Source: a phage. Taken from it: a DNA stretch of 64,000 nucleotides. Below are positions 1 to 64,000 of the stretch, piece after piece. The DNA lies in assembly GCA_024674815.1 (NCBI GenBank), contig GCA_024674815.1_4104.1, one strand, 5' to 3'. Both the position numbers and the translations under genes were made by a program. How positions within the stretch are numbered: position 1 is the stretch's first letter; each line of letters opens with the position of its first letter. The notes beneath the pieces are model-generated. The model saw nothing but the letters and a program-made list of their open reading frames with translations, had not been told where the DNA came from and did no database searches.

Positions 1-133
1 CGGGCAGCTTCACGGGTAGCGTAGAATTTAGTAATCATGGTATACATCCTATTAGTTGAGTTAGTACTACAAGTTAGAGTCTATTATAAAGTACTATCTG
101 GGCAATGTCAAATAGTACTTTAAATGGATTCTA

Positions 134-457
134 TTACATATCTTTCTTACGTTTTACATCGTAGTATCGAACTGTTATTTCTTTGTTGATCTCTTCCTCG
201 ATGCGGTGAATAACTGTTTCTTTCGGGTTGAAACCTATAACGGTTTCTTTAATGATCTCCAAGCCCGTGTATTCGCCTTGTGTACCGTAACCGTAAGTAA
301 AGGTTTCATGTCCCAGGTCTTCCCAGCGGTCGCCAATTAATGCGGACACGTAGCAAGAGTGGTAAGTGTTACCGTTCCGATCAGTCCAGCGATTAACTTT
401 AATGTCAAAGGAGGTTACGATTTTCAGTTCTACTTTCTGGGTAAGGATCATAGTCAT
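134..457 (-). CDS. hypothetical small protein (107 aa)
   Basis: ATG ORF; promoter+leader-hairpin cassette directly upstream. Confidence 0.55.
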   Translation of the reverse strand: MTMILTQKVELKIVTSFDIKVNRWTDRNGNTYHSCYVSALIGDRWEDLGHETFTYGYGTQGEYTGLEIIKETVIGFNPKETVIHRIEEEINKEITVRYYDVKRKKDM

Positions 458-481
458 TTTTATTTCTCTCTCTTTGTTAGG

Positions 482-541
482 AGGGGAACCATTCCCCTCG
501 CTTGATGTAAACTATTATACAGTACTAAGATACTTTGTCAA
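482..541 (-). promoter_or_regulatory. PeSL-like cassette: sigma70-type promoter + leader stem-loop
   Basis: minus strand reads TTGACA-16nt-TGTATAAT then hairpin AGGGGAAUGGUUCCCCU before SD/ATG. Confidence 0.6.
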
Positions 542-544
542 TAC

Positions 545-727
545 TTATTTTTTGGAAAGTTTACGCATTAATTCTACGCTTTCTTGTGAACGTTTTGCTA
601 CCTGGCAAGCTGCATGGACAGTAAACATTTTTGTATAGTCTGACGCTTTGCCACCGAACCGAGCGGCACGTTCACGGGCACTTGGAACTAATACTATTTC
701 TTTCTTGCAGATAGTGCACTTAGCCAT
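545..727 (-). CDS. small Cys-containing (zinc-ribbon-like) protein, 60 aa
   Basis: internal ATG downstream of hairpin; track start is GTG inside cassette; CxxC motif. Confidence 0.45.
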   Translation of the reverse strand: MAKCTICKKEIVLVPSARERAARFGGKASDYTKMFTVHAACQVAKRSQESVELMRKLSKK

Positions 728-750
728 TTTTATTTCTCTCTCTTTGTTAG

Positions 751-812
751 GAGGGGAACCGTTTCCCCTCACTCGATGTAAACTATTATACAGTACTAAG
801 ATACTTTGTCAA
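751..812 (-). promoter_or_regulatory. PeSL-like cassette (near-identical copy of 482-541)
   Basis: ~85-bp direct repeat flanking CDS 545-727; TTGACA/TGTATAAT/GC hairpin. Confidence 0.6.
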
Positions 813-815
813 TAC

Positions 816-1091
816 TTAATTATTGTAAATGTCGTGAATAGTGATAAAGTTTTTACGACCGTAAACCTGCAAATCAATATCAATGTAGTGCTTATCAAGT
901 ACATCCTCGACGCTTAACGCGGTGTCGTGAATATCTTCGTAGAATTGAGGATCTACAATCTTGCTTAAGTCATCCGGCGTTAACTCATCGTTAAGCCGTT
1001 GAACCGCCTGGATATCTGCTTCACGTTTCCAGTCTTCCAGGTTAGTAGTCAGTACTTGTTCGATTTCGTTAGCTGTCAGTAGAATCCGCAT
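816..1091 (-). CDS. hypothetical protein (91 aa)
   Basis: ATG ORF, promoter at 1125-1152. Confidence 0.55.
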   Translation of the reverse strand: MRILLTANEIEQVLTTNLEDWKREADIQAVQRLNDELTPDDLSKIVDPQFYEDIHDTALSVEDVLDKHYIDIDLQVYGRKNFITIHDIYNN

Positions 1092-1124
1092 TTTAATGTT
1101 TCCTTATCAGTGGTTGATGTAAGT

Positions 1125-1152
1125 ATTATACTCTTTTACTTTCTATTGTCAA
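1125..1152 (-). promoter_or_regulatory. sigma70-type promoter
   Basis: TTGACA-16-TATAAT on minus strand. Confidence 0.5.
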
Positions 1153-1162
1153 ACTATTTTAT

Positions 1163-1234
1163 CAGGGGAGTTTTTCGTATGTCTTACTCCTGGACTACTT
1201 AACGGGGTTACTTGTTTCGTTCCCCGTCCTGATG
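1163..1234 (-). other. conserved ~70-nt structured leader element (copy 1 of 3)
   Basis: two GC stems; near-identical at 11985-12060, diverged copy ~8825-8885. Confidence 0.4.
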
Positions 1235-1240
1235 TAAAAC

Positions 1241-1268
1241 ATTATACTTTATTCTAAGTACAATGCAA
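1241..1268 (-). promoter_or_regulatory. sigma70-type promoter
   Basis: TTGCAT-16-TATAAT on minus strand. Confidence 0.45.
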
Positions 1269-1365
1269 GTACTTTTTAAAAATAGTTTTCAGTACTAGCC
1301 ACCAGCAAACAATAGATACATTTATGCACCCTGTGGGCTGATTTGTTTCTATGCGTATATAATAG

Positions 1366-1397
1366 CAAAGGGACTGACCGGAGTCAATCCCTTTTTC
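1366..1397 (-). terminator. hairpin terminator (family with UUCG-type loop)
   Basis: GGGAUUGAC-UCCG-GUCAGUCCC, fully paired only in minus transcript (G-U wobble); short T-run. Confidence 0.45.
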
Positions 1398-1405
1398 AAA
1401 TATTT

Positions 1406-1555
1406 TTAAACTTCTTTCGGGTTGCGATAGGTGATAGCGTTCGGGTACATTTGTTTAATGTTATTCCATGCCTGGTTAACATTATAACCACTTGAGCGAA
1501 TCAGTTGGTTACTACCGACACCTTGAAACACTACTTCGAATAAGAATTCTTTCAT
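1406..1555 (-). CDS. small hypothetical protein (49 aa)
   Basis: hand-translated ATG ORF below track threshold; start overlaps stop of upstream ORF. Confidence 0.35.
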   Translation of the reverse strand: MKEFLFEVVFQGVGSNQLIRSSGYNVNQAWNNIKQMYPNAITYRNPKEV

Positions 1556-1725
1556 GCTTTCACCTCGCTATCTGCTTTACCTTTACGCCAGGACATTACT
1601 AATTGTTCGCGTTGCCATAAGTCGAGTGATACAAAAAGTTTTGCGGTATCACTTTTAGGATACTCTCCAGTAGTACCTAACCGATAAAACAGATCTTTCA
1701 GTACTGATAATTCTACTTGAATCAT
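1552..1725 (-). CDS. small hypothetical protein (57 aa)
   Basis: hand-translated; ATGA overlap with downstream ORF. Confidence 0.35.
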   Translation of the reverse strand: MIQVELSVLKDLFYRLGTTGEYPKSDTAKLFVSLDLWQREQLVMSWRKGKADSEVKA

Positions 1726-1831
1726 TTTATTACTCCTGATTGCGTTAATACTTCTACTATTGCATGAATGATCATAAGTACAGCTAAAACAATAATCATC
1801 GGATTCATTTGCATAAGCTGTACTCCTTATA

Positions 1832-2044
1832 TTAATCTTTCAGCCAATGATCTTGAATGAATTTTTCACCGTATCCCTGTTTCATGGATTCTAACAGGCG
1901 TTCGCGGTGAGCGGCGGCATATTGCTCAGTACTATGCGTTACGCCAGGCTGATAACGTGATACCCCATCCGGTCCGATGTATTGTACATCCCACGGTTTA
2001 GCGTTAGTATCAGACCATTTACGAACGATTAGTTGACCTTGCAT
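1832..2044 (-). CDS. hypothetical protein (70 aa)
   Basis: ATG ORF; cassette upstream. Confidence 0.55.
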   Translation of the reverse strand: MQGQLIVRKWSDTNAKPWDVQYIGPDGVSRYQPGVTHSTEQYAAAHRERLLESMKQGYGEKFIQDHWLKD

Positions 2045-2061
2045 TTTTCTTTCCTCTCAGT

Positions 2062-2121
2062 GGGGAGAATCATTTCTCCCCTTCATGTAACTTATTATAC
2101 AGTACTAGATTATCTTGTCAA
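2062..2121 (-). promoter_or_regulatory. PeSL-like cassette
   Basis: TTGACA-16-TATAAT; hairpin GGGGAGAAAUGAUUCUCCCC. Confidence 0.6.
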
Positions 2122-2127
2122 TAGTTT

Positions 2128-2451
2128 TTATTCACCTTGTTTGAATTTAGTTTTCTCCATTGATTCCATGATTGCAACCAATACACCGTGGATCTCGCTT
2201 AACGCGGAATCACTAAAAGCATTAATGAATAGTCGATCATTCTCGCGAATATTTTTAATGTACTTTTCAGCAGTAGTTGCGAATTCATTCAACGGTAGAT
2301 CAAATGCTTTATCCCATGATGGATGGCGTAATTGTAACAGTACTGGATTATCACGATCACCAGGGGAAAACGTACCAGTGATGAAACATACGCCCGGAAT
2401 ACTTTCGAACTGGCAACGGACTTCCTTTGTGATAGTAGTATGAATGTACAT
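2128..2451 (-). CDS. hypothetical protein (107 aa)
   Basis: ATG ORF, 27 nt after upstream gene (co-transcribed). Confidence 0.55.
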   Translation of the reverse strand: MYIHTTITKEVRCQFESIPGVCFITGTFSPGDRDNPVLLQLRHPSWDKAFDLPLNEFATTAEKYIKNIRENDRLFINAFSDSALSEIHGVLVAIMESMEKTKFKQGE

Positions 2452-2478
2452 TTATTGTTATCCTCTATTAAATTAATA

Positions 2479-2673
2479 TTACAGTTTATGAATCAATTCT
2501 TTATCTAAGCGATAGCGTACATTATTAATAGTAACGGCATTGTTTTTAATGCTACGCTGTACAGGTCCACCAGCAATAACAAATGTTGCTTTATTACCCC
2601 GAACAATGATAGCACTTCCAGGATTACCGAAATCATCTTGTACTAAAATACTTGATAAGTTTTCCATTTTCAT
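2479..2673 (-). CDS. hypothetical protein (64 aa)
   Basis: ATG ORF; cassette upstream. Confidence 0.5.
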   Translation of the reverse strand: MKMENLSSILVQDDFGNPGSAIIVRGNKATFVIAGGPVQRSIKNNAVTINNVRYRLDKELIHKL

Positions 2674-2685
2674 TTCCTCTTAGTA

Positions 2686-2742
2686 GGGGAAGATGTTTCC
2701 CCTTGATGTAAGTACTATAACACTACTGAAAACTAAATGCAA
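2686..2742 (-). promoter_or_regulatory. PeSL-like cassette
   Basis: TTGCAT-16-TTATAG, hairpin GGGGAAACAUCUUCCCC. Confidence 0.5.
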
Positions 2743-2745
2743 GTA

Positions 2746-3102
2746 CTATGATAAAATCATGATAGGATATTCACTATCGATCAGTACCTCGAATCCGAAA
2801 CCTTCGTACCATTCTTTAAGATTAAAGGCGTTATCTTCTCCCGTATCGCATTCTAAAATGATACAATCTGAATCATCGGCGGCATCAATAAAGGCATTCA
2901 TTAATTCGTTACCTTCACCATTGCCCCGACTATCAGGATCAACATAAAGAGAATCAATAAACGCTACACGGTCATAATCAAGATCCGGTGCAATGATTCC
3001 ACGTTTCACAAACCAGTACTGCAATTGTGCTACTTTGCCCTGTACTTGATAGCCAGTGATCTCGCCATTGTCAGTAGTACGCGTGATATGTTGTATTCCC
3101 AT
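2746..3102 (-). CDS. GNAT-like acetyltransferase fold protein (118 aa)
   Basis: motif VDPDSRGNGEGNELM resembles GNAT motif A. Confidence 0.45.
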   Translation of the reverse strand: MGIQHITRTTDNGEITGYQVQGKVAQLQYWFVKRGIIAPDLDYDRVAFIDSLYVDPDSRGNGEGNELMNAFIDAADDSDCIILECDTGEDNAFNLKEWYEGFGFEVLIDSEYPIMILS

Positions 3103-3131
3103 GATTACTATCCTCAGTTAAGATATAAAAC

Positions 3132-3159
3132 ATTATACACTATCTTTCAGTACTGTCAA
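3132..3159 (-). promoter_or_regulatory. sigma70-type promoter
   Basis: TTGACA-16-TATAAT. Confidence 0.5.
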
Positions 3160-3165
3160 TACTTT

Positions 3166-3423
3166 TTATCTCATAGATCTATGCCAACAATTACGCGGAT
3201 CTCTTTTAAAAGTACTATCATGATCCTCCTGGCAAGTAATACAATACATGCACCCTATAACGGCCTGGCGTCGATTCTCAGGGATTTTATCGCCGCAGTC
3301 GAGGCAATGTACTAGTGATTCTCTTTGTGCGTTAATTTGCTTTCTAGCGTGGTTAACGGCTGCCTGAATCACTGCATGAATCTCGTCTTGTTCGGCCCCG
3401 TCTTTCGCGTATCCTACTGCCAT
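3166..3423 (-). CDS. TraR/DksA-family C4 zinc-finger protein (85 aa)
   Basis: CLDCG...x17...CMYCITCQ (CxxC-x17-CxxC). Confidence 0.6.
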   Translation of the reverse strand: MAVGYAKDGAEQDEIHAVIQAAVNHARKQINAQRESLVHCLDCGDKIPENRRQAVIGCMYCITCQEDHDSTFKRDPRNCWHRSMR

Positions 3424-3584
3424 TATTTTAACCTCATTATAAAAATACTATAGTACTGTAATGCTACAATAATACTACTAGTGCTAATCTTATTCAAACC
3501 ATATGATACTACATATCCACCAGCATTACCACGGATAGTAACTCCTTTGTACTGTCTATATAAATTCAACTGCGTATATTGCCT

Positions 3585-3657
3585 TTGATCAAGAATTGAT
3601 CAGAATTATACGCCTTATGCTAAATTGATCCAGTACTTTTTTGATCATTTATTGATC
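3585..3657. repeat. cluster of five TTGATC motifs (GATC-rich tract)
   Basis: 5 copies of TTGATC in 73 bp in an ORF-free leader. Confidence 0.5.
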
Positions 3658-3719
3658 GATATTATATAGTTACATTTGTGCACCCTATGGGTTAGTGACG
3701 TTCTCGTCTTGATGTAAGT

Positions 3720-3748
3720 ATTATGCCAGTACTGGATAATATTGTCAA
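3720..3748 (-). promoter_or_regulatory. sigma70-type promoter followed by conserved leader motif
   Basis: TTGACA-17-CATAAT; motif CACTAACCCAUAGGGUGC ~25 nt downstream. Confidence 0.5.
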
Positions 3749-3752
3749 TAGA

Positions 3753-3950
3753 TTATTTTAATTTTTTTCTGTCATTGATTAATGCTTTCAGTACTATACT
3801 AATAACTTGCAATGATTCATCAATGACAATGAAATTATTCTCTTTCATTAGATGATAGTTACCATTGATTGTATATTCTAACGAGTACTGTTTACGTTTA
3901 ATTTTTGATAATGTTTCTATTTGTTTTTGTACTGATTTCATGCTAATCAT
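3753..3950 (-). CDS. hypothetical protein (65 aa)
   Basis: track start is TTG; first ATG at 3950 used. Confidence 0.45.
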   Translation of the reverse strand: MISMKSVQKQIETLSKIKRKQYSLEYTINGNYHLMKENNFIVIDESLQVISIVLKALINDRKKLK

Positions 3951-4055
3951 TGTCAAACGTCCTGTAACGCATTCTAACGAGATAAACGGTTTAGTACTGG
4001 CATTGTATAGGGTAAATGATTAAAGCCCACCAGCGTTGACCAGTGGGCTATAATC

Positions 4056-4199
4056 TTACATCTTGCGGATAATCTTAACAGTATCTTTCACCGATTTACC
4101 GTCTTGCTGACATTGCTCGATCATCGCGTATTGTTCTGCGGTCAGATCCTCGCCAGTTTTTGCCAGTACTGCGTCGATGAATGAATCCAGTGCGATCAT
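4056..4199 (-). CDS. small hypothetical protein (47 aa)
   Basis: hand-translated ATG ORF; TTGACA-17-TATAAT promoter upstream. Confidence 0.35.
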   Translation of the reverse strand: MIALDSFIDAVLAKTGEDLTAEQYAMIEQCQQDGKSVKDTVKIIRKM

Positions 4200-4289
4200 T
4201 TTATTTCTCTCTTAGGTTAAGTTAACTACTGTTTATAAAACTTATTATACAGTACTATCAAACTATGTCAATAGTACTGGTAATATATT

Positions 4290-4469
4290 TTAGCGGTAGT
4301 CGTCGTATGCTTTATTCACCTGGCGAATATAACTTTCAAAGGCTTCGTCTACCGTTTCATACTCCCGAACATAATCACCATATGAAACTACATACATACC
4401 TTTTTGATCTTCAAACGTCATGATGATAGAATCCAGACCAACGATTTCAGTTTTTGCGATGATAGCCAT
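4290..4469 (-). CDS. small hypothetical protein (59 aa)
   Basis: hand-translated ATG ORF with upstream promoter. Confidence 0.4.
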   Translation of the reverse strand: MAIIAKTEIVGLDSIIMTFEDQKGMYVVSYGDYVREYETVDEAFESYIRQVNKAYDDYR

Positions 4470-4551
4470 TTTTAATTCCTTAATAGTGTAGTTGATAAAA
4501 GTTATTATGTCAGTACTATCAAACTATGTCAATAGTACTGTGATAATATTT

Positions 4552-4764
4552 TTAGTTAATGATAGTCAGTGTAAAATTGTAATCACCGCAGCGATATAGC
4601 ACGTTATTCCCAAATGTTCCAACTAATCGCACATCACACAAAACGCCGGTTTTTTCTTTTACTTCCTTGATACTTGTAACTCCTGTAATATCTTTATTAA
4701 AGTATTCATGATCTGAAAATAAAACTTGTTTTGCATTTTTTAATTTCGACCGGATATTAGCCAT
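4552..4764 (-). CDS. hypothetical protein (70 aa)
   Basis: ATG ORF; cassette upstream. Confidence 0.5.
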   Translation of the reverse strand: MANIRSKLKNAKQVLFSDHEYFNKDITGVTSIKEVKEKTGVLCDVRLVGTFGNNVLYRCGDYNFTLTIIN

Positions 4765-4784
4765 TTTGTTTTCTCTCTGTTAGT

Positions 4785-4844
4785 GGGGAGAATCATTTCT
4801 CCCCTTGATGTAAACTATTATACAGTACTATAATCTATTGTCAA
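4785..4844 (-). promoter_or_regulatory. PeSL-like cassette
   Basis: TTGACA-16-TATAAT; hairpin GGGGAGAAAUGAUUCUCCCC. Confidence 0.6.
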
Positions 4845-4859
4845 ACTATTTTTTTAATA

Positions 4860-5201
4860 TTATTCAAAATCTTCCGGTACTGACTGATAATCATCTTCAC
4901 CGTATGCACTTTCTAACCGCTCGCCAGTGTGATCATCAGTTAGTGAGTCATCCTCATAGTTCACGTCTACGCCAGTGATGTAAAACTGGCTATCGTCTGG
5001 ATCATTGAAATTAATTTTCTGTATGTTTACAATAACTGTATTGATACCCAGGACACTGCCATCAGCCGTTACAAAGTACTGATATTTTTCACAACCGCCT
5101 GAATTGAAACCGTAATTAATTTCGGCCCGACCATCATTTAAACGCAGTGCCTGGGCGATGATTTCATTTTCAAAGTTAGATTGAGCAATTGAGATAGTCA
5201 T
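4860..5201 (-). CDS. acidic hypothetical protein (113 aa)
   Basis: ATG ORF, D/E-rich. Confidence 0.55.
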   Translation of the reverse strand: MTISIAQSNFENEIIAQALRLNDGRAEINYGFNSGGCEKYQYFVTADGSVLGINTVIVNIQKINFNDPDDSQFYITGVDVNYEDDSLTDDHTGERLESAYGEDDYQSVPEDFE

Positions 5202-5221
5202 GATTTGTTTCCTTATTACCA

Positions 5222-5280
5222 GGGGAAACCGTTTCCCCTTTCGATGTAAAACATTATACGCTTATCAGGAAGTAATGCAA
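5222..5280 (-). promoter_or_regulatory. PeSL-like cassette
   Basis: TTGCAT-15-TATAAT; hairpin GGGGAAACGGUUUCCCC. Confidence 0.55.
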
Positions 5281-5283
5281 GTA

Positions 5284-5751
5284 CTATTTCACGTTAATTT
5301 CAAAGTACTGCTCTTTGATGTTTTCCTGTTGGTAAATCTCGTTTAATGCTTTAAGATCTAAAACCTGTTTACCTGCTGCCTGAATATACTTTTTAAGAGT
5401 CGCTAACAGCTTCTCAGGCGTGTTTGTAGTCTTACGTGTTGGGATCTTATCGTGCCCCATAGCGTAGTACTGCTTACGTGCTATAGTACTGATAACACTG
5501 CGGTACGGTTCCATGATCAGCTTGTCTGTGTATTCGTCGCTATCCCCAAACTTCATACCGTGGATCGCAAAGGTCATCATCATGCGGTCGTTATCGCGGA
5601 TATTGTGGGGGCAGTCGGCAAGCTCGCGAGTCAGTGACATAGTGATCCCCACGTCGCCACCCAGCGGTAAAGGTCGGGCGATAAAGAAACCGTTAGGGAA
5701 TACTTTCAGGAAGTTTTCTTGAACTGCTGCGACGAATTCGATGCTATTCAT
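5284..5751 (-). CDS. hypothetical protein (155 aa)
   Basis: ATG ORF. Confidence 0.6.
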   Translation of the reverse strand: MNSIEFVAAVQENFLKVFPNGFFIARPLPLGGDVGITMSLTRELADCPHNIRDNDRMMMTFAIHGMKFGDSDEYTDKLIMEPYRSVISTIARKQYYAMGHDKIPTRKTTNTPEKLLATLKKYIQAAGKQVLDLKALNEIYQQENIKEQYFEINVK

Positions 5752-5771
5752 AATTCATTTCCTTAATTAGT

Positions 5772-5831
5772 GGGGGAAGTTGTTTCCCCTCTCGATGTAA
5801 AACATTATACGCTTATTGAGATAGTTTGCAA
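5772..5831 (-). promoter_or_regulatory. PeSL-like cassette
   Basis: TTGCAA-16-TATAAT; hairpin. Confidence 0.55.
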
Positions 5832-5944
5832 GTACTTTCTACAAATACTTTTAAAATAGTTTTCAGTACTCAAACATTATACAATAGATACACTCCTGCA
5901 CCCTGTGGGCTAGTGAGCTATCTCTCAATGAATATATAATAGCA

Positions 5945-5975
5945 AACTGGCTGACCGAAGTCAACCACTTTTTCA
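5945..5975 (-). terminator. terminator hairpin with UUCG loop, TTGACT -35 embedded
   Basis: GGUUGAC-UUCG-GUCAGCC in minus transcript; TATTAT 17 nt downstream. Confidence 0.5.
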
Positions 5976-6110
5976 TTTATTTTTAGCTTTTAGAATCGCC
6001 GCCTTTCGCGTCATGCCTTGCTTGATGTACTCCTTTACTTTCGCTTTTTTAGCGTTTACCTTGTCTGCTTTCGTTTTAGGAGTACTGTAAATTATACCGT
6101 TAGGATTCAT
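5973..6110 (-). CDS. small basic protein (45 aa)
   Basis: hand-translated ATG ORF, Lys-rich. Confidence 0.3.
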   Translation of the reverse strand: MNPNGIIYSTPKTKADKVNAKKAKVKEYIKQGMTRKAAILKAKNK

Positions 6111-6196
6111 TTAAATCACCATAAAGAATAGATAGGTTACTAACAACGCCGCGATCAATGCACCGACCAGGGCCGAACTATAGTAAGCTAATGATT

Positions 6197-6349
6197 TCAT
6201 TTTTTAGCCTGAAAGTAATGTTTAATTTGAGCGGCGGTCAGTGCACAATTACGCAGGAAGTTTTCTGTATAACTTTTGCGAGTACTGAAAGAGAATTGAC
6301 CTTTGCCGTTACCGATAGTAACATCAAACCGAGCGTTGTATTGTTTCAT
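6197..6349 (-). CDS. small hypothetical protein (50 aa)
   Basis: ATG with AGGAGA SD; track start is an AUG inside the leader hairpin. Confidence 0.4.
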   Translation of the reverse strand: MKQYNARFDVTIGNGKGQFSFSTRKSYTENFLRNCALTAAQIKHYFQAKK

Positions 6350-6367
6350 TTTGATTCTCCTGTTATT

Positions 6368-6427
6368 GGGGAGAATCATTTCTCCCCTTCATGTAAACTA
6401 TTATACAGTACTAAAAACTAATTGCAA
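6368..6427 (-). promoter_or_regulatory. PeSL-like cassette
   Basis: TTGCAA-16-TATAAT; hairpin. Confidence 0.55.
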
Positions 6428-6430
6428 GTA

Positions 6431-6577
6431 TTATTTTTTAGATTTACGTAAACTTTCTACCATCTCAGGAGTAAGCCCCAGCGGGTAGGAAACCACTTCA
6501 TCCACAAAACGCAAAGGGAATACCCCATCTAAAGTTGAACGTGCTTTCTTATTAGTACTCTTTTTTGATGCTTTCAT
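6431..6577 (-). CDS. small hypothetical protein (48 aa)
   Basis: hand-translated ATG ORF; cassette upstream. Confidence 0.4.
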   Translation of the reverse strand: MKASKKSTNKKARSTLDGVFPLRFVDEVVSYPLGLTPEMVESLRKSKK

Positions 6578-6646
6578 TTCATATTCCTTAATTAGTGGGG
6601 AGAACTATTTCTCCACTTCATGTAAACTATTATACAGTACTAAAAA

Positions 6647-6856
6647 CTAATTGCAAGTATTATTTTCTAAAAAATGTTTGTATGCTGAATCAACAACTCT
6701 TTCGATAACATACGCTAACGGCACGTATCCAACTACATGACTACAATAAAAAGGACTACGATTAGAATCATCGTATGCAAATACTTTTTCAGGATCTGCA
6801 TCAATCACATACATATTAACCTTTAAGATGTCGATCTTATCCTGTACAGTAAGCAT
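6647..6856 (-). CDS. hypothetical protein (69 aa)
   Basis: ATG ORF. Confidence 0.5.
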   Translation of the reverse strand: MLTVQDKIDILKVNMYVIDADPEKVFAYDDSNRSPFYCSHVVGYVPLAYVIERVVDSAYKHFLENNTCN

Positions 6857-6861
6857 ATTAA

Positions 6862-7134
6862 TTAACCTTTTAAGTACTGGCTTAAGTAGTCTTTTTGATC
6901 TTCGGTGATTGCAGTCATCTTCCCTAGTACTGGATTAATGATATAATCCCCTGTAACGTCCAGTACAGCATTCTCAGGCTGTTTAACGGCAGGGGTAGCC
7001 ATAGCCATCGCCTGGACTTGTTCGACGCTGTAACGCTCATAAAGGCGGCATTCTTCCGGTGTTAACATAGCATCAATACGTTTCATTGGTTTAATGATGC
7101 TTTCAACTTCATTTAGTACTTGATTAACGTTCAT
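6862..7134 (-). CDS. hypothetical protein (90 aa)
   Basis: ATG ORF. Confidence 0.55.
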   Translation of the reverse strand: MNVNQVLNEVESIIKPMKRIDAMLTPEECRLYERYSVEQVQAMAMATPAVKQPENAVLDVTGDYIINPVLGKMTAITEDQKDYLSQYLKG

Positions 7135-7185
7135 GGTATAATCCCCAATATAAGCGGCCTAAATCGACCACTAACGATGATTTGA

Positions 7186-7455
7186 TCAATAGGTGTATGG
7201 TTGACGCTCAAACAATGATTGCACGTTGTACGCCCCGCTAATGGGCTTAGCTGGCAAATCAATTTTATATTGTTCACGCTTAAAGATAATAAAACGGCAA
7301 TTGTTTTTAACATCAAAATTGATTGAACGTTCCAGGAGTTTACCATCGTGCACAAATACAAGATAACCGCTTGCTACTTGTTTTGTAGTACTGGTTGCAA
7401 CCATAGACCGCCGAACATGTGTACCTGCATCGATTAAAGTACTGATATTTTTCAT
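7186..7455 (-). CDS. hypothetical protein (89 aa)
   Basis: ATG ORF; TTGACA-17-CATAAT promoter at ~7487-7515. Confidence 0.5.
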   Translation of the reverse strand: MKNISTLIDAGTHVRRSMVATSTTKQVASGYLVFVHDGKLLERSINFDVKNNCRFIIFKREQYKIDLPAKPISGAYNVQSLFERQPYTY

Positions 7456-7534
7456 TTTAGTTTCCTTAGTTGTCTTGATAAAATCTATTATGCCAGTACT
7501 ATCAAACTATGTCAATAGTACTGTGATAATATTT

Positions 7535-7678
7535 TTACTTACTTTTTGCTTTCTTGATTGCTTCCACCTGGTCGGCCCATTCTTTACCCCATACTTGTAA
7601 ATTATAATGGTACTGGCAAAGAGCAACGCCCCGCTTTAAACCCGTAATAGATTTCTGACCACATTGACAAGTTTTCAT
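7535..7678 (-). CDS. small Cys-rich protein (47 aa)
   Basis: hand-translated; C-x-C ... C-x2-H pattern. Confidence 0.4.
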   Translation of the reverse strand: MKTCQCGQKSITGLKRGVALCQYHYNLQVWGKEWADQVEAIKKAKSK

Positions 7679-7695
7679 ATTAGTTTCCTTGTAGT

Positions 7696-7756
7696 GGGGA
7701 GAACCATTTTCTCCCCTTGATGTAATGTATTATACTTTATTCGATTTACTTTGCAA
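7696..7756 (-). promoter_or_regulatory. PeSL-like cassette
   Basis: TTGCAA-16-TATAAT; hairpin GGGGAGAAAAUGGUUCUCCCC. Confidence 0.55.
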
Positions 7757-7765
7757 GTACTTTTT

Positions 7766-7993
7766 TTAATTTAATTCATCAAGGCAAAGGATACGCTCAA
7801 CGCCCAAATCAGTTAAACTAATCGACGGCACTTGATAGGTTTCAATGTATGCTACACTTGCCCACTGACCGAACTCATTAACGGCCCAGGTATTCATTGC
7901 ATTTTGCAATTCCGCACCTTCCTTGTTGGTAATGACTGCAACTACTTGTTCGTTGCCAGTAGTACCAGATACGCGAGTAATGATAATAGCCAT
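7766..7993 (-). CDS. hypothetical protein (75 aa)
   Basis: internal ATG downstream of cassette hairpin. Confidence 0.5.
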   Translation of the reverse strand: MAIIITRVSGTTGNEQVVAVITNKEGAELQNAMNTWAVNEFGQWASVAYIETYQVPSISLTDLGVERILCLDELN

Positions 7994-8230
7994 TGTTTTG
8001 ATTCCTTTGATTTGGAAGGAGAACCGTTTCCCCCTCTCGATGTAAAACATTATACGCTAATCTCTTAATCGTGCAAGTACTTTTTATTACTTTTTGCAAA
8101 ATACTTTAAACGCTCTCAATCGCGTTCTTACAGCCTTAACGCCACCAGCTAGGGCAATGCATCAGATAATCAGTTTAATGCGTTAGAATCGTTTCTAGGC
8201 GGTGCTGGTGGCATGGTAAACTATAAACAC

Positions 8231-8256
8231 AAAAAAGCCCACCGTTTAAGGTGGGC
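8231..8256 (-). terminator. intrinsic terminator
   Basis: GCCCACC-uuaaac-GGUGGGC then U6 in minus transcript. Confidence 0.6.
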
Positions 8257-8278
8257 TAGTGATTCAATACTTTAATTG

Positions 8279-8761
8279 TTATGCTTCAACTTTGCGATGA
8301 GCTTCGATCCATTCCTCGCGAGTCATACCGCTTTCTTTGATAGCGTCCAGTACTACCGCAATGCAGTTACCGCGTACAGGAATCAAATGTTCTTCACCGT
8401 TATCAAGTACTACAGTAACACGTTCTTGAATCCATTTTTTAGGTTTAGATTCCGGCTTATCTTCACCGTACTTAACCGCCAGGGCTTTATGTGCCATTTC
8501 AACAACCACTTCCAGATCCAATCCAGACACCGCCGCCTGGATACTTTCAATTGTTGCTTGCAGTTCGGCTTCACGGGCTTTTTTCTGTTCTTCCAGTTCT
8601 GCTACCTTTTTGGCTTGTAATTCTTTCGCTTCACTGTAAGCAATGTTAAAATTGTTGCGTACAGCTTTCATGGTATCGTTATCCAGGTCAGCCAGCAATT
8701 CAGCAGCAATAACAGTATCGTTTGAAATCAGTGCTTTCAGGAATGATTTTACATTAGCCAT
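8279..8761 (-). CDS. hypothetical coiled-coil protein (160 aa)
   Basis: ATG with GAGGA SD; track start is TTG. Confidence 0.6.
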   Translation of the reverse strand: MANVKSFLKALISNDTVIAAELLADLDNDTMKAVRNNFNIAYSEAKELQAKKVAELEEQKKAREAELQATIESIQAAVSGLDLEVVVEMAHKALAVKYGEDKPESKPKKWIQERVTVVLDNGEEHLIPVRGNCIAVVLDAIKESGMTREEWIEAHRKVEA

Positions 8762-8956
8762 TTTATAAATCCTCAATTAAAGTTTAGTTTACGTTTATTA
8801 GTGTATCAAAGTTTTATCGACGTGTCCAGTTTTTCGTTCGACTTACTGGCGGTCTACTTAGTGCTCCCCGTCTTGATGTAATACATTCTACGCCTTTTTG
8901 TGGTAATGTCAACTACTTTTTTAAAACTATTTTTAAAGTATGCAGTACTACAAAAC

Positions 8957-8982
8957 AAAAAAGCCCACTGTTTAAGGTGGGC
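8957..8982 (-). terminator. intrinsic terminator (copy of 8231-8256)
   Basis: same hairpin + U-run. Confidence 0.6.
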
Positions 8983-9000
8983 TAGTGATTCAGTACTATA

Positions 9001-9300
9001 TTATAAACAGTTAATTACTCCGGTGTGCGTTACTTTCTCAGTATCCATAACCGTGACCGATCCACGCTTAGTACTTGCATCATAATAAATTGTTGTGCTA
9101 CCGTTTTCGTCTTCTTCATGGAACGGCCCGTTTTTAAATGCTTCTGGCTGGATCTCTAAATCCTTTAAAACAATCTCGCCTGTACTTTCATTGGTCATCG
9201 CTACCGTGCACTGAATGAATTTTTCACTACTTACATCTAACGACGCATTAACAGCGAAAGAGGAAACAGATAAAGCCAGGGCGATGATTGCAATTTTCAT
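9001..9300 (-). CDS. secreted/periplasmic small protein (99 aa)
   Basis: N-terminal signal-peptide-like MKIAIIALALSVSSFA. Confidence 0.6.
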   Translation of the reverse strand: MKIAIIALALSVSSFAVNASLDVSSEKFIQCTVAMTNESTGEIVLKDLEIQPEAFKNGPFHEEDENGSTTIYYDASTKRGSVTVMDTEKVTHTGVINCL

Positions 9301-9320
9301 TTGATTATCCTTAGTTACCA

Positions 9321-9379
9321 GGGGAAACCGTTTCCCCTTGCGATGTAAAATATTATACAGTACTAAAAACTAATTGCAA
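9321..9379 (-). promoter_or_regulatory. PeSL-like cassette
   Basis: TTGCAA-16-TATAAT; hairpin. Confidence 0.55.
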
Positions 9380-9384
9380 GTACT

Positions 9385-9621
9385 TTATGATTTTTTATAA
9401 AACATTTCGGCAGTGATATTTTTACCCGTTGGTTGTACTTTATCCAGAATTTTTTGATGCCCTGGCCGTCCAAATGAATATGATCCGTAAACCGTAAACC
9501 AGTAGTTACCCTCAGTGTTTACATGTACAGCACAATAGGGAACGCCCCGCGATTCATCACCAATAAAGTGTGATACCGTTCCCGTTACATTAGCAGACGT
9601 TGATTTGATTTGTTCAAGCAT
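9385..9621 (-). CDS. hypothetical protein (78 aa)
   Basis: ATG ORF; cassette 9643-9694. Confidence 0.5.
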   Translation of the reverse strand: MLEQIKSTSANVTGTVSHFIGDESRGVPYCAVHVNTEGNYWFTVYGSYSFGRPGHQKILDKVQPTGKNITAEMFYKKS

Positions 9622-9728
9622 TTTCTTATTCCTTAGTTACCAGGGGAACCGCTCCCCTATGCAAAACATTATACGCGTTTAAAAACTATTAGCAAGTATT
9701 TTAATAAAAAGTATTTGAAAAATAGTTG

Positions 9729-9757
9729 TTGACAAGTGCATCCAGTACTGGCATAAT
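9729..9757 (+). promoter_or_regulatory. plus-strand sigma70-type promoter
   Basis: TTGACA-17-CATAAT on plus strand, no ORF downstream. Confidence 0.5.
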
Positions 9758-9763
9758 TACTAC

Positions 9764-9868
9764 ATCAAGACGAAACAGTCACTAACCCACCGGGTGCCGA
9801 GATCCGTCTATTAAATGATTCAGTACTGAAAAAGTAACGGGGAGTTATTATCTCCCCGCGTTGTTATT
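9764..9868 (+). ncRNA. candidate ~100-nt small RNA
   Basis: promoter 9729-9757, conserved CACUAACCCACCGGGUGC motif, hairpin+U-run terminator 9838-9870. Confidence 0.3.
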
Positions 9869-10085
9869 TGGTAAGGTATAAACAGAAGTCACCTTTATTT
9901 GCTACGCCGCCAGTGTAACGCGATGAATAGTTAGAAATATCTTGTACTTCTGCTATTACCAGTGTATCATCATTCATTTCGTCGCAGAAGCAAACGGCTG
10001 GATCTTTTACGCCGATATTGTCTGCATGTTCCCGCATAGATTTAACCAGTGCTTCCAGTTGAGAAAGAGTAGTGATATTAGCCAT
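9864..10085 (-). CDS. hypothetical protein (73 aa)
   Basis: ATG with GAGGA SD; cassette 10105-10163. Confidence 0.5.
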   Translation of the reverse strand: MANITTLSQLEALVKSMREHADNIGVKDPAVCFCDEMNDDTLVIAEVQDISNYSSRYTGGVANKGDFCLYLTK

Positions 10086-10169
10086 TTTATTTTCCTCATT
10101 ACCAGGGAGAACCATTTCTCCCCTTGATGTAAACTATTATACAGTACTAAAAACTAATTGCAAGTACTT

Positions 10170-10358
10170 TTAATTAAATTCCATAAAATCATTTTCAACG
10201 TGCACAACAATCTGATTATTTTTAAAGGACGCAGAAAACTCTATACAATCATAAACCGCTTTTTCTGTTACCAGACTATGAGCACCAATCGGATTAATTG
10301 GGGATTGAATTGTTTCAATCTCGTTACCTTGTTCATTAACGATTAAAATATTAAACAT
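10170..10358 (-). CDS. hypothetical protein (62 aa)
   Basis: ATG ORF. Confidence 0.45.
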   Translation of the reverse strand: MFNILIVNEQGNEIETIQSPINPIGAHSLVTEKAVYDCIEFSASFKNNQIVVHVENDFMEFN

Positions 10359-10397
10359 TGCCGTTACTCCTGGATAGTGTTAACTCGATATAAAGTA

Positions 10398-10580
10398 TTA
10401 TACGCCTTTATTGCTTAGTGTCCAGTGATCACGCATCATACGCCCCGCACGATCCCAGCTAGTAGGCATGGGTATGCCTTGCAATTCGTTAGGGGAGATC
10501 TCGACCTCGATCCCTACATCAATAACAGTCATTCCAGCTTTCGCAGCTTGCTCGCGGATAACCTCAGATAATGTTGTCAT
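10398..10580 (-). CDS. hypothetical protein (60 aa)
   Basis: ATG ORF. Confidence 0.45.
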   Translation of the reverse strand: MTTLSEVIREQAAKAGMTVIDVGIEVEISPNELQGIPMPTSWDRAGRMMRDHWTLSNKGV

Positions 10581-10654
10581 GATTAAAGCTCCTGGATAGT
10601 GTTAACTCGATATAAAGTATTATACAGTACTGAAAACTAATTGCAAGTACTTTT

Positions 10655-10915
10655 TCAATATTGTTTGTCGTTGTCTTCCTCGATGAATTGACCGACGAAA
10701 TGATCTACTTTCGCTTTGAGGCTTTTATAATCTTCTTCTACTTCCTTTAAACGTTCCTGGTAGTATTCCAGGGCTTGAATATACGCCGCCTCAGCAGTTT
10801 TTGCACGCATAGCTAAATTCATTCCACGCGTTTCATCAAATAGCCAATAACCATCGGTGCAATGACTGATAGATAATGATTTACTTAGTACTGTATAGGC
10901 AATTACTTTACTCAT
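10655..10915 (-). CDS. hypothetical protein (86 aa)
   Basis: ATG ORF. Confidence 0.5.
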   Translation of the reverse strand: MSKVIAYTVLSKSLSISHCTDGYWLFDETRGMNLAMRAKTAEAAYIQALEYYQERLKEVEEDYKSLKAKVDHFVGQFIEEDNDKQY

Positions 10916-10972
10916 TAGATAACCCTCAGTAAAGGCGGGAACTATTACCCGCCATTATCTCAGTACTGAATA

Positions 10973-11212
10973 TTACATTCCAACCATTGCAGCACGGATC
11001 GCAGTAGTGCTATACTTAAAGCCGTCCGGCGTTGTAGTAGTACCGTTGGCTTTTAATCTGCGGTACATACATTCCGCAGCAATATCTTTAGTTCTACTTT
11101 GTGCGATGCAACTTTGAGCAAGCCGATACAATGACTCACCGTTATTAATCCAAAGGCTTACATTCCAATGAGTTTTGTTTTTGTGTCCGTTGTAAGTTTT
11201 AGTACTAGCCAT
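10973..11212 (-). CDS. hypothetical protein, paralog A of 13014-13253 (79 aa)
   Basis: shared GHKNKTHWNVSLWINN and TPDGFKYSTTAIRAAMVGM termini. Confidence 0.55.
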   Translation of the reverse strand: MASTKTYNGHKNKTHWNVSLWINNGESLYRLAQSCIAQSRTKDIAAECMYRRLKANGTTTTPDGFKYSTTAIRAAMVGM

Positions 11213-11230
11213 TTTTAAATCCTCGTTTGA

Positions 11231-11290
11231 GCGGGGAACCACTCCCCGCCTCGATATAAAGTATTATACGCTTTTAAACTTAGTTTGCAA
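11231..11290 (-). promoter_or_regulatory. PeSL-like cassette
   Basis: TTGCAA-16-TATAAT; hairpin GCGGGGAGUGGUUCCCCGC. Confidence 0.55.
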
Positions 11291-11302
11291 GTACTTTTTA
11301 AA

Positions 11303-11914
11303 TTAATATTCGATTGATTCCACTACTCCATCAATAACATTGAATTGATATTCGTTACCCTCAATCAGTGCTGTAATGTTTTCAGTAGTGAATTGATCCT
11401 CATATGCATTCTCTAAATCACGGTACAACTTGCGGGATAATTCACGAATAGTTTCAGTGAGTAGTTCCTCAAGCTCATTAACTAACGTTTCTTGTTTTGC
11501 GGTTAAATCAGTGTAAGCCGATTCAATGTACCCGCTTACAGTATTCTCATGCGAGTAGTGGGAGTGCGAACGCTTTACACTCATCGCCAAATCATCTTCA
11601 TTCAGCAAGTGACGGATTGAGCGATACTTAGTTAATGCTCTTACCTTGCGTAAAAACTTCACTGCGTCAACGTGGTCAGTACTGATTGATGCACCGTCAC
11701 CCTGGGACCAAAAGCCACTGAATCGTAAATCAGCGTCAGTAATGCCATATTCCGGTAGTACTGTTTCTTTATAGTATTCAATTTCACTTTCAGAAAAATA
11801 ATCATCGTTTAAGTTTTTTTCACGTTCCCGAACCAGTTCGATAGCTGACGTTTGTTGTTCTGCGTTCAATTCAGAAAAAGCCATAACATAAGTAGTAGTA
11901 GTGATAGTTTTCAT
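11303..11914 (-). CDS. acidic hypothetical protein (203 aa)
   Basis: ATG ORF, D/E-rich. Confidence 0.6.
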   Translation of the reverse strand: MKTITTTTYVMAFSELNAEQQTSAIELVREREKNLNDDYFSESEIEYYKETVLPEYGITDADLRFSGFWSQGDGASISTDHVDAVKFLRKVRALTKYRSIRHLLNEDDLAMSVKRSHSHYSHENTVSGYIESAYTDLTAKQETLVNELEELLTETIRELSRKLYRDLENAYEDQFTTENITALIEGNEYQFNVIDGVVESIEY

Positions 11915-11984
11915 TTTGTAACCCTCATTCAGTAGTTGATGTAAGTATTATACGCTTTTAAAAACAATTGTCAAACTATTTTAT

Positions 11985-12060
11985 CAGGGGAGTTTTTCGT
12001 GTGCCTTACTCCTGGGCTACTTAATGGGGAGTTACTTATTTCGTTCCCCGTCCTGATGTA
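11985..12060 (-). other. conserved structured leader element (copy 3)
   Basis: near-identical to 1163-1234. Confidence 0.4.
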
Positions 12061-12139
12061 AAACATTATACGCCTTTAAACATAGTTTGCAAGTACTTTT
12101 TAAAAATAGTTTTCTGTACTGAATAGTAAAAAAAAAGTA

Positions 12140-12168
12140 TTGACAGCATTATCAAGTACTGGCATAAT
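12140..12168 (+). promoter_or_regulatory. plus-strand sigma70-type promoter
   Basis: TTGACA-17-CATAAT; conserved motif downstream. Confidence 0.5.
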
Positions 12169-12283
12169 ATACCCCATGACAACAGCTAACCCACCGGGTG
12201 CACAATTGTAACTGTAATAAACTACTTTTTCTATAGATACACTCCCGCACCCTATGGGCTACGGCTTATCTGCCAATGAATAC

Positions 12284-12312
12284 ATTATGCCAGTACTGAC
12301 AAAATAAGTCAA
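12284..12312 (-). promoter_or_regulatory. minus-strand promoter convergent with 12140-12168
   Basis: TTGACT-17-CATAAT; conserved motif downstream. Confidence 0.5.
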
Positions 12313-12342
12313 TACCGGCAATTGTAAAGATTTGTAAACTGC

Positions 12343-12573
12343 TTATACTGCAATCGCGTCCAGGCTGTAATAATAATAAGTGCCGTATTGGTGTACTTTA
12401 TTACCTTTTATTTCAGTACTGAATGAATCCGAACGGTTTGCATATGATGTTAATTTAAAGTACTTTGATTTGCTGATACGTTGCCATACACCACAGATCC
12501 GCTGTAAGTAAGTAGTTTTATTCGTGGTAGTATCTTTTACGGTTTTAACTTCAGTCATATACATATTAGTCAT
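12343..12573 (-). CDS. hypothetical protein (76 aa)
   Basis: ATG ORF; cassette 12595-12653. Confidence 0.5.
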   Translation of the reverse strand: MTNMYMTEVKTVKDTTTNKTTYLQRICGVWQRISKSKYFKLTSYANRSDSFSTEIKGNKVHQYGTYYYYSLDAIAV

Positions 12574-12660
12574 TTTTATTACTCCAGGTTATAGGCGGGA
12601 AGAGTTCCCGCTCTCGATGTAAAACATTATACGCCTTTAAACATAGTTTGCAAGTACTTT

Positions 12661-12927
12661 TTATTCAAGTACTGCAATCTTTTTAGTACGGTACACGGTC
12701 ACGCGGTTGCCCTTTCGGTCGAGCTTTATTTCTACCACTCGACGCGATACACTATCGGGACTTTTTAAGGCCGCTAACCAGTACTGTAATGATCTGGCGG
12801 TACTACGCTTTACAATGGCCCAACGTTTACCACGTTCCGATTGTACGCCCATATCTTTAAACGTTGCCCCGTCCTGGCGAGCGGCGATCCGAGCTTGTTC
12901 ACGCGTCGCAAAATACTTAATATTCAT
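12661..12927 (-). CDS. basic hypothetical protein (88 aa)
   Basis: internal ATG; track start is GTG in promoter. Confidence 0.45.
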   Translation of the reverse strand: MNIKYFATREQARIAARQDGATFKDMGVQSERGKRWAIVKRSTARSLQYWLAALKSPDSVSRRVVEIKLDRKGNRVTVYRTKKIAVLE

Positions 12928-13013
12928 GCTGTTGCCCTTATCGTTGGTGTATGAATAAAACACTATTATAAAGTACTATCGCAAAAAAATGATAGTACTT
13001 TAAATAAATTCTA

Positions 13014-13253
13014 TTACATTCCAACCATCGCCGCACGGATCGCAGTAGTGCTATATTTGAATCCGTCCGGTGTTTTATCTTGTCCAGTCTGTTCTAAAAA
13101 TAACATCATATGACGGGCCGCATCATTGCGATTAGTGCTATCGTTAATAAAGTCCTGGGCCAACCGGTATAATGATTCATCGTTATTAATCCAAAGGCTT
13201 ACATTCCAATGAGTTTTGTTTTTGTGACCTAAGAACATTTTTGATTTAGCCAT
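13014..13253 (-). CDS. hypothetical protein, paralog B of 10973-11212 (79 aa)
   Basis: conserved termini, variable middle; cassette 13273-13330. Confidence 0.55.
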   Translation of the reverse strand: MAKSKMFLGHKNKTHWNVSLWINNDESLYRLAQDFINDSTNRNDAARHMMLFLEQTGQDKTPDGFKYSTTAIRAAMVGM

Positions 13254-13345
13254 TTTTTAATCCTCTTATATAGTGGGGAACTATTCCCCACCTGATGTAA
13301 AACATTATACGCTTTTAAACTTAGTTTGCAAGTACTTTATTAAAC

Positions 13346-13708
13346 TTATTTGTAAATTTTGCCACTGTCAGCCCATACCAGGAAACGAGGCATATTATCC
13401 CATGCATCTTGTTTTAAGTTTAAGCCGTGCAATTCCTCAGTTGTTGCCATCCCTGGTACTGGCTTACTACACACCGCGAAATTTTCGCCCATGTACTGAT
13501 AAACCATCGTTAAATCATTTGAGATCATTACATGGATCATTGAATCAAGCATCAAAGTAGCGGCGTATTGTTCACGCTTAAGCGGCAACATTGCAATAAG
13601 TTCCCGATAAGCTGCAATGTGAATTTTTACAGTTTCAGCCGGAAGACCTTTCATCTCATCGCGGAAGTTTACCAGGTTAAGCATGATTTTATTGATTTGA
13701 GTCGCCAT
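13346..13708 (-). CDS. hypothetical protein (120 aa)
   Basis: internal ATG after cassette hairpin 13733-13749. Confidence 0.55.
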   Translation of the reverse strand: MATQINKIMLNLVNFRDEMKGLPAETVKIHIAAYRELIAMLPLKREQYAATLMLDSMIHVMISNDLTMVYQYMGENFAVCSKPVPGMATTEELHGLNLKQDAWDNMPRFLVWADSGKIYK

Positions 13709-13823
13709 CGTTTTAATCTCTCTTAATGTGTAGCGGGAAGTGTTCCCGCTCTCGATGTAAAACATTATACGCTTTTATCAGTACGGTGCAAGTACTTTCT
13801 ACAAATACTTTTAAAATAGTTTT

Positions 13824-13919
13824 CTTTCTATATAGGAGTACTATTATTCAGTACTGAATCAATCCAGGGGAACTATCTTTCTATATAGGAGTACTATTAT
13901 TCAGTACTGAATCAATCCA
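13824..13919. repeat. 2 x 43-bp direct repeat
   Basis: unit TCTTTCTATATAGGAGTACTATTATTCAGTACTGAATCAATCCA twice, 53-bp period. Confidence 0.6.
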
Positions 13920-14071
13920 CCAAATCACTACTACACCCCATAAAACGGCCTCAGACGCATTCTAACGCATTAATACACATAAGCTATACATTTGCACCAT
14001 TCCAATCATTCCAGGGCTTTACAGGCCGTTTAAACGCGTTAAATTATTTTCAATTATTTTGTTTTTAGGTA

Positions 14072-14099
14072 TTGACTTGATCCTGAAAAAGCGTATAAT
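14072..14099 (+). promoter_or_regulatory. plus-strand sigma70-type promoter
   Basis: TTGACT-16-TATAAT. Confidence 0.5.
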
Positions 14100-14103
14100 T
14101 ACT

Positions 14104-14165
14104 ACATAGACGCGAGAAAGCGGAAACCCCAGAGGGTGCGGAATTACGCCCAAAATTCAAGATAT
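14104..14165 (+). ncRNA. candidate small RNA A
   Basis: own promoter; shares GAGAAAG..GGGUGC..UUACGCCCAAAAUUCA with 14318-14380. Confidence 0.3.
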
Positions 14166-14287
14166 AAAAAAAGGATACACTCCCGCACCCTAGCAGGTAA
14201 ACGCACTTTCTCAGTACTGAAATATAGTACCATAGTCCGGCCCAGGATAGCAAGCAAATTAATTAAAACTTTTTTGCTTCCAGGGTA

Positions 14288-14315
14288 TTGCTTTATTTTT
14301 TCAGTACTGTATAAT
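14288..14315 (+). promoter_or_regulatory. plus-strand promoter
   Basis: TTGCTT-16-TATAAT. Confidence 0.45.
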
Positions 14316-14317
14316 AG

Positions 14318-14380
14318 TTCCATCAAGTCGAGAAAGACTCAAGCCCACCGGGTGCATAGTTACGCCCAAAATTCAGTACT
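14318..14380 (+). ncRNA. candidate small RNA B (paralog of A)
   Basis: conserved sequence blocks with 14104-14165. Confidence 0.3.
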
Positions 14381-14534
14381 GAAAAATTTTTAAAAATATC
14401 CGGCCAGGTCGTTGACATTGCCCCCAGTTTATAAGATAATGATTCCAGATTCAGAAAAATCTAACTACAGATACTGCGGGGAAACTATCCCCACGCGGTA
14501 GGGGAACTATTGGAAAAACAAAATAAAATTTTGA

Positions 14535-14680
14535 TTTAGCCGTCTATACTTCCAGACGTGTAACCATCTAGCCGTTTAGCCGTCTAGCCATCCAGCCATC
14601 CAGAAATCTAGCCGTTTAGCCGTCTAGATGGATAGCCATCTTTACTTCCAGACTTCTGGAGGGCTAGACATATCTACGTC
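14535..14680. repeat. iteron-like short direct/inverted repeat array
   Basis: repeated TAGCCGTCT/AGCCATCC units, palindrome CCATCTAGATGG, CTTCCAGAC x2. Confidence 0.5.
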
Positions 14681-15708
14681 CAAAATCCATCCAGGGTAAC
14701 TACACCCAAAATCCGTCAGTACTATACCATAGATCTATCTTTTGAAAGGGAGTATTCAGTACTGCCATCATAGCCCTCACTATGTTACCCTAGGAGGATG
14801 AAGACTATCATGTAGTACTGAATACTGTTAGAGGGAATCCACCAGCTTGTGCTGGTGGCATAATGCTTTAGATTAAAATCAGTACTGACACCATTCTGTT
14901 AATATCAGTACTGTTATTACAATTTTCATATGAGGTTCAAAAAGATGTACCACCACAGGAGGAACTATCTTTTCTGTACTGTCTCACGACAGGAGGTAGA
15001 GTAAATGAATTGTTCGCAGCAACTCATCTCTCTATGTAGAACATTATACAGTACTGAATCATAATGTCAATAACTTTCTTTCACCATTCAGTACTGATAT
15101 TCTTGAGAACTACCCGTCTACAAACATCATTATATCCCACAAATCATAAACGTCCCAACGTAAATTTCAACTTTCGAAGATCCAACTTTTATTTCATAGG
15201 TACTCCAAAATTTTTAGGATCGAGATTTAGGATGGAGTACTAACCAACTTTTTGCTGGAGCCTCAAGGGGTAATTGAATTTTACCCCGAAGGGTAAAAGG
15301 GTAATTGTAATTAAGGTGAAAGTAATAATTCAGTACTAATCATTGCGTGATTACTTTTGATTACATTTGATGTAATTTGCAAAATGGAAAAGGAGCTTGG
15401 AAACTACAAAGTACGGCAGACTTCCTCTGCCTACTTAGTGGCATATCAGTACTGAATCATTCACACACATTTCCGTGCATTCTTGAGCAATCTTGTCTAT
15501 ACTAATCAGTACTGAATCATATATAATCATTCTGTGATTCTACGGTGCTCATATAAATGTTTATATATGATTACTTATGACTACCTATGATTACGGGGTT
15601 TAGCCTGGGGAGAATCCTAGTGATCGCATTTGTCCAGGCTGAATTTTAACAATTCGCCTGTACATAAAGGTTGTTCACTAGGAGCTTCCCCTGTCTCTAT
15701 GTGTTTAA

Positions 15709-15900
15709 TTACTTTCTATATATAAGCATTAAGATATAGTAGTACTGATTATACTGTACATTCTCTTTAATATTATAAGGGTCTATAGCAATCTCGGTAC
15801 ATCTGTTAAATGCATATCTATTAAATGCCAGTGGAATTATAGATCTAATCCATACTTGTTCATTTTCTTTTAGTTTACTTATATAGAAGTTTTTATACAT
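15709..15900 (-). CDS. small tandem-paralog family protein S1 (63 aa)
   Basis: family: N-term M-x-(K/E)-(E/H)-(F/Y)-Y, hydrophobic C-term; tightly packed array. Confidence 0.55.
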   Translation of the reverse strand: MYKNFYISKLKENEQVWIRSIIPLAFNRYAFNRCTEIAIDPYNIKENVQYNQYYYILMLIYRK

Positions 15901-15915
15901 AGTATTCTCTATTAA

Positions 15916-16098
15916 TTAATATGATAGTACTAGTGTTAGTACTGAGCACAATTGTTCTTTATAGTTCTTATGGTATATAGAATCTTTTATGCACTCATTG
16001 AAGTGCCATAGGTATAATCTTGGGTCGCATTCTTTATATATTCTTACGGGGACGAATGTTAGTTTTCGTATATAGAATTCTTTATGTTCTTTATTCAT
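15916..16098 (-). CDS. small tandem-paralog family protein S2 (60 aa)
   Basis: MNKEHKEFY...; family member. Confidence 0.55.
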   Translation of the reverse strand: MNKEHKEFYIRKLTFVPVRIYKECDPRLYLWHFNECIKDSIYHKNYKEQLCSVLTLVLSY

Positions 16099-16099
16099 A

Positions 16100-16288
16100 T
16101 TAGTACCTGAATATAAGTAGGATTATGTTATAGTACTGGTTAGTACTGCAATGATTCTCTATACATCGATTAACAGTTATGGAATAGCTATATCTGGCGT
16201 AAGCATTATCCAGGGGGATTTTACATTGAGCACTTAGAGAAAGTACAGTAGGTAGTGTATTCAAATAGAAGTCTTTGTAATTATTCAT
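16100..16288 (-). CDS. small tandem-paralog family protein S3 (62 aa)
   Basis: ends ...LLIFRY; 1-nt spacing to S2. Confidence 0.55.
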   Translation of the reverse strand: MNNYKDFYLNTLPTVLSLSAQCKIPLDNAYARYSYSITVNRCIENHCSTNQYYNIILLIFRY

Positions 16289-16490
16289 ACAGGAATAGTA
16301 TACCTATGATGCCGGAGTACAGGTTAGTACTGTTACCATCTTCATTTGCGTTTAAAGTCATTTGAATACAATTATTGTAGCATACTCTGCCGAAAAATGT
16401 ATTAGTACTTAAAGGTGGAGTAGTCCTTAGAAACATTTGTTCTGAGGGGCTTATGTATTTGGAGTAGAATTCTTTATGTTCTTTATTCAT
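16281..16490 (-). CDS. small tandem-paralog family protein S4 (69 aa)
   Basis: MNKEHKEFY...; overlaps S3 start by 8 nt. Confidence 0.55.
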   Translation of the reverse strand: MNKEHKEFYSKYISPSEQMFLRTTPPLSTNTFFGRVCYNNCIQMTLNANEDGNSTNLYSGIIGILFLYE

Positions 16491-16495
16491 ATTAG

Positions 16496-35749: not shown

Positions 35750-36112
35750 TTATTTCCTCATACCCAAACGTTGGTGGATTTCAGAGATCTTTATATATAA
35801 TAGTACCACAAGGTGCAGTACTAAACAACATATAATTACGGCTAATACCAATGAACATATCATAAGACCGAAGGTTATTGTATTCAAAGAGGATGTGAAC
35901 AGTCCAATTATTAATACAATAAAACCAAAATTGAATACTGTACCCAACACAGTATATGCTGGACTATATCTCTTTTGGATTACATCATATATATTTGATA
36001 ATGGTCGCTTATGGAAGTACTTCCCAATGCACACGAATGCATTCAGTGAGAAGATAAATGTATACGCCATTACTAGTAATTGACCAACGAAAGATAATTC
36101 TATCCCATTCAT
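35750..36112 (-). CDS. small membrane protein, family member (120 aa)
   Basis: start at MNGIELSF (ATG abutting upstream stop). Confidence 0.5.
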   Translation of the reverse strand: MNGIELSFVGQLLVMAYTFIFSLNAFVCIGKYFHKRPLSNIYDVIQKRYSPAYTVLGTVFNFGFIVLIIGLFTSSLNTITFGLMICSLVLAVIICCLVLHLVVLLYIKISEIHQRLGMRK

Positions 36113-36113
36113 A

Positions 36114-36482
36114 CTAACCTCGTTTACGTTTTTTAATTGTACTGTGCATCTTTTCGAAATAGGGAACCAAAACATATTGAACAGTTTGCCAGATAACCAT
36201 TAGATTATGCACTGCACCACCAAGGATACCAAACACTAGAACAATAATTGCCATAATAGGATCACCGTCTACCATACCCCATTTAAAGATATGTAAAATC
36301 CAAGCAATGACTAGACAAAATAAACTAAGCCAATACGTAATGAAAAATCCGGCTTGTAATTCATAATCATCAGCAATTTCATCGTATACCGTTTCTAAAA
36401 ATGATACACAAAAGAATTTACCAATTATAACCACAGTACTAATAAACAGCATAGCAGTTAAGATAATAAGAGCAATTTCCAT
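36114..36482 (-). CDS. small membrane protein, family member (122 aa)
   Basis: hydrophobic helices; basic C-tail KKRKRG. Confidence 0.55.
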   Translation of the reverse strand: MEIALIILTAMLFISTVVIIGKFFCVSFLETVYDEIADDYELQAGFFITYWLSLFCLVIAWILHIFKWGMVDGDPIMAIIVLVFGILGGAVHNLMVIWQTVQYVLVPYFEKMHSTIKKRKRG

Positions 36483-36796
36483 TACATCCCTCGTTTACGC
36501 TTTTGATTGCGTCTAAATTCTGATAGTCCACGGCTAATCGGCGGCATCAGACTACATAAAAAAGTAACAGTTGTTGGTAGTAACATCAAGTCAATCATTG
36601 CAGTGTTATCTGGTGGATCAAAAACCAAAAAATACACACAAGAAACACTAATAATGGTTGAACCGATAAAAGGAATACAAAATTCTTTTATCTGTTTTTC
36701 AACATAATCAAACATCTTGAGTACAAATAAAAATCCAACCCAACACATAATGAAATAGAATGAATACAACGTGTAAATCAATGTTACTATATCCAT
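36482..36796 (-). CDS. small membrane protein, family member (104 aa)
   Basis: start/stop overlap with neighbours. Confidence 0.55.
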   Translation of the reverse strand: MDIVTLIYTLYSFYFIMCWVGFLFVLKMFDYVEKQIKEFCIPFIGSTIISVSCVYFLVFDPPDNTAMIDLMLLPTTVTFLCSLMPPISRGLSEFRRNQKRKRGM

Positions 36797-37134
36797 TAGT
36801 ACCTCGCATCAGGAACTTTAGCACGTAACTTATGAACGACTGGGAACAACAACAAACTTACATATGCAATAGTTGAACCCCAATAGAATACTAATACAAT
36901 TGGTTCACCATTAGAACGGAAACCTCTACTAATCATTGAGTAGTGAATAATAGGCATAATCATCGCCATACCAAACCATGCGTGTAATTTTAATTGCAGC
37001 ATGTTATCAGCGATGAATACTGAAATTGGTCGTTTAAAGAACCACATCAGAAAGTAGAATCCAGCACTAATAATATAGTACATGGTACTAACTTTCATAT
37101 ACCACGGCAGTAAATCAATAAAGTACTCCATCAT
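36796..37134 (-). CDS. small membrane protein, family member (112 aa)
   Basis: hydrophobic helices. Confidence 0.55.
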   Translation of the reverse strand: MMEYFIDLLPWYMKVSTMYYIISAGFYFLMWFFKRPISVFIADNMLQLKLHAWFGMAMIMPIIHYSMISRGFRSNGEPIVLVFYWGSTIAYVSLLLFPVVHKLRAKVPDARY

Positions 37135-37478
37135 TCCTCCGGTATCTTATTTCGAAGTTCAATCATAACACAACAAATTTTAATGGTCAATATAAAAGTT
37201 AAACATATCATCCCAAGTGTGCCGTAAACTGCGGAAAAAGCTGGTAGTACCTTTCCTGTGAGTGTTGCTACAATACATGCAATCAATGTTGATGCAAACA
37301 ACGATTGATTAATGGCAGAATTTATAAAATCTTCACCATTACGTTTATAGAATTGTCGTTTAAAATACCATCCTAGAAACATAACTACCCAAAATGATAC
37401 ATAAGTTGTTAGAATAATCCCTGCAAGTGAATGTGCAACTGGACTACTCCTTAAAAACTCAAGATAAGCTTCAAACAT
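37131..37478 (-). CDS. small membrane protein, family member (115 aa)
   Basis: C-term RNKIPEE motif. Confidence 0.55.
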   Translation of the reverse strand: MFEAYLEFLRSSPVAHSLAGIILTTYVSFWVVMFLGWYFKRQFYKRNGEDFINSAINQSLFASTLIACIVATLTGKVLPAFSAVYGTLGMICLTFILTIKICCVMIELRNKIPEE

Positions 37479-37816
37479 TAGAAGTCTCCGCGAATTTTAT
37501 CTCTACCATGAATAATGAGATGGATTAAGTATACAACTAACCAAATGAACAACCCAAAGAATACAATATATTGTGAGATTGAGTTCAAATGAGGATTAGC
37601 ACAATAAATTAAGTGTGCCATAAGACCAACAATTGCAAACAAACCTTGAACTAGTGTGTAAAGAACTAGTGATGAATTCCTTACTGGATACAGTTTAAAA
37701 ACAATTTTCTTTTTAAAATACCACAGTACTACAACCAGTGCATGATAAAAGAAAAAACCAAACAGATAAATCAAAGTAATACTAATCATTGTATCTGAAT
37801 TAAAAAACTCAAGCAT
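37478..37816 (-). CDS. small membrane protein, family member (112 aa)
   Basis: first gene of 7-gene membrane array. Confidence 0.55.
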   Translation of the reverse strand: MLEFFNSDTMISITLIYLFGFFFYHALVVVLWYFKKKIVFKLYPVRNSSLVLYTLVQGLFAIVGLMAHLIYCANPHLNSISQYIVFFGLFIWLVVYLIHLIIHGRDKIRGDF

Positions 37817-37881
37817 ATCGTATCTCCGGTGGTGAATATTAAGTTATAGTACTACACTATGGTAGTACTGTCAATATGGAA

Positions 37882-38652
37882 TTAAATTTTCTCAAGGAAC
37901 AAGTTTTCGCACTGCTCTTCCCAATCGTATGGGTTGTTGTTATATACTGCCGAAATCAACAGTGGCATACGCAGTGAAGGTGAACGAAGAGAATCTTCGT
38001 GCTTCAACATCCAGTTCAGAATTGCTTTACTACCATTACGGTTAATACCCTTAGATTCTAAAATGTTAGTCTGATTCATCACGTTCTCAATGTGAATCAT
38101 GATATCGCTTTTGGTCTGAATCTGTAAGTCAACGTATACAGAACGAGACATAAGAGCAGCATAGTGAGCAGACATTTTCGTTTTAGCTTTAGCATCTAAT
38201 GCTAAATCTTTGTTAGTGATGAATACGATACGACCGTTAAAATCAAAGCTGTTAGGGATACCGTTAGTGGTTAAGTACTTAGAGCTAGTCATGTAAGACA
38301 CAGTACGTTTACCGCTGTCCAGTACTGCTTTGAGCAGGTTCATACCGTCTTCTGAATCAAAGATGCTGTCCATATCATCCAGTACTAATACGTTAGTGCT
38401 GTGACGATTCTTGTACAGAACTTCGTACAGAGCCAGAGTAGTCATTTTACCACTGATGGTAGCTACGTTCCATTCTGCTGCGTCATGAGCTTTCTGGAGG
38501 CGTTTAGACAGGGTGTAAGTCTTACCAACACCAGGAGCACCACTGACAACCATACTTTTTACAGTACTGCTATCGTCGAGCAAACACTCAAGAGCAACCA
38601 TCATGGAGTTGAAGTTTTTCTGGATTTGAATGCTACGTGCTTCTCTGGTCAT
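37882..38652 (-). CDS. P-loop (AAA+-like) ATPase (256 aa)
   Basis: Walker A GAPGVGKT, Walker B VLVLDDMD. Confidence 0.65.
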   Translation of the reverse strand: MTREARSIQIQKNFNSMMVALECLLDDSSTVKSMVVSGAPGVGKTYTLSKRLQKAHDAAEWNVATISGKMTTLALYEVLYKNRHSTNVLVLDDMDSIFDSEDGMNLLKAVLDSGKRTVSYMTSSKYLTTNGIPNSFDFNGRIVFITNKDLALDAKAKTKMSAHYAALMSRSVYVDLQIQTKSDIMIHIENVMNQTNILESKGINRNGSKAILNWMLKHEDSLRSPSLRMPLLISAVYNNNPYDWEEQCENLFLEKI

Positions 38653-38687
38653 TTCGTTATCCTCATCAGTTGATGAAATAATTATAG

Positions 38688-38718
38688 CAAAAAGGGCCGA
38701 CCGAAGTCAACCCTTTTC
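38688..38718 (-). terminator. UUCG-loop terminator with embedded promoter -35
   Basis: GGGUUGAC-UUCG-GUCGGCCC + U-run; TTGAC in stem, TATAAT ~18 nt downstream. Confidence 0.5.
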
Positions 38719-38721
38719 TTG

Positions 38722-39843
38722 TTATTGTTTTACACCACCCCATTTTTCATAGATGGCAATAATTTTATCTATGTTGTTTGGTGTCGTAGTTTCAGTATAC
38801 CCATCCGGCATTTCACGTTTAGTTAAAATACCTTTTCCAAACAGTTTCTTGCATTCTTTTTCAGCTTGCTTACACTGTTCTACCGTTGGGAATAGATAAA
38901 AACATATTATTTCAACATTAAATACTGATTTACTATTTTGCTGGTAAACACGTTTCCCTTTTTGTTTTTCAATACCATATTTCAATGCAACGGGTAAACC
39001 ATTGTCTGAAATATTATTAATATAAGCATATTTCTGTGAAAGCCCAGCAGCAAGTGGATGTCCCTGACCCTTAAAAAAATTACTTGGTAGAATATCAAAC
39101 TCACCAAATTCAGGATCAATAATAGTTACTTTTGTTTTGTTATTAATATAATTAACTTTACTATAATCAAAATCAACATCAGTTCTTCTTTTTTTTGCTT
39201 CTTCAATGAATTGCTCTGTTGTTTTTTTTACGGTGCCACCACGCATTGGATGTCCACTACCACTCAAAAAATTACCAGGTGTAACTTCAAACTCACCAAA
39301 TTCAGGATCAATAATAGTTATTTTTGTATGATAATTAATATAATTAACTTTACTATAATCAAAATCAACATCAGTTCTTCTTTTTTTTGCTTCTTCAATG
39401 AATTGTTCAGTTGATGATGAGCGTGATTTTTTTTGTACCATTCTACCACGTGCAAAATGATTTATACCACTCAAAAAACTATTTGGTAGAATATCAAACT
39501 CACCAAATTCAGGATCAATAATAGTTATTTTCGTTTTAGCATTAATATAATTAACTTTACTATAATCAAAATCAATATCAGTTCTTCTTTCTTTCGCTAA
39601 AGAAATAAAGTGTTCTTTGGATTGTGTAAGTTTTTTTGATATTTTTTGTCTTCCACGCATAAGATGTCCACTACCACGTAGAAAACTATCTGGTGTAATA
39701 TCAAACTCACCAAATTCAGGATCAATAATAGTTACTTTTGTTTTGTTATTAATATAATTAACTTTACTATAATCAAAATCAACATCAGTTCTTCTTTTTT
39801 TTGCTTCTTCAATGAATTGTTCAGTTGTTTTTTTAGCACACAT
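38722..39843 (-). CDS. 4x ~65-aa repeat protein with C-terminal GIY-YIG/T5orf172-like region (373 aa)
   Basis: four tandem repeats ...FDYSKVNYIN-KTK-TIIDPEFGEF...; C-term assignment tentative. Confidence 0.5.
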   Translation of the reverse strand: MCAKKTTEQFIEEAKKRRTDVDFDYSKVNYINNKTKVTIIDPEFGEFDITPDSFLRGSGHLMRGRQKISKKLTQSKEHFISLAKERRTDIDFDYSKVNYINAKTKITIIDPEFGEFDILPNSFLSGINHFARGRMVQKKSRSSSTEQFIEEAKKRRTDVDFDYSKVNYINYHTKITIIDPEFGEFEVTPGNFLSGSGHPMRGGTVKKTTEQFIEEAKKRRTDVDFDYSKVNYINNKTKVTIIDPEFGEFDILPSNFFKGQGHPLAAGLSQKYAYINNISDNGLPVALKYGIEKQKGKRVYQQNSKSVFNVEIICFYLFPTVEQCKQAEKECKKLFGKGILTKREMPDGYTETTTPNNIDKIIAIYEKWGGVKQ

Positions 39844-40072
39844 TACTTAAAACTCCTTTCCAGTACTGAACCCGTCCAGCACCATTAATCTTAGCCTGAA
39901 TCTTATCTTTTTCAACAAGACCTTCTTTGTAATCGATGGAAGTATTATCGCACTTAATTACATCCAAGTCAAGTACTTCTTGTGTACTTAATGAAGTATT
40001 GTCTGCAATTTGTTGTAAAGTAATAATATCAGTACCGAAGAATTCTGCTAAACGTATAAAAGATAGTTTCAT
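39833..40072 (-). CDS. hypothetical protein (79 aa)
   Basis: ATG ORF. Confidence 0.5.
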   Translation of the reverse strand: MKLSFIRLAEFFGTDIITLQQIADNTSLSTQEVLDLDVIKCDNTSIDYKEGLVEKDKIQAKINGAGRVQYWKGVLSNVC

Positions 40073-40105
40073 GTATTACCTCTCGTTTCGATAAAATAAT
40101 TATAG

Positions 40106-40135
40106 CAAAAAGGGCTGACCGAAGTCAACCCTTTA
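40106..40135 (-). terminator. UUCG-loop terminator/promoter element
   Basis: conserved GGGCTGACCGAAGTCAACCC. Confidence 0.5.
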
Positions 40136-40137
40136 TG

Positions 40138-40497
40138 TTATTCTAATTCACTCATAGTAGTAATAGTTAAGCCCATTTCTTCTGCAATGTTGCATAACAG
40201 ACCAACTGCATTACGAAGAATATCAGTGTTGTCCACCGAGAATGATGAGTTTTCATTTACAGTTGAAGACTCAATGTAGTACTCAAAATAACGAGAAGTT
40301 GAACGCACAACTTTAACACCTTCATACTTCTGTAGTTCATAGTTGATACGCTCGATGAGTGAATCTTCCAGTACTCGATAGTCACCATTCATTCCACGTT
40401 TCCATCCATCAGCAGGACGGAAATAAAAAGTTTTTGTACGTTGAATTGTTGAGATTGTTAGTGGGTTGTATTCCGCGATTTCACTTAAAGATGCCAT
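40138..40497 (-). CDS. hypothetical protein (119 aa)
   Basis: ATG ORF; TTGACA-17-TATTAT promoter ~40515-40550. Confidence 0.55.
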   Translation of the reverse strand: MASLSEIAEYNPLTISTIQRTKTFYFRPADGWKRGMNGDYRVLEDSLIERINYELQKYEGVKVVRSTSRYFEYYIESSTVNENSSFSVDNTDILRNAVGLLCNIAEEMGLTITTMSELE

Positions 40498-40603
40498 GTT
40501 GTATTCCTCATTTGGTGATGTACATAATACAGAAAGATAGAACAGGTGTCAATGTTTATATCTCAAATATCCAAATACTTTGGTGTAGCACATACTACAT
40601 CAA

Positions 40604-40798
40604 CTAATCCTCGCTGAAGACAACAATAAGGAATGACACGAACAATGCCGCATAACAAGGAGCTATCTTCATGTACCACGGTACTTCATAATACCATGTA
40701 CCCAATTCATCCCACGAAAAGAGTATACTCAAACCGAAGCCGATTAGCGATAGTACAATAAAAGAAATCCAGAAACGCTTTGAATATACTAATAACAT
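40604..40798 (-). CDS. small membrane protein (64 aa)
   Basis: two hydrophobic segments. Confidence 0.45.
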   Translation of the reverse strand: MLLVYSKRFWISFIVLSLIGFGLSILFSWDELGTWYYEVPWYMKIAPCYAALFVSFLIVVFSED

Positions 40799-40836
40799 GT
40801 TATGTTCCTTTGTGTAACCGAAGTCAATCCTTTCCT

Positions 40837-41352
40837 TTAATAATTATTCATTTCATCTTTGATTTGTTCTTCAATTTCGTCGAACATATCAGTACTAGAT
40901 TCGTTCTTACTACTTACGTTCTGCATATCTTTAACGTACTGTGGACATTCAACATCAGTAAACTTATACCACGTAGGCTTCATCTGGAGCTTCTCAATCA
41001 AACGATCACGAGACATTTTAATCTCTGACTCCGATGGTACATAGTCATTACAAAACTCAGCAGGGAAGCCGCTAATGTCGTTTACTTCAGTGTTTTGAAT
41101 CTTCATACCACGACGCAGACATTCGTTGACAATATCAATATGACGCTTCTGTAAGTACAGTAACTTGTCGTAGAAAAATGTTACATGACCTGAACCTAAC
41201 AGATAAGTACTGTTAATTTTGAAATCACGTACACGCTTACGTGCTTGAACGTGTTTTTGTACAGCACCAAATACACGTGGGAGTTCACGATATTCAGCCA
41301 TCAGATGTTGGTCAGCAAGTTCTTTAACGTGTACTAAGTTAATGCGTGTCAT
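40837..41352 (-). CDS. denV: endonuclease V, pyrimidine-dimer DNA glycosylase (T4 DenV homolog) with C-terminal extension
   Basis: N-terminal ~130 aa recalled as near-colinear with T4 DenV (MTRINL...[21 protein letters not shown]...). Confidence 0.8.
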
Positions 41353-41387
41353 GTATTCATCCTCTCGTTTCGATGAAATGATTATAG

Positions 41388-41420
41388 CAAAAAGGGCCGA
41401 CTGAAGTCAACCCTTTTTTT
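41388..41420 (-). terminator. UUCG-like terminator/promoter element
   Basis: conserved hairpin; TTGACT-18-TATAAT upstream of denV. Confidence 0.5.
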
Positions 41421-41506
41421 CTTTCAATCAAACATAGTCTACCAGAATGTACCATGCGATGGTGATTAGAACAAAGAATCATACACTTCTTCATTGTTTA
41501 ATCCAT

Positions 41507-41776
41507 TTATTCAACAATCCCCAACTTCACAATCTCATACCCGTCCAGATAGCCGTAGGAACACTCAGGTGTTTCATAAGATGAACCATCATAGATGCCC
41601 TGGCATTGGCTTTTGGAATTCTCAAGCAATCGTTGCAGTACTGATACGTCATCAAGAACGTAATACAAGTTAGCATATAGGTCCGTTACAATACAGTACT
41701 CCAACATGTCAAATGTATCAATCGAAATTTCAACCTTAGCAAATCGTTTCTTTTCTTTATTATACAGTGCGTACAT
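41507..41776 (-). CDS. hypothetical protein (89 aa)
   Basis: internal ATG abutting upstream stop; longer track ORF overlaps neighbour. Confidence 0.4.
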   Translation of the reverse strand: MYALYNKEKKRFAKVEISIDTFDMLEYCIVTDLYANLYYVLDDVSVLQRLLENSKSQCQGIYDGSSYETPECSYGYLDGYEIVKLGIVE

Positions 41777-41777
41777 A

Positions 41778-42149
41778 TTAATCTCCATAATCAAGTTTAA
41801 CCAACTTACCACACAGATACCCAAAGTTTTCTGGCTTCGCATCTGAATAGAAGAAGTCAGTACTTAACTCTGAATTCAATGCTAAAGCACACAACTCCAC
41901 CCAAAATAAACCCCTATGTTGTACTGGATTACAACGTTTCTGTACAGTTACTAGTCCAGTACATGATGACCACAAAGTAGGACAGATACCACTACCACTA
42001 CGCTTGGAGTACTGCATCCACGAACGTTCATTGAGGTTAGCTATCATTCCTGTCAAGAATAACTTCCAGCTTTTGAAGGTTGGAATCTTGATAGCATAAT
42101 CCCCAATAAGGATAACAGTTCGTGTTGCACCTTTCAAATCTATATTCAT
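41778..42149 (-). CDS. hypothetical protein (123 aa)
   Basis: first ATG; track start is GTG. Confidence 0.4.
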   Translation of the reverse strand: MNIDLKGATRTVILIGDYAIKIPTFKSWKLFLTGMIANLNERSWMQYSKRSGSGICPTLWSSCTGLVTVQKRCNPVQHRGLFWVELCALALNSELSTDFFYSDAKPENFGYLCGKLVKLDYGD

Positions 42150-42157
42150 ATTTTTAA

Positions 42158-42409
42158 TTAGAAGAACACAAACCAAGTCCAGAATAAATTCCACACTACA
42201 AATAAAGACATAGTGGTTTTATGTACAATATCAGCAGTACTGGTCCATCCTCCACCGTGTCCTATTCCATTTATGAATAGAACTAAGAACAAGATACCAT
42301 TTACTACAATAGTACATAGTAAGTACACAAACACATTCCATGCAAGTTCAGGAGATACTAACGTAAATGGTAAAACAATTAGTAGTATTAGAACTAATAA
42401 AATTTTCAT
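42158..42409 (-). CDS. small membrane protein (83 aa)
   Basis: two hydrophobic helices. Confidence 0.5.
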   Translation of the reverse strand: MKILLVLILLIVLPFTLVSPELAWNVFVYLLCTIVVNGILFLVLFINGIGHGGGWTSTADIVHKTTMSLFVVWNLFWTWFVFF

Positions 42410-42625
42410 TTATCGCCTCACTTAATTAACGTGACAATTAGTACGAATCAGATTCCCAGTACTCGATTGCTTCTTTCAGCAATTCTTTAGCACGTTGTTT
42501 TGCAATGCGAGCGGGTAACAGATATGTGTACATTAACTGACGCTTCACTTCATTCAGTGAAAGCTGTTCATGGTACAGTGCATCCATCAGTCGATTACGA
42601 GTACGTAGTTTCATATAAGTTATCC

Positions 42626-43180
42626 TTATTTCAAAGAATCATAGTAAGCAGTGTCAAAGATTGGAGTCATAATAACATAGTCAATACGGTCAATGTAAGT
42701 TGAACTCCACATTTCTGGTTTGTCATAAAATTGACGCTCGCGTTCATTCATACGAGTCAGTACTTCTTCCAATTTACTACGTGAAGCCATCAATGTATTA
42801 CGCGATCCATAAGTGAAGTACTCAGTCCATTGATATTCATATTCAGTACTGATAGATTGAATAGTACCATCTTTGAAATGAGCTAATGCATAACCTTTCT
42901 CTACAAAGTTATCAGGTGGAAGAACACCATCTGGATTAGTTTTCAATGCTTTTTCTAACTTTTCTTTAATTTCAGTTAACGTGCATACTGAACGAATGTT
43001 CTTCAGGTTTGATACTTGAAAATCACTGTACTTTCCAAAGAAAAATACACGCCAATCTTTAGGTTCATTATCAGATACGGTAACATCAGGATGATGGGCG
43101 AGTAAACGAAGAAGGCCAGCTTTGTGACCGTTAATGTAGATTTCATGGATGTGGTTAGCAGTTTTCTTAAAAGTAATCAT
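42626..43180 (-). CDS. hypothetical protein (184 aa)
   Basis: ATG ORF. Confidence 0.6.
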   Translation of the reverse strand: MITFKKTANHIHEIYINGHKAGLLRLLAHHPDVTVSDNEPKDWRVFFFGKYSDFQVSNLKNIRSVCTLTEIKEKLEKALKTNPDGVLPPDNFVEKGYALAHFKDGTIQSISTEYEYQWTEYFTYGSRNTLMASRSKLEEVLTRMNERERQFYDKPEMWSSTYIDRIDYVIMTPIFDTAYYDSLK

Positions 43181-43256
43181 GGTAGTTCCTCGATTGTAGG
43201 GATGAGAAGTTCATCCCCTTGATAAGCATTATACAGTACTGAATGTGTTTGTCAAC

Positions 43257-43637
43257 TCAAAATAAATTCATTTCATGTGCGTATTGTGGTTCAAGATAAG
43301 ATAAGTTTTTGAAACTGTCTTTCAATTCCGCATCATCTACGTACACAGTACCAGGTACATTCCCCATAGTGAAGCCAACCCAAACAGTCATGTTTCCAGT
43401 TCCTAAGCGGGGCATTGATAGCGTCCCGTCAGGTGAAACATCAAACGCTACACTAAAGTCATCCGTTACAACTTCCGACCCATTTTCCAGAATAATACAA
43501 CCACGTTCTTTAAGCTTCTGAATGTGGATAGCAGCCTCTACAGCACGTTTAAAGTTATAATAAGACTCTTTATCCTCGAACATTGATTGTTTAACCAGAC
43601 GCTTGTTTAGCTCGGTTACTTTGTGCATTTGACGCAT
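43257..43637 (-). CDS. hypothetical protein (126 aa)
   Basis: ATG overlapping upstream stop; track start is GTG. Confidence 0.5.
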   Translation of the reverse strand: MRQMHKVTELNKRLVKQSMFEDKESYYNFKRAVEAAIHIQKLKERGCIILENGSEVVTDDFSVAFDVSPDGTLSMPRLGTGNMTVWVGFTMGNVPGTVYVDDAELKDSFKNLSYLEPQYAHEMNLF

Positions 43638-43891
43638 TACTTCAACTCCCACAGTTGTAGAATTTCATAAGAGCCTGGTGGTGCTGGATTGATAATCTCA
43701 GGGTATTCAGTACTGTTAGGATTACCACCAGCATTGAACTCAGCAAGTAATAATTCGAGTTCATTCCTATCATGTACAACAAACACGCAATATCCAGTTC
43801 CTTCTTCAAGAACTGTAGTTGACCCCGCACAATCCCATACGGTATCAATACATAATAATTCTTTAGTGTTTTTATTACGCAACGCAAACAT
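43637..43891 (-). CDS. hypothetical protein (84 aa)
   Basis: ATG ORF. Confidence 0.45.
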   Translation of the reverse strand: MFALRNKNTKELLCIDTVWDCAGSTTVLEEGTGYCVFVVHDRNELELLLAEFNAGGNPNSTEYPEIINPAPPGSYEILQLWELK

Positions 43892-43900
43892 ATATGTCTC

Positions 43901-44245
43901 CTATCGATTCGGCATATTCTTTCGTAGTCGCAAGAGAAATTCAACCACTGACCATGTTGTAATGAAGGCTATATAAGTTGCAAGGAATCCAGTAAGAATA
44001 AATGCAACCAGCGTACTACCATTTGGGGAATCAGTTTTAATGCCGATGACACCATCGGCTACAGTGAAACATGTAGCCATTAATGTGTAACCTACGTACA
44101 ACACAAAGAAAAACTCATTCTCCATTGAAGGATAGAAACGGTTAAACACTTTATAAAATTTAAAGTACAGTAGGATTATACCAACAAAGGCATAGAATGT
44201 AAACAGTGTTGTTATAATATATGAGATTAGGTTCAAATTATACAT
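43901..44245 (-). CDS. small membrane protein, family member (114 aa)
   Basis: C-term LRKNMPNR; same family as 35377-37816 array. Confidence 0.5.
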   Translation of the reverse strand: MYNLNLISYIITTLFTFYAFVGIILLYFKFYKVFNRFYPSMENEFFFVLYVGYTLMATCFTVADGVIGIKTDSPNGSTLVAFILTGFLATYIAFITTWSVVEFLLRLRKNMPNR

Positions 44246-44246
44246 A

Positions 44247-44588
44247 TCAACGCTCCGGTAGATTATCACGTAATGTTTTAATTCGATGATACATTTTCAT
44301 ACCAATATTACCAAAGATACCATATCCAAGTACTAAAATGTATGCAATAAGCATAGTAATAATTACTATAGTGCCAAAACTATAATGTACACTACTGATA
44401 CCCATTGTAGTTTCAACGATTATTTGAGAAACTGAAAGAATCAAAAGTACAACTACAATTGGATGATTTGGGTACATTCGGTTGAACAACGTTTTGTACT
44501 TAAAGAAGCACAGTACTCCACCGAATAAGAAGTACACAATGTAAATGCAAGCAACAGCATAGGCAAACATGTTAGTGTAATAAATCAT
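44247..44588 (-). CDS. small membrane protein, family member (113 aa)
   Basis: C-term LRDNLPER. Confidence 0.5.
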   Translation of the reverse strand: MIYYTNMFAYAVACIYIVYFLFGGVLCFFKYKTLFNRMYPNHPIVVVLLILSVSQIIVETTMGISSVHYSFGTIVIITMLIAYILVLGYGIFGNIGMKMYHRIKTLRDNLPER

Positions 44589-44597
44589 TACCAATCC

Positions 44598-44936
44598 TTA
44601 CTTTTCAGGGATATTAGAACGCCATATATCAATGCGATGAACTAGTCCAAAGAACAACCATACTGGAACGGCAGCTATCATAACAACAAATGAAAACCCA
44701 GTCAACACCGATACCAGATTTAATTCATCAGTACTATACCCACATATCAGTACTTCTAATATTCCCCACGTACATGCACAAAACATCAAGAATGAAATTG
44801 GGGCATCATAGTAGATACGTTCATATAAAGTAGTATATCGGAAGAATGCAATAATATAGCAAAACATATAATACACCCAAACCAAAGATACTACATAAAA
44901 TGATACTTTGTTTATTAATTCAAAATATTGTTCCAT
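44598..44936 (-). CDS. small membrane protein, family member (112 aa)
   Basis: C-term WRSNIPEK. Confidence 0.55.
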   Translation of the reverse strand: MEQYFELINKVSFYVVSLVWVYYMFCYIIAFFRYTTLYERIYYDAPISFLMFCACTWGILEVLICGYSTDELNLVSVLTGFSFVVMIAAVPVWLFFGLVHRIDIWRSNIPEK

Positions 44937-44938
44937 TT

Positions 44939-45220
44939 TTACCCCAATATATATTCAGAGAGTAATGTATTAGCTTCATCTTTGTTCTTAAGGTAATACA
45001 TGTAATATAGATTCGGTTCACCATCTTTAGTACTCAAATCAAAGTACTTTAAACTATGTACTTTCATAGTAAAAACAAATAATGACTTAAAACCAATCTC
45101 ACCGTACTTAATAAACAGTTCATCCAAATGAATGTAACTTTTTGATTTGGATAATTCTTTAACGTCTGCATCAATTTCAGATAAAAGATGCTTACCTATT
45201 AAGTTTTCAAATGAACGCAT
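44939..45220 (-). CDS. hypothetical protein (93 aa)
   Basis: ATG ORF. Confidence 0.5.
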   Translation of the reverse strand: MRSFENLIGKHLLSEIDADVKELSKSKSYIHLDELFIKYGEIGFKSLFVFTMKVHSLKYFDLSTKDGEPNLYYMYYLKNKDEANTLLSEYILG

Positions 45221-45281
45221 GATTTTATCCTTTACCGCAATTTTTATGGTTTATTAAGAATACACCAGAACATCAGTTCTG

Positions 45282-45923
45282 TCAATAAAAAACTGGATCT
45301 TCTTCAGTAATTGGTATTTCTCTACGCACATCACACGAAAGAGGATCAGTAATGAATACATTCCCATCTTTATCCATCATTACATTACTTGAATGAATGT
45401 CTGGTACAAAACGCCCGTGAAACTCTTTCATGATGTTAGCAGCGACCGTCGCAATAGCAATCTCTTCAGAATTACCACGCATATCATTCACTGAAGTAGC
45501 GTACTGACCAGCATGTGCATAAGAATATAAATCTCCAATTTTAGTACTAACAAAGTCATCATAATTATTTTTTTGTTTAATTATAGGATAGTACTTGTCC
45601 ATCTCATACCATCCAAAGTTTCCTTGTTCGTTGGCACTGTAGATCACTGGAAGAAACTTGGTTCCTGCGTTTTCAATGCAGTACTTTGCATAAGCACGAA
45701 AACCATCCCAGCGTGAAGTGGTTACTTTAAATGCACGTCCAGGATAGTTTTTATGTTCAACTACTACAGAGTACATCCCCATTCCAAGAAAAGTAAGTCC
45801 AGCAGCTTTAACTTGTGGAAAGATTACGCGTTCAGCATAAGGAATATCAAACTCCATCGCACAACGAGTTTTTGATGGACGCAAAATGTCAATTAAAGTT
45901 TTGAATATGTCTTGCTTAGTCAT
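45282..45923 (-). CDS. possible kinase-like fold protein (213 aa)
   Basis: DIHSSNVMMDKDGNVFITD resembles kinase/APH catalytic loop; ATG with GAGGA SD. Confidence 0.4.
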   Translation of the reverse strand: MTKQDIFKTLIDILRPSKTRCAMEFDIPYAERVIFPQVKAAGLTFLGMGMYSVVVEHKNYPGRAFKVTTSRWDGFRAYAKYCIENAGTKFLPVIYSANEQGNFGWYEMDKYYPIIKQKNNYDDFVSTKIGDLYSYAHAGQYATSVNDMRGNSEEIAIATVAANIMKEFHGRFVPDIHSSNVMMDKDGNVFITDPLSCDVRREIPITEEDPVFY

Positions 45924-45960
45924 TACTTTATCCTCTGTAGTTAATACCAACATCATAACA

Positions 45961-45988
45961 AAAAAGGCTGACCGAAGTCAACCCTTTT
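45961..45988 (-). terminator. UUCG-loop terminator/promoter element
   Basis: GGCTGACCGAAGTCAACC. Confidence 0.5.
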
Positions 45989-45992
45989 ATTA

Positions 45993-46412
45993 TCATTTAC
46001 AGTTTTCTATAACTATTGCACGTTTTAGTATTTTACTTTCATAAACATACTTAAGATGACCTTCTTCACGAATACGATTGAACACATATCCTAGTTTATC
46101 TTTTAGTACTGAAGCGGTATCAATGTCAAGATTAACTTCAACCCCTCCTGTTAATTTAACTTTATATGTAAATCTAAAAGCATCACCAGATTCAACCAAT
46201 GGGACTACTTGTTCATACGTATTCAACATAACTCGTTCATCATTAACTAAATTATATATTACTATATCACAAGTTTTTACCCCAATTTCCTCTAATGTAG
46301 GAGCATTATCTACTATAACATCTTTTACTGTATTTGCAACCTGTTTAGCATCTGCTGCATATACATTAAAACTAAAAAGTACTAAAATAATACTTAAAAA
46401 AATCTTTTTCAT
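45993..46412 (-). CDS. secreted protein (139 aa)
   Basis: signal peptide MKKIFLSIILVLFSFNVYA. Confidence 0.6.
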   Translation of the reverse strand: MKKIFLSIILVLFSFNVYAADAKQVANTVKDVIVDNAPTLEEIGVKTCDIVIYNLVNDERVMLNTYEQVVPLVESGDAFRFTYKVKLTGGVEVNLDIDTASVLKDKLGYVFNRIREEGHLKYVYESKILKRAIVIENCK

Positions 46413-46421
46413 TATATATCC

Positions 46422-46745
46422 TTATTTTATTTTACACGTCATATCGGGTTGTGCTTGTTTATTATTTTTAAACGGATTAGGTTTTTTATCTTTCTTTTTA
46501 TCTTTTAAAGGTTTTTTGTCTTCTTTTTTATCTTTATCTTTGTCTTTTTTATTTTTATCAGGTTCAGAGGGAGTATTACATTGTGCTGGGGGTTGATTAG
46601 TTGGAGTACAGCTATTGTCTGATGGGAGTATTACTTCTTTACAATTGTAAAATAGTAAACTTTTATTTGTGGTTAAATTATGAAAACGATAGTTACGTTC
46701 ATTATTATAATAAATTGTTTTAGTACTTTCAATGCCATTGCACAT
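46422..46745 (-). CDS. Cys-containing protein with K/D-rich tail (107 aa)
   Basis: KDKDKDKKEDKK low-complexity tail. Confidence 0.45.
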   Translation of the reverse strand: MCNGIESTKTIYYNNERNYRFHNLTTNKSLLFYNCKEVILPSDNSCTPTNQPPAQCNTPSEPDKNKKDKDKDKKEDKKPLKDKKKDKKPNPFKNNKQAQPDMTCKIK

Positions 46746-46755
46746 TGCTACTGAA

Positions 46756-47007
46756 TCACCGGAACTCTTTTTCTATTCCCATTACATCAGTCTTACGCTC
46801 AGATAGTATACCTGAAGTATATGAATCTTTGTTGTCAAACGCATTAAATCCAATAGTTCTGTCGGTGTCGTGTATTATTCCTTTTGTGTATGAGGTAGTA
46901 TAGAACTCCCCATTTCTGAAATCCTGCCTTGCTACGGAGCAATGATAATCTGCACCATAAGCAGTACTGGAAAATAATACAATTCCAAATATAATATATT
47001 TTTTCAT
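46756..47007 (-). CDS. secreted small protein (83 aa)
   Basis: internal ATG gives signal peptide MKKYIIFGIVLFSSTAYG; longer ORF overlaps terminator. Confidence 0.5.
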   Translation of the reverse strand: MKKYIIFGIVLFSSTAYGADYHCSVARQDFRNGEFYTTSYTKGIIHDTDRTIGFNAFDNKDSYTSGILSERKTDVMGIEKEFR

Positions 47008-47043
47008 TGTAATCCCTCTTCTTAATTCCTCTTTTGTATTTAC

Positions 47044-47073
47044 AAAAAAAGGCTGACCGAAGTCAACCTTTTG
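47044..47073 (-). terminator. UUCG-loop terminator
   Basis: GGCTGACCGAAGTCAACC. Confidence 0.5.
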
Positions 47074-47078
47074 TTTTA

Positions 47079-48356
47079 TCATTTACCGTATTTGCTCATG
47101 ATGTCCTTTTCCCAAGGAGTTACATTTCCATTTTCGTAATCACGGAAAGAGTCATCAAGTGTAGTCAATGCATAATCATATGCCTCACCGGATTCAACAT
47201 CAATATCAACAGCACCATTCACTACATCAGTCCACGCTTTTTGTAGTTTACGAGCGTTGTTACCAACTTTATCTTTAATCCAACTAAGATTTCGGTTTAT
47301 ACTCTTCTTATCAGCACCAGCTTTTTCACCAACATCTGCAACCCATTGCATTAATTTCTGTAGTTCGTTATGGGATTTTTCAGTCATTTGGCGGTCTTGT
47401 GACAGTTCAGCTTCCATGTCATCAATTTCTTCGTCTGAATGAACATCGTTCTGTTCTACTGCACCTTCTTCATCATCACGCATCAGATAACCATCTCGTG
47501 TAACCTTCTCACCATGATCAGCTTCATACTTTTTCATAGTATTGAATGCAGCATCCATTGCAGTTACAAAACGACTCTTTTCACCTTGTACATAAGATTT
47601 AAGTGCATCGTTAACTGCATCAGATACTAATTTAATCTTATCGTCTTTACCTTCCAGACGGTTTTCTAACTTAGCTAGTACATTCTTAACTTTTTGAGCA
47701 TTAGCACGGTCTTCTTTACCAATACTATCAAATGTTTTAAGTACGCTTTCAAGACTTACTTCCTCTTGTGCAGGCACATCACCTTGTTGCGTACCTTCAA
47801 GTGCACGCATTATAGTACTGAATACTTCAGTTGGTTCAGTACTGGTATTTCCACTCATTGCATCAAGCACAGCTTGTGCTTTGACTTTTAATTCTTCTTT
47901 AGGTACAGATTGCAATTCTTTCACAATACCTTGGATAAGTTGTGGTTTATTAGCAAAAATCTTACCTAACTTATCCGACAGTTCTTTGACAGGGTTAACC
48001 GCCTTTGGTGCTTCTTGTTTTGGTTCTTCTTTAGCAGGAGCAGATTTTTCTTTTTCTTCACGTTCCATATCAGCTAGGCGTTGTTTTTGTGTAGCATTAA
48101 GAAGTCCCAATGAATTAACATAACGTAGCTTTTCTAGCTCAGTCATGTTCTCAGTACTCTTAACTTCACCTGCTTCTGCGTTTGCTTTACCAGCTAGACC
48201 AGTTCCTTGGTTACGTGATCCACGTGAACCTTGACCTGCTTGATAACTATTTGGACGGCGGTTGCGTTCACTCCATTTATCAGAGTGACCAGCCATGTTA
48301 CCACCATTTTTATCAGTAAAATTACTTGGCATTTGATTTCTCTCCATAGATTTCAT
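47079..48356 (-). CDS. large Lys/Glu-rich protein with LxSLGLL motif (425 aa), late-expressed
   Basis: TATAAATA late-type promoter upstream; alternative starts at M4/M9. Confidence 0.55.
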   Translation of the reverse strand: MKSMERNQMPSNFTDKNGGNMAGHSDKWSERNRRPNSYQAGQGSRGSRNQGTGLAGKANAEAGEVKSTENMTELEKLRYVNSLGLLNATQKQRLADMEREEKEKSAPAKEEPKQEAPKAVNPVKELSDKLGKIFANKPQLIQGIVKELQSVPKEELKVKAQAVLDAMSGNTSTEPTEVFSTIMRALEGTQQGDVPAQEEVSLESVLKTFDSIGKEDRANAQKVKNVLAKLENRLEGKDDKIKLVSDAVNDALKSYVQGEKSRFVTAMDAAFNTMKKYEADHGEKVTRDGYLMRDDEEGAVEQNDVHSDEEIDDMEAELSQDRQMTEKSHNELQKLMQWVADVGEKAGADKKSINRNLSWIKDKVGNNARKLQKAWTDVVNGAVDIDVESGEAYDYALTTLDDSFRDYENGNVTPWEKDIMSKYGK

Positions 48357-48372
48357 TTTTTCTCTATGTCTA

Positions 48373-48380
48373 TATTTATA
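48373..48380 (-). promoter_or_regulatory. T4-type late promoter TATAAATA
   Basis: exact TATAAATA on minus strand ~17 nt upstream of ATG. Confidence 0.45.
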
Positions 48381-48387
48381 GTATAAA

Positions 48388-48418
48388 GAAAAGGCTGACC
48401 GAAGTCAACCTTATTTTG
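48388..48418 (-). terminator. UUCG-loop terminator
   Basis: GGCTGACCGAAGTCAACC. Confidence 0.5.
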
Positions 48419-48570
48419 TTACTTAGATTGTTCTTGTGCAGGTGGATTTACTTTTTGATCCACTACATAGAATACACCACCAACCAGTACTGCGGCGATG
48501 AGTGCAGCAACTACAAATTTCAAACCTTGCATATATGATACCTCAGTTATATTGAGAATTTATGATACAA

Positions 48571-48600
48571 CAAAGGGCTGACCTTAGTCAACCCCTTTTT
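48571..48600 (-). terminator. terminator hairpin (variant loop)
   Basis: GGGCTGACCttaGTCAACCCC. Confidence 0.45.
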
Positions 48601-48601
48601 A

Positions 48602-48985
48602 TTACTTCTTGAACTTATGTTTTTCACTTTCGATTGCATTCACGATTTCATCATGAATTTTACGAAGATTGTGAGTTTTCTTTAGAGATTCATGTAATGC
48701 ACGGAATGCAGAGTGTACAGTTGCTTTAAAGTGCTCTTTAGGAGTTACTTTAAGTTTCTCGATAATATCACGTACATAGATTGGGTGATCCTCAAACACA
48801 CGATTAAGCTCATGACCTAGTGATTCTAGGCTAAATGCTTTTTCACGGGATGGACGATCATGTGCAAGACTTTGGTCTGGTTTTAGAAGACCTAGTGAAT
48901 CTAGATACTTGTGCTTATGTGCATTGTCTAGACCAGAAATATCAACATCATGTGATGGATCTTTCTTATTCCATTTATCAACCAT
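48602..48985 (-). CDS. hypothetical protein with LDSLGLL motif (127 aa), late-expressed
   Basis: shares YxxSLGLL motif with 47079-48356; TATAAATA upstream. Confidence 0.55.
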   Translation of the reverse strand: MVDKWNKKDPSHDVDISGLDNAHKHKYLDSLGLLKPDQSLAHDRPSREKAFSLESLGHELNRVFEDHPIYVRDIIEKLKVTPKEHFKATVHSAFRALHESLKKTHNLRKIHDEIVNAIESEKHKFKK

Positions 48986-49021
48986 TTTTATAACTCCTAT
49001 AAGAGATAAATTTTACTATAA

Positions 49022-49029
49022 TATTTATA
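49022..49029 (-). promoter_or_regulatory. T4-type late promoter TATAAATA
   Basis: exact TATAAATA on minus strand, AGGAG SD before ATG. Confidence 0.45.
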
Positions 49030-49100
49030 GTTCCGTTGTCATTTATATCGAATGACATAAAACATTATATCATAATAAGAATGGTTGTCCCAAAGTTAAA

Positions 49101-49544
49101 TTAGTACTGATCAAGTTCAGATGTAAAAATGAATGCATCCATGTCTTCCAACGTAAGTTTTAAGTCTGGTACATACTTAAGAATAACGCACTCTGGCTTC
49201 TTAATAGCAGCTTGATAAGCAGCAATGGCAAGGGATTCCAACTGCTGTGCTGTATAATTTTTACGTTCTGCATTAAAAACTTTGTTTTTGATATCACCAC
49301 CTGGGAGTTTTTCAAACTCACGCATAACTGCGGTAAGAACATCGTCAGCAGTGTTACTATATACCCATTGGGGTAATTGCATTACATTATAAATCACACC
49401 ACTATCATCCATCAAAGAGATCCATTTGTACCCATCACTAGCACTGAACAAACGCCCTTTTAGTACTGTGTTATTAGTTAAATTTACAAATGCAAAAATA
49501 TCTTGTTCGTTAAGTTCAATACTATTAACATTTACCCAACTCAT
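49101..49544 (-). CDS. hypothetical protein (147 aa)
   Basis: first ATG; track start is TTG. Confidence 0.5.
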   Translation of the reverse strand: MSWVNVNSIELNEQDIFAFVNLTNNTVLKGRLFSASDGYKWISLMDDSGVIYNVMQLPQWVYSNTADDVLTAVMREFEKLPGGDIKNKVFNAERKNYTAQQLESLAIAAYQAAIKKPECVILKYVPDLKLTLEDMDAFIFTSELDQY

Positions 49545-49557
49545 TACGATTCCCCAT

Positions 49558-50130
49558 TCATAAATCACGAACAATATTCATTAAACACAATTTAGGTTTT
49601 ATAGCATTCAACACCCATATGCATTCTTTGTAAGTAGCTATTATATCATCTAAATGCTCAGTTACAATGCTTTCTTGAAAATATTCTTCATCATTGAGCT
49701 TTGCTAATTTAGTAACATCACACGTAGGCACTATAGGTCTGGATTTTACACCCATTCCATTATTGATATTAGTGAAATGTACAAAATGGTACTTCACAAC
49801 ACCTTTATCTAGATTTATTATACATGACAAATTTTCCAACTCAGTTAGTTTTTTATTACAAGTAACATTAATGAAACCAGCATTATAGGCTCTATAATCA
49901 TCTACTGATATCTCAAAATCATTACGTTCAAATATAAGTGAAATGAGTTGGTCCAGTGGTTTGACATTCATATATTTTAATGAATTTACGTATGATACTT
50001 CAATCTTAGATGAAATTATCTTTTTACTAAGTGCAGTTAATTCTTTGTTAGATTTAACTGTTAAAACAATAGGTTTAAACCTAGAACTTTTGTTCTTTTT
50101 TGATACTTTAAAACGACCTTTACGATTCAT
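49558..50130 (-). CDS. hypothetical protein (190 aa)
   Basis: ATG with GAGGA SD; track start is GTG. Confidence 0.55.
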   Translation of the reverse strand: MNRKGRFKVSKKNKSSRFKPIVLTVKSNKELTALSKKIISSKIEVSYVNSLKYMNVKPLDQLISLIFERNDFEISVDDYRAYNAGFINVTCNKKLTELENLSCIINLDKGVVKYHFVHFTNINNGMGVKSRPIVPTCDVTKLAKLNDEEYFQESIVTEHLDDIIATYKECIWVLNAIKPKLCLMNIVRDL

Positions 50131-50137
50131 AATTTCC

Positions 50138-50359
50138 TCAATTAATAATTTCACATTTAACGTGTGGTTTATATAGCATAATTAACCCATTTTTAAGTAC
50201 AATGATTGTTGCTCTGTTAGTAATCGAAACGTTTTTAATTATACTTTTTTTATATGTTTCAACATATTTCTCTTCATAATTTATACATTTAACATATTCT
50301 TTTTGTTTAGCACTTACAACAGTACTGAATAATATCAGTACAAGTACTATATATTTCAT
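50138..50359 (-). CDS. secreted small protein (73 aa)
   Basis: signal peptide MKYIVLVLILFSTVVSA. Confidence 0.5.
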   Translation of the reverse strand: MKYIVLVLILFSTVVSAKQKEYVKCINYEEKYVETYKKSIIKNVSITNRATIIVLKNGLIMLYKPHVKCEIIN

Positions 50360-50411
50360 TACTATACCTTATAAACAAAAAGGAATTCATTTAAGAATTC
50401 CTTTTTTACAA

Positions 50412-50705
50412 TCATTTATCTAACATACCATTGTGCAAACGTTCATATACTTCAGTTCGACGCAAATTCACAATATCTTCTGCGTATTTTAATGTAAATG
50501 CCCATGCTTTTGGATGTACGTTAAGCTTCATACGAATTCGATTTTTCATCAACTCTCCACTTAAACGAATAAATTCGTGTACACCACGACTACCGTATTC
50601 AGTAATTAAATCATTAATGTACATATCACGAAGAGTTTCATCTGCACATTCTTTAACCATTTCTACGTCAGCGACGATGCTTTCATTAACTGAAGTACTG
50701 ATCAT
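50412..50705 (-). CDS. hypothetical protein (97 aa)
   Basis: ATG ORF. Confidence 0.5.
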   Translation of the reverse strand: MISTSVNESIVADVEMVKECADETLRDMYINDLITEYGSRGVHEFIRLSGELMKNRIRMKLNVHPKAWAFTLKYAEDIVNLRRTEVYERLHNGMLDK

Positions 50706-50717
50706 TTTTAATTTACC

Positions 50718-50984
50718 TTATTTAAATTCGACTGTAATTTTATCACCTTCAACTACGAACTTACAGTTGTAGCGACGTGCCATATCCATGTACATATGCT
50801 CAGAGTACCAAGGAACATCAATAATCGGATGCTCTGCATATTGTAGAACTTCACGGTCGCCCACTGTAGTAATGATGAAAGGAATGTTCATCTCTCGTAA
50901 AAACAGTTCAGCACCAGGAGAACGATTAATAAATTCAGTATCATTACGTAAAGTAAATCCATTATATTGTAATTTAAGCTTCAT
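50718..50984 (-). CDS. hypothetical protein (88 aa)
   Basis: ATG ORF. Confidence 0.5.
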   Translation of the reverse strand: MKLKLQYNGFTLRNDTEFINRSPGAELFLREMNIPFIITTVGDREVLQYAEHPIIDVPWYSEHMYMDMARRYNCKFVVEGDKITVEFK

Positions 50985-50998
50985 ATGTTATCCTCTAT

Positions 50999-51343
50999 TC
51001 AATACCATTCTTTAAAACCATTAAGTTCGGCTACGTGAGTGATTATAACACATATAACATTCAGGTCAAGTATAATTTGATCATAATTTAATTTTATACG
51101 ATCATCATTATATGCTCTAAAAACTACATCGTAATCAAAGAAATTTGCGTTTTCATCATTCATTGAAACGATTCGGTATCTACGTCTTCCATCTGTATTG
51201 AATATAGTTAAACACTGTTGAAACTTTCTCATTAACTGTTTAGATAGGATATTATAATATTCAATATCTTTTTGTGAATTACGTGGGTCATCAGGAAAAT
51301 AGAATGAAACAAATTTCTTTAATTCTATTTGAGTTTTATCCAT
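50999..51343 (-). CDS. hypothetical protein (114 aa)
   Basis: ATG ORF. Confidence 0.5.
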   Translation of the reverse strand: MDKTQIELKKFVSFYFPDDPRNSQKDIEYYNILSKQLMRKFQQCLTIFNTDGRRRYRIVSMNDENANFFDYDVVFRAYNDDRIKLNYDQIILDLNVICVIITHVAELNGFKEWY

Positions 51344-51776
51344 ATATTACCTCATGTGTTTCTCTTTTACTTTGTCGGAACTCATCCTTTGCTTCCTTAA
51401 CTGACATGATACGAACTAATTTAGCACTACCGCAATAGTACTGAACCTGATTACGACCAATGTCTACATGGTGGTCTGGAACTTCATATACAGATATAGC
51501 AAACCCAGCACGATGCAATTTACCCAAGTCCATAGTGAAGAATCTGAACAAATCTTTCAAACTTTGACAGCCAAATACCCATCCACTTTTGATTGAATAG
51601 ATCCCATCCTCAGTTGGTTCAGGTTGGAATTGAGAAGGTGTAGTCATAAGCAAACGGTCAAATCCATTTTTAGTACTGTATCTAGTTGAATACCGTGCAA
51701 ACGGACCTACAGTTCGTGCAGGATCTAAGTTAGGTTCAATGTAACTAAATTTAAGTTCAAAACGATATACATACAT
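51336..51776 (-). CDS. hypothetical protein (146 aa)
   Basis: ATG ORF; terminator/promoter element upstream. Confidence 0.55.
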   Translation of the reverse strand: MYVYRFELKFSYIEPNLDPARTVGPFARYSTRYSTKNGFDRLLMTTPSQFQPEPTEDGIYSIKSGWVFGCQSLKDLFRFFTMDLGKLHRAGFAISVYEVPDHHVDIGRNQVQYYCGSAKLVRIMSVKEAKDEFRQSKRETHEVIYG

Positions 51777-51812
51777 AATTAAAATCCTCTAATTTATTAA
51801 GAGAATTATAAC

Positions 51813-51840
51813 AAAAAAGGCTGACCGAAGTCAACCTTTG
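51813..51840 (-). terminator. UUCG-loop terminator/promoter element
   Basis: GGCTGACCGAAGTCAACC. Confidence 0.5.
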
Positions 51841-52022
51841 TTTTGAAGTTCTTGAACTAATTGTCGTACTTCGTTAATATTTTTACACTGCTTTACAGTG
51901 AAGTAATCATACTTACGACCATAGGTTCTTGGGTCATCACCTTCCATATACTGCTGCACATCAAAGATTTGTAAGTAGGGATGCTGCATAACACGAATAT
52001 TATCACTTTGATAAATCAACAT
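51831..52022 (-). CDS. small hypothetical protein (63 aa)
   Basis: first ATG; stop inside terminator hairpin. Confidence 0.35.
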   Translation of the reverse strand: MLIYQSDNIRVMQHPYLQIFDVQQYMEGDDPRTYGRKYDYFTVKQCKNINEVRQLVQELQNKG

Positions 52023-52026
52023 AATA

Positions 52027-52377
52027 TCAATCCTTATATTTACACAAGCCACCAAAACTAGTTTCTTTAGCACCACGACGCATCATAACTAATTTAGCAT
52101 ATTGTGTGCCATTACTATCTTCATATACATCTACTTCAATAAACGCTAAGAAGTTAGGGTCTGTGTCGTTAGAAAACTCAGTGAAGCTAATGTCGCCTAC
52201 TGTATGCTCTTTAACAAACGTATATGATTGTCCATCAATATATACAATATCTCGATCGTCACTATCACCTTGATAGATATGTTTAATATTACCATCTGTA
52301 CAAACTAAACCTTCCAATGGTTCAGCATATGACAATCCACACATTAACATACATACAAAAAATAAAATAATTTTCAT
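52027..52377 (-). CDS. secreted protein (116 aa)
   Basis: signal peptide MKIILFFVCMLMCGLSYA. Confidence 0.55.
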   Translation of the reverse strand: MKIILFFVCMLMCGLSYAEPLEGLVCTDGNIKHIYQGDSDDRDIVYIDGQSYTFVKEHTVGDISFTEFSNDTDPNFLAFIEVDVYEDSNGTQYAKLVMMRRGAKETSFGGLCKYKD

Positions 52378-52379
52378 GA

Positions 52380-52757
52380 TTATTTTCCTCCAACGTTAAG
52401 TGATTTCTTGTACTGATATTCTTTATAAGTACTATACCATATATCACCAACGTAAATCAAGTACCACGTAGCAGGATAAAGAGCCAATCCAGTACTGATG
52501 TATACGAACTTTTGGTCAAGGACATCAAATACATACAGAAGGAAAGTTACTCCCATAATGCAAGAACAAATTAACCACAAGTTATAAGCAATCGAATCGC
52601 AAGCAAAAATAGAATCAAGCTTAGAAATTAGGACATATTTGTTTGTTAAAATGAAATGAATTACTGCAACTAAACAATATCCTGCCATAAAAATAGAAAT
52701 TAAAAAAGACAGAATAATTGGAATATTCAACAACAAAAGTAAAATAGTGTTTACCAT
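52380..52757 (-). CDS. membrane protein (125 aa)
   Basis: multiple hydrophobic helices. Confidence 0.5.
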   Translation of the reverse strand: MVNTILLLLLNIPIILSFLISIFMAGYCLVAVIHFILTNKYVLISKLDSIFACDSIAYNLWLICSCIMGVTFLLYVFDVLDQKFVYISTGLALYPATWYLIYVGDIWYSTYKEYQYKKSLNVGGK

Positions 52758-52768
52758 TTTTTTAAGTC

Positions 52769-53128
52769 CTATATTTCACAGTGTAAGTTCAATTTATCTA
52801 TATCTAGGTCACGGCGTACCGATGAGTCCAAGTAAATTACTATATAGATATCACCATTACCAGTTCTTGGGTCTACAATTAATATTACGTTTGCTAATGT
52901 ACCAGAATCATCTCTATAAGTCGAGATTTTTTTATTACCGATAATACTTTCTACTTTAAAACGATAAATCACACCATCAACAACTATATTTTTACCATTT
53001 CTAGGGTCGTTAGTCAATACATGCCACGTTCCCTTAGTACTACGACAATATGTTTCTGCTGCTGCACCATAACTAAAACATGAAAATAATGCACACACAA
53101 GTGCTATTAATTTTATATAACTCTTCAT
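52769..53128 (-). CDS. secreted protein (119 aa)
   Basis: signal peptide MKSYIKLIALVCALFSCFSYGAAA. Confidence 0.55.
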   Translation of the reverse strand: MKSYIKLIALVCALFSCFSYGAAAETYCRSTKGTWHVLTNDPRNGKNIVVDGVIYRFKVESIIGNKKISTYRDDSGTLANVILIVDPRTGNGDIYIVIYLDSSVRRDLDIDKLNLHCEI

Positions 53129-53206
53129 AACAAACCTCTAACGAGAAATACTTCTGTACTATATATATGTACAGAAGTATTTAATACTATAGAGATATTT
53201 TCACTG

Positions 53207-53533
53207 TTACATCTTATTCGTGAACTTGAATTTGATAATATCAATCCAAATTTTAACATTTCCTGCAAATAGTGCTTTGATTAGCCACATAATTGCAACA
53301 AAGTTCTCAACTAAATCCAAAGTTTTAACTACTGCACCGAGTGGGAAGATAAAACTCAAAATCCATACAATTACTGAAACCACAACGACTGTATAGAAAA
53401 TACGCACAATCGGTGAATCAAGCATAAACAACTCAGAGAACTCTTTTTTATCATTATCATCAGTAATAAAGCATTCGTAAACCAGAAGCCAAATCAGAAT
53501 TAAAGACGGAATTGAAATTAGTACTGATAGCAT
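53207..53533 (-). CDS. membrane protein (108 aa)
   Basis: hydrophobic helices. Confidence 0.5.
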   Translation of the reverse strand: MLSVLISIPSLILIWLLVYECFITDDNDKKEFSELFMLDSPIVRIFYTVVVVSVIVWILSFIFPLGAVVKTLDLVENFVAIMWLIKALFAGNVKIWIDIIKFKFTNKM

Positions 53534-53591
53534 ATTTTTTTACCTCAAGTTTAAGTGTTAAGTTTCAGACTACAGGAACCATTATACAGTA

Positions 53592-53834
53592 CTACGAACG
53601 TTTGTCAACATTTGTTTCTTCAATAAGCATAAGATAACTTAACACGAAGAGTAATACCGAAATAATATCAATAACTGTAAAGCTCACTGGAATGATAATA
53701 GACACCAGTACTAATGCCACGTTTAGCAAGAATACAGTAGTGAGATCTACCATCGTTCGCCTAGTGGCTAATGCCACTAGTGTAGGATAGAACATAAACA
53801 ATAGTGCAACAACAAAACTTAGTACTAGATACAT
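53592..53834 (-). CDS. membrane protein (80 aa)
   Basis: two hydrophobic helices. Confidence 0.45.
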   Translation of the reverse strand: MYLVLSFVVALLFMFYPTLVALATRRTMVDLTTVFLLNVALVLVSIIIPVSFTVIDIISVLLFVLSYLMLIEETNVDKRS

Positions 53835-54487
53835 TTCTTTTTCACCTTAATAAAATTATAACACAAAACCACATCAACATCTGGCTCATCATACAAGTAC
53901 TCAAAACGTTCTTTACTTCGTTTAGTACCGATATACTCACCATTCTTATGCCAACGCCATCCACCATCCTTTGGTTGTTCAGACTTCAGTACTGGGTGAT
54001 AGCACAGGACAATTTCTTCTGGACCTTCAATTAGGTTCTTGTACTTATTCATAATCTGTTCAAGCGTATCTGCTACACCATAAGATGGATGCATAAGATA
54101 AGACTCAGGACGTGGACGTCCACTTGGTAGAATATCATCAGTACTATTAAAGATAGCACGGAAGTCTTCAGATGTGTATAGACTTCCATCTTCATGGATC
54201 ATTGGGTATTCATCCACGACATCGTAATCAGTGAAGTGTTCAATTGCATGTGCAGGTCGATAACCTGCAAGGATACCTGCATGTTTAGTCTGGACAATAG
54301 TCATAACAGATGTATTGTTGTTTACATTTGGATCATGAATTTCAGCCCAAAACGGATGATTTGGATCAAAAGTTGCATTTACCAATGTACACTCACCAAT
54401 GTAGTCAAACATAGTTTCCTTGAAGTTTAAAGAAACTCCACGTAATGCCCAGTCAGGTGAAGTGATGAAATTAAGATTAACTAACAT
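53825..54487 (-). CDS. hypothetical protein (220 aa)
   Basis: first ATG; track start is TTG. Confidence 0.55.
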   Translation of the reverse strand: MLVNLNFITSPDWALRGVSLNFKETMFDYIGECTLVNATFDPNHPFWAEIHDPNVNNNTSVMTIVQTKHAGILAGYRPAHAIEHFTDYDVVDEYPMIHEDGSLYTSEDFRAIFNSTDDILPSGRPRPESYLMHPSYGVADTLEQIMNKYKNLIEGPEEIVLCYHPVLKSEQPKDGGWRWHKNGEYIGTKRSKERFEYLYDEPDVDVVLCYNFIKVKKKCI

Positions 54488-54519
54488 AAGTATCCTCAGA
54501 TGCAATTTTTTTGATGTGG

Positions 54520-54735
54520 TTATTGTATCAAAGATGTATCGATTTGTACAACATTTATTGTAACTATTTCGTACATATAGTCAGGTGCATTGAACTCAGC
54601 ATACCACTCAATGATCTCACAAGCAGCATCAACTTGGTTGTTCGCATTAACACGTCTTGCATAGGTACTAGACATTTTATATCTACCATTTACATACACG
54701 TTATATACACCATGACACCACCACATCTTAGTCAT
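54520..54735 (-). CDS. hypothetical protein (71 aa)
   Basis: ATG ORF. Confidence 0.4.
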   Translation of the reverse strand: MTKMWWCHGVYNVYVNGRYKMSSTYARRVNANNQVDAACEIIEWYAEFNAPDYMYEIVTINVVQIDTSLIQ

Positions 54736-54946
54736 TTATACTAGGCCATACTTTATATTGTAAGTTCTGGTATTGAAATTTACCAATTTCATTTTTCTTA
54801 CGGAATGATTCATCTACTTGAATTTCCGCATCGTACTGACCATCAGCCTGTACAACGTACTTAAATTCTTCTACGTGTGAAAAACGTTGACCTTCACCTT
54901 CTGGTTTATAGACTTGTACTAAACCTTCAACTAGATATAAATTCAT
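54728..54946 (-). CDS. hypothetical protein (72 aa)
   Basis: ATG ORF. Confidence 0.4.
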   Translation of the reverse strand: MNLYLVEGLVQVYKPEGEGQRFSHVEEFKYVVQADGQYDAEIQVDESFRKKNEIGKFQYQNLQYKVWPSIND

Positions 54947-54949
54947 TTA

Positions 54950-55171
54950 TCATTCCTCATCACTTTCAGTTAGCATAATGCTATGTACAGTTTCCACATA
55001 GCGGTGTGTTTTAGGTGTGTTATACTTTGTAATTTCATCAAACAATTTAAACAGTGCATCTACTTCACTAAGAGCACGAATGAATACATCCATCTTGGTG
55101 ACTACTCTGGAAAACCCGCGTATGTTATTAAATTCAGAGACGTGTTCATACACAACATAGTATCTATTCAT
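54950..55171 (-). CDS. hypothetical protein (73 aa)
   Basis: ATG ORF. Confidence 0.4.
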   Translation of the reverse strand: MNRYYVVYEHVSEFNNIRGFSRVVTKMDVFIRALSEVDALFKLFDEITKYNTPKTHRYVETVHSIMLTESDEE

Positions 55172-55686
55172 ATATTAAAAAGTTCCATGAATTCATTGAA
55201 TAAAGAAGTTCTAATGCACATAACAAATTCAAAATCAACATCTATGGTGTCAAGTAGTTTGAACAACTTTGGTACTAATGGATCATTCACCTCAAAGTTA
55301 TGAATCAAACTTTGTTGAAACACATTTTCTTCAGTACTATAATCAATAACAAAATATTCAGCAATACCAGGTGGTGTATAAACATCATATAAAATATGGC
55401 GGTGATGATTTGTTTTAGAACTAGGGGAATATATAAGTTCTATTTCATAAGATTTATCAGCACTGCGTGCGTAACAAACAATATCAGTACTCGTTATTTC
55501 TGAACCATCACTTCTCTCTGAAAAACAAACATCAGCATAGCGTTTTCCAGAGAGATTCAAAAGGTCATGAGTTGTTTTACCATAACAGAAATCAGTTTCA
55601 ATGCGTATCACATCTTGATATTCAATTGGTCTTGTATCGCGGCGTTCACGATTAAACACTAATTTCAACAACTCATTAATATCCAT
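55168..55686 (-). CDS. hypothetical protein (172 aa)
   Basis: ATG ORF. Confidence 0.55.
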   Translation of the reverse strand: MDINELLKLVFNRERRDTRPIEYQDVIRIETDFCYGKTTHDLLNLSGKRYADVCFSERSDGSEITSTDIVCYARSADKSYEIELIYSPSSKTNHHRHILYDVYTPPGIAEYFVIDYSTEENVFQQSLIHNFEVNDPLVPKLFKLLDTIDVDFEFVMCIRTSLFNEFMELFNI

Positions 55687-55886
55687 TATTTCGCCTCGAT
55701 AACCTTAAGGTTAACAAAATCACCTTTTACTTTCATGCATTTGAATTCAGTGCGAGTTTCATCCCCACTATCGCGAGGCCAATGAGTGGCAGAGTAGCAC
55801 TGGTCTGGTGTTTTATATACACCTTCACCAATAGTACGAGTGATTTCACCATTGGTGAGAACTACTGCGAGATATAAAGTAAACAT
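55686..55886 (-). CDS. small hypothetical protein (66 aa)
   Basis: first ATG; track start is TTG. Confidence 0.35.
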   Translation of the reverse strand: MFTLYLAVVLTNGEITRTIGEGVYKTPDQCYSATHWPRDSGDETRTEFKCMKVKGDFVNLKVIEAK

Positions 55887-56039
55887 GATATTCGCCTTAG
55901 AATAATTTATTAATAATAATAGCACCCAACGCAAGAACTGCAATAATTACAGATACCCACATTACTGCATTCACTGTACCAGTAAGTTCTTTATCAAACT
56001 CCCTGCACTTCTTGCGGTAATCTTCCCACTCTTTGTTAT

Positions 56040-56255
56040 TCACACTGCCACTCCTAATAGGTCGGTAGCTTTCTTGAGTACTACGTCAATGGTTTCCAGT
56101 ACTGCACCTTTGTGTTCAATTGATACAATATTATTATAAGTATCAAGGTCCAAGTACTCCATATATTCAGTTTTGAATACACGAACATCAGTACTAGTGA
56201 TTTTAATATCACAACCTTTATCCCAAATAACCTGCATCATTTCATTGGTAGTCAT
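56040..56255 (-). CDS. hypothetical protein (71 aa)
   Basis: ATG ORF. Confidence 0.4.
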   Translation of the reverse strand: MTTNEMMQVIWDKGCDIKITSTDVRVFKTEYMEYLDLDTYNNIVSIEHKGAVLETIDVVLKKATDLLGVAV

Positions 56256-56530
56256 TATTCAACCTTATCATAAACAAGTTTGTGTGTGCTTAGTACTTTG
56301 TTGTGATGTCCAGGGCATTCATATACATACAATCGCTCCTGTCGTTTTTCCCAACCACCACAGATACGACCTGATTGTGTACATACCTCATACTCGTTAA
56401 TAAAAGACTTACCTGTGAATGTACAATCCTGACGAACTAAGTCTTTTGCACTAAACCTGCCGTCATCATTACATGCTGTAAGAAACATTGTACAGAATAC
56501 AAAGACAACTGTCAATAGTTTTTTAATCAT
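56255..56530 (-). CDS. putative lipoprotein (91 aa)
   Basis: MIKKLLTVVFVFCTMFLTAC lipobox-like. Confidence 0.5.
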   Translation of the reverse strand: MIKKLLTVVFVFCTMFLTACNDDGRFSAKDLVRQDCTFTGKSFINEYEVCTQSGRICGGWEKRQERLYVYECPGHHNKVLSTHKLVYDKVE

Positions 56531-56895
56531 TGAACATCACCCCAACGGAAGCCATTCATATAATTCAAATTCACCTCAACGAGTTCATGTGTTTTTGTAC
56601 ACCAAATTGATAGAGTTTTTGTAACATCACCAGGTGAACTTTCATACTTCACACAATACCCTTCAATGCGAAGAGTTTTGTTAGTCCAATGTTGCCACTC
56701 AATCCAAATTTCATTAGGATAATAAACCATATCTTCCTTGAACCTATGGTATTGATCCATCGGTAAGTGACCTTCAACTTCAATTACTTCAGCACTTCGA
56801 ACAAGTTTGTCAAGCTTGTACTTTATCTCAGCAAGATATTCTTCATCATTCAGACGAGTTAATAAATCTGCTGCACGTGTTGTATCAAGGCTCAT
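56527..56895 (-). CDS. hypothetical protein (122 aa)
   Basis: ATG ORF. Confidence 0.5.
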   Translation of the reverse strand: MSLDTTRAADLLTRLNDEEYLAEIKYKLDKLVRSAEVIEVEGHLPMDQYHRFKEDMVYYPNEIWIEWQHWTNKTLRIEGYCVKYESSPGDVTKTLSIWCTKTHELVEVNLNYMNGFRWGDVQ

Positions 56896-56897
56896 TG

Positions 56898-57143
56898 TTA
56901 TTCTCCATGAATTACGGAAGTGTTGATTCGTGTTTTACCGCTAGTGTATCCAGTACTTGTATTTGCATTAGGACAGTACACAGTGTATAAAGTCGCACCA
57001 GCACCATCTTGTTGCATACGATAAATCTTACACCCTGCTTCTTTTAATTCAGCAGGTAGAACAAAATCACTTGTACGTTCTTTGGTAGAAGCATCACATG
57101 CAGTGAGTAGAAATGCGACGAGTACTGCTACAATGTATTTCAT
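56898..57143 (-). CDS. putative lipoprotein (81 aa)
   Basis: MKYIVAVLVAFLLTAC lipobox. Confidence 0.5.
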   Translation of the reverse strand: MKYIVAVLVAFLLTACDASTKERTSDFVLPAELKEAGCKIYRMQQDGAGATLYTVYCPNANTSTGYTSGKTRINTSVIHGE

Positions 57144-57451
57144 TAACGAACCTCCACTTCTTGAGAAAGAGCATGAGTCAGTGCATTTGAATTCGAACCA
57201 TTCATTTCACGCTGACATACAAACATAATGGCATCTTGTACTGAACCTGCGATTTCATACTCACGACCTTCTGGATCAGTTACCAGATGTTCAACGATAC
57301 AACCACCTCTCAGTACAGAAGCACCAGTACTTACACTAATTTTGTAACCTAAGAAATCAAACTGCATACATGCGTCAGTAGGTTTCATCCAATGACCGCT
57401 GTTTTGATTCAAATCGATGATTACAAAACCTTGAGTGTTAGTTTGAAACAT
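57143..57451 (-). CDS. hypothetical protein (102 aa)
   Basis: ATG ORF. Confidence 0.5.
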   Translation of the reverse strand: MFQTNTQGFVIIDLNQNSGHWMKPTDACMQFDFLGYKISVSTGASVLRGGCIVEHLVTDPEGREYEIAGSVQDAIMFVCQREMNGSNSNALTHALSQEVEVR

Positions 57452-57570
57452 AGTTAATTCCTCATTTAATTTAAAAGGGCGGGAACGCAGTGACGAGTAC
57501 GATTATGCTGTCTTTCCTTTCACTGCATTCCCTTTTATATAAAACATAATACTGCTATTATTCAGTACTG

Positions 57571-57864
57571 TCAATCGATATAAGTACCTTTTTTAACATC
57601 ACAGACTTCTTCCATCCAATGTGGATTTTCGTTTTTATCAGTGAAGATTTGTTCTGCTTCTTCTTTTGTTTCAGCTAGGACAATACGATCCCCTTCATCC
57701 AAATCACGGATACGATACACTTTCAGTTCTTGTTTCTTCTCAAGAATATTACACAGTTCACGTGCTTTTTCTTCATCGCACTTCCCTTCATTAGCATAAA
57801 ACCAAATTGCTTTTTTAATAAGGTCACGTTCTTCTTTAGAAAAAGACATAATATTTCCTATCAT
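57571..57864 (-). CDS. hypothetical protein (97 aa)
   Basis: ATG ORF. Confidence 0.5.
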   Translation of the reverse strand: MIGNIMSFSKEERDLIKKAIWFYANEGKCDEEKARELCNILEKKQELKVYRIRDLDEGDRIVLAETKEEAEQIFTDKNENPHWMEEVCDVKKGTYID

Positions 57865-58018
57865 TTGTTAAAGTGGATTTCGTTTGATATAAACATTATA
57901 CAGTACTGATATCTTATGTCAAGTATTAATCACCAAAAATCATCAGATACCCAAACCAACCCACACAGACGACTAAGCTAACAATACCAAAGACAATCTC
58001 TAAAGTCATGTTGTATCC

Positions 58019-58237
58019 TTAATCAACGATTTTATATTCACGATGACCATAGAATCCAGCCTCAAGGATGCGATTACCATCAGCATCTTCCAAATCCCAC
58101 CCACGGGATGTTTCGGCAATAATAGTCATGATGTGACCTCTTGGGAAAATTCCACTCATGGTGGATACATCTTCAAGTAATTGAACTTTCTTACCAACAT
58201 TGGAATTCGGTTTAAACATTTTATGGCCCTTATTCAT
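58019..58237 (-). CDS. hypothetical protein (72 aa)
   Basis: ATG ORF. Confidence 0.45.
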   Translation of the reverse strand: MNKGHKMFKPNSNVGKKVQLLEDVSTMSGIFPRGHIMTIIAETSRGWDLEDADGNRILEAGFYGHREYKIVD

Positions 58238-58412
58238 TGATCACATCAAGTACTTTATCCAGCTTTTTACCAATGCTTTCCTTTGGTTTCTCACCATTCT
58301 GGAATACATTAGTACTGCAATACTCAGGACGCGTATTAGGAAACTTCTCGTTCATCCAGGAGTGACCGTAAACACCCAGCATGATGCCAACGATAAGAAT
58401 GATAATTTGCAT
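58230..58412 (-). CDS. small membrane protein (60 aa)
   Basis: N-terminal hydrophobic helix; 8-nt overlap with downstream gene. Confidence 0.3.
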   Translation of the reverse strand: MQIIILIVGIMLGVYGHSWMNEKFPNTRPEYCSTNVFQNGEKPKESIGKKLDKVLDVINE

Positions 58413-58427
58413 GATAATTTCCTCTGA

Positions 58428-59216
58428 TTAAATGTTAGTAGTATAGTACTTGATTTCGTTTTGAATTGCAAGTTCTATTTGTTTATTGAAAAGAATTCCA
58501 AACTCTTTGATTGATTCACAATCGAATTCAATAGAAAAAGTATACTCTGGTACACGTACATTGTCAATACCCAAATACTCTTTTATGTAAATTTTAATGA
58601 GTTCACATAGTGCAGTACTAAGACATTGAATTTCAAAATGTTTTGCACCTTTGTCAAAATACTTGAATGCATCAATATCACCCACAATAAAACTATTCTT
58701 TAATGTAGTGAATAGGTTCTCAGGAAACACGGTAATAGGTGACATTGATTTAAGAATGTATGTATCTTTGGCATTCTTAATGTACTCAATGAAGCAGTAG
58801 TTAACGTCAGGCTCGATTGAACGATCCGCGTTATGATACCAGTGTTTAAACTCACTGTATTCAGCAAACTTATGCTGGCGTAATGCGTTACAATCTTCAC
58901 ACAGTGCAGTCATGTTCTCTTTATCATTACCGCCCTGAAGACAGTCCAGTACATTATGGTCTAACGTCATGCGTACAAGGCGTTTCCCTTTAAGTACATA
59001 AGGTCTGAATTTATAACGATCTTTAGTACTGTGCTTGTGTAAAGTGAATACTACATTAGATTCACCGCAACAATCACATTTAAAGCCATCACGTGACATT
59101 ACATGAATGAGTTTTCGAGTATTTGGACCAAACTCTGATTTGGTAATGTTACCTACAATTTCTGATGGTTGGTAATATTTTGAATTCCGTCGAATCAGTT
59201 CATCTATAGTGCTCAT
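58428..59216 (-). CDS. HNH endonuclease (262 aa)
   Basis: CDCCG...LDHNV...GGND..ENMTALCEDCNALR (HNH motif). Confidence 0.6.
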   Translation of the reverse strand: MSTIDELIRRNSKYYQPSEIVGNITKSEFGPNTRKLIHVMSRDGFKCDCCGESNVVFTLHKHSTKDRYKFRPYVLKGKRLVRMTLDHNVLDCLQGGNDKENMTALCEDCNALRQHKFAEYSEFKHWYHNADRSIEPDVNYCFIEYIKNAKDTYILKSMSPITVFPENLFTTLKNSFIVGDIDAFKYFDKGAKHFEIQCLSTALCELIKIYIKEYLGIDNVRVPEYTFSIEFDCESIKEFGILFNKQIELAIQNEIKYYTTNI

Positions 59217-59217
59217 T

Positions 59218-59448
59218 TTACATTAATCCTTCTATGCTACAACCAATAAGTACTTTTTTCACTTCAATAACTCGTACCAAATAGAATCCATTTGAAAAGT
59301 TAAAACTATACATTTGTACTAAGGCATCTGCTTCAGATTTCGCACGGATACATGATAGATAAATTTCACGTATATCACCATCCAACGATACTTGTTTCTC
59401 TGCATTGATGACAATAGAACGAATCTCAAAACGAACGCCATAACTCAT
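59218..59448 (-). CDS. hypothetical protein (76 aa)
   Basis: ATG ORF. Confidence 0.4.
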   Translation of the reverse strand: MSYGVRFEIRSIVINAEKQVSLDGDIREIYLSCIRAKSEADALVQMYSFNFSNGFYLVRVIEVKKVLIGCSIEGLM

Positions 59449-59654
59449 TGAGTTTGTCCTACAATAAGCTTTGTGTTAGTATTACTATTGTAACACCACA
59501 TTTGTTCTTTACTAACTGTAATCCAAATATCTTTGTTTACTTGTTCGTATGTACTATCACGTACTGCTATGCATTGATTCATGGAATTCATTGGGGTTAT
59601 TTGTACACCGGAATTAACAGAGAAAGCGACTACTAAAAAGATTACTGAATTCAT
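59445..59654 (-). CDS. secreted small protein (69 aa)
   Basis: signal-peptide-like MNSVIFLVVAFSVNSG. Confidence 0.45.
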   Translation of the reverse strand: MNSVIFLVVAFSVNSGVQITPMNSMNQCIAVRDSTYEQVNKDIWITVSKEQMWCYNSNTNTKLIVGQTQ

Positions 59655-59714
59655 TTGATATTCCTTAATGGTTAATCATCCATCTCTTCGAGATGTCTGT
59701 TCGCTTCTAATACT

Positions 59715-59745
59715 ACGTATTCTACGCGAATGATTAATAACTGTC
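59715..59745 (-). promoter_or_regulatory. sigma70-type promoter
   Basis: TTGACA-17-TAGAAT on minus strand. Confidence 0.4.
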
Positions 59746-60271
59746 AAGGACTTTTAATATTGACGGGATTTGAGGAAGGGATTTTTCTTCCCCCCACAAG
59801 GAGGGAAATTTGACGCTGATGGTATCAGAGCTATTGCATTGAAGATTACTCATAAAGAGTGCGAAAGCGGGTCATCCTGTTTCTCTCTACTTCAGTTTCA
59901 TATGACGGTCTACACTTTTAAACATAGTGTATCTTCATTAAGTATCTATGCAATCAAATACTTAATGTGAGTACTCAAATTTTGGACGCAACTTTCCTGT
60001 ACAAAATTCGATAACTCTCCCTTAGATAATTCGTAAGGTGTTATCCTTATATGTCTATCAAGGAACCACCAGCTATCCTAACGTGGTTCTTTATACAGCC
60101 GCATTGCCGTGAGGGGTTCAAACTATGCCCACATCTAACGGGTTTCTTTTGCTGTTCGCACTGTCGGACTGCTCAACTGCCCTCTACGTTTTCGAGTGGA
60201 TCAGGTACATGAATATCATGCCAACAGAATTGTACAAGATAATTATATCACAAACTTTTACTTCATCCCAT

Positions 60272-60297
60272 AAAAAAAGGTTGGCATAAGCCAACCC
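60272..60297 (-). terminator. intrinsic terminator after sigma-factor gene
   Basis: GGUUGGCuuauGCCAACC + U7 in minus transcript. Confidence 0.55.
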
Positions 60298-60304
60298 TTG
60301 TTCT

Positions 60305-61270
60305 TTAGAAATCTTCGTATTCGTACCCTTTTGCAAGTACTAACTTCTTAAGCTTTTGCATAGCTTCACTGTACTTTCGATGTATTGATGAACGGGATTT
60401 AACATATTTTCCATTATCATCAACAAAACCATTATCAGCAATCTCACGAAGCGTTTCAGGTTCATATTCACCTAGACCATGAACACGCTGGATAATCTCA
60501 CGTTCTTTAGTACTCAATTCGTTGGTCAGTTCATTGATAGCATAACGCAAAGGTGCACGGATACTATCAACATTGAGGTTAAAATCAGAAGCAGGTGAAT
60601 GAATAATGTCACCTAATGTACCATCTGTAACACCGTCTAATGGTGCATCCAGCGAAGTGTATTCGCTTTGAAATAACAAACAATTATTAACATGCTGAAT
60701 CTCAATCCCAGTACCCTCTGAGATTATTTCAGGAGTTGGGCGAACACCATGTTTACGCATATATTCCTGACAGAATCTTTTTACTTTGATCTTATGAACA
60801 CTCATATAACGTGGGAAGTGTACCATATAGTTAGCGTCAGAACTTTCGTTATAGACTGTCATGTAAATACTAGAAGAAGCATAGGTAATGAACTTAACAT
60901 TCTTATTAAGATCAAAGGTTTTTAGTGCTCTCATGAACCCCTCAACACCATATGAAATCTTATCTTCAAATGGGATATAACAAGTACATTTACTTGCTAC
61001 ATCAATAATCAGTCCATAATTGTAACGAACTAACAGTTCAGTGTTTTTCTTTACATTGATACCAGCTTGAATATCACGAATTAGATCTTCATTGGAAACA
61101 TTTGGTGGTCGCTTAAGTGTAATATTATATTTGAAACTGCTTTGTACTTTACCTTCATTATCATCTTTATCTTCAACGAAATCTAAGGCTTCTAGTGTGT
61201 TGACTTCTTCATTAGCAAAACATTCATCCAGAACTTCTTCGGCAATTGTATTTAAATCAAGCTTTTTCAC
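60305..61270 (-). CDS. sigma-70 family RNA polymerase sigma factor (321 aa)
   Basis: region 2 (FITYAS...VHFPRYM), 3 (GVRPTPEI), 4 (EREIIQRVHGL...ETLREIA); GTG start with AGGAGA SD. Confidence 0.65.
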   Translation of the reverse strand: MKKLDLNTIAEEVLDECFANEEVNTLEALDFVEDKDDNEGKVQSSFKYNITLKRPPNVSNEDLIRDIQAGINVKKNTELLVRYNYGLIIDVASKCTCYIPFEDKISYGVEGFMRALKTFDLNKNVKFITYASSSIYMTVYNESSDANYMVHFPRYMSVHKIKVKRFCQEYMRKHGVRPTPEIISEGTGIEIQHVNNCLLFQSEYTSLDAPLDGVTDGTLGDIIHSPASDFNLNVDSIRAPLRYAINELTNELSTKEREIIQRVHGLGEYEPETLREIADNGFVDDNGKYVKSRSSIHRKYSEAMQKLKKLVLAKGYEYEDF

Positions 61271-61291
61271 TTACATCTCCTAATGACGAAA

Positions 61292-61789
61292 TCAAAATCG
61301 ATATACATTAATATTATCATCTGTGAAGCAATCATGGTTGTGCACATCCATGAAAGTACTAAACACTTTATCATATAAAGTTGTATGTTCTTCATGAATA
61401 GCAGCATCTAGCATGTATTCTCCACCACTTCCCATAAAGAAAGTGTAGTCTTCATGTAGGTATTCAAGTTTTTTAATAAACTTTCCTTTAGTTAAAATCA
61501 TATGAATAACATAATCTTTAGAAAGAAGCACACAATGGCAACTTAACTTTCTGTCAGGTATAACTGGTACTTTATTAATTAACCAATCCAGTACTTTATC
61601 AATTTCACTTACTACCCCACTAGCACTGAATAAACGGTCATGTACATATAAAGTTTTTTGATTAACAACTCCATATTGATATTTTGGTCTTAGTGGGAAA
61701 AAACCAAATAAGTTTCGTGGTATAGTTGACGTAACTCTAGAATCGGTAATCAATAAATTTAATCGTTTATCAATATAAACAGTTGTCAT
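61292..61789 (-). CDS. hypothetical protein (165 aa)
   Basis: ATG ORF. Confidence 0.55.
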   Translation of the reverse strand: MTTVYIDKRLNLLITDSRVTSTIPRNLFGFFPLRPKYQYGVVNQKTLYVHDRLFSASGVVSEIDKVLDWLINKVPVIPDRKLSCHCVLLSKDYVIHMILTKGKFIKKLEYLHEDYTFFMGSGGEYMLDAAIHEEHTTLYDKVFSTFMDVHNHDCFTDDNINVYRF

Positions 61790-61790
61790 A

Positions 61791-62210
61791 TTAAACCTTA
61801 TCTAAGAATTTATCGTATATATAAAATTCTTTATCGGTGAATACATTAATTCTAGTATCGAATCTTTGCATCGTGTTCATATACAATGAACTTTTTAAAT
61901 AAAAATACAAAGCAACAAATTCTGATATATGCATATTCTTTTTATTGTTACATAAATTCTTTAGCATTTTGATGCTATCAAATTCTTCTTTATCAAATCT
62001 GTACTGGTAAAAATTATATCTATTGAACTGGCACTCATAGATACGAAGTGCCATTATATCAATACATGCTTGCGATTTACAGTACTTATTCAATACGTCA
62101 TAATCACCCGTACATAATGCTACAAAGATTTTATGTGCAAGTGTAGCTTTTCCTTCAATCGTATGATAACCAAAGAACTTAATGATTAAGTACTGAAGAA
62201 ATCTAAACAT
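61791..62210 (-). CDS. hypothetical protein (139 aa)
   Basis: ATG ORF. Confidence 0.55.
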   Translation of the reverse strand: MFRFLQYLIIKFFGYHTIEGKATLAHKIFVALCTGDYDVLNKYCKSQACIDIMALRIYECQFNRYNFYQYRFDKEEFDSIKMLKNLCNNKKNMHISEFVALYFYLKSSLYMNTMQRFDTRINVFTDKEFYIYDKFLDKV

Positions 62211-62215
62211 TTTAT

Positions 62216-62476
62216 TTAGAATTTCTCCGAAATTACAAGTGTATCATCATAATCATCAGCAATATCATGAAGAACTTTTAAGTTACTTTCACCAGAAACG
62301 CTTTTTACTTCGTTCAAAAGATAGTTTAGATCAACTTTAGTTACTTTTTCTGAATCAAACACACAGAAAGTTAATTCAGCGTTTGGACAGATCTTCTTCA
62401 GATTATCAGCAACCACTTGTTTGAAGTTGAAAGATGGGGAAGCAACTAGGTTAACTGCAACGAGAATAGATTTCAT
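62216..62476 (-). CDS. hypothetical protein (86 aa)
   Basis: ATG ORF. Confidence 0.5.
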   Translation of the reverse strand: MKSILVAVNLVASPSFNFKQVVADNLKKICPNAELTFCVFDSEKVTKVDLNYLLNEVKSVSGESNLKVLHDIADDYDDTLVISEKF

Positions 62477-62550
62477 AATGTTTTCCTTTCTAGCTGATAA
62501 TTAAATTAGGAGCACATTGTACTCCATATTATTTGTTATGTCAAATACTT

Positions 62551-62802
62551 TTAGATACCAAGTGCAGTAGATAACTCTTTACGTTTGTTATATGAATCAG
62601 ATTCAATCTTACTTTTCTTGTTGAAAAGGGATTCGATATCCTTATAGATTGCTTCGATAGATTTAGTTACTACCCATTCTGATTCTTGAAGCATACCTTG
62701 GAGTCGTGCGTACTCAACTTTGATAGTACTGCGAAGTTCTTCACAAACTTCTTCATTCTTAATTAGTGCAGCACTAAGTTCTTTGACCGTATCGATGTTC
62801 AT
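62551..62802 (-). CDS. hypothetical protein (83 aa)
   Basis: ATG ORF. Confidence 0.5.
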   Translation of the reverse strand: MNIDTVKELSAALIKNEEVCEELRSTIKVEYARLQGMLQESEWVVTKSIEAIYKDIESLFNKKSKIESDSYNKRKELSTALGI

Positions 62803-62861
62803 AAGTTCCTTACTCTAATTTGTTTTTAACAAAATAATTATATATAACATACTAAATTATG

Positions 62862-63287
62862 TCAAGTATTTTTAGTACCTTCTTCTGCCATTTTTGTGAT
62901 ATACCAATTAAGTACTGATTTGTGTACCATAAAAAATGTGAATGCAAATATAGCAATAGCTGCTGATGTAACACTATTAGATAATGACCCAAGTTGGATG
63001 TTAGTACCTAAAATAACAATAAATGGATACAACACAATCAATCTACTGTAAGGTTCGTCTCCAGTATCACGGAGAAATCCAAGCCTTTCATGATCCGTAT
63101 CCATAGTGACAATTGGACAGAACATAAGTGCAGACATAAGAGCAATACCAATTTGTGCTACATTGGAAATTGTAAACCACAAAGGATTTAAACCATATGA
63201 AATATTATTTTCTGTACAGTAGTAACCAAACGAATTGAATGCACAAACTAAAAATACAAAAATACAAATCTTATTATAGCCTCTCAT
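62862..63287 (-). CDS. membrane protein (141 aa)
   Basis: multiple hydrophobic helices. Confidence 0.5.
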   Translation of the reverse strand: MRGYNKICIFVFLVCAFNSFGYYCTENNISYGLNPLWFTISNVAQIGIALMSALMFCPIVTMDTDHERLGFLRDTGDEPYSRLIVLYPFIVILGTNIQLGSLSNSVTSAAIAIFAFTFFMVHKSVLNWYITKMAEEGTKNT

Positions 63288-63706
63288 TTGTTTAGTTCCG
63301 TTAATTTTCGTTTAACTTCTAGATCATGAAACTCATCGGCATATGAGTTTTGAACAGTTCTGATGTATTCCAACATAACAAACATAGTTCCACATACCCA
63401 TAGATATGTATAGTAATCAAATACAAATGCATATAACATGCACGGTAATAAAATGAAAGTGTAAACAAAACTATATCGTGTAGTTCCAAATACTTTCAGA
63501 TATAACAAACGTCGATAATCACGGGCAAATGTATTGATGCACACTGAAAATGTAATTAATGTATACCATGAAATACCCTGAATTAAACCTGAAACATTTA
63601 CAAGTTTATGTTCATCGGAAAACCCCAGTGCATTTAGCACTGGAGCCATAACCCAACCAATAATACTAATAAGAAAAAGATATTTTGCATTACTTAGTGT
63701 GAACAT
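63284..63706 (-). CDS. membrane protein (140 aa)
   Basis: multiple hydrophobic helices. Confidence 0.5.
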   Translation of the reverse strand: MFTLSNAKYLFLISIIGWVMAPVLNALGFSDEHKLVNVSGLIQGISWYTLITFSVCINTFARDYRRLLYLKVFGTTRYSFVYTFILLPCMLYAFVFDYYTYLWVCGTMFVMLEYIRTVQNSYADEFHDLEVKRKLTELNK

Positions 63707-63707
63707 A

Positions 63708-63968
63708 TTACTTTAGTCCCCATGCTTTTTTGATTGCATCAACAGAGTTTTGGTCCACTACTTCCTTTTTTTCTGATGTAGTTTGAAGTTTATTAATTAC
63801 ATATTCCTTTGCATCTTTTTCTATCATAAATTTACCATCAACCAACACACCAAAAACTTTAGAATTTCGGGCTGGATATGGATTAATTTCATCAAGAGTA
63901 CGGACTTTCTTATCAACTATAATGGCTTTGATGTAACCAGTTTCAAGTACTGTTGTAATCACAGTCAT
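63708..63968 (-). CDS. hypothetical protein (86 aa)
   Basis: ATG ORF. Confidence 0.45.
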   Translation of the reverse strand: MTVITTVLETGYIKAIIVDKKVRTLDEINPYPARNSKVFGVLVDGKFMIEKDAKEYVINKLQTTSEKKEVVDQNSVDAIKKAWGLK

Positions 63969-64000
63969 TTCAATTGCAACTGGTGAATCTTCCCAATACG

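Follow-up and report, generated by a model that had tools for sequence, protein, structure and literature searches.

Why does the palindromic hexamer AGTACT occur so often in this phage DNA, and what might read it? The window, by which we mean the whole stretch of 64,000 nucleotides analyzed here, comes from a RaK2-like jumbo phage (Asteriusvirus) that is 92-98% identical to phages 121Q, E9.1 and G17. A sequence-only reading had estimated 3-6 copies of AGTACT per kb by eye against about 20 expected in the window, described the word as denser in intergenic DNA but also frequent within genes, and proposed an exact count split between the two. No prior account of AGTACT over-representation in these phages was found in the searchable literature.

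Abundance of AGTACT within and between genes

AGTACT occurs 267 times in the 64,000 bases by exact count (4.2 per kb), whereas 100 dinucleotide-preserving shuffles of the window gave a mean of 22.83 copies (sd 4.57, maximum 33), which bears out both the strong excess and the estimates made by eye. Under an order-1 model it ranks first among the 4096 hexamers for over-representation in the window (12-fold), the runner-up among enriched palindromic hexamers reaching 1.8-fold, and 23 palindromic hexamers have no copy at all in the window, AGTACT not being one of them. The octamer CAGTACTG is found 56 times against 0.83 expected.

As a word, AGTACT is sharply delimited and has two-fold symmetric flanks. 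Its single-substitution variants lie at 0.6-2.2 times expectation and CAGTACTG at 44 times, and the flank logo gives a preferred extended form T-n-C-AGTACT-G-n-A (C at -1 about 2.5-fold, G at -1 about 0.4-fold, T at -3). The flank pattern is identical in 121Q, RaK2 and GAP32 and reverse-complement symmetric, and strand bias is absent (CAGTAC 562, GTACTG 556). A polar chromosome word of the Chi or KOPS type would be asymmetric and strand-biased, but AGTACT is palindromic, with the exception of a module carrying AGTACA that is described below.

Our own ORF calls divide the window into 10.8 kb of intergenic and 53.2 kb of coding sequence, with 89 and 178 copies of AGTACT and densities of 8.3 and 3.3 per kb, respectively; the excess is present in both and the density is higher between genes, as had been noticed by eye. 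The coding copies were compared with a null, synonymous-codon shuffling, that keeps every protein sequence and each gene's own codon usage. This null gave 54.2±6.2 copies in the window (maximum 72) against 179 observed, with 79 against 29, 38 against 9 and 62 against 15 in the three reading frames, an excess in every frame; the earlier remark that the word is frequent inside genes holds. Presence in non-coding DNA and in all frames of coding DNA, beyond codon and peptide usage, is a property expected of words like HIP1, the highly iterated palindrome of cyanobacteria. The pressure for AGTACT is strong enough to leave its mark on how codons and dipeptides are used: AGT-ACT spells 53% of Ser-Thr dipeptides, where 15% would be expected, and Ser-Thr as such occurs more often than expected (694 versus 482). 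In the operon-like gene block listed in Table 1 nearly all copies are intragenic, at about 3 per kb and without promoter or hairpin context, and in 121Q intragenic copies are uniformly distributed along gene bodies.

Table 1 Positions in the window of AGTACT copies and of the elements that contain them
Feature	Position	Strand	Evidence
AGTACT, all copies	1..64000	.	Counts versus shuffles; flank logo; codon-preserving null
Class A early promoter, TTGACA-N9-AGTACT-G-TATAAT	514..541	-	Perfect 12/12 sigma-70 matches, spacer 16-17
Further class A promoters	785-812, 2094-2121, 4244-4271, 4817-4844, 83-111, 15043-15070		Same architecture
Further class A promoters	near 43235, 53588, 57902		Same architecture
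Class B early promoter, AAAAGTACTTGCAA-N16-TATAAT	12626..12658	-	Aligned contexts, sigma-70 matches
Further class B promoters	13331, 12092, 11290, 8076, 7756, 5831, 5280, 1268
Two-site promoter	10619..10651	-	Aligned contexts, spacing counts
Two-site promoter pairs	10626/10646, 10143/10163, 9359/9379, 4251/4273, 4512/4534, 7495/7517, 90/114
2-kb non-coding block, 19 AGTACT	13709..15708	.
Terminator-type hairpin GCCAGTA-CTTGA-TACTGGC after RCC1-like gene	21731..21749	+	Fold -11.7 kcal/mol, z -3.9
Same terminator-type hairpin after paralogues	22982, 24163, 26613, 28685, 29899/29907
Hairpin UCCAGUACU-aucA-AGUACUGGA	35349..35370	-	-15.1 kcal/mol, z -6.75
Tightly packed operon-like gene block	35377..64000	-	Per-4-kb table

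The excess might be a by-product of the promoter consensus, hairpins, codon usage and duplicated genes, and in the window about 35 copies have the promoter-spacer form AGTACT-N-TAnnnT, about 17 have -35-edge forms, about 7-10 are in hairpins, and 57 coding copies are contained in two paralogue arrays. However, when the intergenic sites and both arrays are set aside, 120 coding copies remain against 34.2±4.9 under the codon-preserving null, with an excess in all three frames, and in the 121Q genome, which has 903 sites, 82% of them fall inside genes and the late structural genes show a 4-8-fold enrichment as well. The codon-preserving null and the genome-wide counts in 121Q refute the by-product reading, to which we give next to no credence. 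AGTACT is genuinely over-represented, independently of codon usage, paralogues, promoters and hairpins, and promoters and hairpins account for no more than a minority of the sites. The enrichment beyond the promoter consensus, whose absence would have refuted the sequence-only reading, is present.

Conservation, turnover and spacing in RaK2-like phages

Across the whole 121Q genome, the 903 copies compare with 100 expected and every 10-kb bin is enriched. Observed and expected counts in relatives were 119 and 12 in RaK2, 253 and 13.8 in GAP32, and 5 and 0.4 in CBB. A HIP-like word is an exact palindrome at least 10-fold over-represented genome-wide, and AGTACT is of this kind (12-fold in the window, 9-fold in 121Q, 10-fold in RaK2 and 18-fold in GAP32). 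Four of 120 sampled viral contigs were enriched, all four RaK2-like, and the 116 unrelated contigs were not. The enriched relatives infect Escherichia, Klebsiella, Cronobacter or Pectobacterium, while in the Pseudomonas relative PA5oct the word is under-represented (1 copy versus 14.6 expected). A restriction target under avoidance would be rare, whereas the RaK2-like phages show the opposite sign and under-representation is seen only in PA5oct.

This confinement to relatives infecting enterobacterial hosts, with its reversal in PA5oct, would fit a host protein specific to Enterobacterales that binds AGTACT and is exploited or titrated by the phage, such as a nucleoid-occlusion-type factor. 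The SlmA-binding site GTGAGTACTCAC shares the AGTACT core, but SlmA needs its AGYRCT to be flanked on either side by G1, T2 and, at position 3, a purine (PMC3020112). Neither the window nor 121Q contains a full SlmA site (0 matches to GTRAGYRCTYAC), and among the 64 flank triplets of AGTACT the strongest depletion is that of GTG (0.15-fold). We know of no other host factor with an AGTACT site, and a host reader seems distinctly improbable.

Existing AGTACT sites are under purifying selection and change at about half the background rate. Substitutions amount to 3.7% within the sites and 6.3% outside them (P=1e-5), to 5.9% versus 10.6% at third codon positions (P=0.003), and to 3.4% versus 7.2% in intergenic DNA (P=0.0003). 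Between related genomes 88.8% of AGTACT sites are intact compared to 76.3% of any hexamer, which is conservation of the HIP-like kind, and turnover is balanced, with 26 gains and 27 losses. Between genera, positions turn over while density is held: 27% of positions are shared with RaK2, no more than for control hexamers. Spacing is more even than random (CV 0.74 and 0.84, P=0.0006 and 0.009), with a mean of 0.4-0.6 kb and a largest gap of about 2 kb.

Copies of AGTACT without any function could also keep arising neutrally, for instance through mismatch repair that is biased or through replication or repair machinery with a mutational bias. Such a process would let positions turn over between genera with density kept, and biased repair would likewise make existing sites look conserved. 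However, the one-step neighbors of AGTACT are not depleted (1.0-2.2-fold), spacing is more even than random, the promoter registers described below are fixed, and the Ser-Thr dipeptide itself is raised. Two blocks without AGTACT also speak against it. In 121Q, 24 of the 64 palindromic hexamers as well as GCGC are completely absent, and because all 24 avoided hexamers are missing from these two blocks too, the blocks are long-resident. We regard a neutral origin as very improbable, more so than a host reader.

Promoter registers, hairpins and the AGTACA module

In early sigma-70 promoters AGTACT stands in two fixed registers, one abutting the -10 and the other abutting the -35 element, two helical turns apart. 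In the class A promoter at 514..541 it occupies 521-526, corresponding to -19 to -14, directly upstream of the -10. When class A spacers are aligned, AGTACTG is invariant and the upstream half of the spacer is variable, and the promoter-form words AGTACTGTATAAT and AGTACTGnCATAAT of this class occur 15 and 7 times in the window. In the class B promoter at 12626..12658 the copy (12653-12658) extends over the upstream end of the -35 (about -40 to -35), and the class B word AGTACTTGCAA occurs 11 times in the window. Two-site promoters contain a pair of copies 20-22 bp apart that flank the -35 and the spacer. The promoter copies are partly related by descent through duplicated cassettes.

About 50 of the 267 sites are found at a fixed distance to the -10 or -35, upstream of genes and on the gene strand, and AGTACT is therefore a promoter element in these phages. 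It is not restricted to promoters, as some 175 sites inside genes lack a -10 or -35 partner, in agreement with the earlier view that the promoter spacer, the hairpins and the TTCAGTACTGAA palindrome explain only part of the abundance. In the terminator-type hairpin at 21731..21749 AGTACT spans stem and loop, and in the hairpin at 35349..35370 each arm is one copy. The 2-kb non-coding block contains 8 of the 16 window copies of the 10-bp palindrome TCAGTACTGA, extending up to ATTCAGTACTGAAT, as well as divergent promoters and an 8-bp iteron array.

Just outside the window, a 7.6-kb gene module (121Q 161.8-169.4 kb) contains no AGTACT and has AGTACA instead. Its 40-41 copies are all on the sense strand, with none on the opposite one, and the pattern is conserved across 121Q, G17 and E9.1. 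These copies occur in all reading frames and have the canonical flanks. Over 160-190 kb of 121Q, AGTACA is present 85 times versus 13.9 expected and TGTACT 13 times versus 8.6.

The functional unit could be strand-specific, (C)AGTAC followed by T or A. Its reader would then recognize a single DNA strand or the RNA, and the unit might act in priming, nicking, pausing or RNA processing, with the palindrome as the form that works in both directions. The sense-only module free of AGTACT in all three genomes points this way, and the mean spacing and maximum gap would correspond to the scale of Okazaki fragments. In the rest of the genome, however, AGTACA and TGTACT are about equal (197 and 187) and weakly enriched where AGTACT is enriched 9-fold, the flanks of AGTACT are reverse-complement symmetric, and a single-strand reader gives no reason for T at position 6 over most of the genome. 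We consider a strand-specific unit quite unlikely.

A possible chromosomal tag and its known counterparts

The reading we favor, with a probability of roughly 40%, is that AGTACT is a selection-maintained, DNA-level tag across enterobacterial RaK2-like chromosomes, which a putative sequence-specific factor peculiar to the clade would read. The AGTACT sites may be bound by a DNA reader with two-fold symmetry, and at early promoters the bound reader would touch RNA polymerase and therefore could control early transcription, either by shut-off or by boosting. Host DNA contains 0.15 copies per kb, counted in only 100 kb of E. coli K-12, and relative to this sample the phage DNA is about 17-28 times richer in AGTACT, so the reader would concentrate on the phage chromosome. 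The roughly 900 evenly spread, intragenic copies may serve in self-marking or chromosome organization without base modification. A Pfam search of 137 window proteins found no HTH or other DNA-binding family besides a sigma factor, a PHROGs comparison of the larger proteins added nothing informative, and no candidate reader was found among the RefSeq protein names of 121Q. An exact 6-bp word with little mismatch tolerance is more like the site of an enzyme (methyltransferase or nuclease) than that of a typical repressor, and the strand-specific AGTACA module is not predicted by a purely symmetric dimer.

In a bolder form, which we hold to be unlikely, the word would be a sequence-encoded identity tag, about 20-fold denser than in the host, in a jumbo phage with unmodified DNA. 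A phage protein reading the tag would then confine transcription control, protection, replication or compaction to the phage's own DNA, and AGTACA would be a strand-specific dialect for one gene module. Self-marking in T4 is by base modification, of which this would be the sequence-based counterpart, and, if true, it would be a new viral way to tell its own genome from that of the host without modified bases.

AGTACT, the ScaI site, is an exact 6-bp palindrome typical of type II enzyme specificity, and could instead be the target of a phage DNA methyltransferase or other DNA-modifying enzyme, its abundance being linked to an epigenetic mark as proposed for HIP1 and its orphan methyltransferases. 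Two orphan methyltransferases are encoded, a C5 enzyme (PF00145) and a Dam-like one (PF05869) (PMC3622015), and HIP1 is likewise conserved and hyper-abundant both inside and outside coding DNA (PMC5861425, PMC4390886). However, the methylation reported for RaK2 from bisulfite data is CpG methylation (PMC3622015), and AGTACT contains no CpG. The G>A or C>T change of m5C deamination is seen in only 3 of 27 single-base site differences between the window and 121Q, and methylation alone does not account for target enrichment, even spacing or fixed promoter registers. A modification target is in our view a doubtful explanation.

The hyper-abundant short palindromes of cyanobacteria remain unexplained after decades, and the same phenomenon is now found in an E. 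coli phage that can be cultured, has a short generation time and is genetically easy to handle. The module rich in AGTACA and free of AGTACT provides an internal contrast, and PA5oct serves as a natural negative control; the identity and purpose of the reader of an iterated palindrome are therefore directly testable. Since the pressure for AGTACT sets half of Ser-Thr spellings and raises the dipeptide, it has a bearing on models of codon usage, on the prediction of genes and on the synthetic recoding of these phages. The tag would also offer practical handles: ScaI digestion yields a phage cut about once per 0.25-0.4 kb, the site could be used as a portable promoter element, and genomes could be recoded.

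Like HIP1 (GCGATCGC), AGTACT is an exact short palindrome that is hyper-abundant throughout the genome, between genes as well as in every frame of coding DNA. Both words are conserved above neutral expectation, and in both cases the genomes encode orphan methyltransferases too (PMC5861425, PMC4390886). HIP1 is 8 bp, GC-rich and found in a cellular chromosome, whereas AGTACT is 6 bp, AT-rich and found in a virus, with 9-18-fold enrichment compared to 15-300-fold for HIP1. Unlike HIP1, AGTACT has fixed promoter registers and a strand-specific variant module, and it lacks a known methyltransferase whose sub-site would match.

SlmA sites (GTGAGTACTCAC), which act in E. coli nucleoid occlusion, are also palindromic, read by a dimer, dispersed over the chromosome and centered on AGTACT (PMC3020112). 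The density of AGTACT in the phage is thousands of times higher than that of SlmA's 24-52 sites per host genome, and no SlmA or TetR homologue was found in the phage.

Words such as those of RecBCD/Chi and DUS/USS can mark "self" DNA for a protein machine. With Chi, KOPS and DNA uptake sequences AGTACT shares many weakly selected copies, density kept while positions turn over, and even coverage, but those words are asymmetric and strand-polarized whereas AGTACT is palindromic outside the AGTACA module. To our knowledge no word of this type has been described for a phage genome.

Like the sigma-70 extended -10 (TGn), AGTACT is conserved in strong early promoters, where it lies immediately before TATAAT at a constant distance, with the TG of AGTACTG at -14/-13 and that of the extended -10 at -15/-14. 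Unlike the extended -10, AGTACT(G) is 6-7 bp long, palindromic, also present at the -35 edge, and has some 230 copies away from promoters. Restriction-site avoidance is alike in that the same genomes are heavily sculpted at short palindromes, as the hexamers and GCGC absent from 121Q attest, but AGTACT goes in the opposite direction, with a 9-12-fold excess as the sole strongly enriched palindromic hexamer.

AGTACT in coding and intergenic DNA of the window

AGTACT ranks first among the 4096 hexamers of the window in over-representation (12x), with 267 copies relative to 22.8±4.6 in dinucleotide-preserving shuffles, the maximum of which was 33. The second most enriched palindromic hexamer reached 1.8x, and the octamer CAGTACTG was present in 56 copies vs 0.83 expected. 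The sequence-only reading had estimated roughly 3-6 copies per kb by eye, about 20 expected in total and a far denser occurrence between genes; exact counts, shuffles and a split by open reading frame bore out the density, the expectation and the intergenic bias. By our own ORF calls, intergenic DNA carried 89 copies in 10.8 kb (8.3 per kb) and coding DNA 178 in 53.2 kb (3.3 per kb).

Within genes, 179 copies were observed vs 54.2±6.2 after synonymous codons were shuffled gene by gene, which preserves both the proteins and their already skewed codon usage. The excess was evident in the frames AGT-ACT (79 vs 29 expected), nAG-TAC-Tnn (38 vs 9) and nnA-GTA-CTn (62 vs 15), so that a codon or dipeptide artefact is ruled out, both overall and in each frame. 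Inflation by the two paralogue arrays (60-aa and RCC1) was also ruled out, since 120 coding copies vs 34±5 expected remained when both were removed. Sites were evenly distributed along gene bodies, with small peaks 40-80 nt 5' of start codons and right after stop codons. The 60-aa array had the highest intragenic density (7.2 per kb), and its GC skew is positive, in contrast to the remaining minus-strand genes.

The window matches Asteriusvirus genomes (E9.1, G17, 121Q, PBECO4 and others) at 92-98% identity; these belong to RaK2-like jumbo myoviruses of E. coli. It corresponds to 121Q 86.5-150.0 kb in reverse complement and is the early region, with many small genes that have individual promoters and genes for a sigma-70-family factor, a kinase and endonuclease V. 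At positions 1-13700, about 35 small genes each follow a near-consensus promoter and a 5'-leader hairpin (GGGGAA-N4-TTCCCC), the latter directly upstream of the ribosome-binding site. These repeated promoter-hairpin cassettes are presumably akin to the mobile promoter-stem-loop cassettes of T4-type phages.

Features located in the window
Feature	Position in window	Strand	Remarks
Non-coding block, 2 kb	13.7-15.7 kb		19 AGTACT; half of the window's copies of the 10-bp palindrome TCAGTACTGA
Tandem 8-bp iteron TYTAGCCR, ~11-17 units	14535-14670		Within the 2-kb non-coding block
Paralogue array, ~20 genes of ~60 aa	15709-20083	-	Tandem
Paralogue array, 11-12 RCC1-like beta-propeller genes	20615-33467	+	Tandem; identical terminator hairpin after each
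Chi octamer	1299, 2567, 3517, 4027, 8142, 8204, 14839, 14851, 20831, 28096, 28351, 28609, 32100, 43725, 60066

Distribution and conservation in the RaK2-like clade

The complete 121Q genome contained 903 AGTACT vs about 100 expected, 82% of them intragenic. All 10-kb bins were enriched (11-65 copies vs 2-6 expected), including those with replication and virion genes, and the peak was the promoter-rich early region. Enrichment was also evident in enterobacterial relatives, namely a late-gene segment of Klebsiella phage RaK2 (119 vs 12), an early segment of Cronobacter phage GAP32 (253 vs 13.8) and 2 kb of Pectobacterium phage CBB (5 vs 0.4). The more distant Pseudomonas phage PA5oct showed the reverse, with strong depletion at 150-200 kb (1 vs 14.6). 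Among 120 viral contigs retrieved by one promoter-type 14-mer, four had an excess (121Q, CBB and two related to the 121Q early region) and the other 116 had none; the 95 of lowest density together held 172 copies vs 222 expected. Among the contigs and relatives sampled, the excess is thus confined to the enterobacterial RaK2-like clade. E. coli K-12 had 15 copies in 100 kb (0.15 per kb), so that phage DNA is approximately 17-28 times richer than its host, as judged from that 100 kb.

Comparison of the window with 121Q (93.8% identity) showed that bases within sites differ less than those elsewhere (3.7% vs 6.3%, P=1e-5), both at third codon positions (5.9% vs 10.6%, P=0.003) and in intergenic DNA (3.4% vs 7.2%, P=0.0003). 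Between the two, 88.8% of AGTACT sites were intact vs 76.3% of arbitrary hexamers, and turnover was balanced (26 gains, 27 losses). Across genera, only 27% (RaK2) and 23% (GAP32) of 121Q sites had AGTACT at the same codon-aligned position, which is not above ordinary hexamers, and density was equal in both lineages despite this turnover. Conservation, turnover and constant density together form the pattern to be expected of many weakly selected, interchangeable sites. Spacing was also more even than random in the replication and late regions (CV 0.74, P=0.0006, and 0.84, P=0.009, respectively), where the largest gaps were about 2 kb rather than the expected 3 kb or so.

The pressure for AGTACT is strong, as seen in 121Q proteins: Ser-Thr dipeptides were spelt AGT-ACT in 53% of cases vs 15% expected, other contexts that synonymously permit AGTACT realised it in 37-40%, and Ser-Thr itself was over-used (694 vs 482). 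A neutral repair bias as the source of the word is very unlikely. AGT makes up 33% of Ser codons in the phage, more than any other, and owes this mostly to AGTACT; a tRNA-Ser with the cognate anticodon ACT is annotated at 121Q 75.46 kb.

Promoter sites, the extent of the word and the AGTACA module

Ten perfect TTGACA-N16/17-TATAAT promoters were found on the gene strand in the first 16 kb of the window. In one class (class A) the final seven spacer bases are AGTACTG and the remainder is variable, which places the site at -19 to -14; AGTACTGTATAAT occurs 15 times and its CATAAT variant seven times. The TG of AGTACTG is shifted one base from the register of the canonical extended -10 element. 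In the other class (class B), AGTACT overlaps the upstream edge of a TTGCAA -35 element (AGTACTTGCAA, 11 copies). Several promoters have both sites, 20-22 bp apart. LexA boxes would need 18 bp start-to-start, and there is also no CAG at the right distance downstream of CTG, which rules out that these pairs form LexA boxes. Promoters were rejected as the sole explanation of the excess as well, and AGTACT was further found in terminator-type hairpins after RCC1-like genes and in hairpins made of two AGTACT copies. The 2-kb non-coding block, which may serve as an origin or regulatory region or encode small RNAs, also contains divergent sigma-70-like promoters (for example 14072-14099, plus strand) and repeated short hairpins of the GCACCC...GGGTGC type; a search of the window, including this block, gave no Rfam match.

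In 121Q, AGTACT stood at 9x and its single-substitution variants at merely 0.6-2.2x. The sibling palindrome TGTACA was at 1.0x, and GGTACC and CGTACG were absent, which rules out that the physical flexibility of the GTAC core alone is responsible and indicates that reading involves the whole hexamer. Flanking preferences were weak yet symmetric, with C at -1 and G at +6 preferred (2.5x), G at -1 disfavoured (0.4-0.5x), and T at -3 and A at +8 preferred, giving an optimum of T-n-C-AGTACT-G-n-A. The identical rule in 121Q, RaK2 and GAP32 argues for one conserved reader, a putative sequence-specific factor acting on AGTACT.

A module of about 20 genes of unknown function at 121Q 161.8-169.4 kb, outside the window and about 12 kb beyond its start, had no AGTACT and 41 AGTACA vs 3.6 expected. 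All 41 were on the sense strand with none opposite, in all three frames and with canonical flanks on both sides. The same module in G17 and E9.1 had 40 AGTACA, no TGTACT and one AGTACT, and 32 of the 41 positions were AGTACA in all three genomes; the pattern is thus real and conserved. The 121Q module contained none of the 24 hexamers avoided by the phage (8.8 expected), so that it is not naive foreign DNA. Such strand specificity would not be expected from a symmetric dimer alone, which keeps half-site, strand-directed or heterodimer reading alive; that AGTACT is itself a strand-directed signal is doubtful, next to the symmetric flanks of the palindrome. Pfam searches of 10 module proteins gave no DNA-binding candidate. 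Polar AGTACA enrichment spans 121Q 160-190 kb (85 vs 13.9). A second AGTACT-free block of 4.1 kb (121Q 155.5-159.6 kb), an array of ~70-aa genes, had no GTAC enrichment of any kind and was also missing all the avoided hexamers.

Candidate readers and comparison with known systems

It is well supported that the AGTACT signal acts at the DNA level, is maintained by selection, is clade-specific and is also built into early promoter architecture; the idea that it is a side effect of promoters, hairpins and codon usage is refuted. The mechanism considered most likely, at a probability of about 0.4, is a DNA reader that is particular to the phage and two-fold symmetric. Its target at early promoters would be RNA polymerase, and dense, even tagging with AGTACT would concentrate it on phage DNA. 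Pfam on all 137 window proteins gave no DNA-binding candidate except the sigma factor, PHROGs gave none among the 10 largest window proteins, and RefSeq product names of 121Q listed no regulator.

A host factor exploited by the phage is improbable. The site of the E. coli nucleoid-occlusion protein SlmA (GTGAGTACTCAC) has an AGTACT core and needs G1, T2 and a purine at position 3 (PMC3020112), but the required 12-mer occurs in neither the window nor 121Q, which excludes SlmA as the reader. GTG was the most depleted AGTACT flank (0.15x), and tblastn found no SlmA homologue in the phage.

Methylation of AGTACT, as in the highly iterated palindrome HIP1 of cyanobacteria, is unlikely, though less so than a strand-directed signal. 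These phages encode C5 and Dam-like methyltransferases, and CpG methylation was reported from bisulfite data for RaK2 (PMC3622015). No m5C-deamination signature was seen among AGTACT site losses, and digestion of DNA from the related phage fEgEco12 with ten enzymes gave the predicted cuts (PMC13070987), so that there is no bulk hypermodification.

Palindromes are otherwise avoided, with 23 palindromic hexamers absent from the window and 24 of 64 from the entire 121Q genome (348.5 kb; up to 47 expected each), a median observed/expected of 0.53, and no GCGC in 121Q vs 178 expected. Such avoidance, with no need for modified DNA, may account for the "resistance to restriction enzymes" that has been reported for RaK2. 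The E. coli Chi octamer GCTGGTGG was present 15 times in the window vs 0.69 expected, mostly on the sense strand of local genes, and 18+11 times in 121Q; a hairpin at 14839-14858 has Chi on both arms (-15.5 kcal/mol).

No description of the AGTACT excess was found in the RaK2, 121Q, CBB, Sharanji and fEgEco12 papers or in literature on the motif, although subscription journals (such as that of the GAP32 paper) were thinly covered and an earlier mention is possible. The nearest known parallel is the HIP1 palindrome of cyanobacteria, the function of which is likewise unexplained (PMC5861425, PMC4390886).

Follow-up and report, generated by a model that had tools for sequence, protein, structure and literature searches.

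PeSLs, promoter-early stem-loops, are known from the T4-type phages RB49/phi1, T4/PST and KVP40/nt-1 (Arbiol et al, 2010, PMC2839356; Comeau et al, 2014, PMC4122927). One RB49/phi1 PeSL stem-loop cut the expression of a downstream lacZ gene about as strongly as rrnB T1 (PMC2839356). The window described here, the whole stretch of 64,000 nucleotides that was analysed, belongs to an Asteriusvirus-type jumbo coliphage with 121Q, PBECO4, G17 and JP4 as relatives. Its bases 1 to ~15,400 correspond to a direct terminal repeat of ~21 kb that relatives have in their annotation; in vB_Ec-M-J and Muenster the region is annotated as such. Host RNA polymerase is needed by the related phage PA5oct (PMC7318152).

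Results

Positions 1-14,000 were scanned for sites agreeing with TTGACA-N16-18-TATAAT in 10 or more of the 12 positions. The minus strand carries 30 such promoter-like sites and the plus strand five; 200 dinucleotide shuffles averaged 4.6 sites and had 12 at most. The minus-strand promoters, which are strong and of the sigma-70 type, span 455-13,791. At 13 sites there is also, 8-16 nt past the -10, the start of a GC-rich stem that pairs perfectly over 6 bp or more, a combination that appeared in none of the 200 shuffles. When TTGCAT or TTGCAC were also allowed as -35 boxes, and a G.U pair or one mismatch in the stem, 18 cassettes were found in 455-13,791 together with one outlier of the same build (Table 1). 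The cassettes that an initial annotation of this DNA had placed here are therefore present and far above chance. Its statement that almost every small gene has one was too strong: among the ~40 minus-strand genes of the region 18 have a full cassette, about 12 others have a promoter but lack the hairpin, and the remainder have no promoter of their own. As about a dozen of the early promoters lack it, the hairpin is not obligatory.

Each cassette is a unit of ~85 bases made up of a sigma-70-type promoter, a short GC hairpin, a Shine-Dalgarno sequence (SD) and an ATG. The spacer end AGTACTG given in the initial annotation is seen in only eight of the 18, the rest having AAGCG or similar, and the stems measure 6-9 bp rather than 5-7 bp. 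In the 18 cassettes the hairpin is G-first and C-last, without a U-run, and starts 8-16 nt past TATAAT, placing it beyond the expected start site. The geometry is tight, with a gap between the -10 and the stem of mostly 12-14 nt over 145 copies from six genomes and a distance from stem to ATG of 17-23 nt, with the SD in between. If transcription is assumed to start 7-8 nt past TATAAT, about 4-7 unpaired nucleotides would precede the hairpin. That the hairpin follows the promoter and has no U-run was thus borne out, also by a terminator scan; with this predicted tail, calling it 5'-terminal is an inference. In every predicted fold of the 19 leaders there is a single 5'-proximal hairpin (-7 to -16 kcal/mol), and both SD and AUG are left unpaired; the folding z-scores of individual leaders are modest (-0.6 to -3.7). 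One hairpin, GGGGAGAAAUGAUUCUCCCC, is found at 4804-4785, 2081-2062 and 6387-6368.

Table 1. Promoter-hairpin cassettes of the window. For the -10 the first base is given; arms in capitals, loop in lower case.
Cassette	Strand	-35	-10	Hairpin	5' arm, loop, 3' arm	ATG	Remarks
13706..13791	-	TTGCAC	TATAAT 13769-13764	13750-13732	AGCGGGAA cac TTCCCGCT	13708	SD
13251..13331	-	TTGCAA	TATAAT 13309	13292-13272	GGTGGGGAA tag TTCCCCACT	13253	DUF7249 protein
12571..12653	-	TTGCAA	TATAAT 12631	12611-12595	GCGGGAA ctc TTCCCGC	12573	
11210..11290	-	TTGCAA	TATAAT 11268	11250-11230	GGCGGGGAG tgg TTCCCCGCT	11212	DUF7249 paralogue
10083..10163	-	TTGCAA	AGTACTG TATAAT 10141	10123-10104	GGGGAGAA atgg TTCTCCCT	10085	outer G.U; homology breakpoint at 10170-10180 in 4 relatives
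9619..9695	-	TTGCTA	TATAAT 9673	9659-9641		9621	
9298..9379	-	TTGCAA	AGTACTG TATAAT 9357	9338-9320	AGGGGAAA cgg TTTCCCCT	9300	
7991..8076	-	TTGCAC	TATAAT 8054	8036-8015	GAGGGGGAA acgg TTCTCCTTC	7993	two G.U pairs, pairing in sense RNA only
7676..7756	-	TTGCAA	TATAAT 7734	7716-7696	GGGGAGAA aatgg TTCTCCCC	7678	
6575..6656	-	TTGCAA	AGTACTG TATAAT 6634	~6616-6597	GTGGAGAA atag TTCTCCCC	6582 or 6577	one mismatch
6347..6427	-	TTGCAA	AGTACTG TATAAT 6405	6387-6368	GGGGAGAA atga TTCTCCCC	6349	
5749..5831	-	TTGCAA	TATAAT 5809	5789-5773	GGGGAA acaac TTCCCC	5751	upstream copy of cassette-ORF-cassette unit
5199..5280	-	TTGCAT	TATAAT 5258	5239-5221	AGGGGAAA cgg TTTCCCCT	5201	downstream copy, pairs with 5749..5831
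4762..4844	-	TTGACA	AGTACTG TATAAT 4822	4804-4785	GGGGAGAA atga TTCTCCCC	4764	
2671..2742	-	TTGCAT	TATAGT 2719	2703-2685	AGGGGAA acatc TTCCCCT	2673	17-nt spacer
2042..2121	-	TTGACA	AGTACTG TATAAT 2099	2081-2062	GGGGAGAA atga TTCTCCCC	2044	
725..812	-	TTGACA	AGTACTG TATAAT 790	770-751	GAGGGGAA acgg TTCCCCTC	727	upstream copy of near-identical pair
455..541	-	TTGACA	AGTACTG TATAAT 519	499-481	GAGGGGAA tgg TTCCCCTC	457	downstream copy, pairs with 725..812
43178..43255	-	TTGACA	AGTACTG TATAAT 43233	43218-43198	GGGGATGA acttc TCATCCCT	43180	lone outlying cassette

Selection acts on the stem. When 85 distinct copies were aligned with a covariance model, in an alignment that was fitted to the model structure and in which many copies are related by descent or recombination, 98.2% of cells are paired and four of the eight stem pairs change on both sides (74 cells against 13 +/- 8 in shuffles). 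Covariation as high as the real value was seen in none of 500 shuffles, and slid controls were much lower. Conservation of the hairpin extends to related genomes, since the Alcyoneusvirus phages RaK2 and Muenster of Klebsiella keep the order of promoter, hairpin and SD with unrelated stem sequences, for example GGGGATACA/TGTATCCCC, GGGAATGAA/TTCATTCCC and AGAGATTCCA/TGGAATCTCT. The 3' arm is C-rich in all 48 distinct hairpins of the family, which were chosen on their G-rich 5' arm, and the unfiltered hairpin listing contains no C-first stem. Internal G.U pairs are present in seven distinct hairpins, though as six of these share one position they may trace to few events, and A.C pairs, the form that an antisense G.U would take, are present in none. 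This strand polarity points to a role at the level of the RNA.

Breakpoints in homology against five relatives cluster in the cassettes: 21 of the 30 distinct ones lie inside promoter cassettes, which make up 27% of the sequence (p ~1e-6), and 14 inside hairpin cassettes, which make up 14%. Breakpoints would be expected between genes under any gene-wise mosaicism, so the specific evidence for exchange from cassette to cassette comes only from chimeric single cassettes. JP4 has these at two loci. The copies at 455-541 and 725-812 are, as had been annotated, near-identical, with a 41-bp exact block in common and one gene between them; at the equivalent position JP4 is missing this gene and has one chimeric cassette. 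At the equivalent of 5199-5831 it has one chimeric cassette on which both flanks overlap, and the 155-aa gene at 5284-5751 is missing from JP4 and three other relatives. Both JP4 crossovers fall inside the identical block of promoter and initial transcript, not in the hairpin. CRJP21 is missing the gene at 6431-6577, driven by the 6575..6656 cassette, and has a single cassette at the site. The Vequintavirinae phage A73 has cassettes 7991..8076 and 7676..7756 in common with the window, together with their genes, at 84% identity. Related phages thus appear to have gained or lost genes by recombining within cassettes.

The products of the cassette genes are ORFans. Among ten products searched against Pfam seven had no match at E<=0.01, one had a sub-threshold match to DUF4969 alone and two were DUF7249 paralogues.

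Discussion

Taken as a whole, the unit is probably a portable cassette that expresses one small immediate-early gene in a jumbo phage of the RaK2/121Q type; where transcription starts, that it is early and that the hairpin acts in the RNA are all inferred. Host sigma-70 RNA polymerase would initiate at the near-consensus promoter, in which an A-rich flank precedes TTGACA or TTGCAA and a spacer of 16 nt leads to TATAAT. Some 4-7 nt into the transcript the RNA would fold into the 6-9-bp G-first/C-last hairpin, ending 17-23 nt before the ATG, where the ribosome footprint would have its 5' edge, and leaving the SD unpaired. A 5' tail of 4-7 nt is, according to what Belasco and colleagues reportedly found, at or beyond the length where a 5' hairpin fully protects from 5'-end-dependent decay. 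The hairpin may hinder RNase E and RppH in decay that starts from the 5' end, may screen the ribosome site against upstream sequence when transcripts read through and may halt 3' exonucleases after cutting of upstream messages; most likely it is an RNA structure near the 5' end by which the message is protected or insulated. As ~40-90 bp are nearly the same before many unrelated ORFs, the cassettes could supply homology for recombination, by which modules of cassette plus ORF would be inserted, deleted or swapped in the lineage and would even reach unrelated coliphages.

It is rather unlikely that the hairpin instead has the canonical PeSL function, that of a factor-independent terminator or attenuator limiting read-through from upstream promoters. 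PeSL stem-loops likewise have the form G(n)-loop-C(n), that of RB49/phi1 strongly lowered lacZ expression (PMC2839356), and tandem promoters without terminators between them would otherwise build up read-through. In G17 one homologous leader hairpin with TTT after it is called a terminator by ARNold, but leader hairpins account for only this one of the ten ARNold terminators in the G17 stretch. Here a T-run follows none of the 18 leader hairpins, and none passes a terminator scan requiring one, whereas genuine T-run terminators in the region do, with true examples nearby at 9859-9837, 8983-8962 and 8257-8236. Since the hairpin is predicted to lie downstream of its own start, inside the transcribed leader, an efficient stop would abort the message of its own gene, making an efficient terminator unlikely.

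The fixed position of the hairpin, and the conservation in two phage genera of both the GGG(G)..(C)CCC stem base and the ACAUCRAG 5' flank, would also suit an operator or recognition RNA that marks immediate-early messages for a phage or host factor, such as a RegA/RegB-like shut-off protein, or a nut/put-like element modifying the transcribing polymerase. The GGAG in many stems is the core of the T4 RegB site, but RNA structure protects GGAG from RegB (PMC3014915). With loops that are not conserved (23 different ones among 48 distinct hairpins) and an inner stem sequence that is wholly different between the genera, such recognition seems quite improbable. That the GC palindrome works only in the DNA, as a recombination hot spot (cruciform or nuclease target) or a gene-conversion repeat, is very improbable, for although several hairpins resemble chimeras of two stem types (GGGGGAA with TTCTCCC, for example), their polarity is strictly G-first along transcription, their mismatches are sense-strand G.U and never A.C, they keep a fixed distance from both the -10 and the ATG, and the two mapped crossovers lie in the block of promoter and initial transcript, outside the hairpin.

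Comparison with known systems

A protective or insulating leader hairpin would resemble the ompA 5' UTR, reportedly described by Emory, Bouvet and Belasco in 1992 as a 5'-terminal stem-loop that stabilises mRNA in E. coli, in being a sequence-independent hairpin near the 5' end of the message followed by an accessible ribosome site. Protection of the ompA type is best with 0-4 unpaired 5' nucleotides, whereas ~4-7 are predicted here. Structures that block scanning by RNase E are said to have been described by Richards and Belasco in 2019. The lambda nut boxB and HK022 put elements are likewise short hairpins encoded just downstream of early promoters. The former depends on a conserved loop and the latter on two specific stem-loops, whereas the loops here are free to vary and each of 18 genes has its own copy. 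The window also contains ten copies of a terminator-promoter composite, TTGACTTCGGTCAGCC-T5-GC-TATAAT, another composite regulatory repeat with a stem-loop. There the stem-loop overlaps the -35 box, which is one published PeSL layout, and differs from the leader hairpins in being a true T-run terminator for upstream transcription, outside the downstream leader.

The closest likeness is to PeSLs themselves, although no sequence homology of the cassettes to RB49-type phages was detectable. Both measure ~70-100 bp and combine an AT-rich flank, an early promoter close to the sigma-70 consensus, a G(n)-loop-C(n) stem-loop, an SD and a start codon, both recur ahead of ORFans in a hyperplastic region, and in both close relatives differ by indels of cassette plus ORF with crossovers inside the cassette. 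The term PeSL-like, used in the initial annotation, thus holds for composition and shuffling. It does not hold for the presumed function of the hairpin or for its position, as the stem-loops of published PeSLs precede the promoter, overlap it or are contained in it, and those described here always lie 8-16 nt past the -10. The lineage also differs, these being Asteriusvirus and Alcyoneusvirus jumbo phages with the cassettes in the terminal repeat. By this comparison the cassettes appear to be a positional variant of those already described in T4-type phages, composed and shuffled as PeSLs are and differing in a hairpin that would lie inside the transcribed leader.

Architecture of the early cassettes

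Reading and scanning the minus strand gave 18 cassettes of common layout between 455 and 13,791, with a nineteenth lying outside this region (Table). As in the promoter-early stem-loop cassettes (PeSLs) of T4-type phages, an AT-rich upstream flank precedes a near-consensus sigma-70 early promoter (18 of 18), and the Shine-Dalgarno sequence (SD) and start codon of the downstream gene close the unit at its 3' end. The initial annotation had described these cassettes; its coordinates and example hairpin were correct, and the copies at 455-541 and 725-812 are indeed near-identical. Some of its details need adjusting. Stems given as 5-7 bp measure 6-9 bp, the AGTACTG said to end the spacer does so in eight of the 18 units and not in the other ten, and the spacer of 16-17 nt followed by TATAAT holds as 16 nt, with 17 nt once, apart from a single TATAGT. 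Nor does almost every small gene have a cassette: the full unit is found at 18 of about 40 genes, about a dozen further promoters are without a hairpin and the other genes lack a promoter of their own.

With a cut-off of at least 10 of 12 matches, 30 promoter sites were found on the minus strand of 1-14,000 and five on the plus strand, against 4.6 on average and at most 12 in 200 dinucleotide shuffles. A correctly placed, perfect GC-rich stem of at least 6 bp accompanies 13 sites, and no such site arose in any of the 200 shuffles. The signal emerges only at this cut-off and is specific to the minus strand; at 9 of 12 the scan is uninformative (77 sites, 54 expected). In the window and five Asteriusvirus relatives together, 145 copies show a gap of 8-16 nt (mode 12, mostly 12-14) between the end of the -10 box and the stem, and one of mostly 17-23 nt between the stem and the ATG. 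The hairpin loops often contain AUG (AUGA, AUGG; for example at 10115-10113), as a result of which a mechanical list of open reading frames starts some genes within the -10 box or the hairpin (13765, 10115, 11242). The true starts lie 17-23 nt after the stem, and the automatic annotation of relatives may share the same error.

Table: Layout of the cassettes and positions of related and other repeated elements
Feature	Position	Strand	Description
Cassette, upstream flank		minus	A-rich, ends in AAGTAC; AAAAAGTAC in all 18
Cassette, -35 box		minus	TTGCAA, TTGACA or TTGCAT/C
Cassette, spacer		minus	16 nt; 17 nt in one unit
Cassette, -10 box		minus	TATAAT; TATAGT in one unit
Cassette, after -10		minus	conserved R-TTTACATC-RAG stretch
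Cassette, hairpin		minus	6-9 bp; G-rich 5' arm, C-rich 3' arm; loop of 3-5 nt
Cassette, 3' end		minus	about 8-12 nt, SD (AGGA/GAGG-like), then ATG
Nineteenth cassette	43,178-43,255
Alcyoneusvirus stems			GGGGATACA/TGTATCCCC, GGGAATGAA/TTCATTCCC, AGAGATTCCA/TGGAATCTCT, GGGGCAA/TTGCCCC
Stretches shared with phage A73	7539-8055, 4489-5120, 10973-11212, 13014-13266		genes and cassettes, 73-84% nucleotide identity
CCCAYMGGGTGC element	near 5909, 1337, 12258, 3691, 14196	minus
CCCAYMGGGTGC element	near 9786, 12190, 14344	plus
CCCAYMGGGTGC element in relatives			Muenster (10 copies), RaK2 (4 copies)
Long leader	11972-12092, 1150-1272, 8790-8912	minus
Long leader in other phages	A73 2413-2512; Muenster 4041-4142
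Terminator-promoter composite, -35 boxes	51834, 48591, 48408, 47066, 45981, 41410, 40128, 38710, 5964, 1387	minus
Plus-strand repeat	21731, 22979, 24160, 27872, 28682, 29896	plus	six copies

Genomic setting

Among 50,697 phage records searched by megablast, 202 were matched by window 1-14,000, the best being jumbo coliphages of the 121Q/PBECO4/G17/JP4 group (genus Asteriusvirus) at 90-96% identity in many separate pieces; the relatives align to the cassette region only patchily. In vB_Ec-M-J the counterpart stretch lies inside an annotated 21.5-kb direct terminal repeat, with its genes pointing inward from the left genome end, and a terminal repeat built alike, 20 kb long, is present in the Klebsiella phage Muenster (Alcyoneusvirus). 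From these matching repeats, the cassettes concern the small-gene array of the terminal repeat. Plausibly the host polymerase transcribes this region first; in the related phage PA5oct, which relies on host RNA polymerase, transcription of the terminal-repeat region is strong (PMC7318152). The setting is again that of PeSLs, with 18 of the 19 cassettes concentrated in a hyperplastic region rich in ORFans, of whose products seven of ten had no Pfam match at E<=0.01 and one more had a sub-threshold match only.

The records of CRJP21 and vB_Ec-M-J start at the equivalent of window position ~15,435. The stretch 14000-15700 is non-coding and corresponds to the extreme left genome end in relatives. 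Within it are convergent promoter-like sites, ATTGATTCAGTACTGAATAATAGTACTCCTATATAGAAAGA units in duplicate and short direct repeats (GGCTAAACGGCTAGAT / GGATGGCTGGATGGCTAGACGG), and a connection with packaging or with the genome terminus is possible.

Conservation of the leader hairpin

All 19 leaders fold from the expected start into a single 5'-proximal hairpin of -7 to -16 kcal/mol, leaving the SD and AUG unpaired; like the PeSL stem-loop it is stable, G-first and C-last. The folding z-scores of single sequences are modest (-0.6 to -3.7), so that the case for selection of the hairpin rests on comparison. That the hairpins are kept in related genomes, a point on which the initial annotation had made its reading depend, is borne out by the 145 Asteriusvirus copies and by the same architecture in RaK2 and Muenster. 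A covariance model built from seven copies of equal length found, across the 64-kb window, only sites within 475-13,297, in the early region, together with the corresponding regions of relatives. When whole cassettes were aligned with MAFFT alone, the 3' arms fell out of register and pairs could not be counted, so the covariance-model alignment of 85 distinct sequences was used instead. Standard pairing was found in 98.2% of cells, and four of the eight pairs had changes on both sides (74 cells against 13 +/- 8 in shuffles, none of 500 being as high), figures that are biased towards structure because the alignment was fitted to it and the copies are related. All measures of pairing collapsed when the partner was shifted by 1-3 columns. 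Independent support comes from RaK2 and Muenster, which keep the promoter, hairpin, SD and spacing with unrelated stem sequences (Table).

The C-rich arm is 3' in the direction of transcription in 48 of 48 distinct family hairpins, which were chosen on a G-rich 5' arm, and the unfiltered hairpin listing showed no C-first stem downstream of these promoters. Under a rule symmetric for G.U and A.C and restricted to internal pairs, seven distinct hairpins have an internal G.U and none an internal A.C; this replaced an earlier symmetric count on over-long stems (14 G.U, 8 A.C), where extending stems too far had contaminated the figures. Two G.U pairs lie in the copy at 8036-8015. The same position (GGGGGAA with TTCTCCC) accounts for six of the seven hairpins and so possibly for few events, making the G.U evidence suggestive only. 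Arm polarity and the G.U/A.C asymmetry point to the sense RNA, with the G.U count not decisive. Rfam gave no match at gathering scores in the whole window and only chance-level matches at E up to 1 in 1-16,000; a tRNA/tmRNA scan found none.

Recombination at cassettes

Gene order at cassette boundaries, which the initial annotation suggested comparing with related phages, does change there. The 52 megablast block ends against five relatives in 1-14,000 reduce to 30 distinct breakpoints, 21 of them in promoter cassettes (27% of the sequence; binomial p about 1e-6) and 14 in hairpin cassettes (14% of the sequence; p about 2e-5). Since gene-wise mosaicism alone also yields intergenic breakpoints, the specific evidence is that of chimeric single cassettes and overlapping flanks. 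JP4 provides chimeras at two loci. It lacks the gene between the near-identical pair and has one cassette there, whose upstream flank resembles the 725-812 copy and whose leader and downstream gene resemble the 455-541 copy, placing the crossover inside a 41-bp identical block across the promoter. It also lacks the 155-aa gene at 5284-5751, where its single cassette takes the spacer from the 5749-5831 copy and the hairpin from the 5199-5280 copy, with the crossover in a 21-bp GCGTATAATGTTTTACATCGA block. Overlapping flanks are seen too in CRJP21 (around 6437-6591) and vB_Ec-M-J (around 10,171-10,608). As described for PeSLs, indels and replacements between close relatives are thus bounded by cassettes, with the crossover inside.

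Exchange extends beyond the jumbo phages. The 142-kb phage A73 (Vequintavirinae) shares 517 bp, comprising two cassettes and their genes, at 84% identity, and also has several other homologous small early genes, indicating that modules cross between the unrelated jumbo and rV5-like coliphage groups.

Other repeated elements

The palindrome AGTACT occurs 267 times in 1-64000, against 21.8 expected from base composition, most commonly as CAGTACTG and at 9-33 copies per 4-kb bin. The excess is 12- to 21-fold genome-wide. It reaches 13- to 21-fold for JP4, RaK2, Muenster and an IMG/VR contig, and just 2.4-fold for A73, an unrelated phage. Within long open reading frames the palindrome occupies all three frames (47, 15, 18). 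It adjoins the -35 box and precedes the -10 box in most early promoters, and lies at the apex of several Alcyoneusvirus leader hairpins. The literature searched contained no mention of such an excess in phages. AGTACT could be a protein-binding or modification site.

The CCCAYMGGGTGC element is a conserved non-coding unit downstream of its own sigma-70 promoter, common to Asteriusvirus and Alcyoneusvirus at 73-83% identity. A short hairpin with an A-rich loop is followed by 4-5 nt, the near-invariant CCCAYMGGGTGC, six variable nucleotides and GTATCTAT. Its stem covaries (GAG/CTC, GGC/GCC, GACG/CGTC, GAC/GTC, ACCAC/GTGGT, AGCA/TGCT, CCA/TGG and others), and Rfam gave no match to the unit, a candidate leader element or small RNA. 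The PA5oct terminal repeat encodes two abundant non-coding RNAs. The long leader, a conserved stretch of about 75 nt (GACGGGGAACGAAACAAGTAACCCCGTTAAGTAGTCCAGGAGTAAGACATACGAAAAACTCCCCTGAT) between two tandem promoters, is predicted to form a closing helix AUCAGG/CCUGAU with two inner hairpins, and its core AAGTAGNCC..GTAAGNC..ACGAAAA is kept in A73 and Muenster. For both elements the consensus structures from RNAalifold were weak, as the variable hairpins were not brought into register by MAFFT.

The terminator-promoter composite, AAAGG(G)-TTGACT-TCGG-TCAGCC(C)-TTTTTGC-TATAAT, forms an intrinsic terminator hairpin (UUCG loop, T-run) in which the 5' arm doubles as the -35 box of the next promoter and the T-run as its spacer. 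It is closer than the leader-hairpin cassettes to the PeSL subclass with a stem-loop over the -35 box. The plus-strand repeat consists of GCCAGTAC..GTACTGGC and a T-run, then TATTAAATATAGTATAATGAATAAAGGAGG, then ATG, each copy opening a paralogous gene that starts MLPFG/ARM; it looks like a terminator and an AT-rich, T4-late-like promoter before a plus-strand gene family.

Discussion

The hairpin would be a transcribed, 5'-proximal leader structure, a reading drawn from its position inside its own transcript and the lack of a T-run. An intrinsic (Rho-independent) terminator has a GC-rich hairpin followed directly by a U-run. As the initial annotation had noted, the hairpin follows the promoter and has no such run: the stem starts 8-16 nt past the -10 box, a T-run follows it in none of the 18 units (ACTAAC, TGGTAA, CCTAAC and similar sequences stand there) and none passes a terminator scan. 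Hairpins that do pass were found in the same region at 9859-9837, 8983-8962 and 8257-8236. In the matching stretch of G17, nine of ten ARNold terminators are hairpins with T-runs and one is a leader hairpin with a chance TTT after it. As the hairpin lies past the expected start of its own promoter, an efficient terminator would abort its own message. Efficient intrinsic termination is unlikely on sequence grounds.

Decay through RNase E and RppH is slower for messages with a hairpin close to the 5' end, and RNA structures block scanning by RNase E. This enzyme is a major actor in T4 early mRNA turnover (PMC3014915). The predicted unpaired 5' tail of the leaders, 4-7 nt, is longish for full protection. 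In read-through transcripts the leader hairpin would also insulate the ribosome site, since the stem reaches just to the border of the 30S footprint, and it would serve as a 3' barrier once upstream messages had been cut. We consider it improbable that the hairpin and its conserved ACAUCRAG 5' flank form a regulon-wide RNA tag marking immediate-early messages of RaK2/121Q-type phages for a dedicated factor, such as a shut-off or processing protein encoded by the phage, or a modifier acting in cis on the transcribing host polymerase. The AGTACT palindromes of the same promoters would then be matching operators at the DNA level, and the cassette a complete transferable regulatory module for early genes rather than a passive stabiliser. 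A T7-like RNase III site is rejected since stems of 6-9 bp are too short. A RegB target is unsupported, GGAG being paired in these hairpins and RNA structure protecting against RegB (PMC3014915).

Literature searches on RaK2 and 121Q/PBECO4 promoters returned no description of these cassettes. The word 'promoter' is absent from the genome papers on Sharanji, JP4, UE-S1 and fEgEco12, those covered by a term search, and the CBB paper lists RpoD-like promoters with stem-loops unmentioned. The cassettes mark about 30 early transcription units annotated only as 'hypothetical protein' in these phages and are ready-made strong expression modules.

PeSLs were defined in RB49/phi1 as repeated motifs of hyperplastic regions, composed of an AT-rich flank, a sigma-70 consensus promoter, a poly-G/poly-C stem-loop, an SD and a start codon; the stem-loop was interpreted as a terminator or attenuator, shown in one case, and recombination between PeSLs gives indels and mini-circles (PMC2839356). 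The stem-loops of T4/PST and KVP40/nt-1 immediately precede the promoter (PMC4122927). By definition the PeSL stem-loop overlaps the promoter or lies within or upstream of it, reaching no further than just short of the start site, and acts only on transcripts from upstream (PMC2839356, PMC4122927). The initial annotation's likening of the cassettes to PeSLs stands for composition, genomic setting and signature of shuffling. It fails for the stem-loop, which here lies past the expected +1 inside the cassette's own transcript, and for lineage and sequence, the phages not being T4-type and the cassettes having no detectable homology to those of RB49/phi1, T4 or KVP40. Blastn of a 96-nt cassette against the 50,697 phage records found no T4-type phage, matching only RaK2-type jumbo phages and a few Vequintavirinae-like phages, and a pattern scan of IMG/VR added only seven loci, mostly 121Q itself. 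The initial annotation's overall interpretation is thus supported in part, for leader position and shuffling.

We infer that the cassettes are PeSL-like modules of early expression and shuffling with a transcribed 5'-proximal hairpin. With them the PeSL idea, in which conserved regulatory cassettes supply portable homology for shuffling genes, reaches beyond T4-type phages and into the early region within the terminal repeat of the largest coliphages, from which the same modules move into an unrelated phage subfamily. Their fixed in-leader hairpin separates two roles that are merged in PeSLs, recombination substrate and transcript-level structure, and allows both to be tested on one compact element of some 85 bp.

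Follow-up and report, generated by a model that had tools for sequence, protein, structure and literature searches.

The HK022 put RNAs, ~70 nt in length, are encoded just past early sigma70 promoters and need no protein factors for their action (PMC9378689). In HK022, putL is found at +3 and putR about 270 nt downstream (PMC9378689). The element described here is similar to HK022 put in that both are ~70 nt long, lie just 3' of early sigma70 promoters and are present in more than one copy per genome, and in that put acts, and the element would act, without a dedicated phage protein. However, HK022 put is composed of two adjacent long stem-loops and a short triplex whereas a terminal helix closes the pseudoknot of the element, and a covariance model of the element core found no sequence or structure match in HK022 (best score 10.9 bits).

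A second comparison can be made with the PeSL cassettes (promoter-early stem-loops) of T4-type phages. There, as in the window (the whole 64-kb stretch of DNA that was analysed), a strong sigma70-like early promoter is repeated together with a stem-loop, and the cassettes lie dispersed among small, non-essential early genes and are a probable driver of modular shuffling. The PeSL stem-loops were reportedly described by Arbiol et al. in 2010 in Genome Biol Evol as transcription terminators, whereas the hairpins of the window follow the promoter inside the 5' leader. Compared with PeSL, the element also has a far more elaborate fold, cross-family conservation and invariant unpaired nucleotides.

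The preQ1-I and SAM-II aptamers and the T4 gene 32 leader pseudoknot are small H-type pseudoknots with an A-rich third loop. They have the topology of the element (a pair of short stems with a first loop of 1 nt and a last loop rich in A), a similar size and a 5'-leader location in common with it but not its sequence, and the element differs from them further in giving no Rfam match and in having neither an expression platform nor an autoregulated gene downstream. Two abundant non-coding RNAs are present in the terminal repeat of PA5oct, a related jumbo phage (PMC7318152).

Three copies of the element in a jumbo coliphage

The window comes from a 121Q/PBECO4-type jumbo coliphage (a giant E. 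coli phage). A sequence-only reading had proposed three copies of a structured element on its minus strand, and these were borne out by alignment and by the 36-nt core covariance model, which, when run over all 64 kb with filters off, gave exactly three matches (1166-1201, 8825-8860 and 11988-12023). These score 51-55 bits (E ~1e-13) and the next best in the window scores 11.5 bits. A 20-mer from the element occurs twice at <=3 mismatches against 0.00 occurrences expected by chance. Copies A and C are near-identical in the alignment; copy B is diverged and lacks the first hairpin, H1. The copies are 64-77 nt long and, with their surroundings, are laid out as follows.

Copy A unit
1367..1394, minus: terminator-like hairpin just upstream of the copy A promoters (scan)
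1241..1268, minus: upstream promoter, -35 TTGCAT 1263-1268, 16-nt spacer, -10 TATAAT 1241-1246
1161..1235, minus: element copy A, ~75 nt, RNA ACAUCAGG...CCUGAU; core match 54.6 bits (MFE fold)
1228..1233, minus: closing helix, 5' strand AUCAGG, pairs with CCUGAU 1161-1166 (fold; the helix covaries across the family)
1202..1227, minus: optional hairpin H1, ACGGGG, 14-nt loop, CCCCGU (fold)
1192..1201, minus: conserved junction UAAGUAGUCC, A-G-U-A-G invariant
1167..1191, minus: hairpin H2, (A)GGAG stem, 16-nt loop UAAGACAUACGAAAAA (1171-1186), CUCC
G1195-U1194-C1193 with G1183-A1182-C1181, minus: pseudoknot (pseudoknot covariation)
1125..1152, minus: downstream promoter, TTGACA-16-TATAAT, 12/12 (scan)
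816..1091, minus: downstream gene, 91 aa, phrog_14947, unknown function

Copy B unit
8962..8983, minus: terminator-like hairpin just upstream of the copy B promoter (scan)
8885..8912, minus: upstream promoter, TTGACA-16-TAGAAT, 11/12 (scan)
8816..8879, minus: element copy B, ~64 nt, no H1; core match 51.1 bits (folds, alignment)
8869-8877 with 8816-8822, minus: closing helix, (AUC)AA-GACG with CGUC-GAU (fold)
8851-8860, minus: junction (fold, alignment)
8825-8850, minus: H2 (fold, alignment)
G8854-A8853-C8852 with G8842-U8841-C8840, minus: pseudoknot (alignment)
8781..8809, minus: weak second promoter-like site, TTGATA-17-TAAACT, 9/12 (scan)
8279..8764, minus: downstream gene, 161 aa, phrog_27871, unknown function
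8257->8236, minus: terminator 3' of the copy B gene (scan)

Copy C unit
12065..12092, minus: upstream promoter, TTGCAA-16-TATAAT (scan)
11983..12059, minus: element copy C, ~77 nt; core match 52.5 bits (fold)
12052-12057 with 11983-11988, minus: closing helix (fold)
12024-12051, minus: H1 (fold)
12014-12023, minus: junction (fold)
11989-12013, minus: H2 (fold)
G12017-C12016-C12015 with G12005-G12004-C12003, minus: pseudoknot
11947..11974, minus: downstream promoter, TTGACA-16-TATAAT, 12/12 (scan)
11303..11914, minus: downstream gene, 203 aa, phrog_5162, unknown function

Each copy begins 2-6 nt past the predicted start of a sigma70 promoter. The upstream promoter of copy A, with a predicted start near A1235, was read by eye from the sequence and was not called by the promoter scan; it is a member of the 20-copy early-promoter repeat family D1. 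Region 1-15000 of the window holds 20 early-promoter repeats. At the place of the element, every other early promoter there has a simple GC hairpin behind it (families D1, D3 and D7), and nearly all genes of the region are preceded by a promoter of their own. The sequence-only reading of a structured RNA element in a 5' leader between tandem promoters is supported, with the qualification that copy B has only the weak 9/12 site as its second promoter and is effectively an mRNA leader. The terminator-like hairpin at 1367..1394 indicates that the copy A unit opens a new transcription unit.

Neither the scan nor the sequence contains a terminator with a U-run between upstream promoter and gene in any of the three copies, which speaks against the attenuator that had also been suggested. 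The genes behind the copies are unrelated, belonging to three different PHROGs, and in other phages the element precedes different genes again; the element therefore appears to be independent of the gene behind it. Transcription of the window's own copies is predicted from their promoters. Having its own promoter and no 3'-end signal that would mark a discrete small RNA, the element may be either a free small RNA or a leader domain. Its strand was assigned from promoter and gene orientation, as wobble pairs do not indicate it (12 G-U against 11 A-C cells).

Fold and covariation

The core is an H-type pseudoknot in which G-N-C of the junction UAAGUAG-N-C pairs with G-N'-C of the loop UAAG-N'-C..ACGAAAA, leaving an A-rich third loop. 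An end-to-end helix closes the whole core and an extra hairpin is found in some lineages. RNAfold, unaided, gives the same architecture in 12 of 13 sequences; copy A folds at -21 kcal/mol with z = -3.4, and the z-scores of copies C and B are -1.95 and 0.1. The two GC-rich stems noticed earlier, ACGGGG/CCCCGU and GGAG/CUCC, are thus present, together with a third helix which pairs the ends of the element.

The outcome of the covariation analysis was clearly positive. It backs four features, namely the closing helix, the optional hairpin, a hairpin of 5 bp whose 16-17-nt loop is conserved and the 3-bp pseudoknot between junction and loop, where the alignment has its strongest covarying pair. Of the cells of the 26-sequence alignment 92.6% are paired, and 25-41% with the partners slid. 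For the jumbo-phage rows, the columns of the closing helix and of H1 were fitted to the structure by hand, so that the pairing percentages of these two helices are inflated; the H2 and pseudoknot columns are fixed by sequence conservation. Changes on both sides were seen in 14 of the 17 pairs, and none of 500 shuffles matched the observed percentage paired, the number of both-side-changed cells or the covariation score. H2 is 97.6% paired, with CG and GC exchanged at two positions and AU and UA at one. H1, absent from copy B, K64-1, Hallingskeid, LIMEzero and the T7-like phages, is changed on both sides across lineages in four of its six pairs. The pseudoknot is 98.7% paired and, at 1.35 bits, shows more mutual information than any other part of the alignment; its middle pair (AU 12, UA 8, CG 5) has switched independently at least six times, and the third pair is CG in 24 sequences and UA in two. 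Between copies A and C of the window the middle pair differs, U-A in A having become C-G in C. In contrast to the stems, which vary, ~20 unpaired nucleotides of junction and loop are invariant. A-G-U-A-G of the junction is invariant.

Compensatory changes in the stems and a covarying tertiary pair point to selection on a folded single strand rather than on a duplex half-site or a relic. The three repeats almost certainly belong to a real structured RNA family, and the element very probably functions at the RNA level.

Distribution of the family

Homologues were found in Justusliebigvirus, Vequintavirinae, RaK2/K64-1, Munch-like and Erwinia jumbo phages and in about 490 T7-like genomes including T7, 486 phage records matching the T7 segment. 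Members include muut, EmilieFrey, A7_1, A73, metagenome contig L011, Munch, K64-1, RaK2, KP13-7 and Hallingskeid, and in LIMEzero the element is located between two annotated host promoters. GA2A, T3, K1F, Erwinia L1, Cronobacter Dev-CD-23823, Aeromonas PZL-Ah152, Klebsiella Kpp-9 and Hafnia yong1 score 40-52 bits with the core model, from whose building they and T7 had been left out. A pattern scan of IMG/VR gave 58 loci, of which a few are chance matches. Jumbo genomes carry several copies each, often within terminal repeats. The hosts are Enterobacterales and Aeromonas, and no bacterial copies of the element were found. Rfam gave no match, neither to a known ribozyme class nor, even at E<=10, to a riboswitch. 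The element belongs to a large, widespread phage RNA family, unannotated so far.

The sequence-only reading did not include the closing helix, the pseudoknot or the wide distribution extending to T7. It likewise did not mention that the stems are variable and that conservation sits in the unpaired junction and loop.

The element in T7 and T7-like phages

The A1-to-A2 interval of T7 is the best-known member of this RNA family, to which the same interval of T3, K1F, phiYeO3-12, phiA1122 and related phages also belongs. In T7 (NC_001604) the element is nt 540-592 (core-model match nt 551-587, 41.8 bits), inside the A1 transcript and ending at the -35 of A2. As the A1 start is annotated at nt 498, it occupies +43 to +95, and for this homologue transcription is established. 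T7 shares with the window element the junction (UAAGUAGACA), the 5-bp hairpin (GCCUG/CAGGU), the loop (AUAAGUCGCACGAAAAA), the pseudoknot triplet (GAC with GUC) and the closing helix (GUCAA/UUGAC), as well as the position, with a strong host promoter on the 5' side and another promoter following directly. However, the T7-like element starts ~43 nt into the transcript rather than at +3 as in the jumbo phages, its loop often has one extra A and H1 is missing.

An unbiased search for the longest helix in the T7-like phages recovered the closing helix, its position constant and its sequence in six versions (GUCAA/UUGAC, GUCAUC/GAUGAC, GUCGGU/ACCGAC, GUCAC/GUGAC, GUCAGA/UCUGAC and GAUUAG/CUAAUC). 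Its 5' strand sits in the loop of an upstream hairpin, CCGG..CCGG, which itself covaries (CCAG/CUGG, CCAC/GUGG, CCUGG/CCAGG), so the fold would be bistable or doubly pseudoknotted, and this points towards switch-like behaviour. The 3' strand of the closing helix doubles as the A2 -35 in T7 and T3.

Only A1 transcripts of T7 carry the intact element, and A2 and A3 transcripts express the same genes. According to Dunn and Studier, an RNase III cut at R0.3 reportedly detaches the T7 leader from the mRNA. A boxA (CGCTCTTTAACAA) is located further downstream in T7 and GA2A. In the literature searched, the T7 segment was not found described as an RNA element; in the only two papers there that give its sequence, it serves as a transcription template or CRISPRi target. 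The occurrence of the same RNA in T7 and hundreds of phages makes this early phage RNA testable in a model system.

Possible functions

The best explanation overall, offered tentatively, is an abundant immediate-early RNA which binds a putative conserved host partner. Each copy is a self-contained cassette in which a folded RNA of 64-77 nt, with no terminator, comes immediately after a strong early promoter of the host (sigma70) type. The cassette stands at the head of a predicted immediate-early transcription unit, with the next promoter and gene behind it. The RNA would be made in very large amounts within the first minute of infection and would present its ~20 fixed unpaired nucleotides to a protein or small ligand of the host. 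Whether free or part of a leader, it may help in host takeover or counter-defence as a decoy, sponge or recruiter, without controlling the gene behind it. Presentation to a host partner is suggested by the compensatory drift of the stems around unpaired nucleotides which do not change between unrelated phage families, although these have nothing in common but enterobacterial hosts and early transcription by the host polymerase.

Action in trans through such a partner is proposed more hesitantly still. It is favoured over action in cis by the restriction of the intact element to A1 transcripts in T7 and the reported removal of the leader by RNase III, and by the several copies per jumbo genome, often in terminal repeats. 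The abundant terminal-repeat RNAs of PA5oct (PMC7318152) point the same way. However, every instance of the element lies in a 5' leader, which a cis-acting role fits equally well, and the main rivals are a cis-acting modifier of RNA polymerase and a riboswitch-like leader.

As a put-like modifier, the nascent pseudoknot would dock close to the RNA exit channel of the transcribing host polymerase, which would become resistant to pausing and termination, so that transcripts from the first promoter pass terminators at which those from later promoters stop. The anatomy is analogous to put, the element beginning at +3 (jumbo phages) or about +43 (T7). A terminator precedes both copy A and copy B, each of which opens a transcription unit, another terminator comes after the copy B gene, and the host range fits a partner as conserved as RNA polymerase. 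We nevertheless consider this unlikely, given the closed pseudoknot in place of the side-by-side long stem-loops of put, the failure of the core model to match HK022, the expression of the same T7 early operon from A2 and A3 transcripts without the intact element and the boxA of T7 and GA2A. Moreover, with nearly every gene of the region having its own promoter, read-through is not obviously needed.

If the leader were instead riboswitch-like or bistable, the pseudoknot core would act as the aptamer, and its ligand, a metabolite or signal of the host, would shift the leader between two folds and so alter Rho access, RNase cleavage or translation of first-promoter transcripts, leaving the second promoter unregulated. 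The closing helix, the pseudoknot with its A-rich third loop, the ~20 invariant unpaired nucleotides and the variable peripheral hairpin are all aptamer-like, and in T7-like phages two mutually exclusive helices, the CCGG..CCGG hairpin and the closing helix, both covary. The jumbo-phage versions, however, have no competing helix. There is no conserved expression platform and no terminator follows, the distance (~60 to >300 nt) and sequence to the first ribosome-binding site vary, a DNA promoter always comes next, and Rfam gave no riboswitch match, all of which makes this reading quite improbable.

Lower still in probability is a role in RNA processing or stability, in which the structure would shield early mRNA from 5'-end-dependent decay or, in a variant, trim first-promoter transcripts as a processing signal, perhaps a self-cleaving ribozyme of a new kind. 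The jumbo-phage closing helix is 2-6 nt from the predicted 5' end, the simple GC hairpins after other early promoters make the element look like an elaborated general 5' hairpin, and small pseudoknotted ribozymes are common in phages. Against this, a start ~43 nt into the transcript and the reported loss of the leader to RNase III would give no protection of the mRNA 5' end in T7-like phages, a plain hairpin would be sufficient for protection and leave invariant loops and pseudoknot superfluous, and no known ribozyme class matches.

An attenuator, a relic of recombining promoter cassettes or a DNA-level protein-binding site is very improbable: the region is built of repeated promoter cassettes which could shuffle by recombination, unequal exchange between them would yield the promoter-element-promoter layout automatically, and in T7 and T3 the 3' strand of the closing helix is the A2 -35, with the A-run of the loop where an UP element would lie, but there is no terminator hairpin with a U-run, the spacing from conserved loop to next -35 ranges from overlap to ~40 nt, which argues against a promoter-upstream DNA site, and these readings are already largely refuted by the compensatory stem substitutions and the AU/UA/CG switches of the tertiary pair.

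A folded RNA with its own promoter

The first 15 kb of the window consist of tightly packed small minus-strand genes and the promoter scan gave almost every one of them a near-consensus sigma70 promoter of its own. By megablast, positions 1-14000 are ~94% identical to Escherichia jumbo myoviruses of the 121Q/PBECO4/G17 group. A 20-mer of the element occurs twice against 0.00 occurrences expected by chance. When a covariance model of the 36-nt core (the junction and hairpin H2 described below) was run over all 64 kb with filters off, exactly three matches were found, at 1166-1201, 8825-8860 and 11988-12023, scoring 51–55 bits, and the next-best match scored 11.5 bits. The three copies picked out in the sequence-only reading are therefore real, and all are on the minus strand:

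1161-1235, minus strand, element copy A
8816-8879, minus strand, element copy B
11983-12059, minus strand, element copy C

The same reading placed each copy between tandem promoters. Each copy does have an upstream promoter of its own, whose predicted start precedes the element by 2–6 nt; those of copies B and C were called by the promoter scan and that of copy A, TTGCAT-16-TATAAT, was read by eye. A strong second promoter was observed at two of the copies, with perfect 12/12 sites located 8 nt past copies A and C, but only a weak 9/12 site follows copy B. A terminator directly precedes copies A and B, thus these two open transcription units. The genes behind the three copies belong to three unrelated PHROGs. 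In the window and in its relatives, a host-type early promoter precedes the element, which falls within the initial 100 nt of the transcript, and a further promoter is found downstream. The element comes with a strong host-type promoter of its own and is independent of the gene behind it.

Covariation of the fold

RNAfold, unaided, gave a common architecture for 12 of 13 diverse sequences, namely a helix joining the ends, an optional first hairpin (H1), an unpaired junction and a 5-bp hairpin (H2) with a 16-nt loop. First 16 and later 26 sequences were aligned under guidance of the structure, with N padding to make MAFFT preserve the arrangement. Standard pairs filled 92.6% of the cells for the 26 sequences, compared to 25–41% when the 3' partners were slid by 1–3 columns, with the closing-helix and H1 percentages leaning towards structure because these columns were placed by hand in the jumbo-phage rows. 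Changes on both sides were present in 14 of the 17 pairs, and none of 500 shuffles matched the observed pairing, the number of cells changed on both sides or the covariation score. Covariation analysis, suggested in the sequence-only reading as a check, was thus positive and the element is a conserved folded RNA domain.

The columns of H2 were set by the conserved flanking sequence. This hairpin switches between CG and GC at two positions and between AU and UA at one, and sequences from IMG/VR supplied the extra variant GCUUG/CAAGC and one U-G wobble. The closing helix joining the ends is AUCAGG/CCUGAU in copies A and C and GACG/CGUC in copy B, and it covaries across lineages. For the T7-like phages, the 44 nt upstream and the 14 nt downstream were searched without bias for the longest helix that they can form together, and the closing helix came out at a single fixed position in six sequence versions. 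In these phages (loci L024–L032 and L038–L092 among the relatives) a hairpin, CCGG-N6-CCGG, is found ~5–20 nt upstream of the junction, and its loop contains the 5' strand of the closing helix. The upstream hairpin covaries too (CCAG/CUGG, CCAC/GUGG, CCUGG/CCAGG), and the two helices either exclude each other or together make a second pseudoknot.

The most informative finding is complementarity between junction position 8 (UAAGUAG-N-C) and H2-loop position 5 (UAAG-N'-C), columns that had not been aligned for pairing beforehand, in 25 of the 26 sequences (AU 12, UA 8, CG 5). This N-N' pair has the highest mutual information of all column pairs in the alignment. In RaK2 and KP13-7 the pair next to it is U-A instead of C-G, the third pair is an invariant G-C, and G-N-C with G-N'-C is paired in 98.7% of cells across the family. 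Even the window copies differ at N-N', with U-A in copy A, A-U in copy B and C-G in copy C. Given that these junction and loop columns pair and covary, the core is an H-type pseudoknot with a first loop of 1 nt, a UAA second loop and an A-rich third loop (..ACGAAAAA).

Wobble pairs could not be used to assign the strand because 12 G-U cells were balanced by 11 A-C cells. The sense strand rests on the orientation of the promoters and genes plus the experimentally known start at T7 A1.

Distribution of the element

A blastn search with copy A found 45 phage records, among them 121Q-type jumbo phages and also Justusliebigvirus and Vequintavirinae phages of 137–147 kb. The phages muut, EmilieFrey, A7_1 and A73 likewise have the layout promoter, element, promoter, ahead of differing genes. 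A degenerate pattern search located a very diverged copy in a 366-kb metagenomic contig (L011), and using this as the query gave Salmonella phage Munch and its relatives, the Klebsiella phages K64-1, RaK2 and KP13-7, Erwinia phage Hallingskeid and Pantoea phage LIMEzero. In the T7-like LIMEzero the core sits between two annotated host promoters, and it matches ~65 T7-like phages at ~500–640 nt from the left end in records beginning at the genome end. T7 itself carries the element, NC_001604 nt 550-586 being ATAAGTAGACA-GCCTG-ATAAGTCGCACGAAAAA-CAGGT, downstream of the A1 promoter (start nt 498) and ending at the A2 -35 sequence TTGACA. The T7 segment matched 486 phage records.

The core model scored 40–52 bits for T7, T3, K1F, GA2A, Erwinia L1, Cronobacter Dev-CD-23823 (Melnykvirinae), Aeromonas PZL-Ah152, Klebsiella Kpp-9 (Drulisvirus) and Hafnia yong1; T7 and nine other T7-like phages scored in this range, none of them in the seed of the model. 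The family pattern, UAAGUAG-N-C followed by the 5-bp hairpin with a 16–17-nt loop UAAG-N'-C..ACGAA(A/C)A, is present in all three window copies. A pattern scan of IMG/VR gave 58 loci, mostly from genomes of 38–44 kb, a few of which are chance matches. Nine loci that matched the search patterns (L012–L014, L035–L037, L039, L051 and L079) were discarded as chance since the hairpin or the promoter context was missing. GAP32 and CBB were also removed, as the blast match was the shared promoter only and a different RNA motif lies downstream. Two pattern scans of 185,579 bacterial species representatives produced one real match, a 2.7-kb MAG contig resembling a fragment of a T7-like phage; the other matches lacked the hairpin and were due to chance, so a host origin of the element was rejected. 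Only phages that rely on the host polymerase of Enterobacterales and Aeromonas for early transcription carry the element, which is often located in a terminal repeat or at the leading end of the genome.

The element thus represents a family of pseudoknotted RNAs, so far unannotated, that occurs in immediate-early leaders in hundreds of enterobacterial phages, T7 among them, and is much larger in extent than the three copies first noticed. Unrelated myoviruses of 145 kb and 350 kb share the pseudoknot as well, by way of mobile promoter-RNA cassettes.

Few genomes have been studied as much as that of T7, whose A1 promoter region serves routinely as a transcription template. Literature on the T7 sequence string, the T7 leader RNA and 121Q/PBECO4 transcription yielded no description of the element, and no treatment of the 50 nt separating A1 from A2 as a conserved RNA was found; the T7 string was encountered in two papers only, as a template or a CRISPRi target. 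The comparative analysis shows this segment to be a pseudoknot, supported by covariation and common to hundreds of T7-like phages. It is also a concrete and cheap experimental target because point mutants and compensatory mutants are easy to build in T7. The papers on the jumbo phages CBB and PA5oct describe RpoD-like early promoters, and the element motif is described in neither paper. PA5oct has two abundant unexplained non-coding RNAs in its terminal repeat (PMC7318152).

Partial or decayed versions were observed near some elements. In LIMEzero (L016), 897-930 just downstream of the element contains partial extra UAAGUAG/CAGUAAG strings, UAAGUAGUUCAGCAGUA, with a core-model score of 12 bits. 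In K64-1 (L017), a hairpin AAUCCA-GUAAGCA-UGGAUU at ~1680-1700, after the second promoter, holds similar partial strings. The A2-to-A3 interval of T7 (L024, nt 645-715) resembles a decayed second copy of the A1-to-A2 element: a closing helix of 8 bp, GUCAACCG/CGGUUGAC, persists alongside a remnant CACAUAAGGUGAAACAAAACGG, but the core model gives the interval no score.

Possible role of the element

The helices drift, whereas ~20 unpaired nucleotides are the same in phage families that are unrelated, which suggests that the element probably presents these nucleotides to a conserved host partner. As an abundant early RNA it would exert a binding role, acting as a decoy, sponge or recruiter, and this is our tentative preference, possible rather than probable. 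Three points favour it: the intact element is found in T7 on A1 transcripts only, yet the A2 and A3 transcripts express the same operon; Dunn and Studier are said to have found that RNase III cuts the T7 leader from the mRNA at R0.3; and the jumbo phages retain several copies. A bolder and more doubtful form of the binding role is that the element is a high-copy aptamer, produced within the first seconds of infection, which captures a conserved host molecule, forming an RNA-only device for host takeover or counter-defence. Its target would be a protein that binds RNA, for example S1, Hfq or a nuclease, or else a small ligand used in signalling, for instance an immune second messenger, and T7-like podoviruses, rV5-like myoviruses and RaK2-like jumbo phages would share it by horizontal transfer. 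If this were true, T7 would always have had an unrecognised functional RNA between A1 and A2. If the element binds a host factor or modifies RNA polymerase, then it would be a protein-free and broadly distributed early takeover or counter-defence device. Were it neutral to phage growth, it would still be a new Rfam-grade family and a marker of immediate-early units in unannotated jumbo genomes.

A cis-acting modifier of the polymerase, by analogy with the HK022 put RNAs that make polymerase resistant to terminators through the beta-prime zinc-binding domain, is considered unlikely. Both put and the element are just downstream of an early sigma70 promoter. However, put consists of two adjacent long stem-loops with no terminal closing helix (PMC9378689) whereas the element is a closed pseudoknot, and the core model found nothing in the HK022 genome (best 10.9 bits), so that homology with put was rejected. 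There is no boxA alongside the window copies, which therefore do not belong to a site of the nut or rrn type.

A riboswitch-like or bistable leader is distinctly unlikely: the core is aptamer-like but no conserved expression platform was found and no Rfam riboswitch matched. Searches for other known classes were also negative. Rfam 15 at gathering thresholds gave 0 matches in the window, with tRNA-like RNAs, known ribozymes, C4/CI antisense RNAs and 6S included; at E<=10 around copy A only irrelevant sub-threshold matches appeared and at E<=1 nothing relevant was found in T7, GA2A, LIMEzero, Munch or K64-1. ARAGORN found 0 tRNAs and no tmRNA in the window. A stability or processing element, a new ribozyme included, is quite improbable. 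As a candidate stand-alone small RNA gene, the element has a promoter of its own and no terminator, and a 3' end produced by processing would leave no mark in the sequence.

An attenuator, one of the roles put forward in the sequence-only reading, can be set aside, as the promoter and terminator scan found no terminator-like site or hairpin with a U-run between the upstream promoter and the start codon of any copy, and the element is followed by AAAAUAGUUUGACA with no U-tract directly after a stem. An attenuator, a neutral explanation or a DNA-level one, taken together, are highly improbable. The loop A-run read as an UP-element fits T7 A2 and is contradicted by variable spacing elsewhere. A small peptide was rejected because no AUG is present on the sense strand, and the only ORF-like strings, which begin with AUA on that strand or form a 7-codon ATG ORF on the other strand of copy A, are not shared by the copies. 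Motifs of the CsrA, Hfq and sarcin-ricin-like kinds were considered, as were similarities to the tRNA-Tyr anticodon loop, the 16S decoding strand and ToxI, and all were dropped as untestable or insignificant.

Other repeats in the window

About 20 promoter cassettes (families D1, D3 and D7) were observed on the minus strand of 1-15100, many consisting of a promoter, an ACATCRAG start region and a GC hairpin in the 5' leader, for example GGGGAGAAAUGAUUCUCCCC. Examples of these early-promoter cassettes are:

461-558, minus strand, early-promoter cassette
2041-2138, minus strand, early-promoter cassette
4764-4861, minus strand, early-promoter cassette
6347-6444, minus strand, early-promoter cassette
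10083-10180, minus strand, early-promoter cassette

The PeSL cassettes of T4-type phages combine a repeated strong early promoter with a stem-loop terminator and occupy plastic regions made up of small genes. The window cassettes resemble these shuffling cassettes in being repeated promoter-plus-hairpin modules in a small-gene region, but their hairpins are downstream of the promoter and have no U-runs.

A second repeated motif, GCACCCNNTGGGC, has eight copies in the window against 0.17 expected:

1326-1338, plus strand, second motif
3680-3692, plus strand, second motif
5898-5910, plus strand, second motif
12247-12259, plus strand, second motif
9785-9797, minus strand, second motif
12189-12201, minus strand, second motif
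14127-14139, minus strand, second motif
14343-14355, minus strand, second motif

As an RNA it lies downstream of an adjoining extended -10 promoter and reads (A/G)NCCCACNGGGUGC..AUUGUAUC. It is kept in Munch, GAP32 and CBB, is absent from Rfam, and was located among the relatives in L018 (~1255-1290) and in L022 and L023 (~10060-10135). It looks like a further family of promoter-plus-RNA cassettes. Just upstream of copy C, in 12140-12312, convergent promoters (12140-12168 plus, 12312-12284 minus) flank two opposed copies of the second motif, and the interval forms a long hairpin (-28.7 kcal/mol, z = -4.1) which may act as a terminator in both directions or give a pair of sense and antisense RNAs.

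Elsewhere, 14535-14670 contains iteron-like 8-nt periodic repeats, TCTAGCCG, TTTAGCCG and TCCAGCCA. Twelve tandem paralogous genes ~1.2 kb apart, all starting MLPFGRM(I/V)KYGN, occupy 20570-33600; several are equipped with a TATAAT promoter of their own and follow a GCCAGTACTTGATACTGGC hairpin. Four direct repeats of ~175 nt, 79–100% identical and spaced by ~200 nt, are found at 39047-39827. A conserved hairpin with T-rich tails, GGCTGACCGAAGTCAACC, occurs nine times, in 38677-51843 and at 5931-5973, and looks like a standardised terminator family.

Follow-up and report, generated by a model that had tools for sequence, protein, structure and literature searches.

The window analysed here, a 64,000-nt stretch of DNA from a giant phage of E. 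coli, contains nine copies of a short conserved motif, each just past a consensus sigma-70 promoter and placed without regard to the orientation of the surrounding genes. Between promoter and motif lies a hairpin, P1, that covaries across copies; the copies are restricted to the terminal repeat of the genome and are conserved throughout the RaK2-like clade of jumbo phages. The sequence evidence supports a structured RNA, not a DNA site, and for some of the family at least we prefer free small RNAs, since placement is independent of orientation and some copies have their own terminators.

Copies of the motif and their promoters

All nine copies listed in the initial annotation were found at or adjacent to the claimed coordinates, in both orientations, with GGGTGC starting at 1331-, 3685-, 5903-, 9792+, 12196+, 12252-, 14134+, 14190- and 14350+ (RNA units 1 to 9, in this order). 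With at most one mismatch allowed, the core CCCAYNGGGTGC has nine matches in the window against 0.49 expected, and none of 100 shuffled sequences attained nine, in agreement with the proposed enrichment over shuffled sequence. Eight of these matches are family copies; the ninth copy, 14190-, carries CCTGCTAGGGTGC in place of the core. A covariance model built from the copies of other phages and the padded window copies 5903- and 14350+ recovered exactly the same nine in the 64-kb window (E = 5e-12 to 4e-3); it found no tenth copy there, the next match having E = 0.95, and no match at 16–64 kb of the window.

Across the family, the conserved core has the consensus R-CCC-N3-4-GGGUGC-N5-YNYRYCY. 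The longer 5′ part originally described, CACTA(A/G)CCCA, is not enriched by itself (10 matches against 5.4 expected), and two of its exact matches (8252 and 8978) belong to ordinary terminator hairpins; of this part, R-CCC alone is conserved. The 3′ box does exist, but it is not always TGTATCTAT: it follows YNYRYCY and may read UGUAUCU, CCGUCU or ACGCCC.

The sigma-70 promoters noted upstream of all nine copies are indeed near-consensus, matching 8–11 of the 12 hexamer positions with spacers of 16–18 bp, and seven of the nine have an extended -10 TG. The motif is promoter-proximal, as had been claimed, but the spacing of 20–25 nt from the promoter did not stand: the motif lies ~20–34 nt past the predicted transcription start, and GGGTGC lies 26–41 nt past the -10 element in the window copies. 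Among 71 distinct copies of the family, the -35 element has at least five of six matches in 57 and the -10 element at least four of six in all 71; the spacer is 17 bp in 52, A stands at the predicted +1 in 59 and C at -1 in 55. Promoter evidence here consists of consensus matches, and all starts are predicted. The orientation of the motif relative to its promoter is strictly fixed.

The motif search in related phages that had been proposed as a check found the family across the whole clade, in every RaK2-like jumbo phage examined and in at least six lineages. Several subfamilies are kept across genera, and phages sharing the family have just 33–38% of proteins in common.

RNA structure and covariation

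A structure and covariance check across copies, likewise proposed at the outset, identified a 5′ hairpin overlooked in the initial annotation. P1 starts at ~+3, upstream of the motif, and has a stem of 4–5 bp and a loop of GNRAAA, AGAACA or AGAUAA. In 96 distinct copies from E. coli, Klebsiella, Cronobacter-, Pectobacterium- and Yersinia-type jumbo phages, each of four P1 pairs occurs as four to five Watson-Crick pair types, and both sides of the pair are changed in 31–42 of the 96 sequences. P1 cells are paired in 85.8% overall versus 30–52% with a slid partner, and none of 500 shuffles attained the observed covariation score. A mutual-information scan picks out the P1 pairs alone, and RNAalifold recovers P1 unaided. 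The alignments came from a model containing P1 and are therefore biased toward it; P1 itself was first spotted in unaligned sequences.

Two further helices involve the core. Helix B joins GGGUGCR to the 3′ box, and its five core pairs are 92–100% paired in the 96 distinct copies; they vary by 3′-side transitions only (GU/GC, UA/UG), save for a change of C-G to G-C in two copies. In helix A (RCCC/GGGU), the closing pair changes from C-G to U-A in two independent copies. Helices A and B thus have just two double changes each, plus one-sided changes. GGGUGC (6 nt) and CCC are kept in nearly all of the 96 copies. Helix B is usually followed by AUWR, not by a U run; the intrinsic-terminator form, a G+C-rich hairpin with a U run, is limited to unit 8 and a few copies in relatives, for which reason an intrinsic terminator was rejected as the identity of the family.

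Because the P1 stem covaries strongly across the 96 copies, the element is better read as RNA than as a DNA site. P1 covariation, the G-U pairs of helix B and the fixed orientation to the promoter together make a DNA-binding site unlikely, and an operator or dyad was rejected as a candidate on these grounds, the P1 stems varying between copies. Of the three options originally offered, a short non-coding leader, a small RNA and a promoter-proximal protein-binding site in DNA, P1 covariation and the G-U pairs support the RNA ones.

Placement within the terminal repeat

All copies lie in the ~20-kb direct terminal repeat in fEgEco12 (11 of 11) and Muenster (10 of 10), with none in the flanking 25–80 kb. 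Their positions, in either orientation, mark the boundaries of transcription blocks. Copies antisense to all neighbouring genes, a count that takes in convergent copies, make up four of nine in the window, four of 11 in fEgEco12 and three of 10 in Muenster, or ~35% overall. Some copies form convergent pairs with a fixed geometry; most are single. The restriction to the repeat, the convergent pairs and the conservation across the RaK2-like clade had also gone unnoticed in the initial annotation.

The observation that no ORF follows the motif holds for all nine window copies. Another promoter comes next after units 1 and 3, the bidirectional terminator 9838–9858 after unit 4, and, for unit 8, a hairpin of its own with T7. 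Units 5 and 6 (12196+/12252-) and units 7 and 8 (14134+/14190-) each run toward a facing partner; unit 9 is followed by an AT-rich palindrome and then another promoter, and unit 2 by ~140 nt without a convincing gene. No start codon or ORF is conserved among the copies, so that the unit lacks protein-coding potential, and most database records among the matches listed have nothing annotated at the copies.

Antisense copies have terminators that are bidirectional or annotated (9838–9858 in the window; 4951–4978 and 11927–11953 in Muenster). A terminator of their own is seen for 9792+, 14190- and the Muenster antisense copies, and a crude scan gives one for ~8 of 62 copies. In about half of the copies the next promoter, 30–65 nt downstream, is reached without an intervening terminator, and these transcripts would enter the next gene unless processed. 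Sense copies head transcription blocks every 2–3 kb along the repeat, the -35 element being embedded in the preceding block's terminator; four of the eight strong terminators in the fEgEco12 repeat hold such a -35, and an antisense unit shares a fifth. The embedded -35 is predicted to insulate the sense unit and to fix the RNA 5′ end.

Units in the window

Unit 1 (1304..1387, minus strand) has the promoter TTGACT-17-TATTAT (1387-1359) with an extended -10 and a predicted start at ~1352; its leader is short, A-rich and without P1, and core and 3′ box follow (1344-1304). Its -35 lies inside terminator hairpin 1394-1367, and a Chi site (1299-1306) and then the next promoter are found downstream. 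Unit 2 (3658..3748, minus) has TTGACA-17-CATAAT (3748-3720), a predicted start at ~3713, P1 GAC/GUC (or GACG/CGUC), core CACUAACCCAUAGGGUGC and 3′ box UGUAACU. The promoter of unit 3 (5876..5964, minus), TTGACT-17-TATTAT (5964-5936; predicted start ~5929), has its -35 inside terminator hairpin 5967-5948; P1 UGAG/CUCA, core and 3′ box follow, with a gene promoter downstream at 5831-5804. Unit 4 (9729..9868, plus) is antisense to genes and is a complete ~100-nt promoter-to-terminator unit without an ORF: the promoter TTGACA-17-CATAAT (9729-9757) with a predicted start at ~9764 is followed by P1 GAC/GUC, core, 3′ box CCGUCU, AGUACUG and the bidirectional terminator.

Units 5 and 6 are the plus- and minus-strand halves of a convergent pair, the model end of unit 6 adjoining unit 5 with a 1-nt gap. 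Unit 5 (12140..12223, plus), with a promoter at 12140-12168 and a predicted start at ~12175, has a short leader without P1; unit 6 (12225..12312, minus), with TTGACT-17-CATAAT (12312-12284) and a predicted start at ~12277, has P1 UGGC/GCCG with loop AGAUAA. In the second pair, the plus-strand half is unit 7 (14072..14161), with TTGACT-16-TATAAT (14072-14099), a predicted start at ~14106, P1 CGC/GCG with loop GAGAAA, 3′ box ACGCCC and tail CCAAAAUUCA. Its partner, unit 8 (14163..14253, minus; TTGCTA-18-TACTAT at 14253-14224, predicted start ~14217), is the most divergent of the nine window copies (covariance model E = 0.004). Helix B of unit 8 (14191-14172) runs straight into T7, and the two look like an intrinsic terminator that would give a predicted RNA of ~55 nt. 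Unit 9 (14288..14377, plus) is oriented toward the physical genome end, ~1 kb off; it has TTGCTT-16-TATAAT (14288-14315), a predicted start at ~14322, P1 AGUC/GACU with loop GAGAAA, 3′ box ACGCCC and tail CCAAAAUUCAGUACUG.

Comparison with known families

An Rfam 15 covariance search gave no match at gathering score in the window and none at the units at E <= 10, and an ARAGORN tRNA/tmRNA search returned 0 genes. With the covariance model of the family, the best match in HK022 22.0–40.7 kb, the region of putL and putR, had E = 1.3. Bacterial genomes gave no match. We found no description of the family in annotations or literature. Judged by these searches, it is without a match among described RNA families. 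Sites complementary to the RNA are not enriched in the phage, a Pfam scan of the scanned proteins of the repeat gave no recognisable RNA-binding protein, and GGA, ARN and other known protein-binding motifs occur in subsets of copies only; all three results count against the trans-acting reading preferred below.

Two candidates were set aside. For a lambda N/nut system, marked by boxA (CGCTCTTTA-like) beside a boxB hairpin, boxA searched as YGCTCTTWA has two window matches, which is chance level, and none is near a unit. A type III toxin-antitoxin RNA of the ToxI kind was rejected, as the copies are dispersed over 13 kb with their own promoters and are not ~35-nt tandem repeats; to our knowledge, and compared by eye, ToxI has no similarity to the units. 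As regards a CRISPR-repeat mimic (RNA anti-CRISPR), the letters that type I-E and I-F repeats share with the units, again by eye, lie at non-conserved positions, and the stem differs.

HK022 put is an element of ~60–70 nt with two stem-loops, in early-region RNA made by host polymerase and without protein-coding capacity (PMC9378689). The units resemble it in form only, lying directly past a strong promoter, with P1 and either helix A or helix B in ~57 nt. Whereas put has two copies, there are 10–11 here, one third of them antisense or convergent; the unit always begins at the predicted transcription start, and there is no sequence or structure similarity. PA5oct, a distant relative, offers a precedent with two abundant ncRNAs expressed from its terminal repeat, each accounting for 2–5% of phage reads; ncRNA001 and ncRNA002, of 236 and 451 nt, are single-copy and highly expressed from early infection (PMC7318152). 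Both they and the units are non-coding and lie in a jumbo phage's long direct terminal repeat; unlike them, the units are short and multicopy, and the covariance model sees no similarity in the PA5oct stretch covering both.

Among sibling small RNAs, Qrr1-5 and LhrC1-5 come from paralogous genes with their own promoters, a conserved core and variable flanks. The units have the same own promoters and shared core, and a C-rich conserved segment between hairpins, but they are phage-encoded, number ~20 per genome, occur in the terminal repeat only, and many lack a terminator. PeSL cassettes lie in a hyperplastic region of small genes. They were reportedly described by Arbiol et al. in 2010 as repeated intergenic modules of T4-type phages, each an early sigma-70 promoter with a stem-loop. 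The ordinary gene cassettes of this window are PeSL-like, whereas the units have an invariant core, a second helix, no ORF, both orientations and compensatory evolution. The proposed RNA would resemble the 6S and CsrB types, abundant structured RNAs that sequester proteins, in being abundant and having a protein-binding site as its conserved element; yet it has no open-promoter bubble as 6S does, its GGA loops, compared with the CsrB type, are confined to a subset, and its abundance would come from many short genes, not from many sites on one RNA.

Alternative explanations

The units could act in cis as put does by way of the beta′ zinc-binding domain, the nascent two-hairpin RNA binding its own polymerase so that it resists pausing and termination and crosses block-ending terminators. 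We consider this the main rival, though unlikely. Position is promoter-proximal and fixed, two hairpins fit in ~57 nt compared with put's ~70 nt and two stem-loops just past PL (PMC9378689), and sense copies stand at block heads every 2–3 kb. Moreover, 17 of 61 copies have a -10-like hexamer, TATWRT (at least five of six matches), directly past the RNA structure, which could cause a sigma-dependent pause of the kind suggested for putL (PMC9378689). That hexamer, however, is present only in a minority of copies, and ~35% of copies run antisense to every gene or meet another copy head-on. Some are followed by a terminator only, with nothing past it to express, and the preceding terminators would be pointless if polymerases ignored them. 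The operon beyond the repeat is served by a promoter of its own (21033), with no internal terminator as far as 33581, and the HK022 early region has no sequence or structure similarity to the units (best E = 1.3). It is quite improbable that the element is a 5′ leader acting post-transcriptionally on the downstream mRNA, as stabiliser or processing site, and not a free RNA. Such a role would suit the half of copies that reach the next gene's promoter without a terminator, and the Shine-Dalgarno-like GGAG or GGAGG in many helix B loops; P1 fits the classical picture in which a hairpin at +3 protects from 5′-end-dependent decay (RNase E), and ordinary early genes here likewise start with a 5′ hairpin. 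But there is no downstream mRNA for copies that are antisense, convergent or self-terminated, every downstream gene already comes with a promoter and 5′ hairpin of its own, some copies lack the GGAG loop, and stabilisation leaves the invariant CCC...GGGUGC core unexplained.

A role in replicating, recombining or processing the ends of the terminal repeat, with the transcripts forming primers or R-loops as at origins of the T4 type and the convergent pairs serving as bidirectional start points, is in our view very unlikely. All copies are in the repeat, three of them within 1.3 kb of the physical end beside iteron-like repeats, the convergent pairs have a fixed geometry, Chi sites are co-enriched in the region, and these phages carry T4-like replication genes. 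Yet at least 10 origins per 20 kb is implausible, most copies are unpaired, and the selected intramolecular P1 fold clashes with an RNA that stays hybridised to DNA. A signal at the DNA level, be it an operator through which a regulator controls these promoters or a programmed pause site at ~+50, is highly improbable. CCC-N3-GGG is a small dyad, the promoters might require shut-off past the early phase, and GGGTGC-N5-TG fits the elemental pause consensus, G(-11)G(-10)...Y(-1)G(+1), in about half of the copies; the pause +1 G is found in just 34 of 61, though, and P1 stems that differ yet stay complementary fit no single DNA-binding specificity. The G-U pairs of helix B exist only in one strand's RNA, and the flanks are asymmetric. 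Finally, promoter/stem-loop cassettes make up the region as a mosaic, and close relatives have exchanged 5′ leaders on orthologous units, with a differing leader on the 12252- unit as an example; a promoter cassette that spreads by recombination as a selfish or neutral element, in the manner of T4-type cassettes, and has no function of its own is nonetheless scarcely credible, given compensatory evolution of P1 across genera, subfamilies conserved across genera, and GGGUGC and CCC kept in nearly all 96 copies despite only 33–38% shared proteins.

A candidate trans-acting small RNA

To the reading that we prefer, a multicopy immediate-early small RNA acting in trans, probably through a conserved protein that it binds, we give about an even chance. 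From the features above we infer that the units are transcribed and where the RNA ends lie, and that the RNA is abundant, acts in trans and has a protein partner. Each unit would be an independent small gene encoding a structured non-coding RNA, at which host sigma-70 RNA polymerase would initiate from a very strong promoter with a consensus -35, a 17-bp spacer and, often, an extended -10 and an A-rich upstream region. The RNA would begin with A and form P1 from ~+3, followed by a short linker, U-W-A-R, and the invariant CCC-AYA-GGGUGC. This segment may adopt two mutually exclusive folds: helix A, in which it closes on itself (RCCC/GGGU), or helix B, in which GGGUGCR pairs with the 3′ box YGUAUCU through alternating G-U and Watson-Crick pairs, with a GNRA-like loop. 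The product would be a compact RNA of ~55–60 nt, or ~100 nt with a terminator, with a hairpin protecting each end.

There are 9–11 copies per ~20-kb direct terminal repeat, and a packaged genome would hold ~20. Because the repeat carries individually promoted early-type genes, the RNA would be abundant and immediate. Base-pairing in trans through the exposed UARCCCAYA segment is less likely; the invariant core would instead be the recognition element for a conserved host or phage protein, for which the RNA may serve as a decoy, sponge or cofactor.

Nine copies of a putative non-coding unit, each behind a predicted promoter

The initial annotation had described nine copies of a conserved motif in this part of the phage genome, and every one of them is present in the window. 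The enrichment over shuffled sequence resides in the core, CCCAYNGGGTGC, which matches at 9 sites, 8 of which are copies, where 0.49 would be expected; none of 100 shuffles yielded as many. The 5' half of the motif, CACTARCCCA, is not enriched by itself (10 matches against 5.4 expected), and two of its exact matches, at 8252 and 8978, turned out to be the 5' arms of ordinary terminators. These terminators, 8236-8257(-) and 8962-8983(-), have the form AGCCCACC-loop-GGTGGGCT followed by a T run, and open with CACTAGCCCAC, as do some of the RNA cores; the core and the terminator hairpins may have a common origin.

We built a covariance model from a seed of ten copies: seven from other phages and three rows padded with a single A in the linker, including window copies 5903- and 14350+ (copies are named by the start of GGGTGC and by strand). 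MAFFT alone misaligned the 5' hairpin described below, and the padded rows were kept out of the analysed alignments. Over the 64-kb window the model recovered exactly nine copies, with E values from 5e-12 to 4e-3; the next match had E = 0.95, and there was no match in window 16-64 kb. As originally proposed, each copy follows a promoter (8-11 of 12 hexamer positions matching the consensus, a 16-18 bp spacer, and an extended -10 TG in seven of nine cases), and downstream of each, a terminator, another promoter or a facing copy is reached before any credible ORF. The transcription starts are predicted to lie near window positions 1352, 3713, 5929, 9764, 12175, 12277, 14106, 14217 and 14322; the ends and expression of the units are likewise predictions.

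A covarying 5' hairpin and two alternative core helices

When the copies were set side by side, a hairpin overlooked earlier became visible upstream of the motif, after the predicted start. Among its stems are AGACA/UGUCU, AGCA/UGCU, UCCA/UGGA, GGAG/CUCC, GACG/CGUC, AGUC/GACU, GGC/GCC and ACCG/CGGU, and its loop follows the consensus G-N-R-A-A-A, with AGAACA(A) and AGAUAA as variants. This hairpin, P1, begins at about +3 of the predicted RNA. The suggestion that the copies are short leaders or small RNAs is supported by covariation: in alignments built with a model that includes P1, each of the four core P1 pairs occurs as 4-5 standard pair types among 96 distinct sequences, both sides are changed in 31-42 of the 96, and few are unpaired. 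For the whole structure, 85.8% of positions are paired, compared with 30-52% when partners are slid, and none of 500 shuffles matched the observed score. A mutual-information scan singled out just the four P1 pairs and added no long-range or pseudoknot pairs. Moreover, RNAalifold predicts P1 unaided. Some copies, a minority that includes 1331- and 12196+, have no P1 and retain only an A-rich leader.

Downstream of P1, column counts give the order U-W-A-R, CCC, A-Y-A, GGGUGC, R-G-A-R-N, U-N-U/C-A/G-U/C-C-U/C and A-U. Here GGGU has two possible partners: RCCC upstream of it (helix A) or, when it pairs as GGGUGCR, the 3' box YGUAUCU downstream (helix B). Helix A is 94% paired and nearly invariant; its closing C-G pair is replaced by U-A in two independent copies from related phages (L013:4523 and L025:4086) and by U-G in seven. 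The five core pairs of helix B are 92-100% paired, and vary on the 3' strand only and solely by transitions that keep pairing (GU 69/GC 20, GC 85/GU 8, GU 79/GC 9, UA 72/UG 24 and GU 78/GC 17), while a sixth pair, normally C-G, is G-C in two copies. Support for both helices thus consists mainly of one-sided changes, plus two double changes apiece. G-U pairs occur solely in RNA of the transcribed strand. Thermodynamically, helix A is preferred in 50 of 61 sequences and helix B in 11. Since the two helices are mutually exclusive, the core may be a two-state RNA element. A third fold, in which a long hairpin joins the 5' region to the 3' box, looked attractive for single sequences and was rejected, as true partners (-3.58 kcal/mol) were close to permuted ones (-3.37 +/- 0.18 kcal/mol, p ~ 0.13).

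Distribution among related phages

We next asked how widespread the motif is. A pattern scan found multi-copy matches in nine IMG/VR contigs (345,809, 348,532, 358,663, 378,379, 354,378, 359,777, 366,160, 357,873 and 355,155 bp), presumably of related phages; single matches in unrelated contigs are due to chance, except for four fragments of related phages. BLAST matched one unit in 52 records of Escherichia, Klebsiella, Salmonella and Erwinia phages, and among the matches listed the unit has no annotation, or else a 'hypothetical protein' or terminator feature covers it. In total, the model finds 114 copies, 96 of them distinct, in 26 stretches. Among 71 distinct copies extracted by pattern, 57 match the -35 consensus at 5 or more of 6 positions, all 71 match the -10 at 4 or more of 6, and the spacer is 17 bp long in 52. 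At 7 nt past the -10, A is found in 59 of these copies, and C precedes this position in 55.

Searches for known counterparts were negative. The units have no match in Rfam 15, either at the gathering score or at E <= 10, and none in a tRNA/tmRNA search. The pattern CCCAYAGGGTGCNNNNNTGTATCTAT has no match in 185,579 species genomes and a whole unit none in 5,426 complete E. coli genomes, which argues against host mimicry or host origin. We found no account of the motif in the literature searched or in the genome annotations examined. The nearest precedent comes from the distant relative PA5oct, which expresses two abundant non-coding RNAs from its terminal repeat (PMC7318152); the likeness is functional and not one of homology, as the model detects no sequence similarity to them. 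Given these results, the units appear from their sequences to form a new family of phage-encoded small structured RNAs, unusual in its high copy number, confinement to the terminal repeat and fixed convergent pairs.

By-eye comparisons with CRISPR I-F/I-E repeats, tmRNA PK1, Spot 42, 16S h45, RNase P RNA and CsrA sites gave resemblances at non-conserved positions or in subsets of copies only and were set aside, and there is no homology to lambda boxA.

Confinement to the terminal repeat

Window 1-15,000 is 90-96% identical to E. coli jumbo phages of the 121Q/PBECO4/G17 group (Asteriusvirus), with JP4 as the top match. Records with determined physical ends place the left genome end near window 15,430, query position 15,000 corresponding to position 436 of fEgEco12. 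The direct terminal repeat of fEgEco12 measures 20,993 bp, as confirmed by restriction mapping (PMC13070987), and region 1,324-14,360 therefore lies within the terminal repeat, read in reverse. Its genes are small, lie on the window minus strand and mostly have their own sigma-70-type promoter, often with a 5' hairpin.

The units follow the repeat closely. In fEgEco12, all 11 copies fall within it and none in the following 79 kb (0-100 kb scanned). In Klebsiella phage Muenster, all 10 fall within the annotated repeat (1-20,030) and none at 20-45 kb. The window has no copies in 48 kb across the repeat boundary. The scan outside the repeat covers 0-100 kb of one reference genome, fEgEco12, and the 64-kb window.

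Within the repeat, copies sit at the boundaries of transcription blocks. In fEgEco12, of eight strong same-strand terminators, four have a loop that includes the -35 of a sense unit, and an antisense unit shares a fifth; terminators of the former kind in the window are 1394-1367 and 5967-5948. Antisense copies (4 of 9 in the window, 4 of 11 in fEgEco12 and 3 of 10 in Muenster) end at bidirectional or annotated terminators. Convergent pairs have a fixed geometry, the two 54-nt model ends lying one base apart both in the two pairs of the window and in six related loci, so that the predicted starts are about 100 bp apart. For about half of the copies, the next promoter follows within 30-65 nt with no intervening terminator.

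Several other features of the region were observed. LexA-box-like palindromes (TACTGTACAAATAAACAG, TACTGTACATAAAAACAGTA) lie between some units and terminators in related loci L002, L045, L055, L014, L041, L013 and L015; the window has none. Gene architecture shifts sharply at the repeat boundary (window 1-13,770(-) against 15,709-20,512(-); fEgEco12 1-20,993 against 21,091 onwards). Inside, most small genes have their own consensus promoter, with 12 perfect 12/12 matches in 20 kb, and a 5' hairpin such as GGGGAGAAnnnnTTCTCCCC is present in many; beyond it, long operons of overlapping genes take over, and promoter-like sites are about as frequent as chance predicts. In a gene-free 1.9 kb (window 13,770-15,700) adjoining the physical genome end, a 46-bp sequence is directly repeated (13821-13866 and 13878-13923), ccgtttagccgtctagcc recurs in iteron-like fashion (14540-14640) and several promoters point outward or inward; this stretch is a candidate origin or packaging region. 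Further on, window 20,597-34,692 (+) holds a tandem array of about twelve paralogous ORFs, 245-418 aa long and in most cases 369-418 aa; the first and the ninth are 30% identical (E = 5e-18) and contain repeated G-x-N-x-x-G-x-L-G-like motifs resembling RCC1-type propeller blades.

Possible roles of the RNA units

The element combines selection at the RNA level, a fixed predicted 5' end, insulation from upstream transcription and placement regardless of the orientation of neighbours. The units have some of the strongest promoter matches of the region and are repeated about 20 times per packaged genome, amid individually promoted early-type genes. The simplest account, to which we give an even chance, is that the units form a family of small RNAs, produced at once and in large amounts, which act in trans, presumably through a protein partner. 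Such a partner is suggested by the conservation pattern: across five host genera the P1 stem varies freely while keeping its pairing, and blocks of 3 and 6 nt are nearly invariant, as would be expected for recognition by a protein common to these hosts or phages and not by a variable target. Apart from the units themselves, the phage shows no enrichment of complementary target sites, and the ten largest proteins encoded in the region, scanned against Pfam, show no RNA-binding domain.

A more far-reaching and rather tentative reading is a new class of host-takeover RNA. With some 20 promoter copies in the terminal repeats, assumed to be among the earliest phage DNA entering the cell, an RNA of about 57 nt would flood the host, and its invariant CCC-AYA-GGGUGC switch would work in one of two ways, by capturing a core host factor (RNA polymerase, Hfq, RNase E or the ribosome) or by reprogramming RNA polymerase. 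The latter would need no phage protein and would mean that an activity like that of put, the cis-acting HK022 RNA, evolved independently in jumbo phages.

The main rival, a put-like RNA that modifies the very polymerase transcribing it, is attractive for the sense copies, and a -10-like element after the structure, which might cause a sigma-dependent pause, lends weak support to this cis-acting reading alone (17-25 of 61 copies). It leaves antisense, convergent and self-terminated copies unexplained, and the model found no similarity in the HK022 early region. The idea that read-through out of the repeat is required also loses weight, as the adjoining operon starts from a promoter of its own and contains no internal terminator. 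We consider a put-like role rather unlikely. Leaders or stabilisers, DNA sites, R-loop primers and selfish cassettes are less likely readings of the units.

Sequence signals near the units

With 267 occurrences, where base composition would predict ~22, the palindrome AGTACT outnumbers every other hexamer in the window; CAGTACTG is present 56 times. Sites lie in promoter spacers just 5' of the -10 (9743-9750, 12154-12159), fused to the -35 (TTGCAAGTACT), ~10-20 nt past RNA units and at gene ends; other examples are 9824-9831 and 14372-14379. The same placements recur in RaK2-, GAP32- and CBB-type loci, and AGTACT may be an operator or modification site.

Chi (GCTGGTGG) is also strongly enriched, with 15 sites in the window against 0.69 expected: 1299, 2567, 3517, 4027, 8142, 8204, 14839, 14851 and seven more beyond 20 kb. 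The first 50 kb of fEgEco12 have 12 sites against 0.43 expected, all within the terminal repeat (578-19632) and 10 on one strand, an orientation consistent with recognition by RecBCD that enters at the right end. Two Chi sites in inverted orientation lie ~580 bp from the left end (window 14839-14858), and several sites fall in spacers of RNA-unit promoters in relatives. The enrichment probably reflects end protection against RecBCD.

We also noted a second promoter-driven non-coding family of ~90 nt, at window 1153-1235(-), 11975-12064(-) and 8790-8885(-), two copies of which have an RNA unit on one side and the next gene promoter on the other. Its internal hairpin covaries (GUC/GAC, GCC/GGC and GAC/GUC; alignment A6).

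Implications

RaK2-like jumbo phages (Asteriusvirus, Alcyoneusvirus and relatives) are under development for therapy, and ~80% of their genes have no known function; to our knowledge, nothing is known of their early regulation. Within terminal repeats that are otherwise hypervariable, nothing is more conserved than this RNA family, whose core is nearly invariant among phages sharing only about one third of their proteins. Even the minimal result is useful, since some ten unannotated RNA genes per repeat are due for addition to these genomes, in some of which spurious 'hypothetical proteins' are recorded over the units. The hypotheses are cheap to test because promoters, predicted starts and pair-breaking and pair-restoring mutations are now defined. 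If the units do act as a decoy or a polymerase modifier, they would represent a new RNA-based mechanism of host takeover, and a consensus promoter with a 57-nt RNA would make a compact, portable tool.

Follow-up and report, generated by a model that had tools for sequence, protein, structure and literature searches.

Five clustered TTGATC sites at a predicted early promoter of an Asteriusvirus jumbo coliphage

The 64,000-nucleotide stretch of DNA analysed here, referred to as the window, includes five copies of TTGATC on its plus strand, at positions 3585, 3596, 3625, 3641 and 3652 (exact match search). This cluster is real and non-random, chance being excluded, and the five motifs are most likely an ordinary gene switch. 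To judge from the sequence, they probably act as a functional protein-binding array at the DNA level. More tentatively, they may form an operator array on a promoter, P2, that is bound by the product of the small cassette in which they are found (autoregulation), perhaps in a methylation-sensitive manner. Neither this element nor the small-protein family encoded by the cassette is described in the papers searched.

Statistics, layout and genomic setting of the cluster

The positions of the five motifs, all on the same strand and within 73 bp, are exactly those listed in an earlier sequence-only reading of this DNA, which had also suggested comparing the local GATC density with the window average. 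The segment 3587-3657 has these five GATC and no others, and the local density (5 per 73 bp) is about 32 times the window average. The window as a whole includes 137 GATC (2.1 per kb), a little fewer than the shuffled sequences have (162 ± 12 on average). By Poisson statistics, a given 73-bp span would include at least five GATC with a probability of 6.8e-7, which becomes about 6e-4 over the whole window. When windows were simulated with a first-order Markov model, five GATC in 70 bp were reached in 2 of 1000, and at least four TTGATC on the same strand in none of 1000, the maximum being three, in 7 runs.

The distances between consecutive GATC are 11, 29, 16 and 11 bp, defining two pairs and a single unit. 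Pair A (3585-3601) and pair B (3641-3657) each consist of two TTGATC units 11 bp apart and read, on the minus strand, GATCAAttcttGATCAA and GATCAAtaaatGATCAA, respectively; the single unit occupies nucleotides 3625 to 3630. Only two GATC-N7-GATC pairs are found in the 64-kb window, those at 3587-3601 and 3643-3657. Both pairs are included in a 27-nt direct repeat with a 56-bp spacing, located at 3584-3610 (TTTGATCAAGAATTGATCAGAATTATA) and 3640-3666 (TTTGATCATTTATTGATCGATATTATA), so that the minus strand has the arrangement TATAAT-N3-GATCAA-N5-GATCAAA twice, 56 bp apart.

In BLAST analysis the window matched Escherichia phage WPEC3 at 98.5% identity and other Asteriusvirus jumbo phages, among them 121Q and PBECO4, at 90-98%, and on this sequence identity it is the DNA of an Asteriusvirus (121Q/PBECO4-like) jumbo coliphage. 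The homologous stretch in phage vB_Ec-M-J lies inside an annotated 21.5-kb direct terminal repeat, and the TTGATC cluster is about 12 kb inside this repeat, away from the genome end. The terminal repeat is crowded with small genes, every one of them on the window's minus strand. In its terminal-repeat part the window has about three times the GATC density of the remainder: the counts per 4 kb are 24, 17, 14 and 12, and then 5, 4, 7, 4 and so on, with a sharp drop at about 16 kb (window 1-16000 versus 16001-64000). This step in density coincides with the probable edge of the terminal repeat, as placed by alignment to vB_Ec-M-J. Searches against Rfam, of the whole window at the gathering threshold and of nucleotides 3300 to 3900 at E <= 10, gave no relevant match, and a search for tRNA and tmRNA genes found none.

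The early regions of Rak2/121Q-like jumbo phages consist of dozens of tiny uncharacterised genes behind near-identical promoters, and P2 is the sole clearly rewired promoter in the repeat region of this window. The cassette, 330 bp in length and naturally present or absent among isolates, is a concrete and cheap entry to the regulation of these phages, and one that also offers a defined 8-bp site and a candidate 48-amino acid binder.

Promoter P2 and the 330-bp cassette

Two promoters on the minus strand were found in the region. P1 (3720-3748) is a near-consensus sigma-70 promoter according to a promoter scan, with 11 of 12 consensus matches; it consists of TTGACA (3748-3743), a 17-nt spacer and CATAAT (3725-3720), with a TG, and corresponds to the promoter that the sequence-only reading had located here. 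The second, P2, is a predicted promoter at 3605-3636 that includes GTAC (3636-3633), the -35 hexamer TGGATC (3632-3627), a 16-nt spacer and the -10 hexamer TATAAT (3610-3605), with a predicted start near 3598. Owing to its weak -35, P2 was not flagged in the generic promoter scan. Counted from the predicted start, the five GATC begin at about -59, -48, -32, -3 and +9. The cores of pair A thus span about -3 to +1 and +9 to +12, that of the single unit (3627-3630) falls within the -35 hexamer, at the position where the paralogous promoters read TTGCAA, and those of pair B are found at about -59 and -48.

These paralogues are 13 near-identical early promoters located on the minus strand in the first 14 kb of the window (1270-13800), each before a small gene and here named class B. 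They read aaaaaGTAC-TTGCA(A/C/T)-N16-TATAAT-gttttacatc, the representative form being aaaaaGTAC-TTGCAA-N16-TATAAT-gttttacatcgag, and in 12 of the 13 a short, G/C-rich inverted repeat (GGGGAA..TTCCCC in the typical case) comes next, ahead of a ribosome-binding site. P2 can be considered a fourteenth copy, lying exactly under the TTGATC cluster. Its sequence, aaaaaaGTAC-TGGATC-N16-TATAAT, is in register with the 13 paralogues, sharing the A-tract and GTAC directly 5' of the -35, the 16-nt spacer and the TATAAT, and retaining even the ...aaggcg ahead of the -10. Other parts of the scaffold have been exchanged: the TTGCA(A/C/T) -35, the gttttacatc and the downstream inverted repeat, and likewise the upstream A/T region, are all replaced in P2 by GATC-containing sequence. 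Between about -50 and +45 there is no GATC in the 13 class B paralogues, versus five in P2. By this sequence comparison P2 is a specialised class B derivative, not a standard member. The block of conserved sequence 3' of P1 (3665-3719, minus strand), which contains CCCATAGGGTGC (3691-3680) and then aaatgtaactat, is one copy of a repeated element of the terminal-repeat region whose occurrence is not linked to that of the TTGATC sites.

P1, the conserved element, the TTGATC sites with P2, and a small gene together form a cassette of 330 bp (3422-3761) bounded by a 10-bp direct repeat, ATTATTTTAA, at 3422-3431 and 3752-3761. In phage G17, a member of the same genus whose locus was read directly, the cassette is absent and one copy of ATTATTTTAA is found at the junction. 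Phage Sharanji has a reduced BLAST coverage like that of G17, the comparison in this case being one of coverage only. From these alignments the cassette is dispensable, being present or absent among Asteriusvirus isolates. The ATTATTTTAA repeat is also the ribosome-binding region of two successive genes, and in G17 the upstream gene is joined directly to the start region of the DksA-like gene. Paralogous intergenic modules at about 1270-1400 and 5830-5970, as well as the equivalent in phage GAP32, have a similar layout and include neither the gene nor the sites.

The small gene (3423-3569, minus strand; PHROG 38664) encodes 48 amino acids, has a weak TTG start, and its TAA stop overlaps the next ATG (TAATG). 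It occupies what the sequence-only reading had described as an ORF-free stretch of about 300 nt forming a long untranslated leader ahead of the gene at 3166-3423; the motifs instead overlie the second promoter, P2, which would serve this intervening gene. In PBECO4-type phages about one third of the nucleotides of the gene differ while the frame is kept, with 63% amino acid identity, and a profile search identified homologues 31-38% identical in Erwinia phage Hallingskeid and in metagenomic contigs (E 1e-16 to 1e-21). About 15 family members of 47 to 74 amino acids were among the 17 matches listed in a search of 1.8 billion representative proteins, the two further matches being long repetitive proteins that are probably spurious. 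When the family was compared with the phage collection by tblastn, the matches were confined to Asteriusvirus and Hallingskeid. Going by this conservation of the reading frame, 3423-3569 is a real gene. The gene downstream (3166-3423, minus strand), which had been correctly noted before, encodes an 85-amino acid DksA/TraR-type protein with a C4 zinc finger and, in this phage, has its translation coupled to that of the small gene. Erwinia-type phages have, downstream of the small gene, a gene that does not encode a zinc finger, and therefore the TTGATC cluster travels with the small gene and not with the DksA-like gene.

The 48-amino acid protein has no Pfam match at E <= 1 and no match by sequence to a PDB chain. 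An AlphaFold2 model built from an 8-sequence alignment (pLDDT 88.7) includes four beta strands and a C-terminal helix, the antiparallel sheet being packed on the helix as in the AP2 and integrase-arm-binding folds. The closest structural match to the model was the AP2 DNA-binding domain, although unrelated proteins consisting of beta strands plus a helix score too. At the level of sequence profiles the protein does not belong to the AP2 family, hhalign against the AP2 domain of AtERF1 giving a probability of 0.4%, and a fold search of BFVD with the model returned only uncharacterised phage proteins. The model makes DNA binding by the small protein plausible.

Conservation of the sites and their possible readers

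All five TTGATC sites are kept in close relatives. In PBECO4-type phages copies 1 and 2 have been lost and another has been gained, generating GATCAAaaaatGATCtGATCAAtacttGATCAA; the sites in these phages are two 11-bp pairs at -59/-48 and -43/-32, all of them 5' of the P2 start. In Hallingskeid and six metagenomic variants there is an 11-bp pair at about -58/-47, 5' of the -35, and a second pair that brackets the -10 in the sequence TTGACT-N13-GATCAATaATTGATC, a perfect 7-1-7 palindrome. A pair at the position of pair B is thus found in all three clades. Among more distant members, P0009, P0010, P0012 and P0013 have a GATC abutting the -10, as GATCAATAAT, and P0022 has a TGATCA pair in the spacer. 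The distant members P0015 and P0017 have one GATC and none upstream, respectively, and therefore the sites are not universal to the family, unless the binding specificity has diverged.

Alignment of 41 sites gave the logo T(-2) 28, T(-1) 37, GATC, A(+1) 35, A(+2) 34, with variation at the five spacer bases. Since the flanks are kept while the spacers vary, the selected unit is the palindrome TTGATCAA and not the bare GATC. About 190 kb was scanned for such pairs, consisting of the 64-kb window and fetched loci amounting to about 125 kb. In this DNA, 11-bp GATC pairs were found solely within 100 bp upstream of a gene of the family, and the TTGATCAA pairs were found upstream of the small-gene homologues in three diverged clades and nowhere else; the 64-kb window has none beyond those of the cluster. 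The array is absent wherever the small gene is absent (G17, and the gene-less modules of the window and of GAP32).

The arrangement could be explained as follows. TTGATCAA palindromes, mainly as same-face pairs 11 bp apart, would have been built onto one copy, P2, of the standard early promoter, and the resulting array would control the small gene at 3423-3569 and, in this phage, the coupled DksA/TraR-like gene. We infer that a sequence-specific DNA-binding protein occupies the sites and sets the activity of P2. The sites at -3, +9 and -32 overlap the core promoter, where occupancy would cause repression, and the upstream pair may provide cooperative anchoring or activation. The likeliest reader would be the 48-amino acid product of the cassette, with its AP2-like beta-sheet fold in the model, in which case the cassette would be self-contained and autoregulated. 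GATC is present in every site, so that occupancy might in addition depend on adenine methylation, the enzyme being host Dam or one of the Dam family from the phage. A point against this explanation is that the window has no other TTGATCAA pairs; a regulator acting there on its own promoter only would need targets elsewhere. A cis-element remains linked to its gene whoever reads it, and therefore the co-occurrence of array and gene does not identify the binder. In its compactness, and in having palindromic sites over the -35, -10 or start of its own promoter, the 330-bp module resembles the repressor cassettes of the Arc/Mnt and Cro types. A further likeness is a product of about 50 amino acids with a DNA-binding-like fold in the model; the differences are that the modelled product is AP2/integrase-arm-binding-like, and not a ribbon-helix-helix or helix-turn-helix protein, and that autoregulation is only proposed for this cassette.

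The main rival of an operator array, which we regard as rather unlikely, is a switch whose GATC pairs would have no readers other than Dam and SeqA of the host, or a phage Dam-family methyltransferase, the activity of P2 changing between fully methylated injected DNA and hemimethylated replicated DNA with no need for a dedicated binder. The host E. coli has Dam, and GATC, the invariant core of every unit, falls on promoter positions (the -35, the start, or next to the -10) at which N6-methyladenine can influence RNA polymerase; the enrichment of GATC in the terminal-repeat part of the window also fits. Neither SeqA nor Dam, however, is known to require TT/AA flanks, and recognition by GATC alone would leave free the flanks that the logo shows to be kept (T(-1) in 37, A(+1) in 35 and A(+2) in 34 of the 41 sites) next to variable spacers. 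The preferred targets of SeqA are GATC pairs that share a helical face, with spacings of about 10 or 20 bp (PMC2912659), and the 11-bp spacing of pairs A and B agrees with this preference. The cluster also has a high local GATC density in common with SeqA targets such as oriC and GATC clusters of that spacing. The spacings of 16 and 29 bp, on the other hand, are off-phase, and some lineages have a single site, which SeqA binds poorly. The GATCs of the E. coli oriC region have mixed flanks, with GATCAA only scattered and no 11-bp TTGATCAA pairs, unlike the conserved flanks of the cluster, which moreover overlies the promoter of a dispensable accessory gene. This conservation of flanks therefore indicates a sequence-specific reader besides or instead of Dam/SeqA, or an added constraint. 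Asteriusvirus does encode a 173-amino acid PF05869 'Dam' N6-adenine methyltransferase (E 7e-32) that is kept in 31 phage records (PMC11895373), which counts in favour of a methylation switch. It is encoded outside the window, is found in phages with and without the cassette (it is gp542 in Sharanji, fetched locus 13316-13837), and belongs to a family different from that of the E. coli Dam and T4 Dam queries (approximate sequences), tblastn of which against the window gave no match. The sequence-only reading had taken the clustered GATC as characteristic of Dam/SeqA-controlled or protein-binding regulatory regions. What has held up is a non-random cluster in a regulatory region with the appearance of a protein-binding array; its Dam/SeqA part gains from the two same-face spacings and the Dam-family enzyme of the genus, and loses from a unit that is TTGATCAA, with flanks that oriC does not have.

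Regulatory regions in which Dam sites are combined with a protein reader include agn43 and P22 gtr (OxyR), pap (Lrp) and Mu mom (OxyR). As is proposed for the cluster, the GATCs in these regions are found within a longer protein-recognition sequence in or beside a promoter, and the P22 gtr region has four GATC as two pairs. The TTGATCAA unit, in contrast, does not fit the consensus of OxyR or Lrp, and the cluster is located in the early region of a virulent jumbo phage, with nothing suggesting phase variation. Were the 48-amino acid AP2-fold protein a phage reader of Dam sites in the TTGATCAA context, with methylation-dependent binding, which we consider improbable, the cassette would be a compact, writer-independent 'methylation or replication sensor' timing early gene expression. 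The methylation state would be written by host Dam or by the phage PF05869 enzyme, and the chromosome of the host might have matching GATC sites that the small protein occupies as well. The host oriC as a target of a TTGATCAA reader is unsupported, given its lack of 11-bp pairs and its scattered GATCAA. Methylation sensitivity of the reader would link the Dam-family enzyme of the phage to gene timing; otherwise the cassette would be another small repressor-operator pair.

It is also conceivable, though unlikely, that the sites are operators for another factor, either a regulator present across Enterobacterales hosts or another early phage protein, the small gene being regulated cargo. The evidence from the sites themselves (conservation among clades, logo, placement on P2) applies equally to this possibility, and tandem-binding regulators typically have sites of this hexamer-N5-hexamer organization, repeated at 11 bp. 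Yet to our knowledge TTGATCAA-N3-TTGATCAA matches no known enterobacterial regulator: FNR (TTGAT-N4-ATCAA), Fur, RutR and OxyR do not fit, and we know of no convincing fit to the site among IHF, PhoP/ArcA-type repeats and the H-NS nucleation motif. In 25 E. coli chromosomes an 18-mer identical to pair A, TTGATCAAGAATTGATCA, precedes a tyrosine recombinase gene by 25 nt, which would suit a host regulator, but the match has a BLAST E value of 0.6 and may be due to chance, and the phage window has no further such sites. An RNA element is a still weaker contender, and we regard it as very improbable. In the P1 transcript each pair would form a short hairpin (GAUCAA/UUGAUC) affecting the stability or translation of the small gene with its weak TTG start; each pair is indeed also an inverted repeat (-4.1 to -5.9 kcal/mol, z-scores -1.9 to -4.5), and the paralogous promoters have a hairpin in the 5' UTR. 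The whole leader, however, is not unusually structured (z = -1.6), covariation is lacking, the sequence itself and not just the pairing is kept, and there is no match to an Rfam family. One Erwinia-type pair brackets the -10 of P2 and the PBECO4-type sites are all 5' of the P2 start, a placement that fits a function at the DNA level. Least credible of all is a replication-origin or packaging-type site comparable to P1 pac with its TGATCA/G hexamers or P1 oriR with its GATC repeats. P1 pac includes seven clustered TGATCA/G hexamers carrying Dam sites, and four of the five units in the cluster match this hexamer (PMC10028697). The likeness ends there: the cluster is not at a packaging start or genome end but within the 21.5-kb terminal repeat, about 12 kb in, every lineage has it linked to a promoter and a small gene, and the cassette is absent from G17 (and, by BLAST coverage only, from Sharanji). 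The origin or pac reading was rejected on the dispensability of the cassette. The operator array on P2 is the reading that we retain.

As for the E. coli sequence identical to pair A, it occurs in 25 of 5426 complete E. coli genomes. An example is E. coli AMSCJX02 (NZ_CP031105.1, 583244-583268), where the recombinase has 189 amino acids and adjoins an IS4 element.

Other elements in the window

A second repeated element, CCCNNNGGGTGC, is present in eight copies, all in the first 15 kb of the window: 1326-1337(-), 3680-3691(-), 5898-5909(-), 9786-9797(+), 12190-12201(+), 12247-12258(-), 14128-14139(+) and 14344-14355(+). It is usually followed by A-N4-TGTAnCTA and a -10-like hexamer, and in the copies examined a sigma-70-like -10 precedes it by about 20-30 nt. 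Some copies have the TTGACT of that promoter inside a terminator-like hairpin (GGGGTTGAC-UUCG-GUUAGCCCC) with compensatory changes between copies. The element, which has no Rfam match, was found in 59 Rak2-like phage records that include Escherichia, Klebsiella, Salmonella, Cronobacter, Serratia, Pectobacterium and Yersinia phages. Both the CCCNNNGGGTGC elements and the class B promoters end, as the high GATC density does, at about 16 kb.

Consensus promoters that oppose all genes and point into ORF-free stretches were found at 9727-9870 (+), 12137-12310 (both strands) and 14070-14480 (+). The first of these stretches ends at a bidirectional terminator, GGGGAGttattatCTCCCC, and the second has two facing promoters about 170 bp apart. 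From their sequence these stretches are candidates for small or antisense RNAs.

The palindrome AGTACT occurs 267 times in the whole window versus 22.8 ± 4.6 expected, for example at 3632-3637 and 3728-3733. The excess results in part from promoter scaffolds, as aaAGTACTTGCAA is found at the -35 of the 13 paralogues and cAGTACTgg just 5' of the -10 in P1-type promoters; many copies are outside promoters too.

Evenly spaced TTGATC motifs were also found elsewhere in the window, at 39114, 39306, 39513 and 39720. Their regular spacing is due to a 207-bp tandem repeat at 39074-39834 (3.8 copies, 77% matches), located inside an ORF of 373 amino acids (38722-39843, minus strand) whose product has protein repeats of about 69 amino acids.
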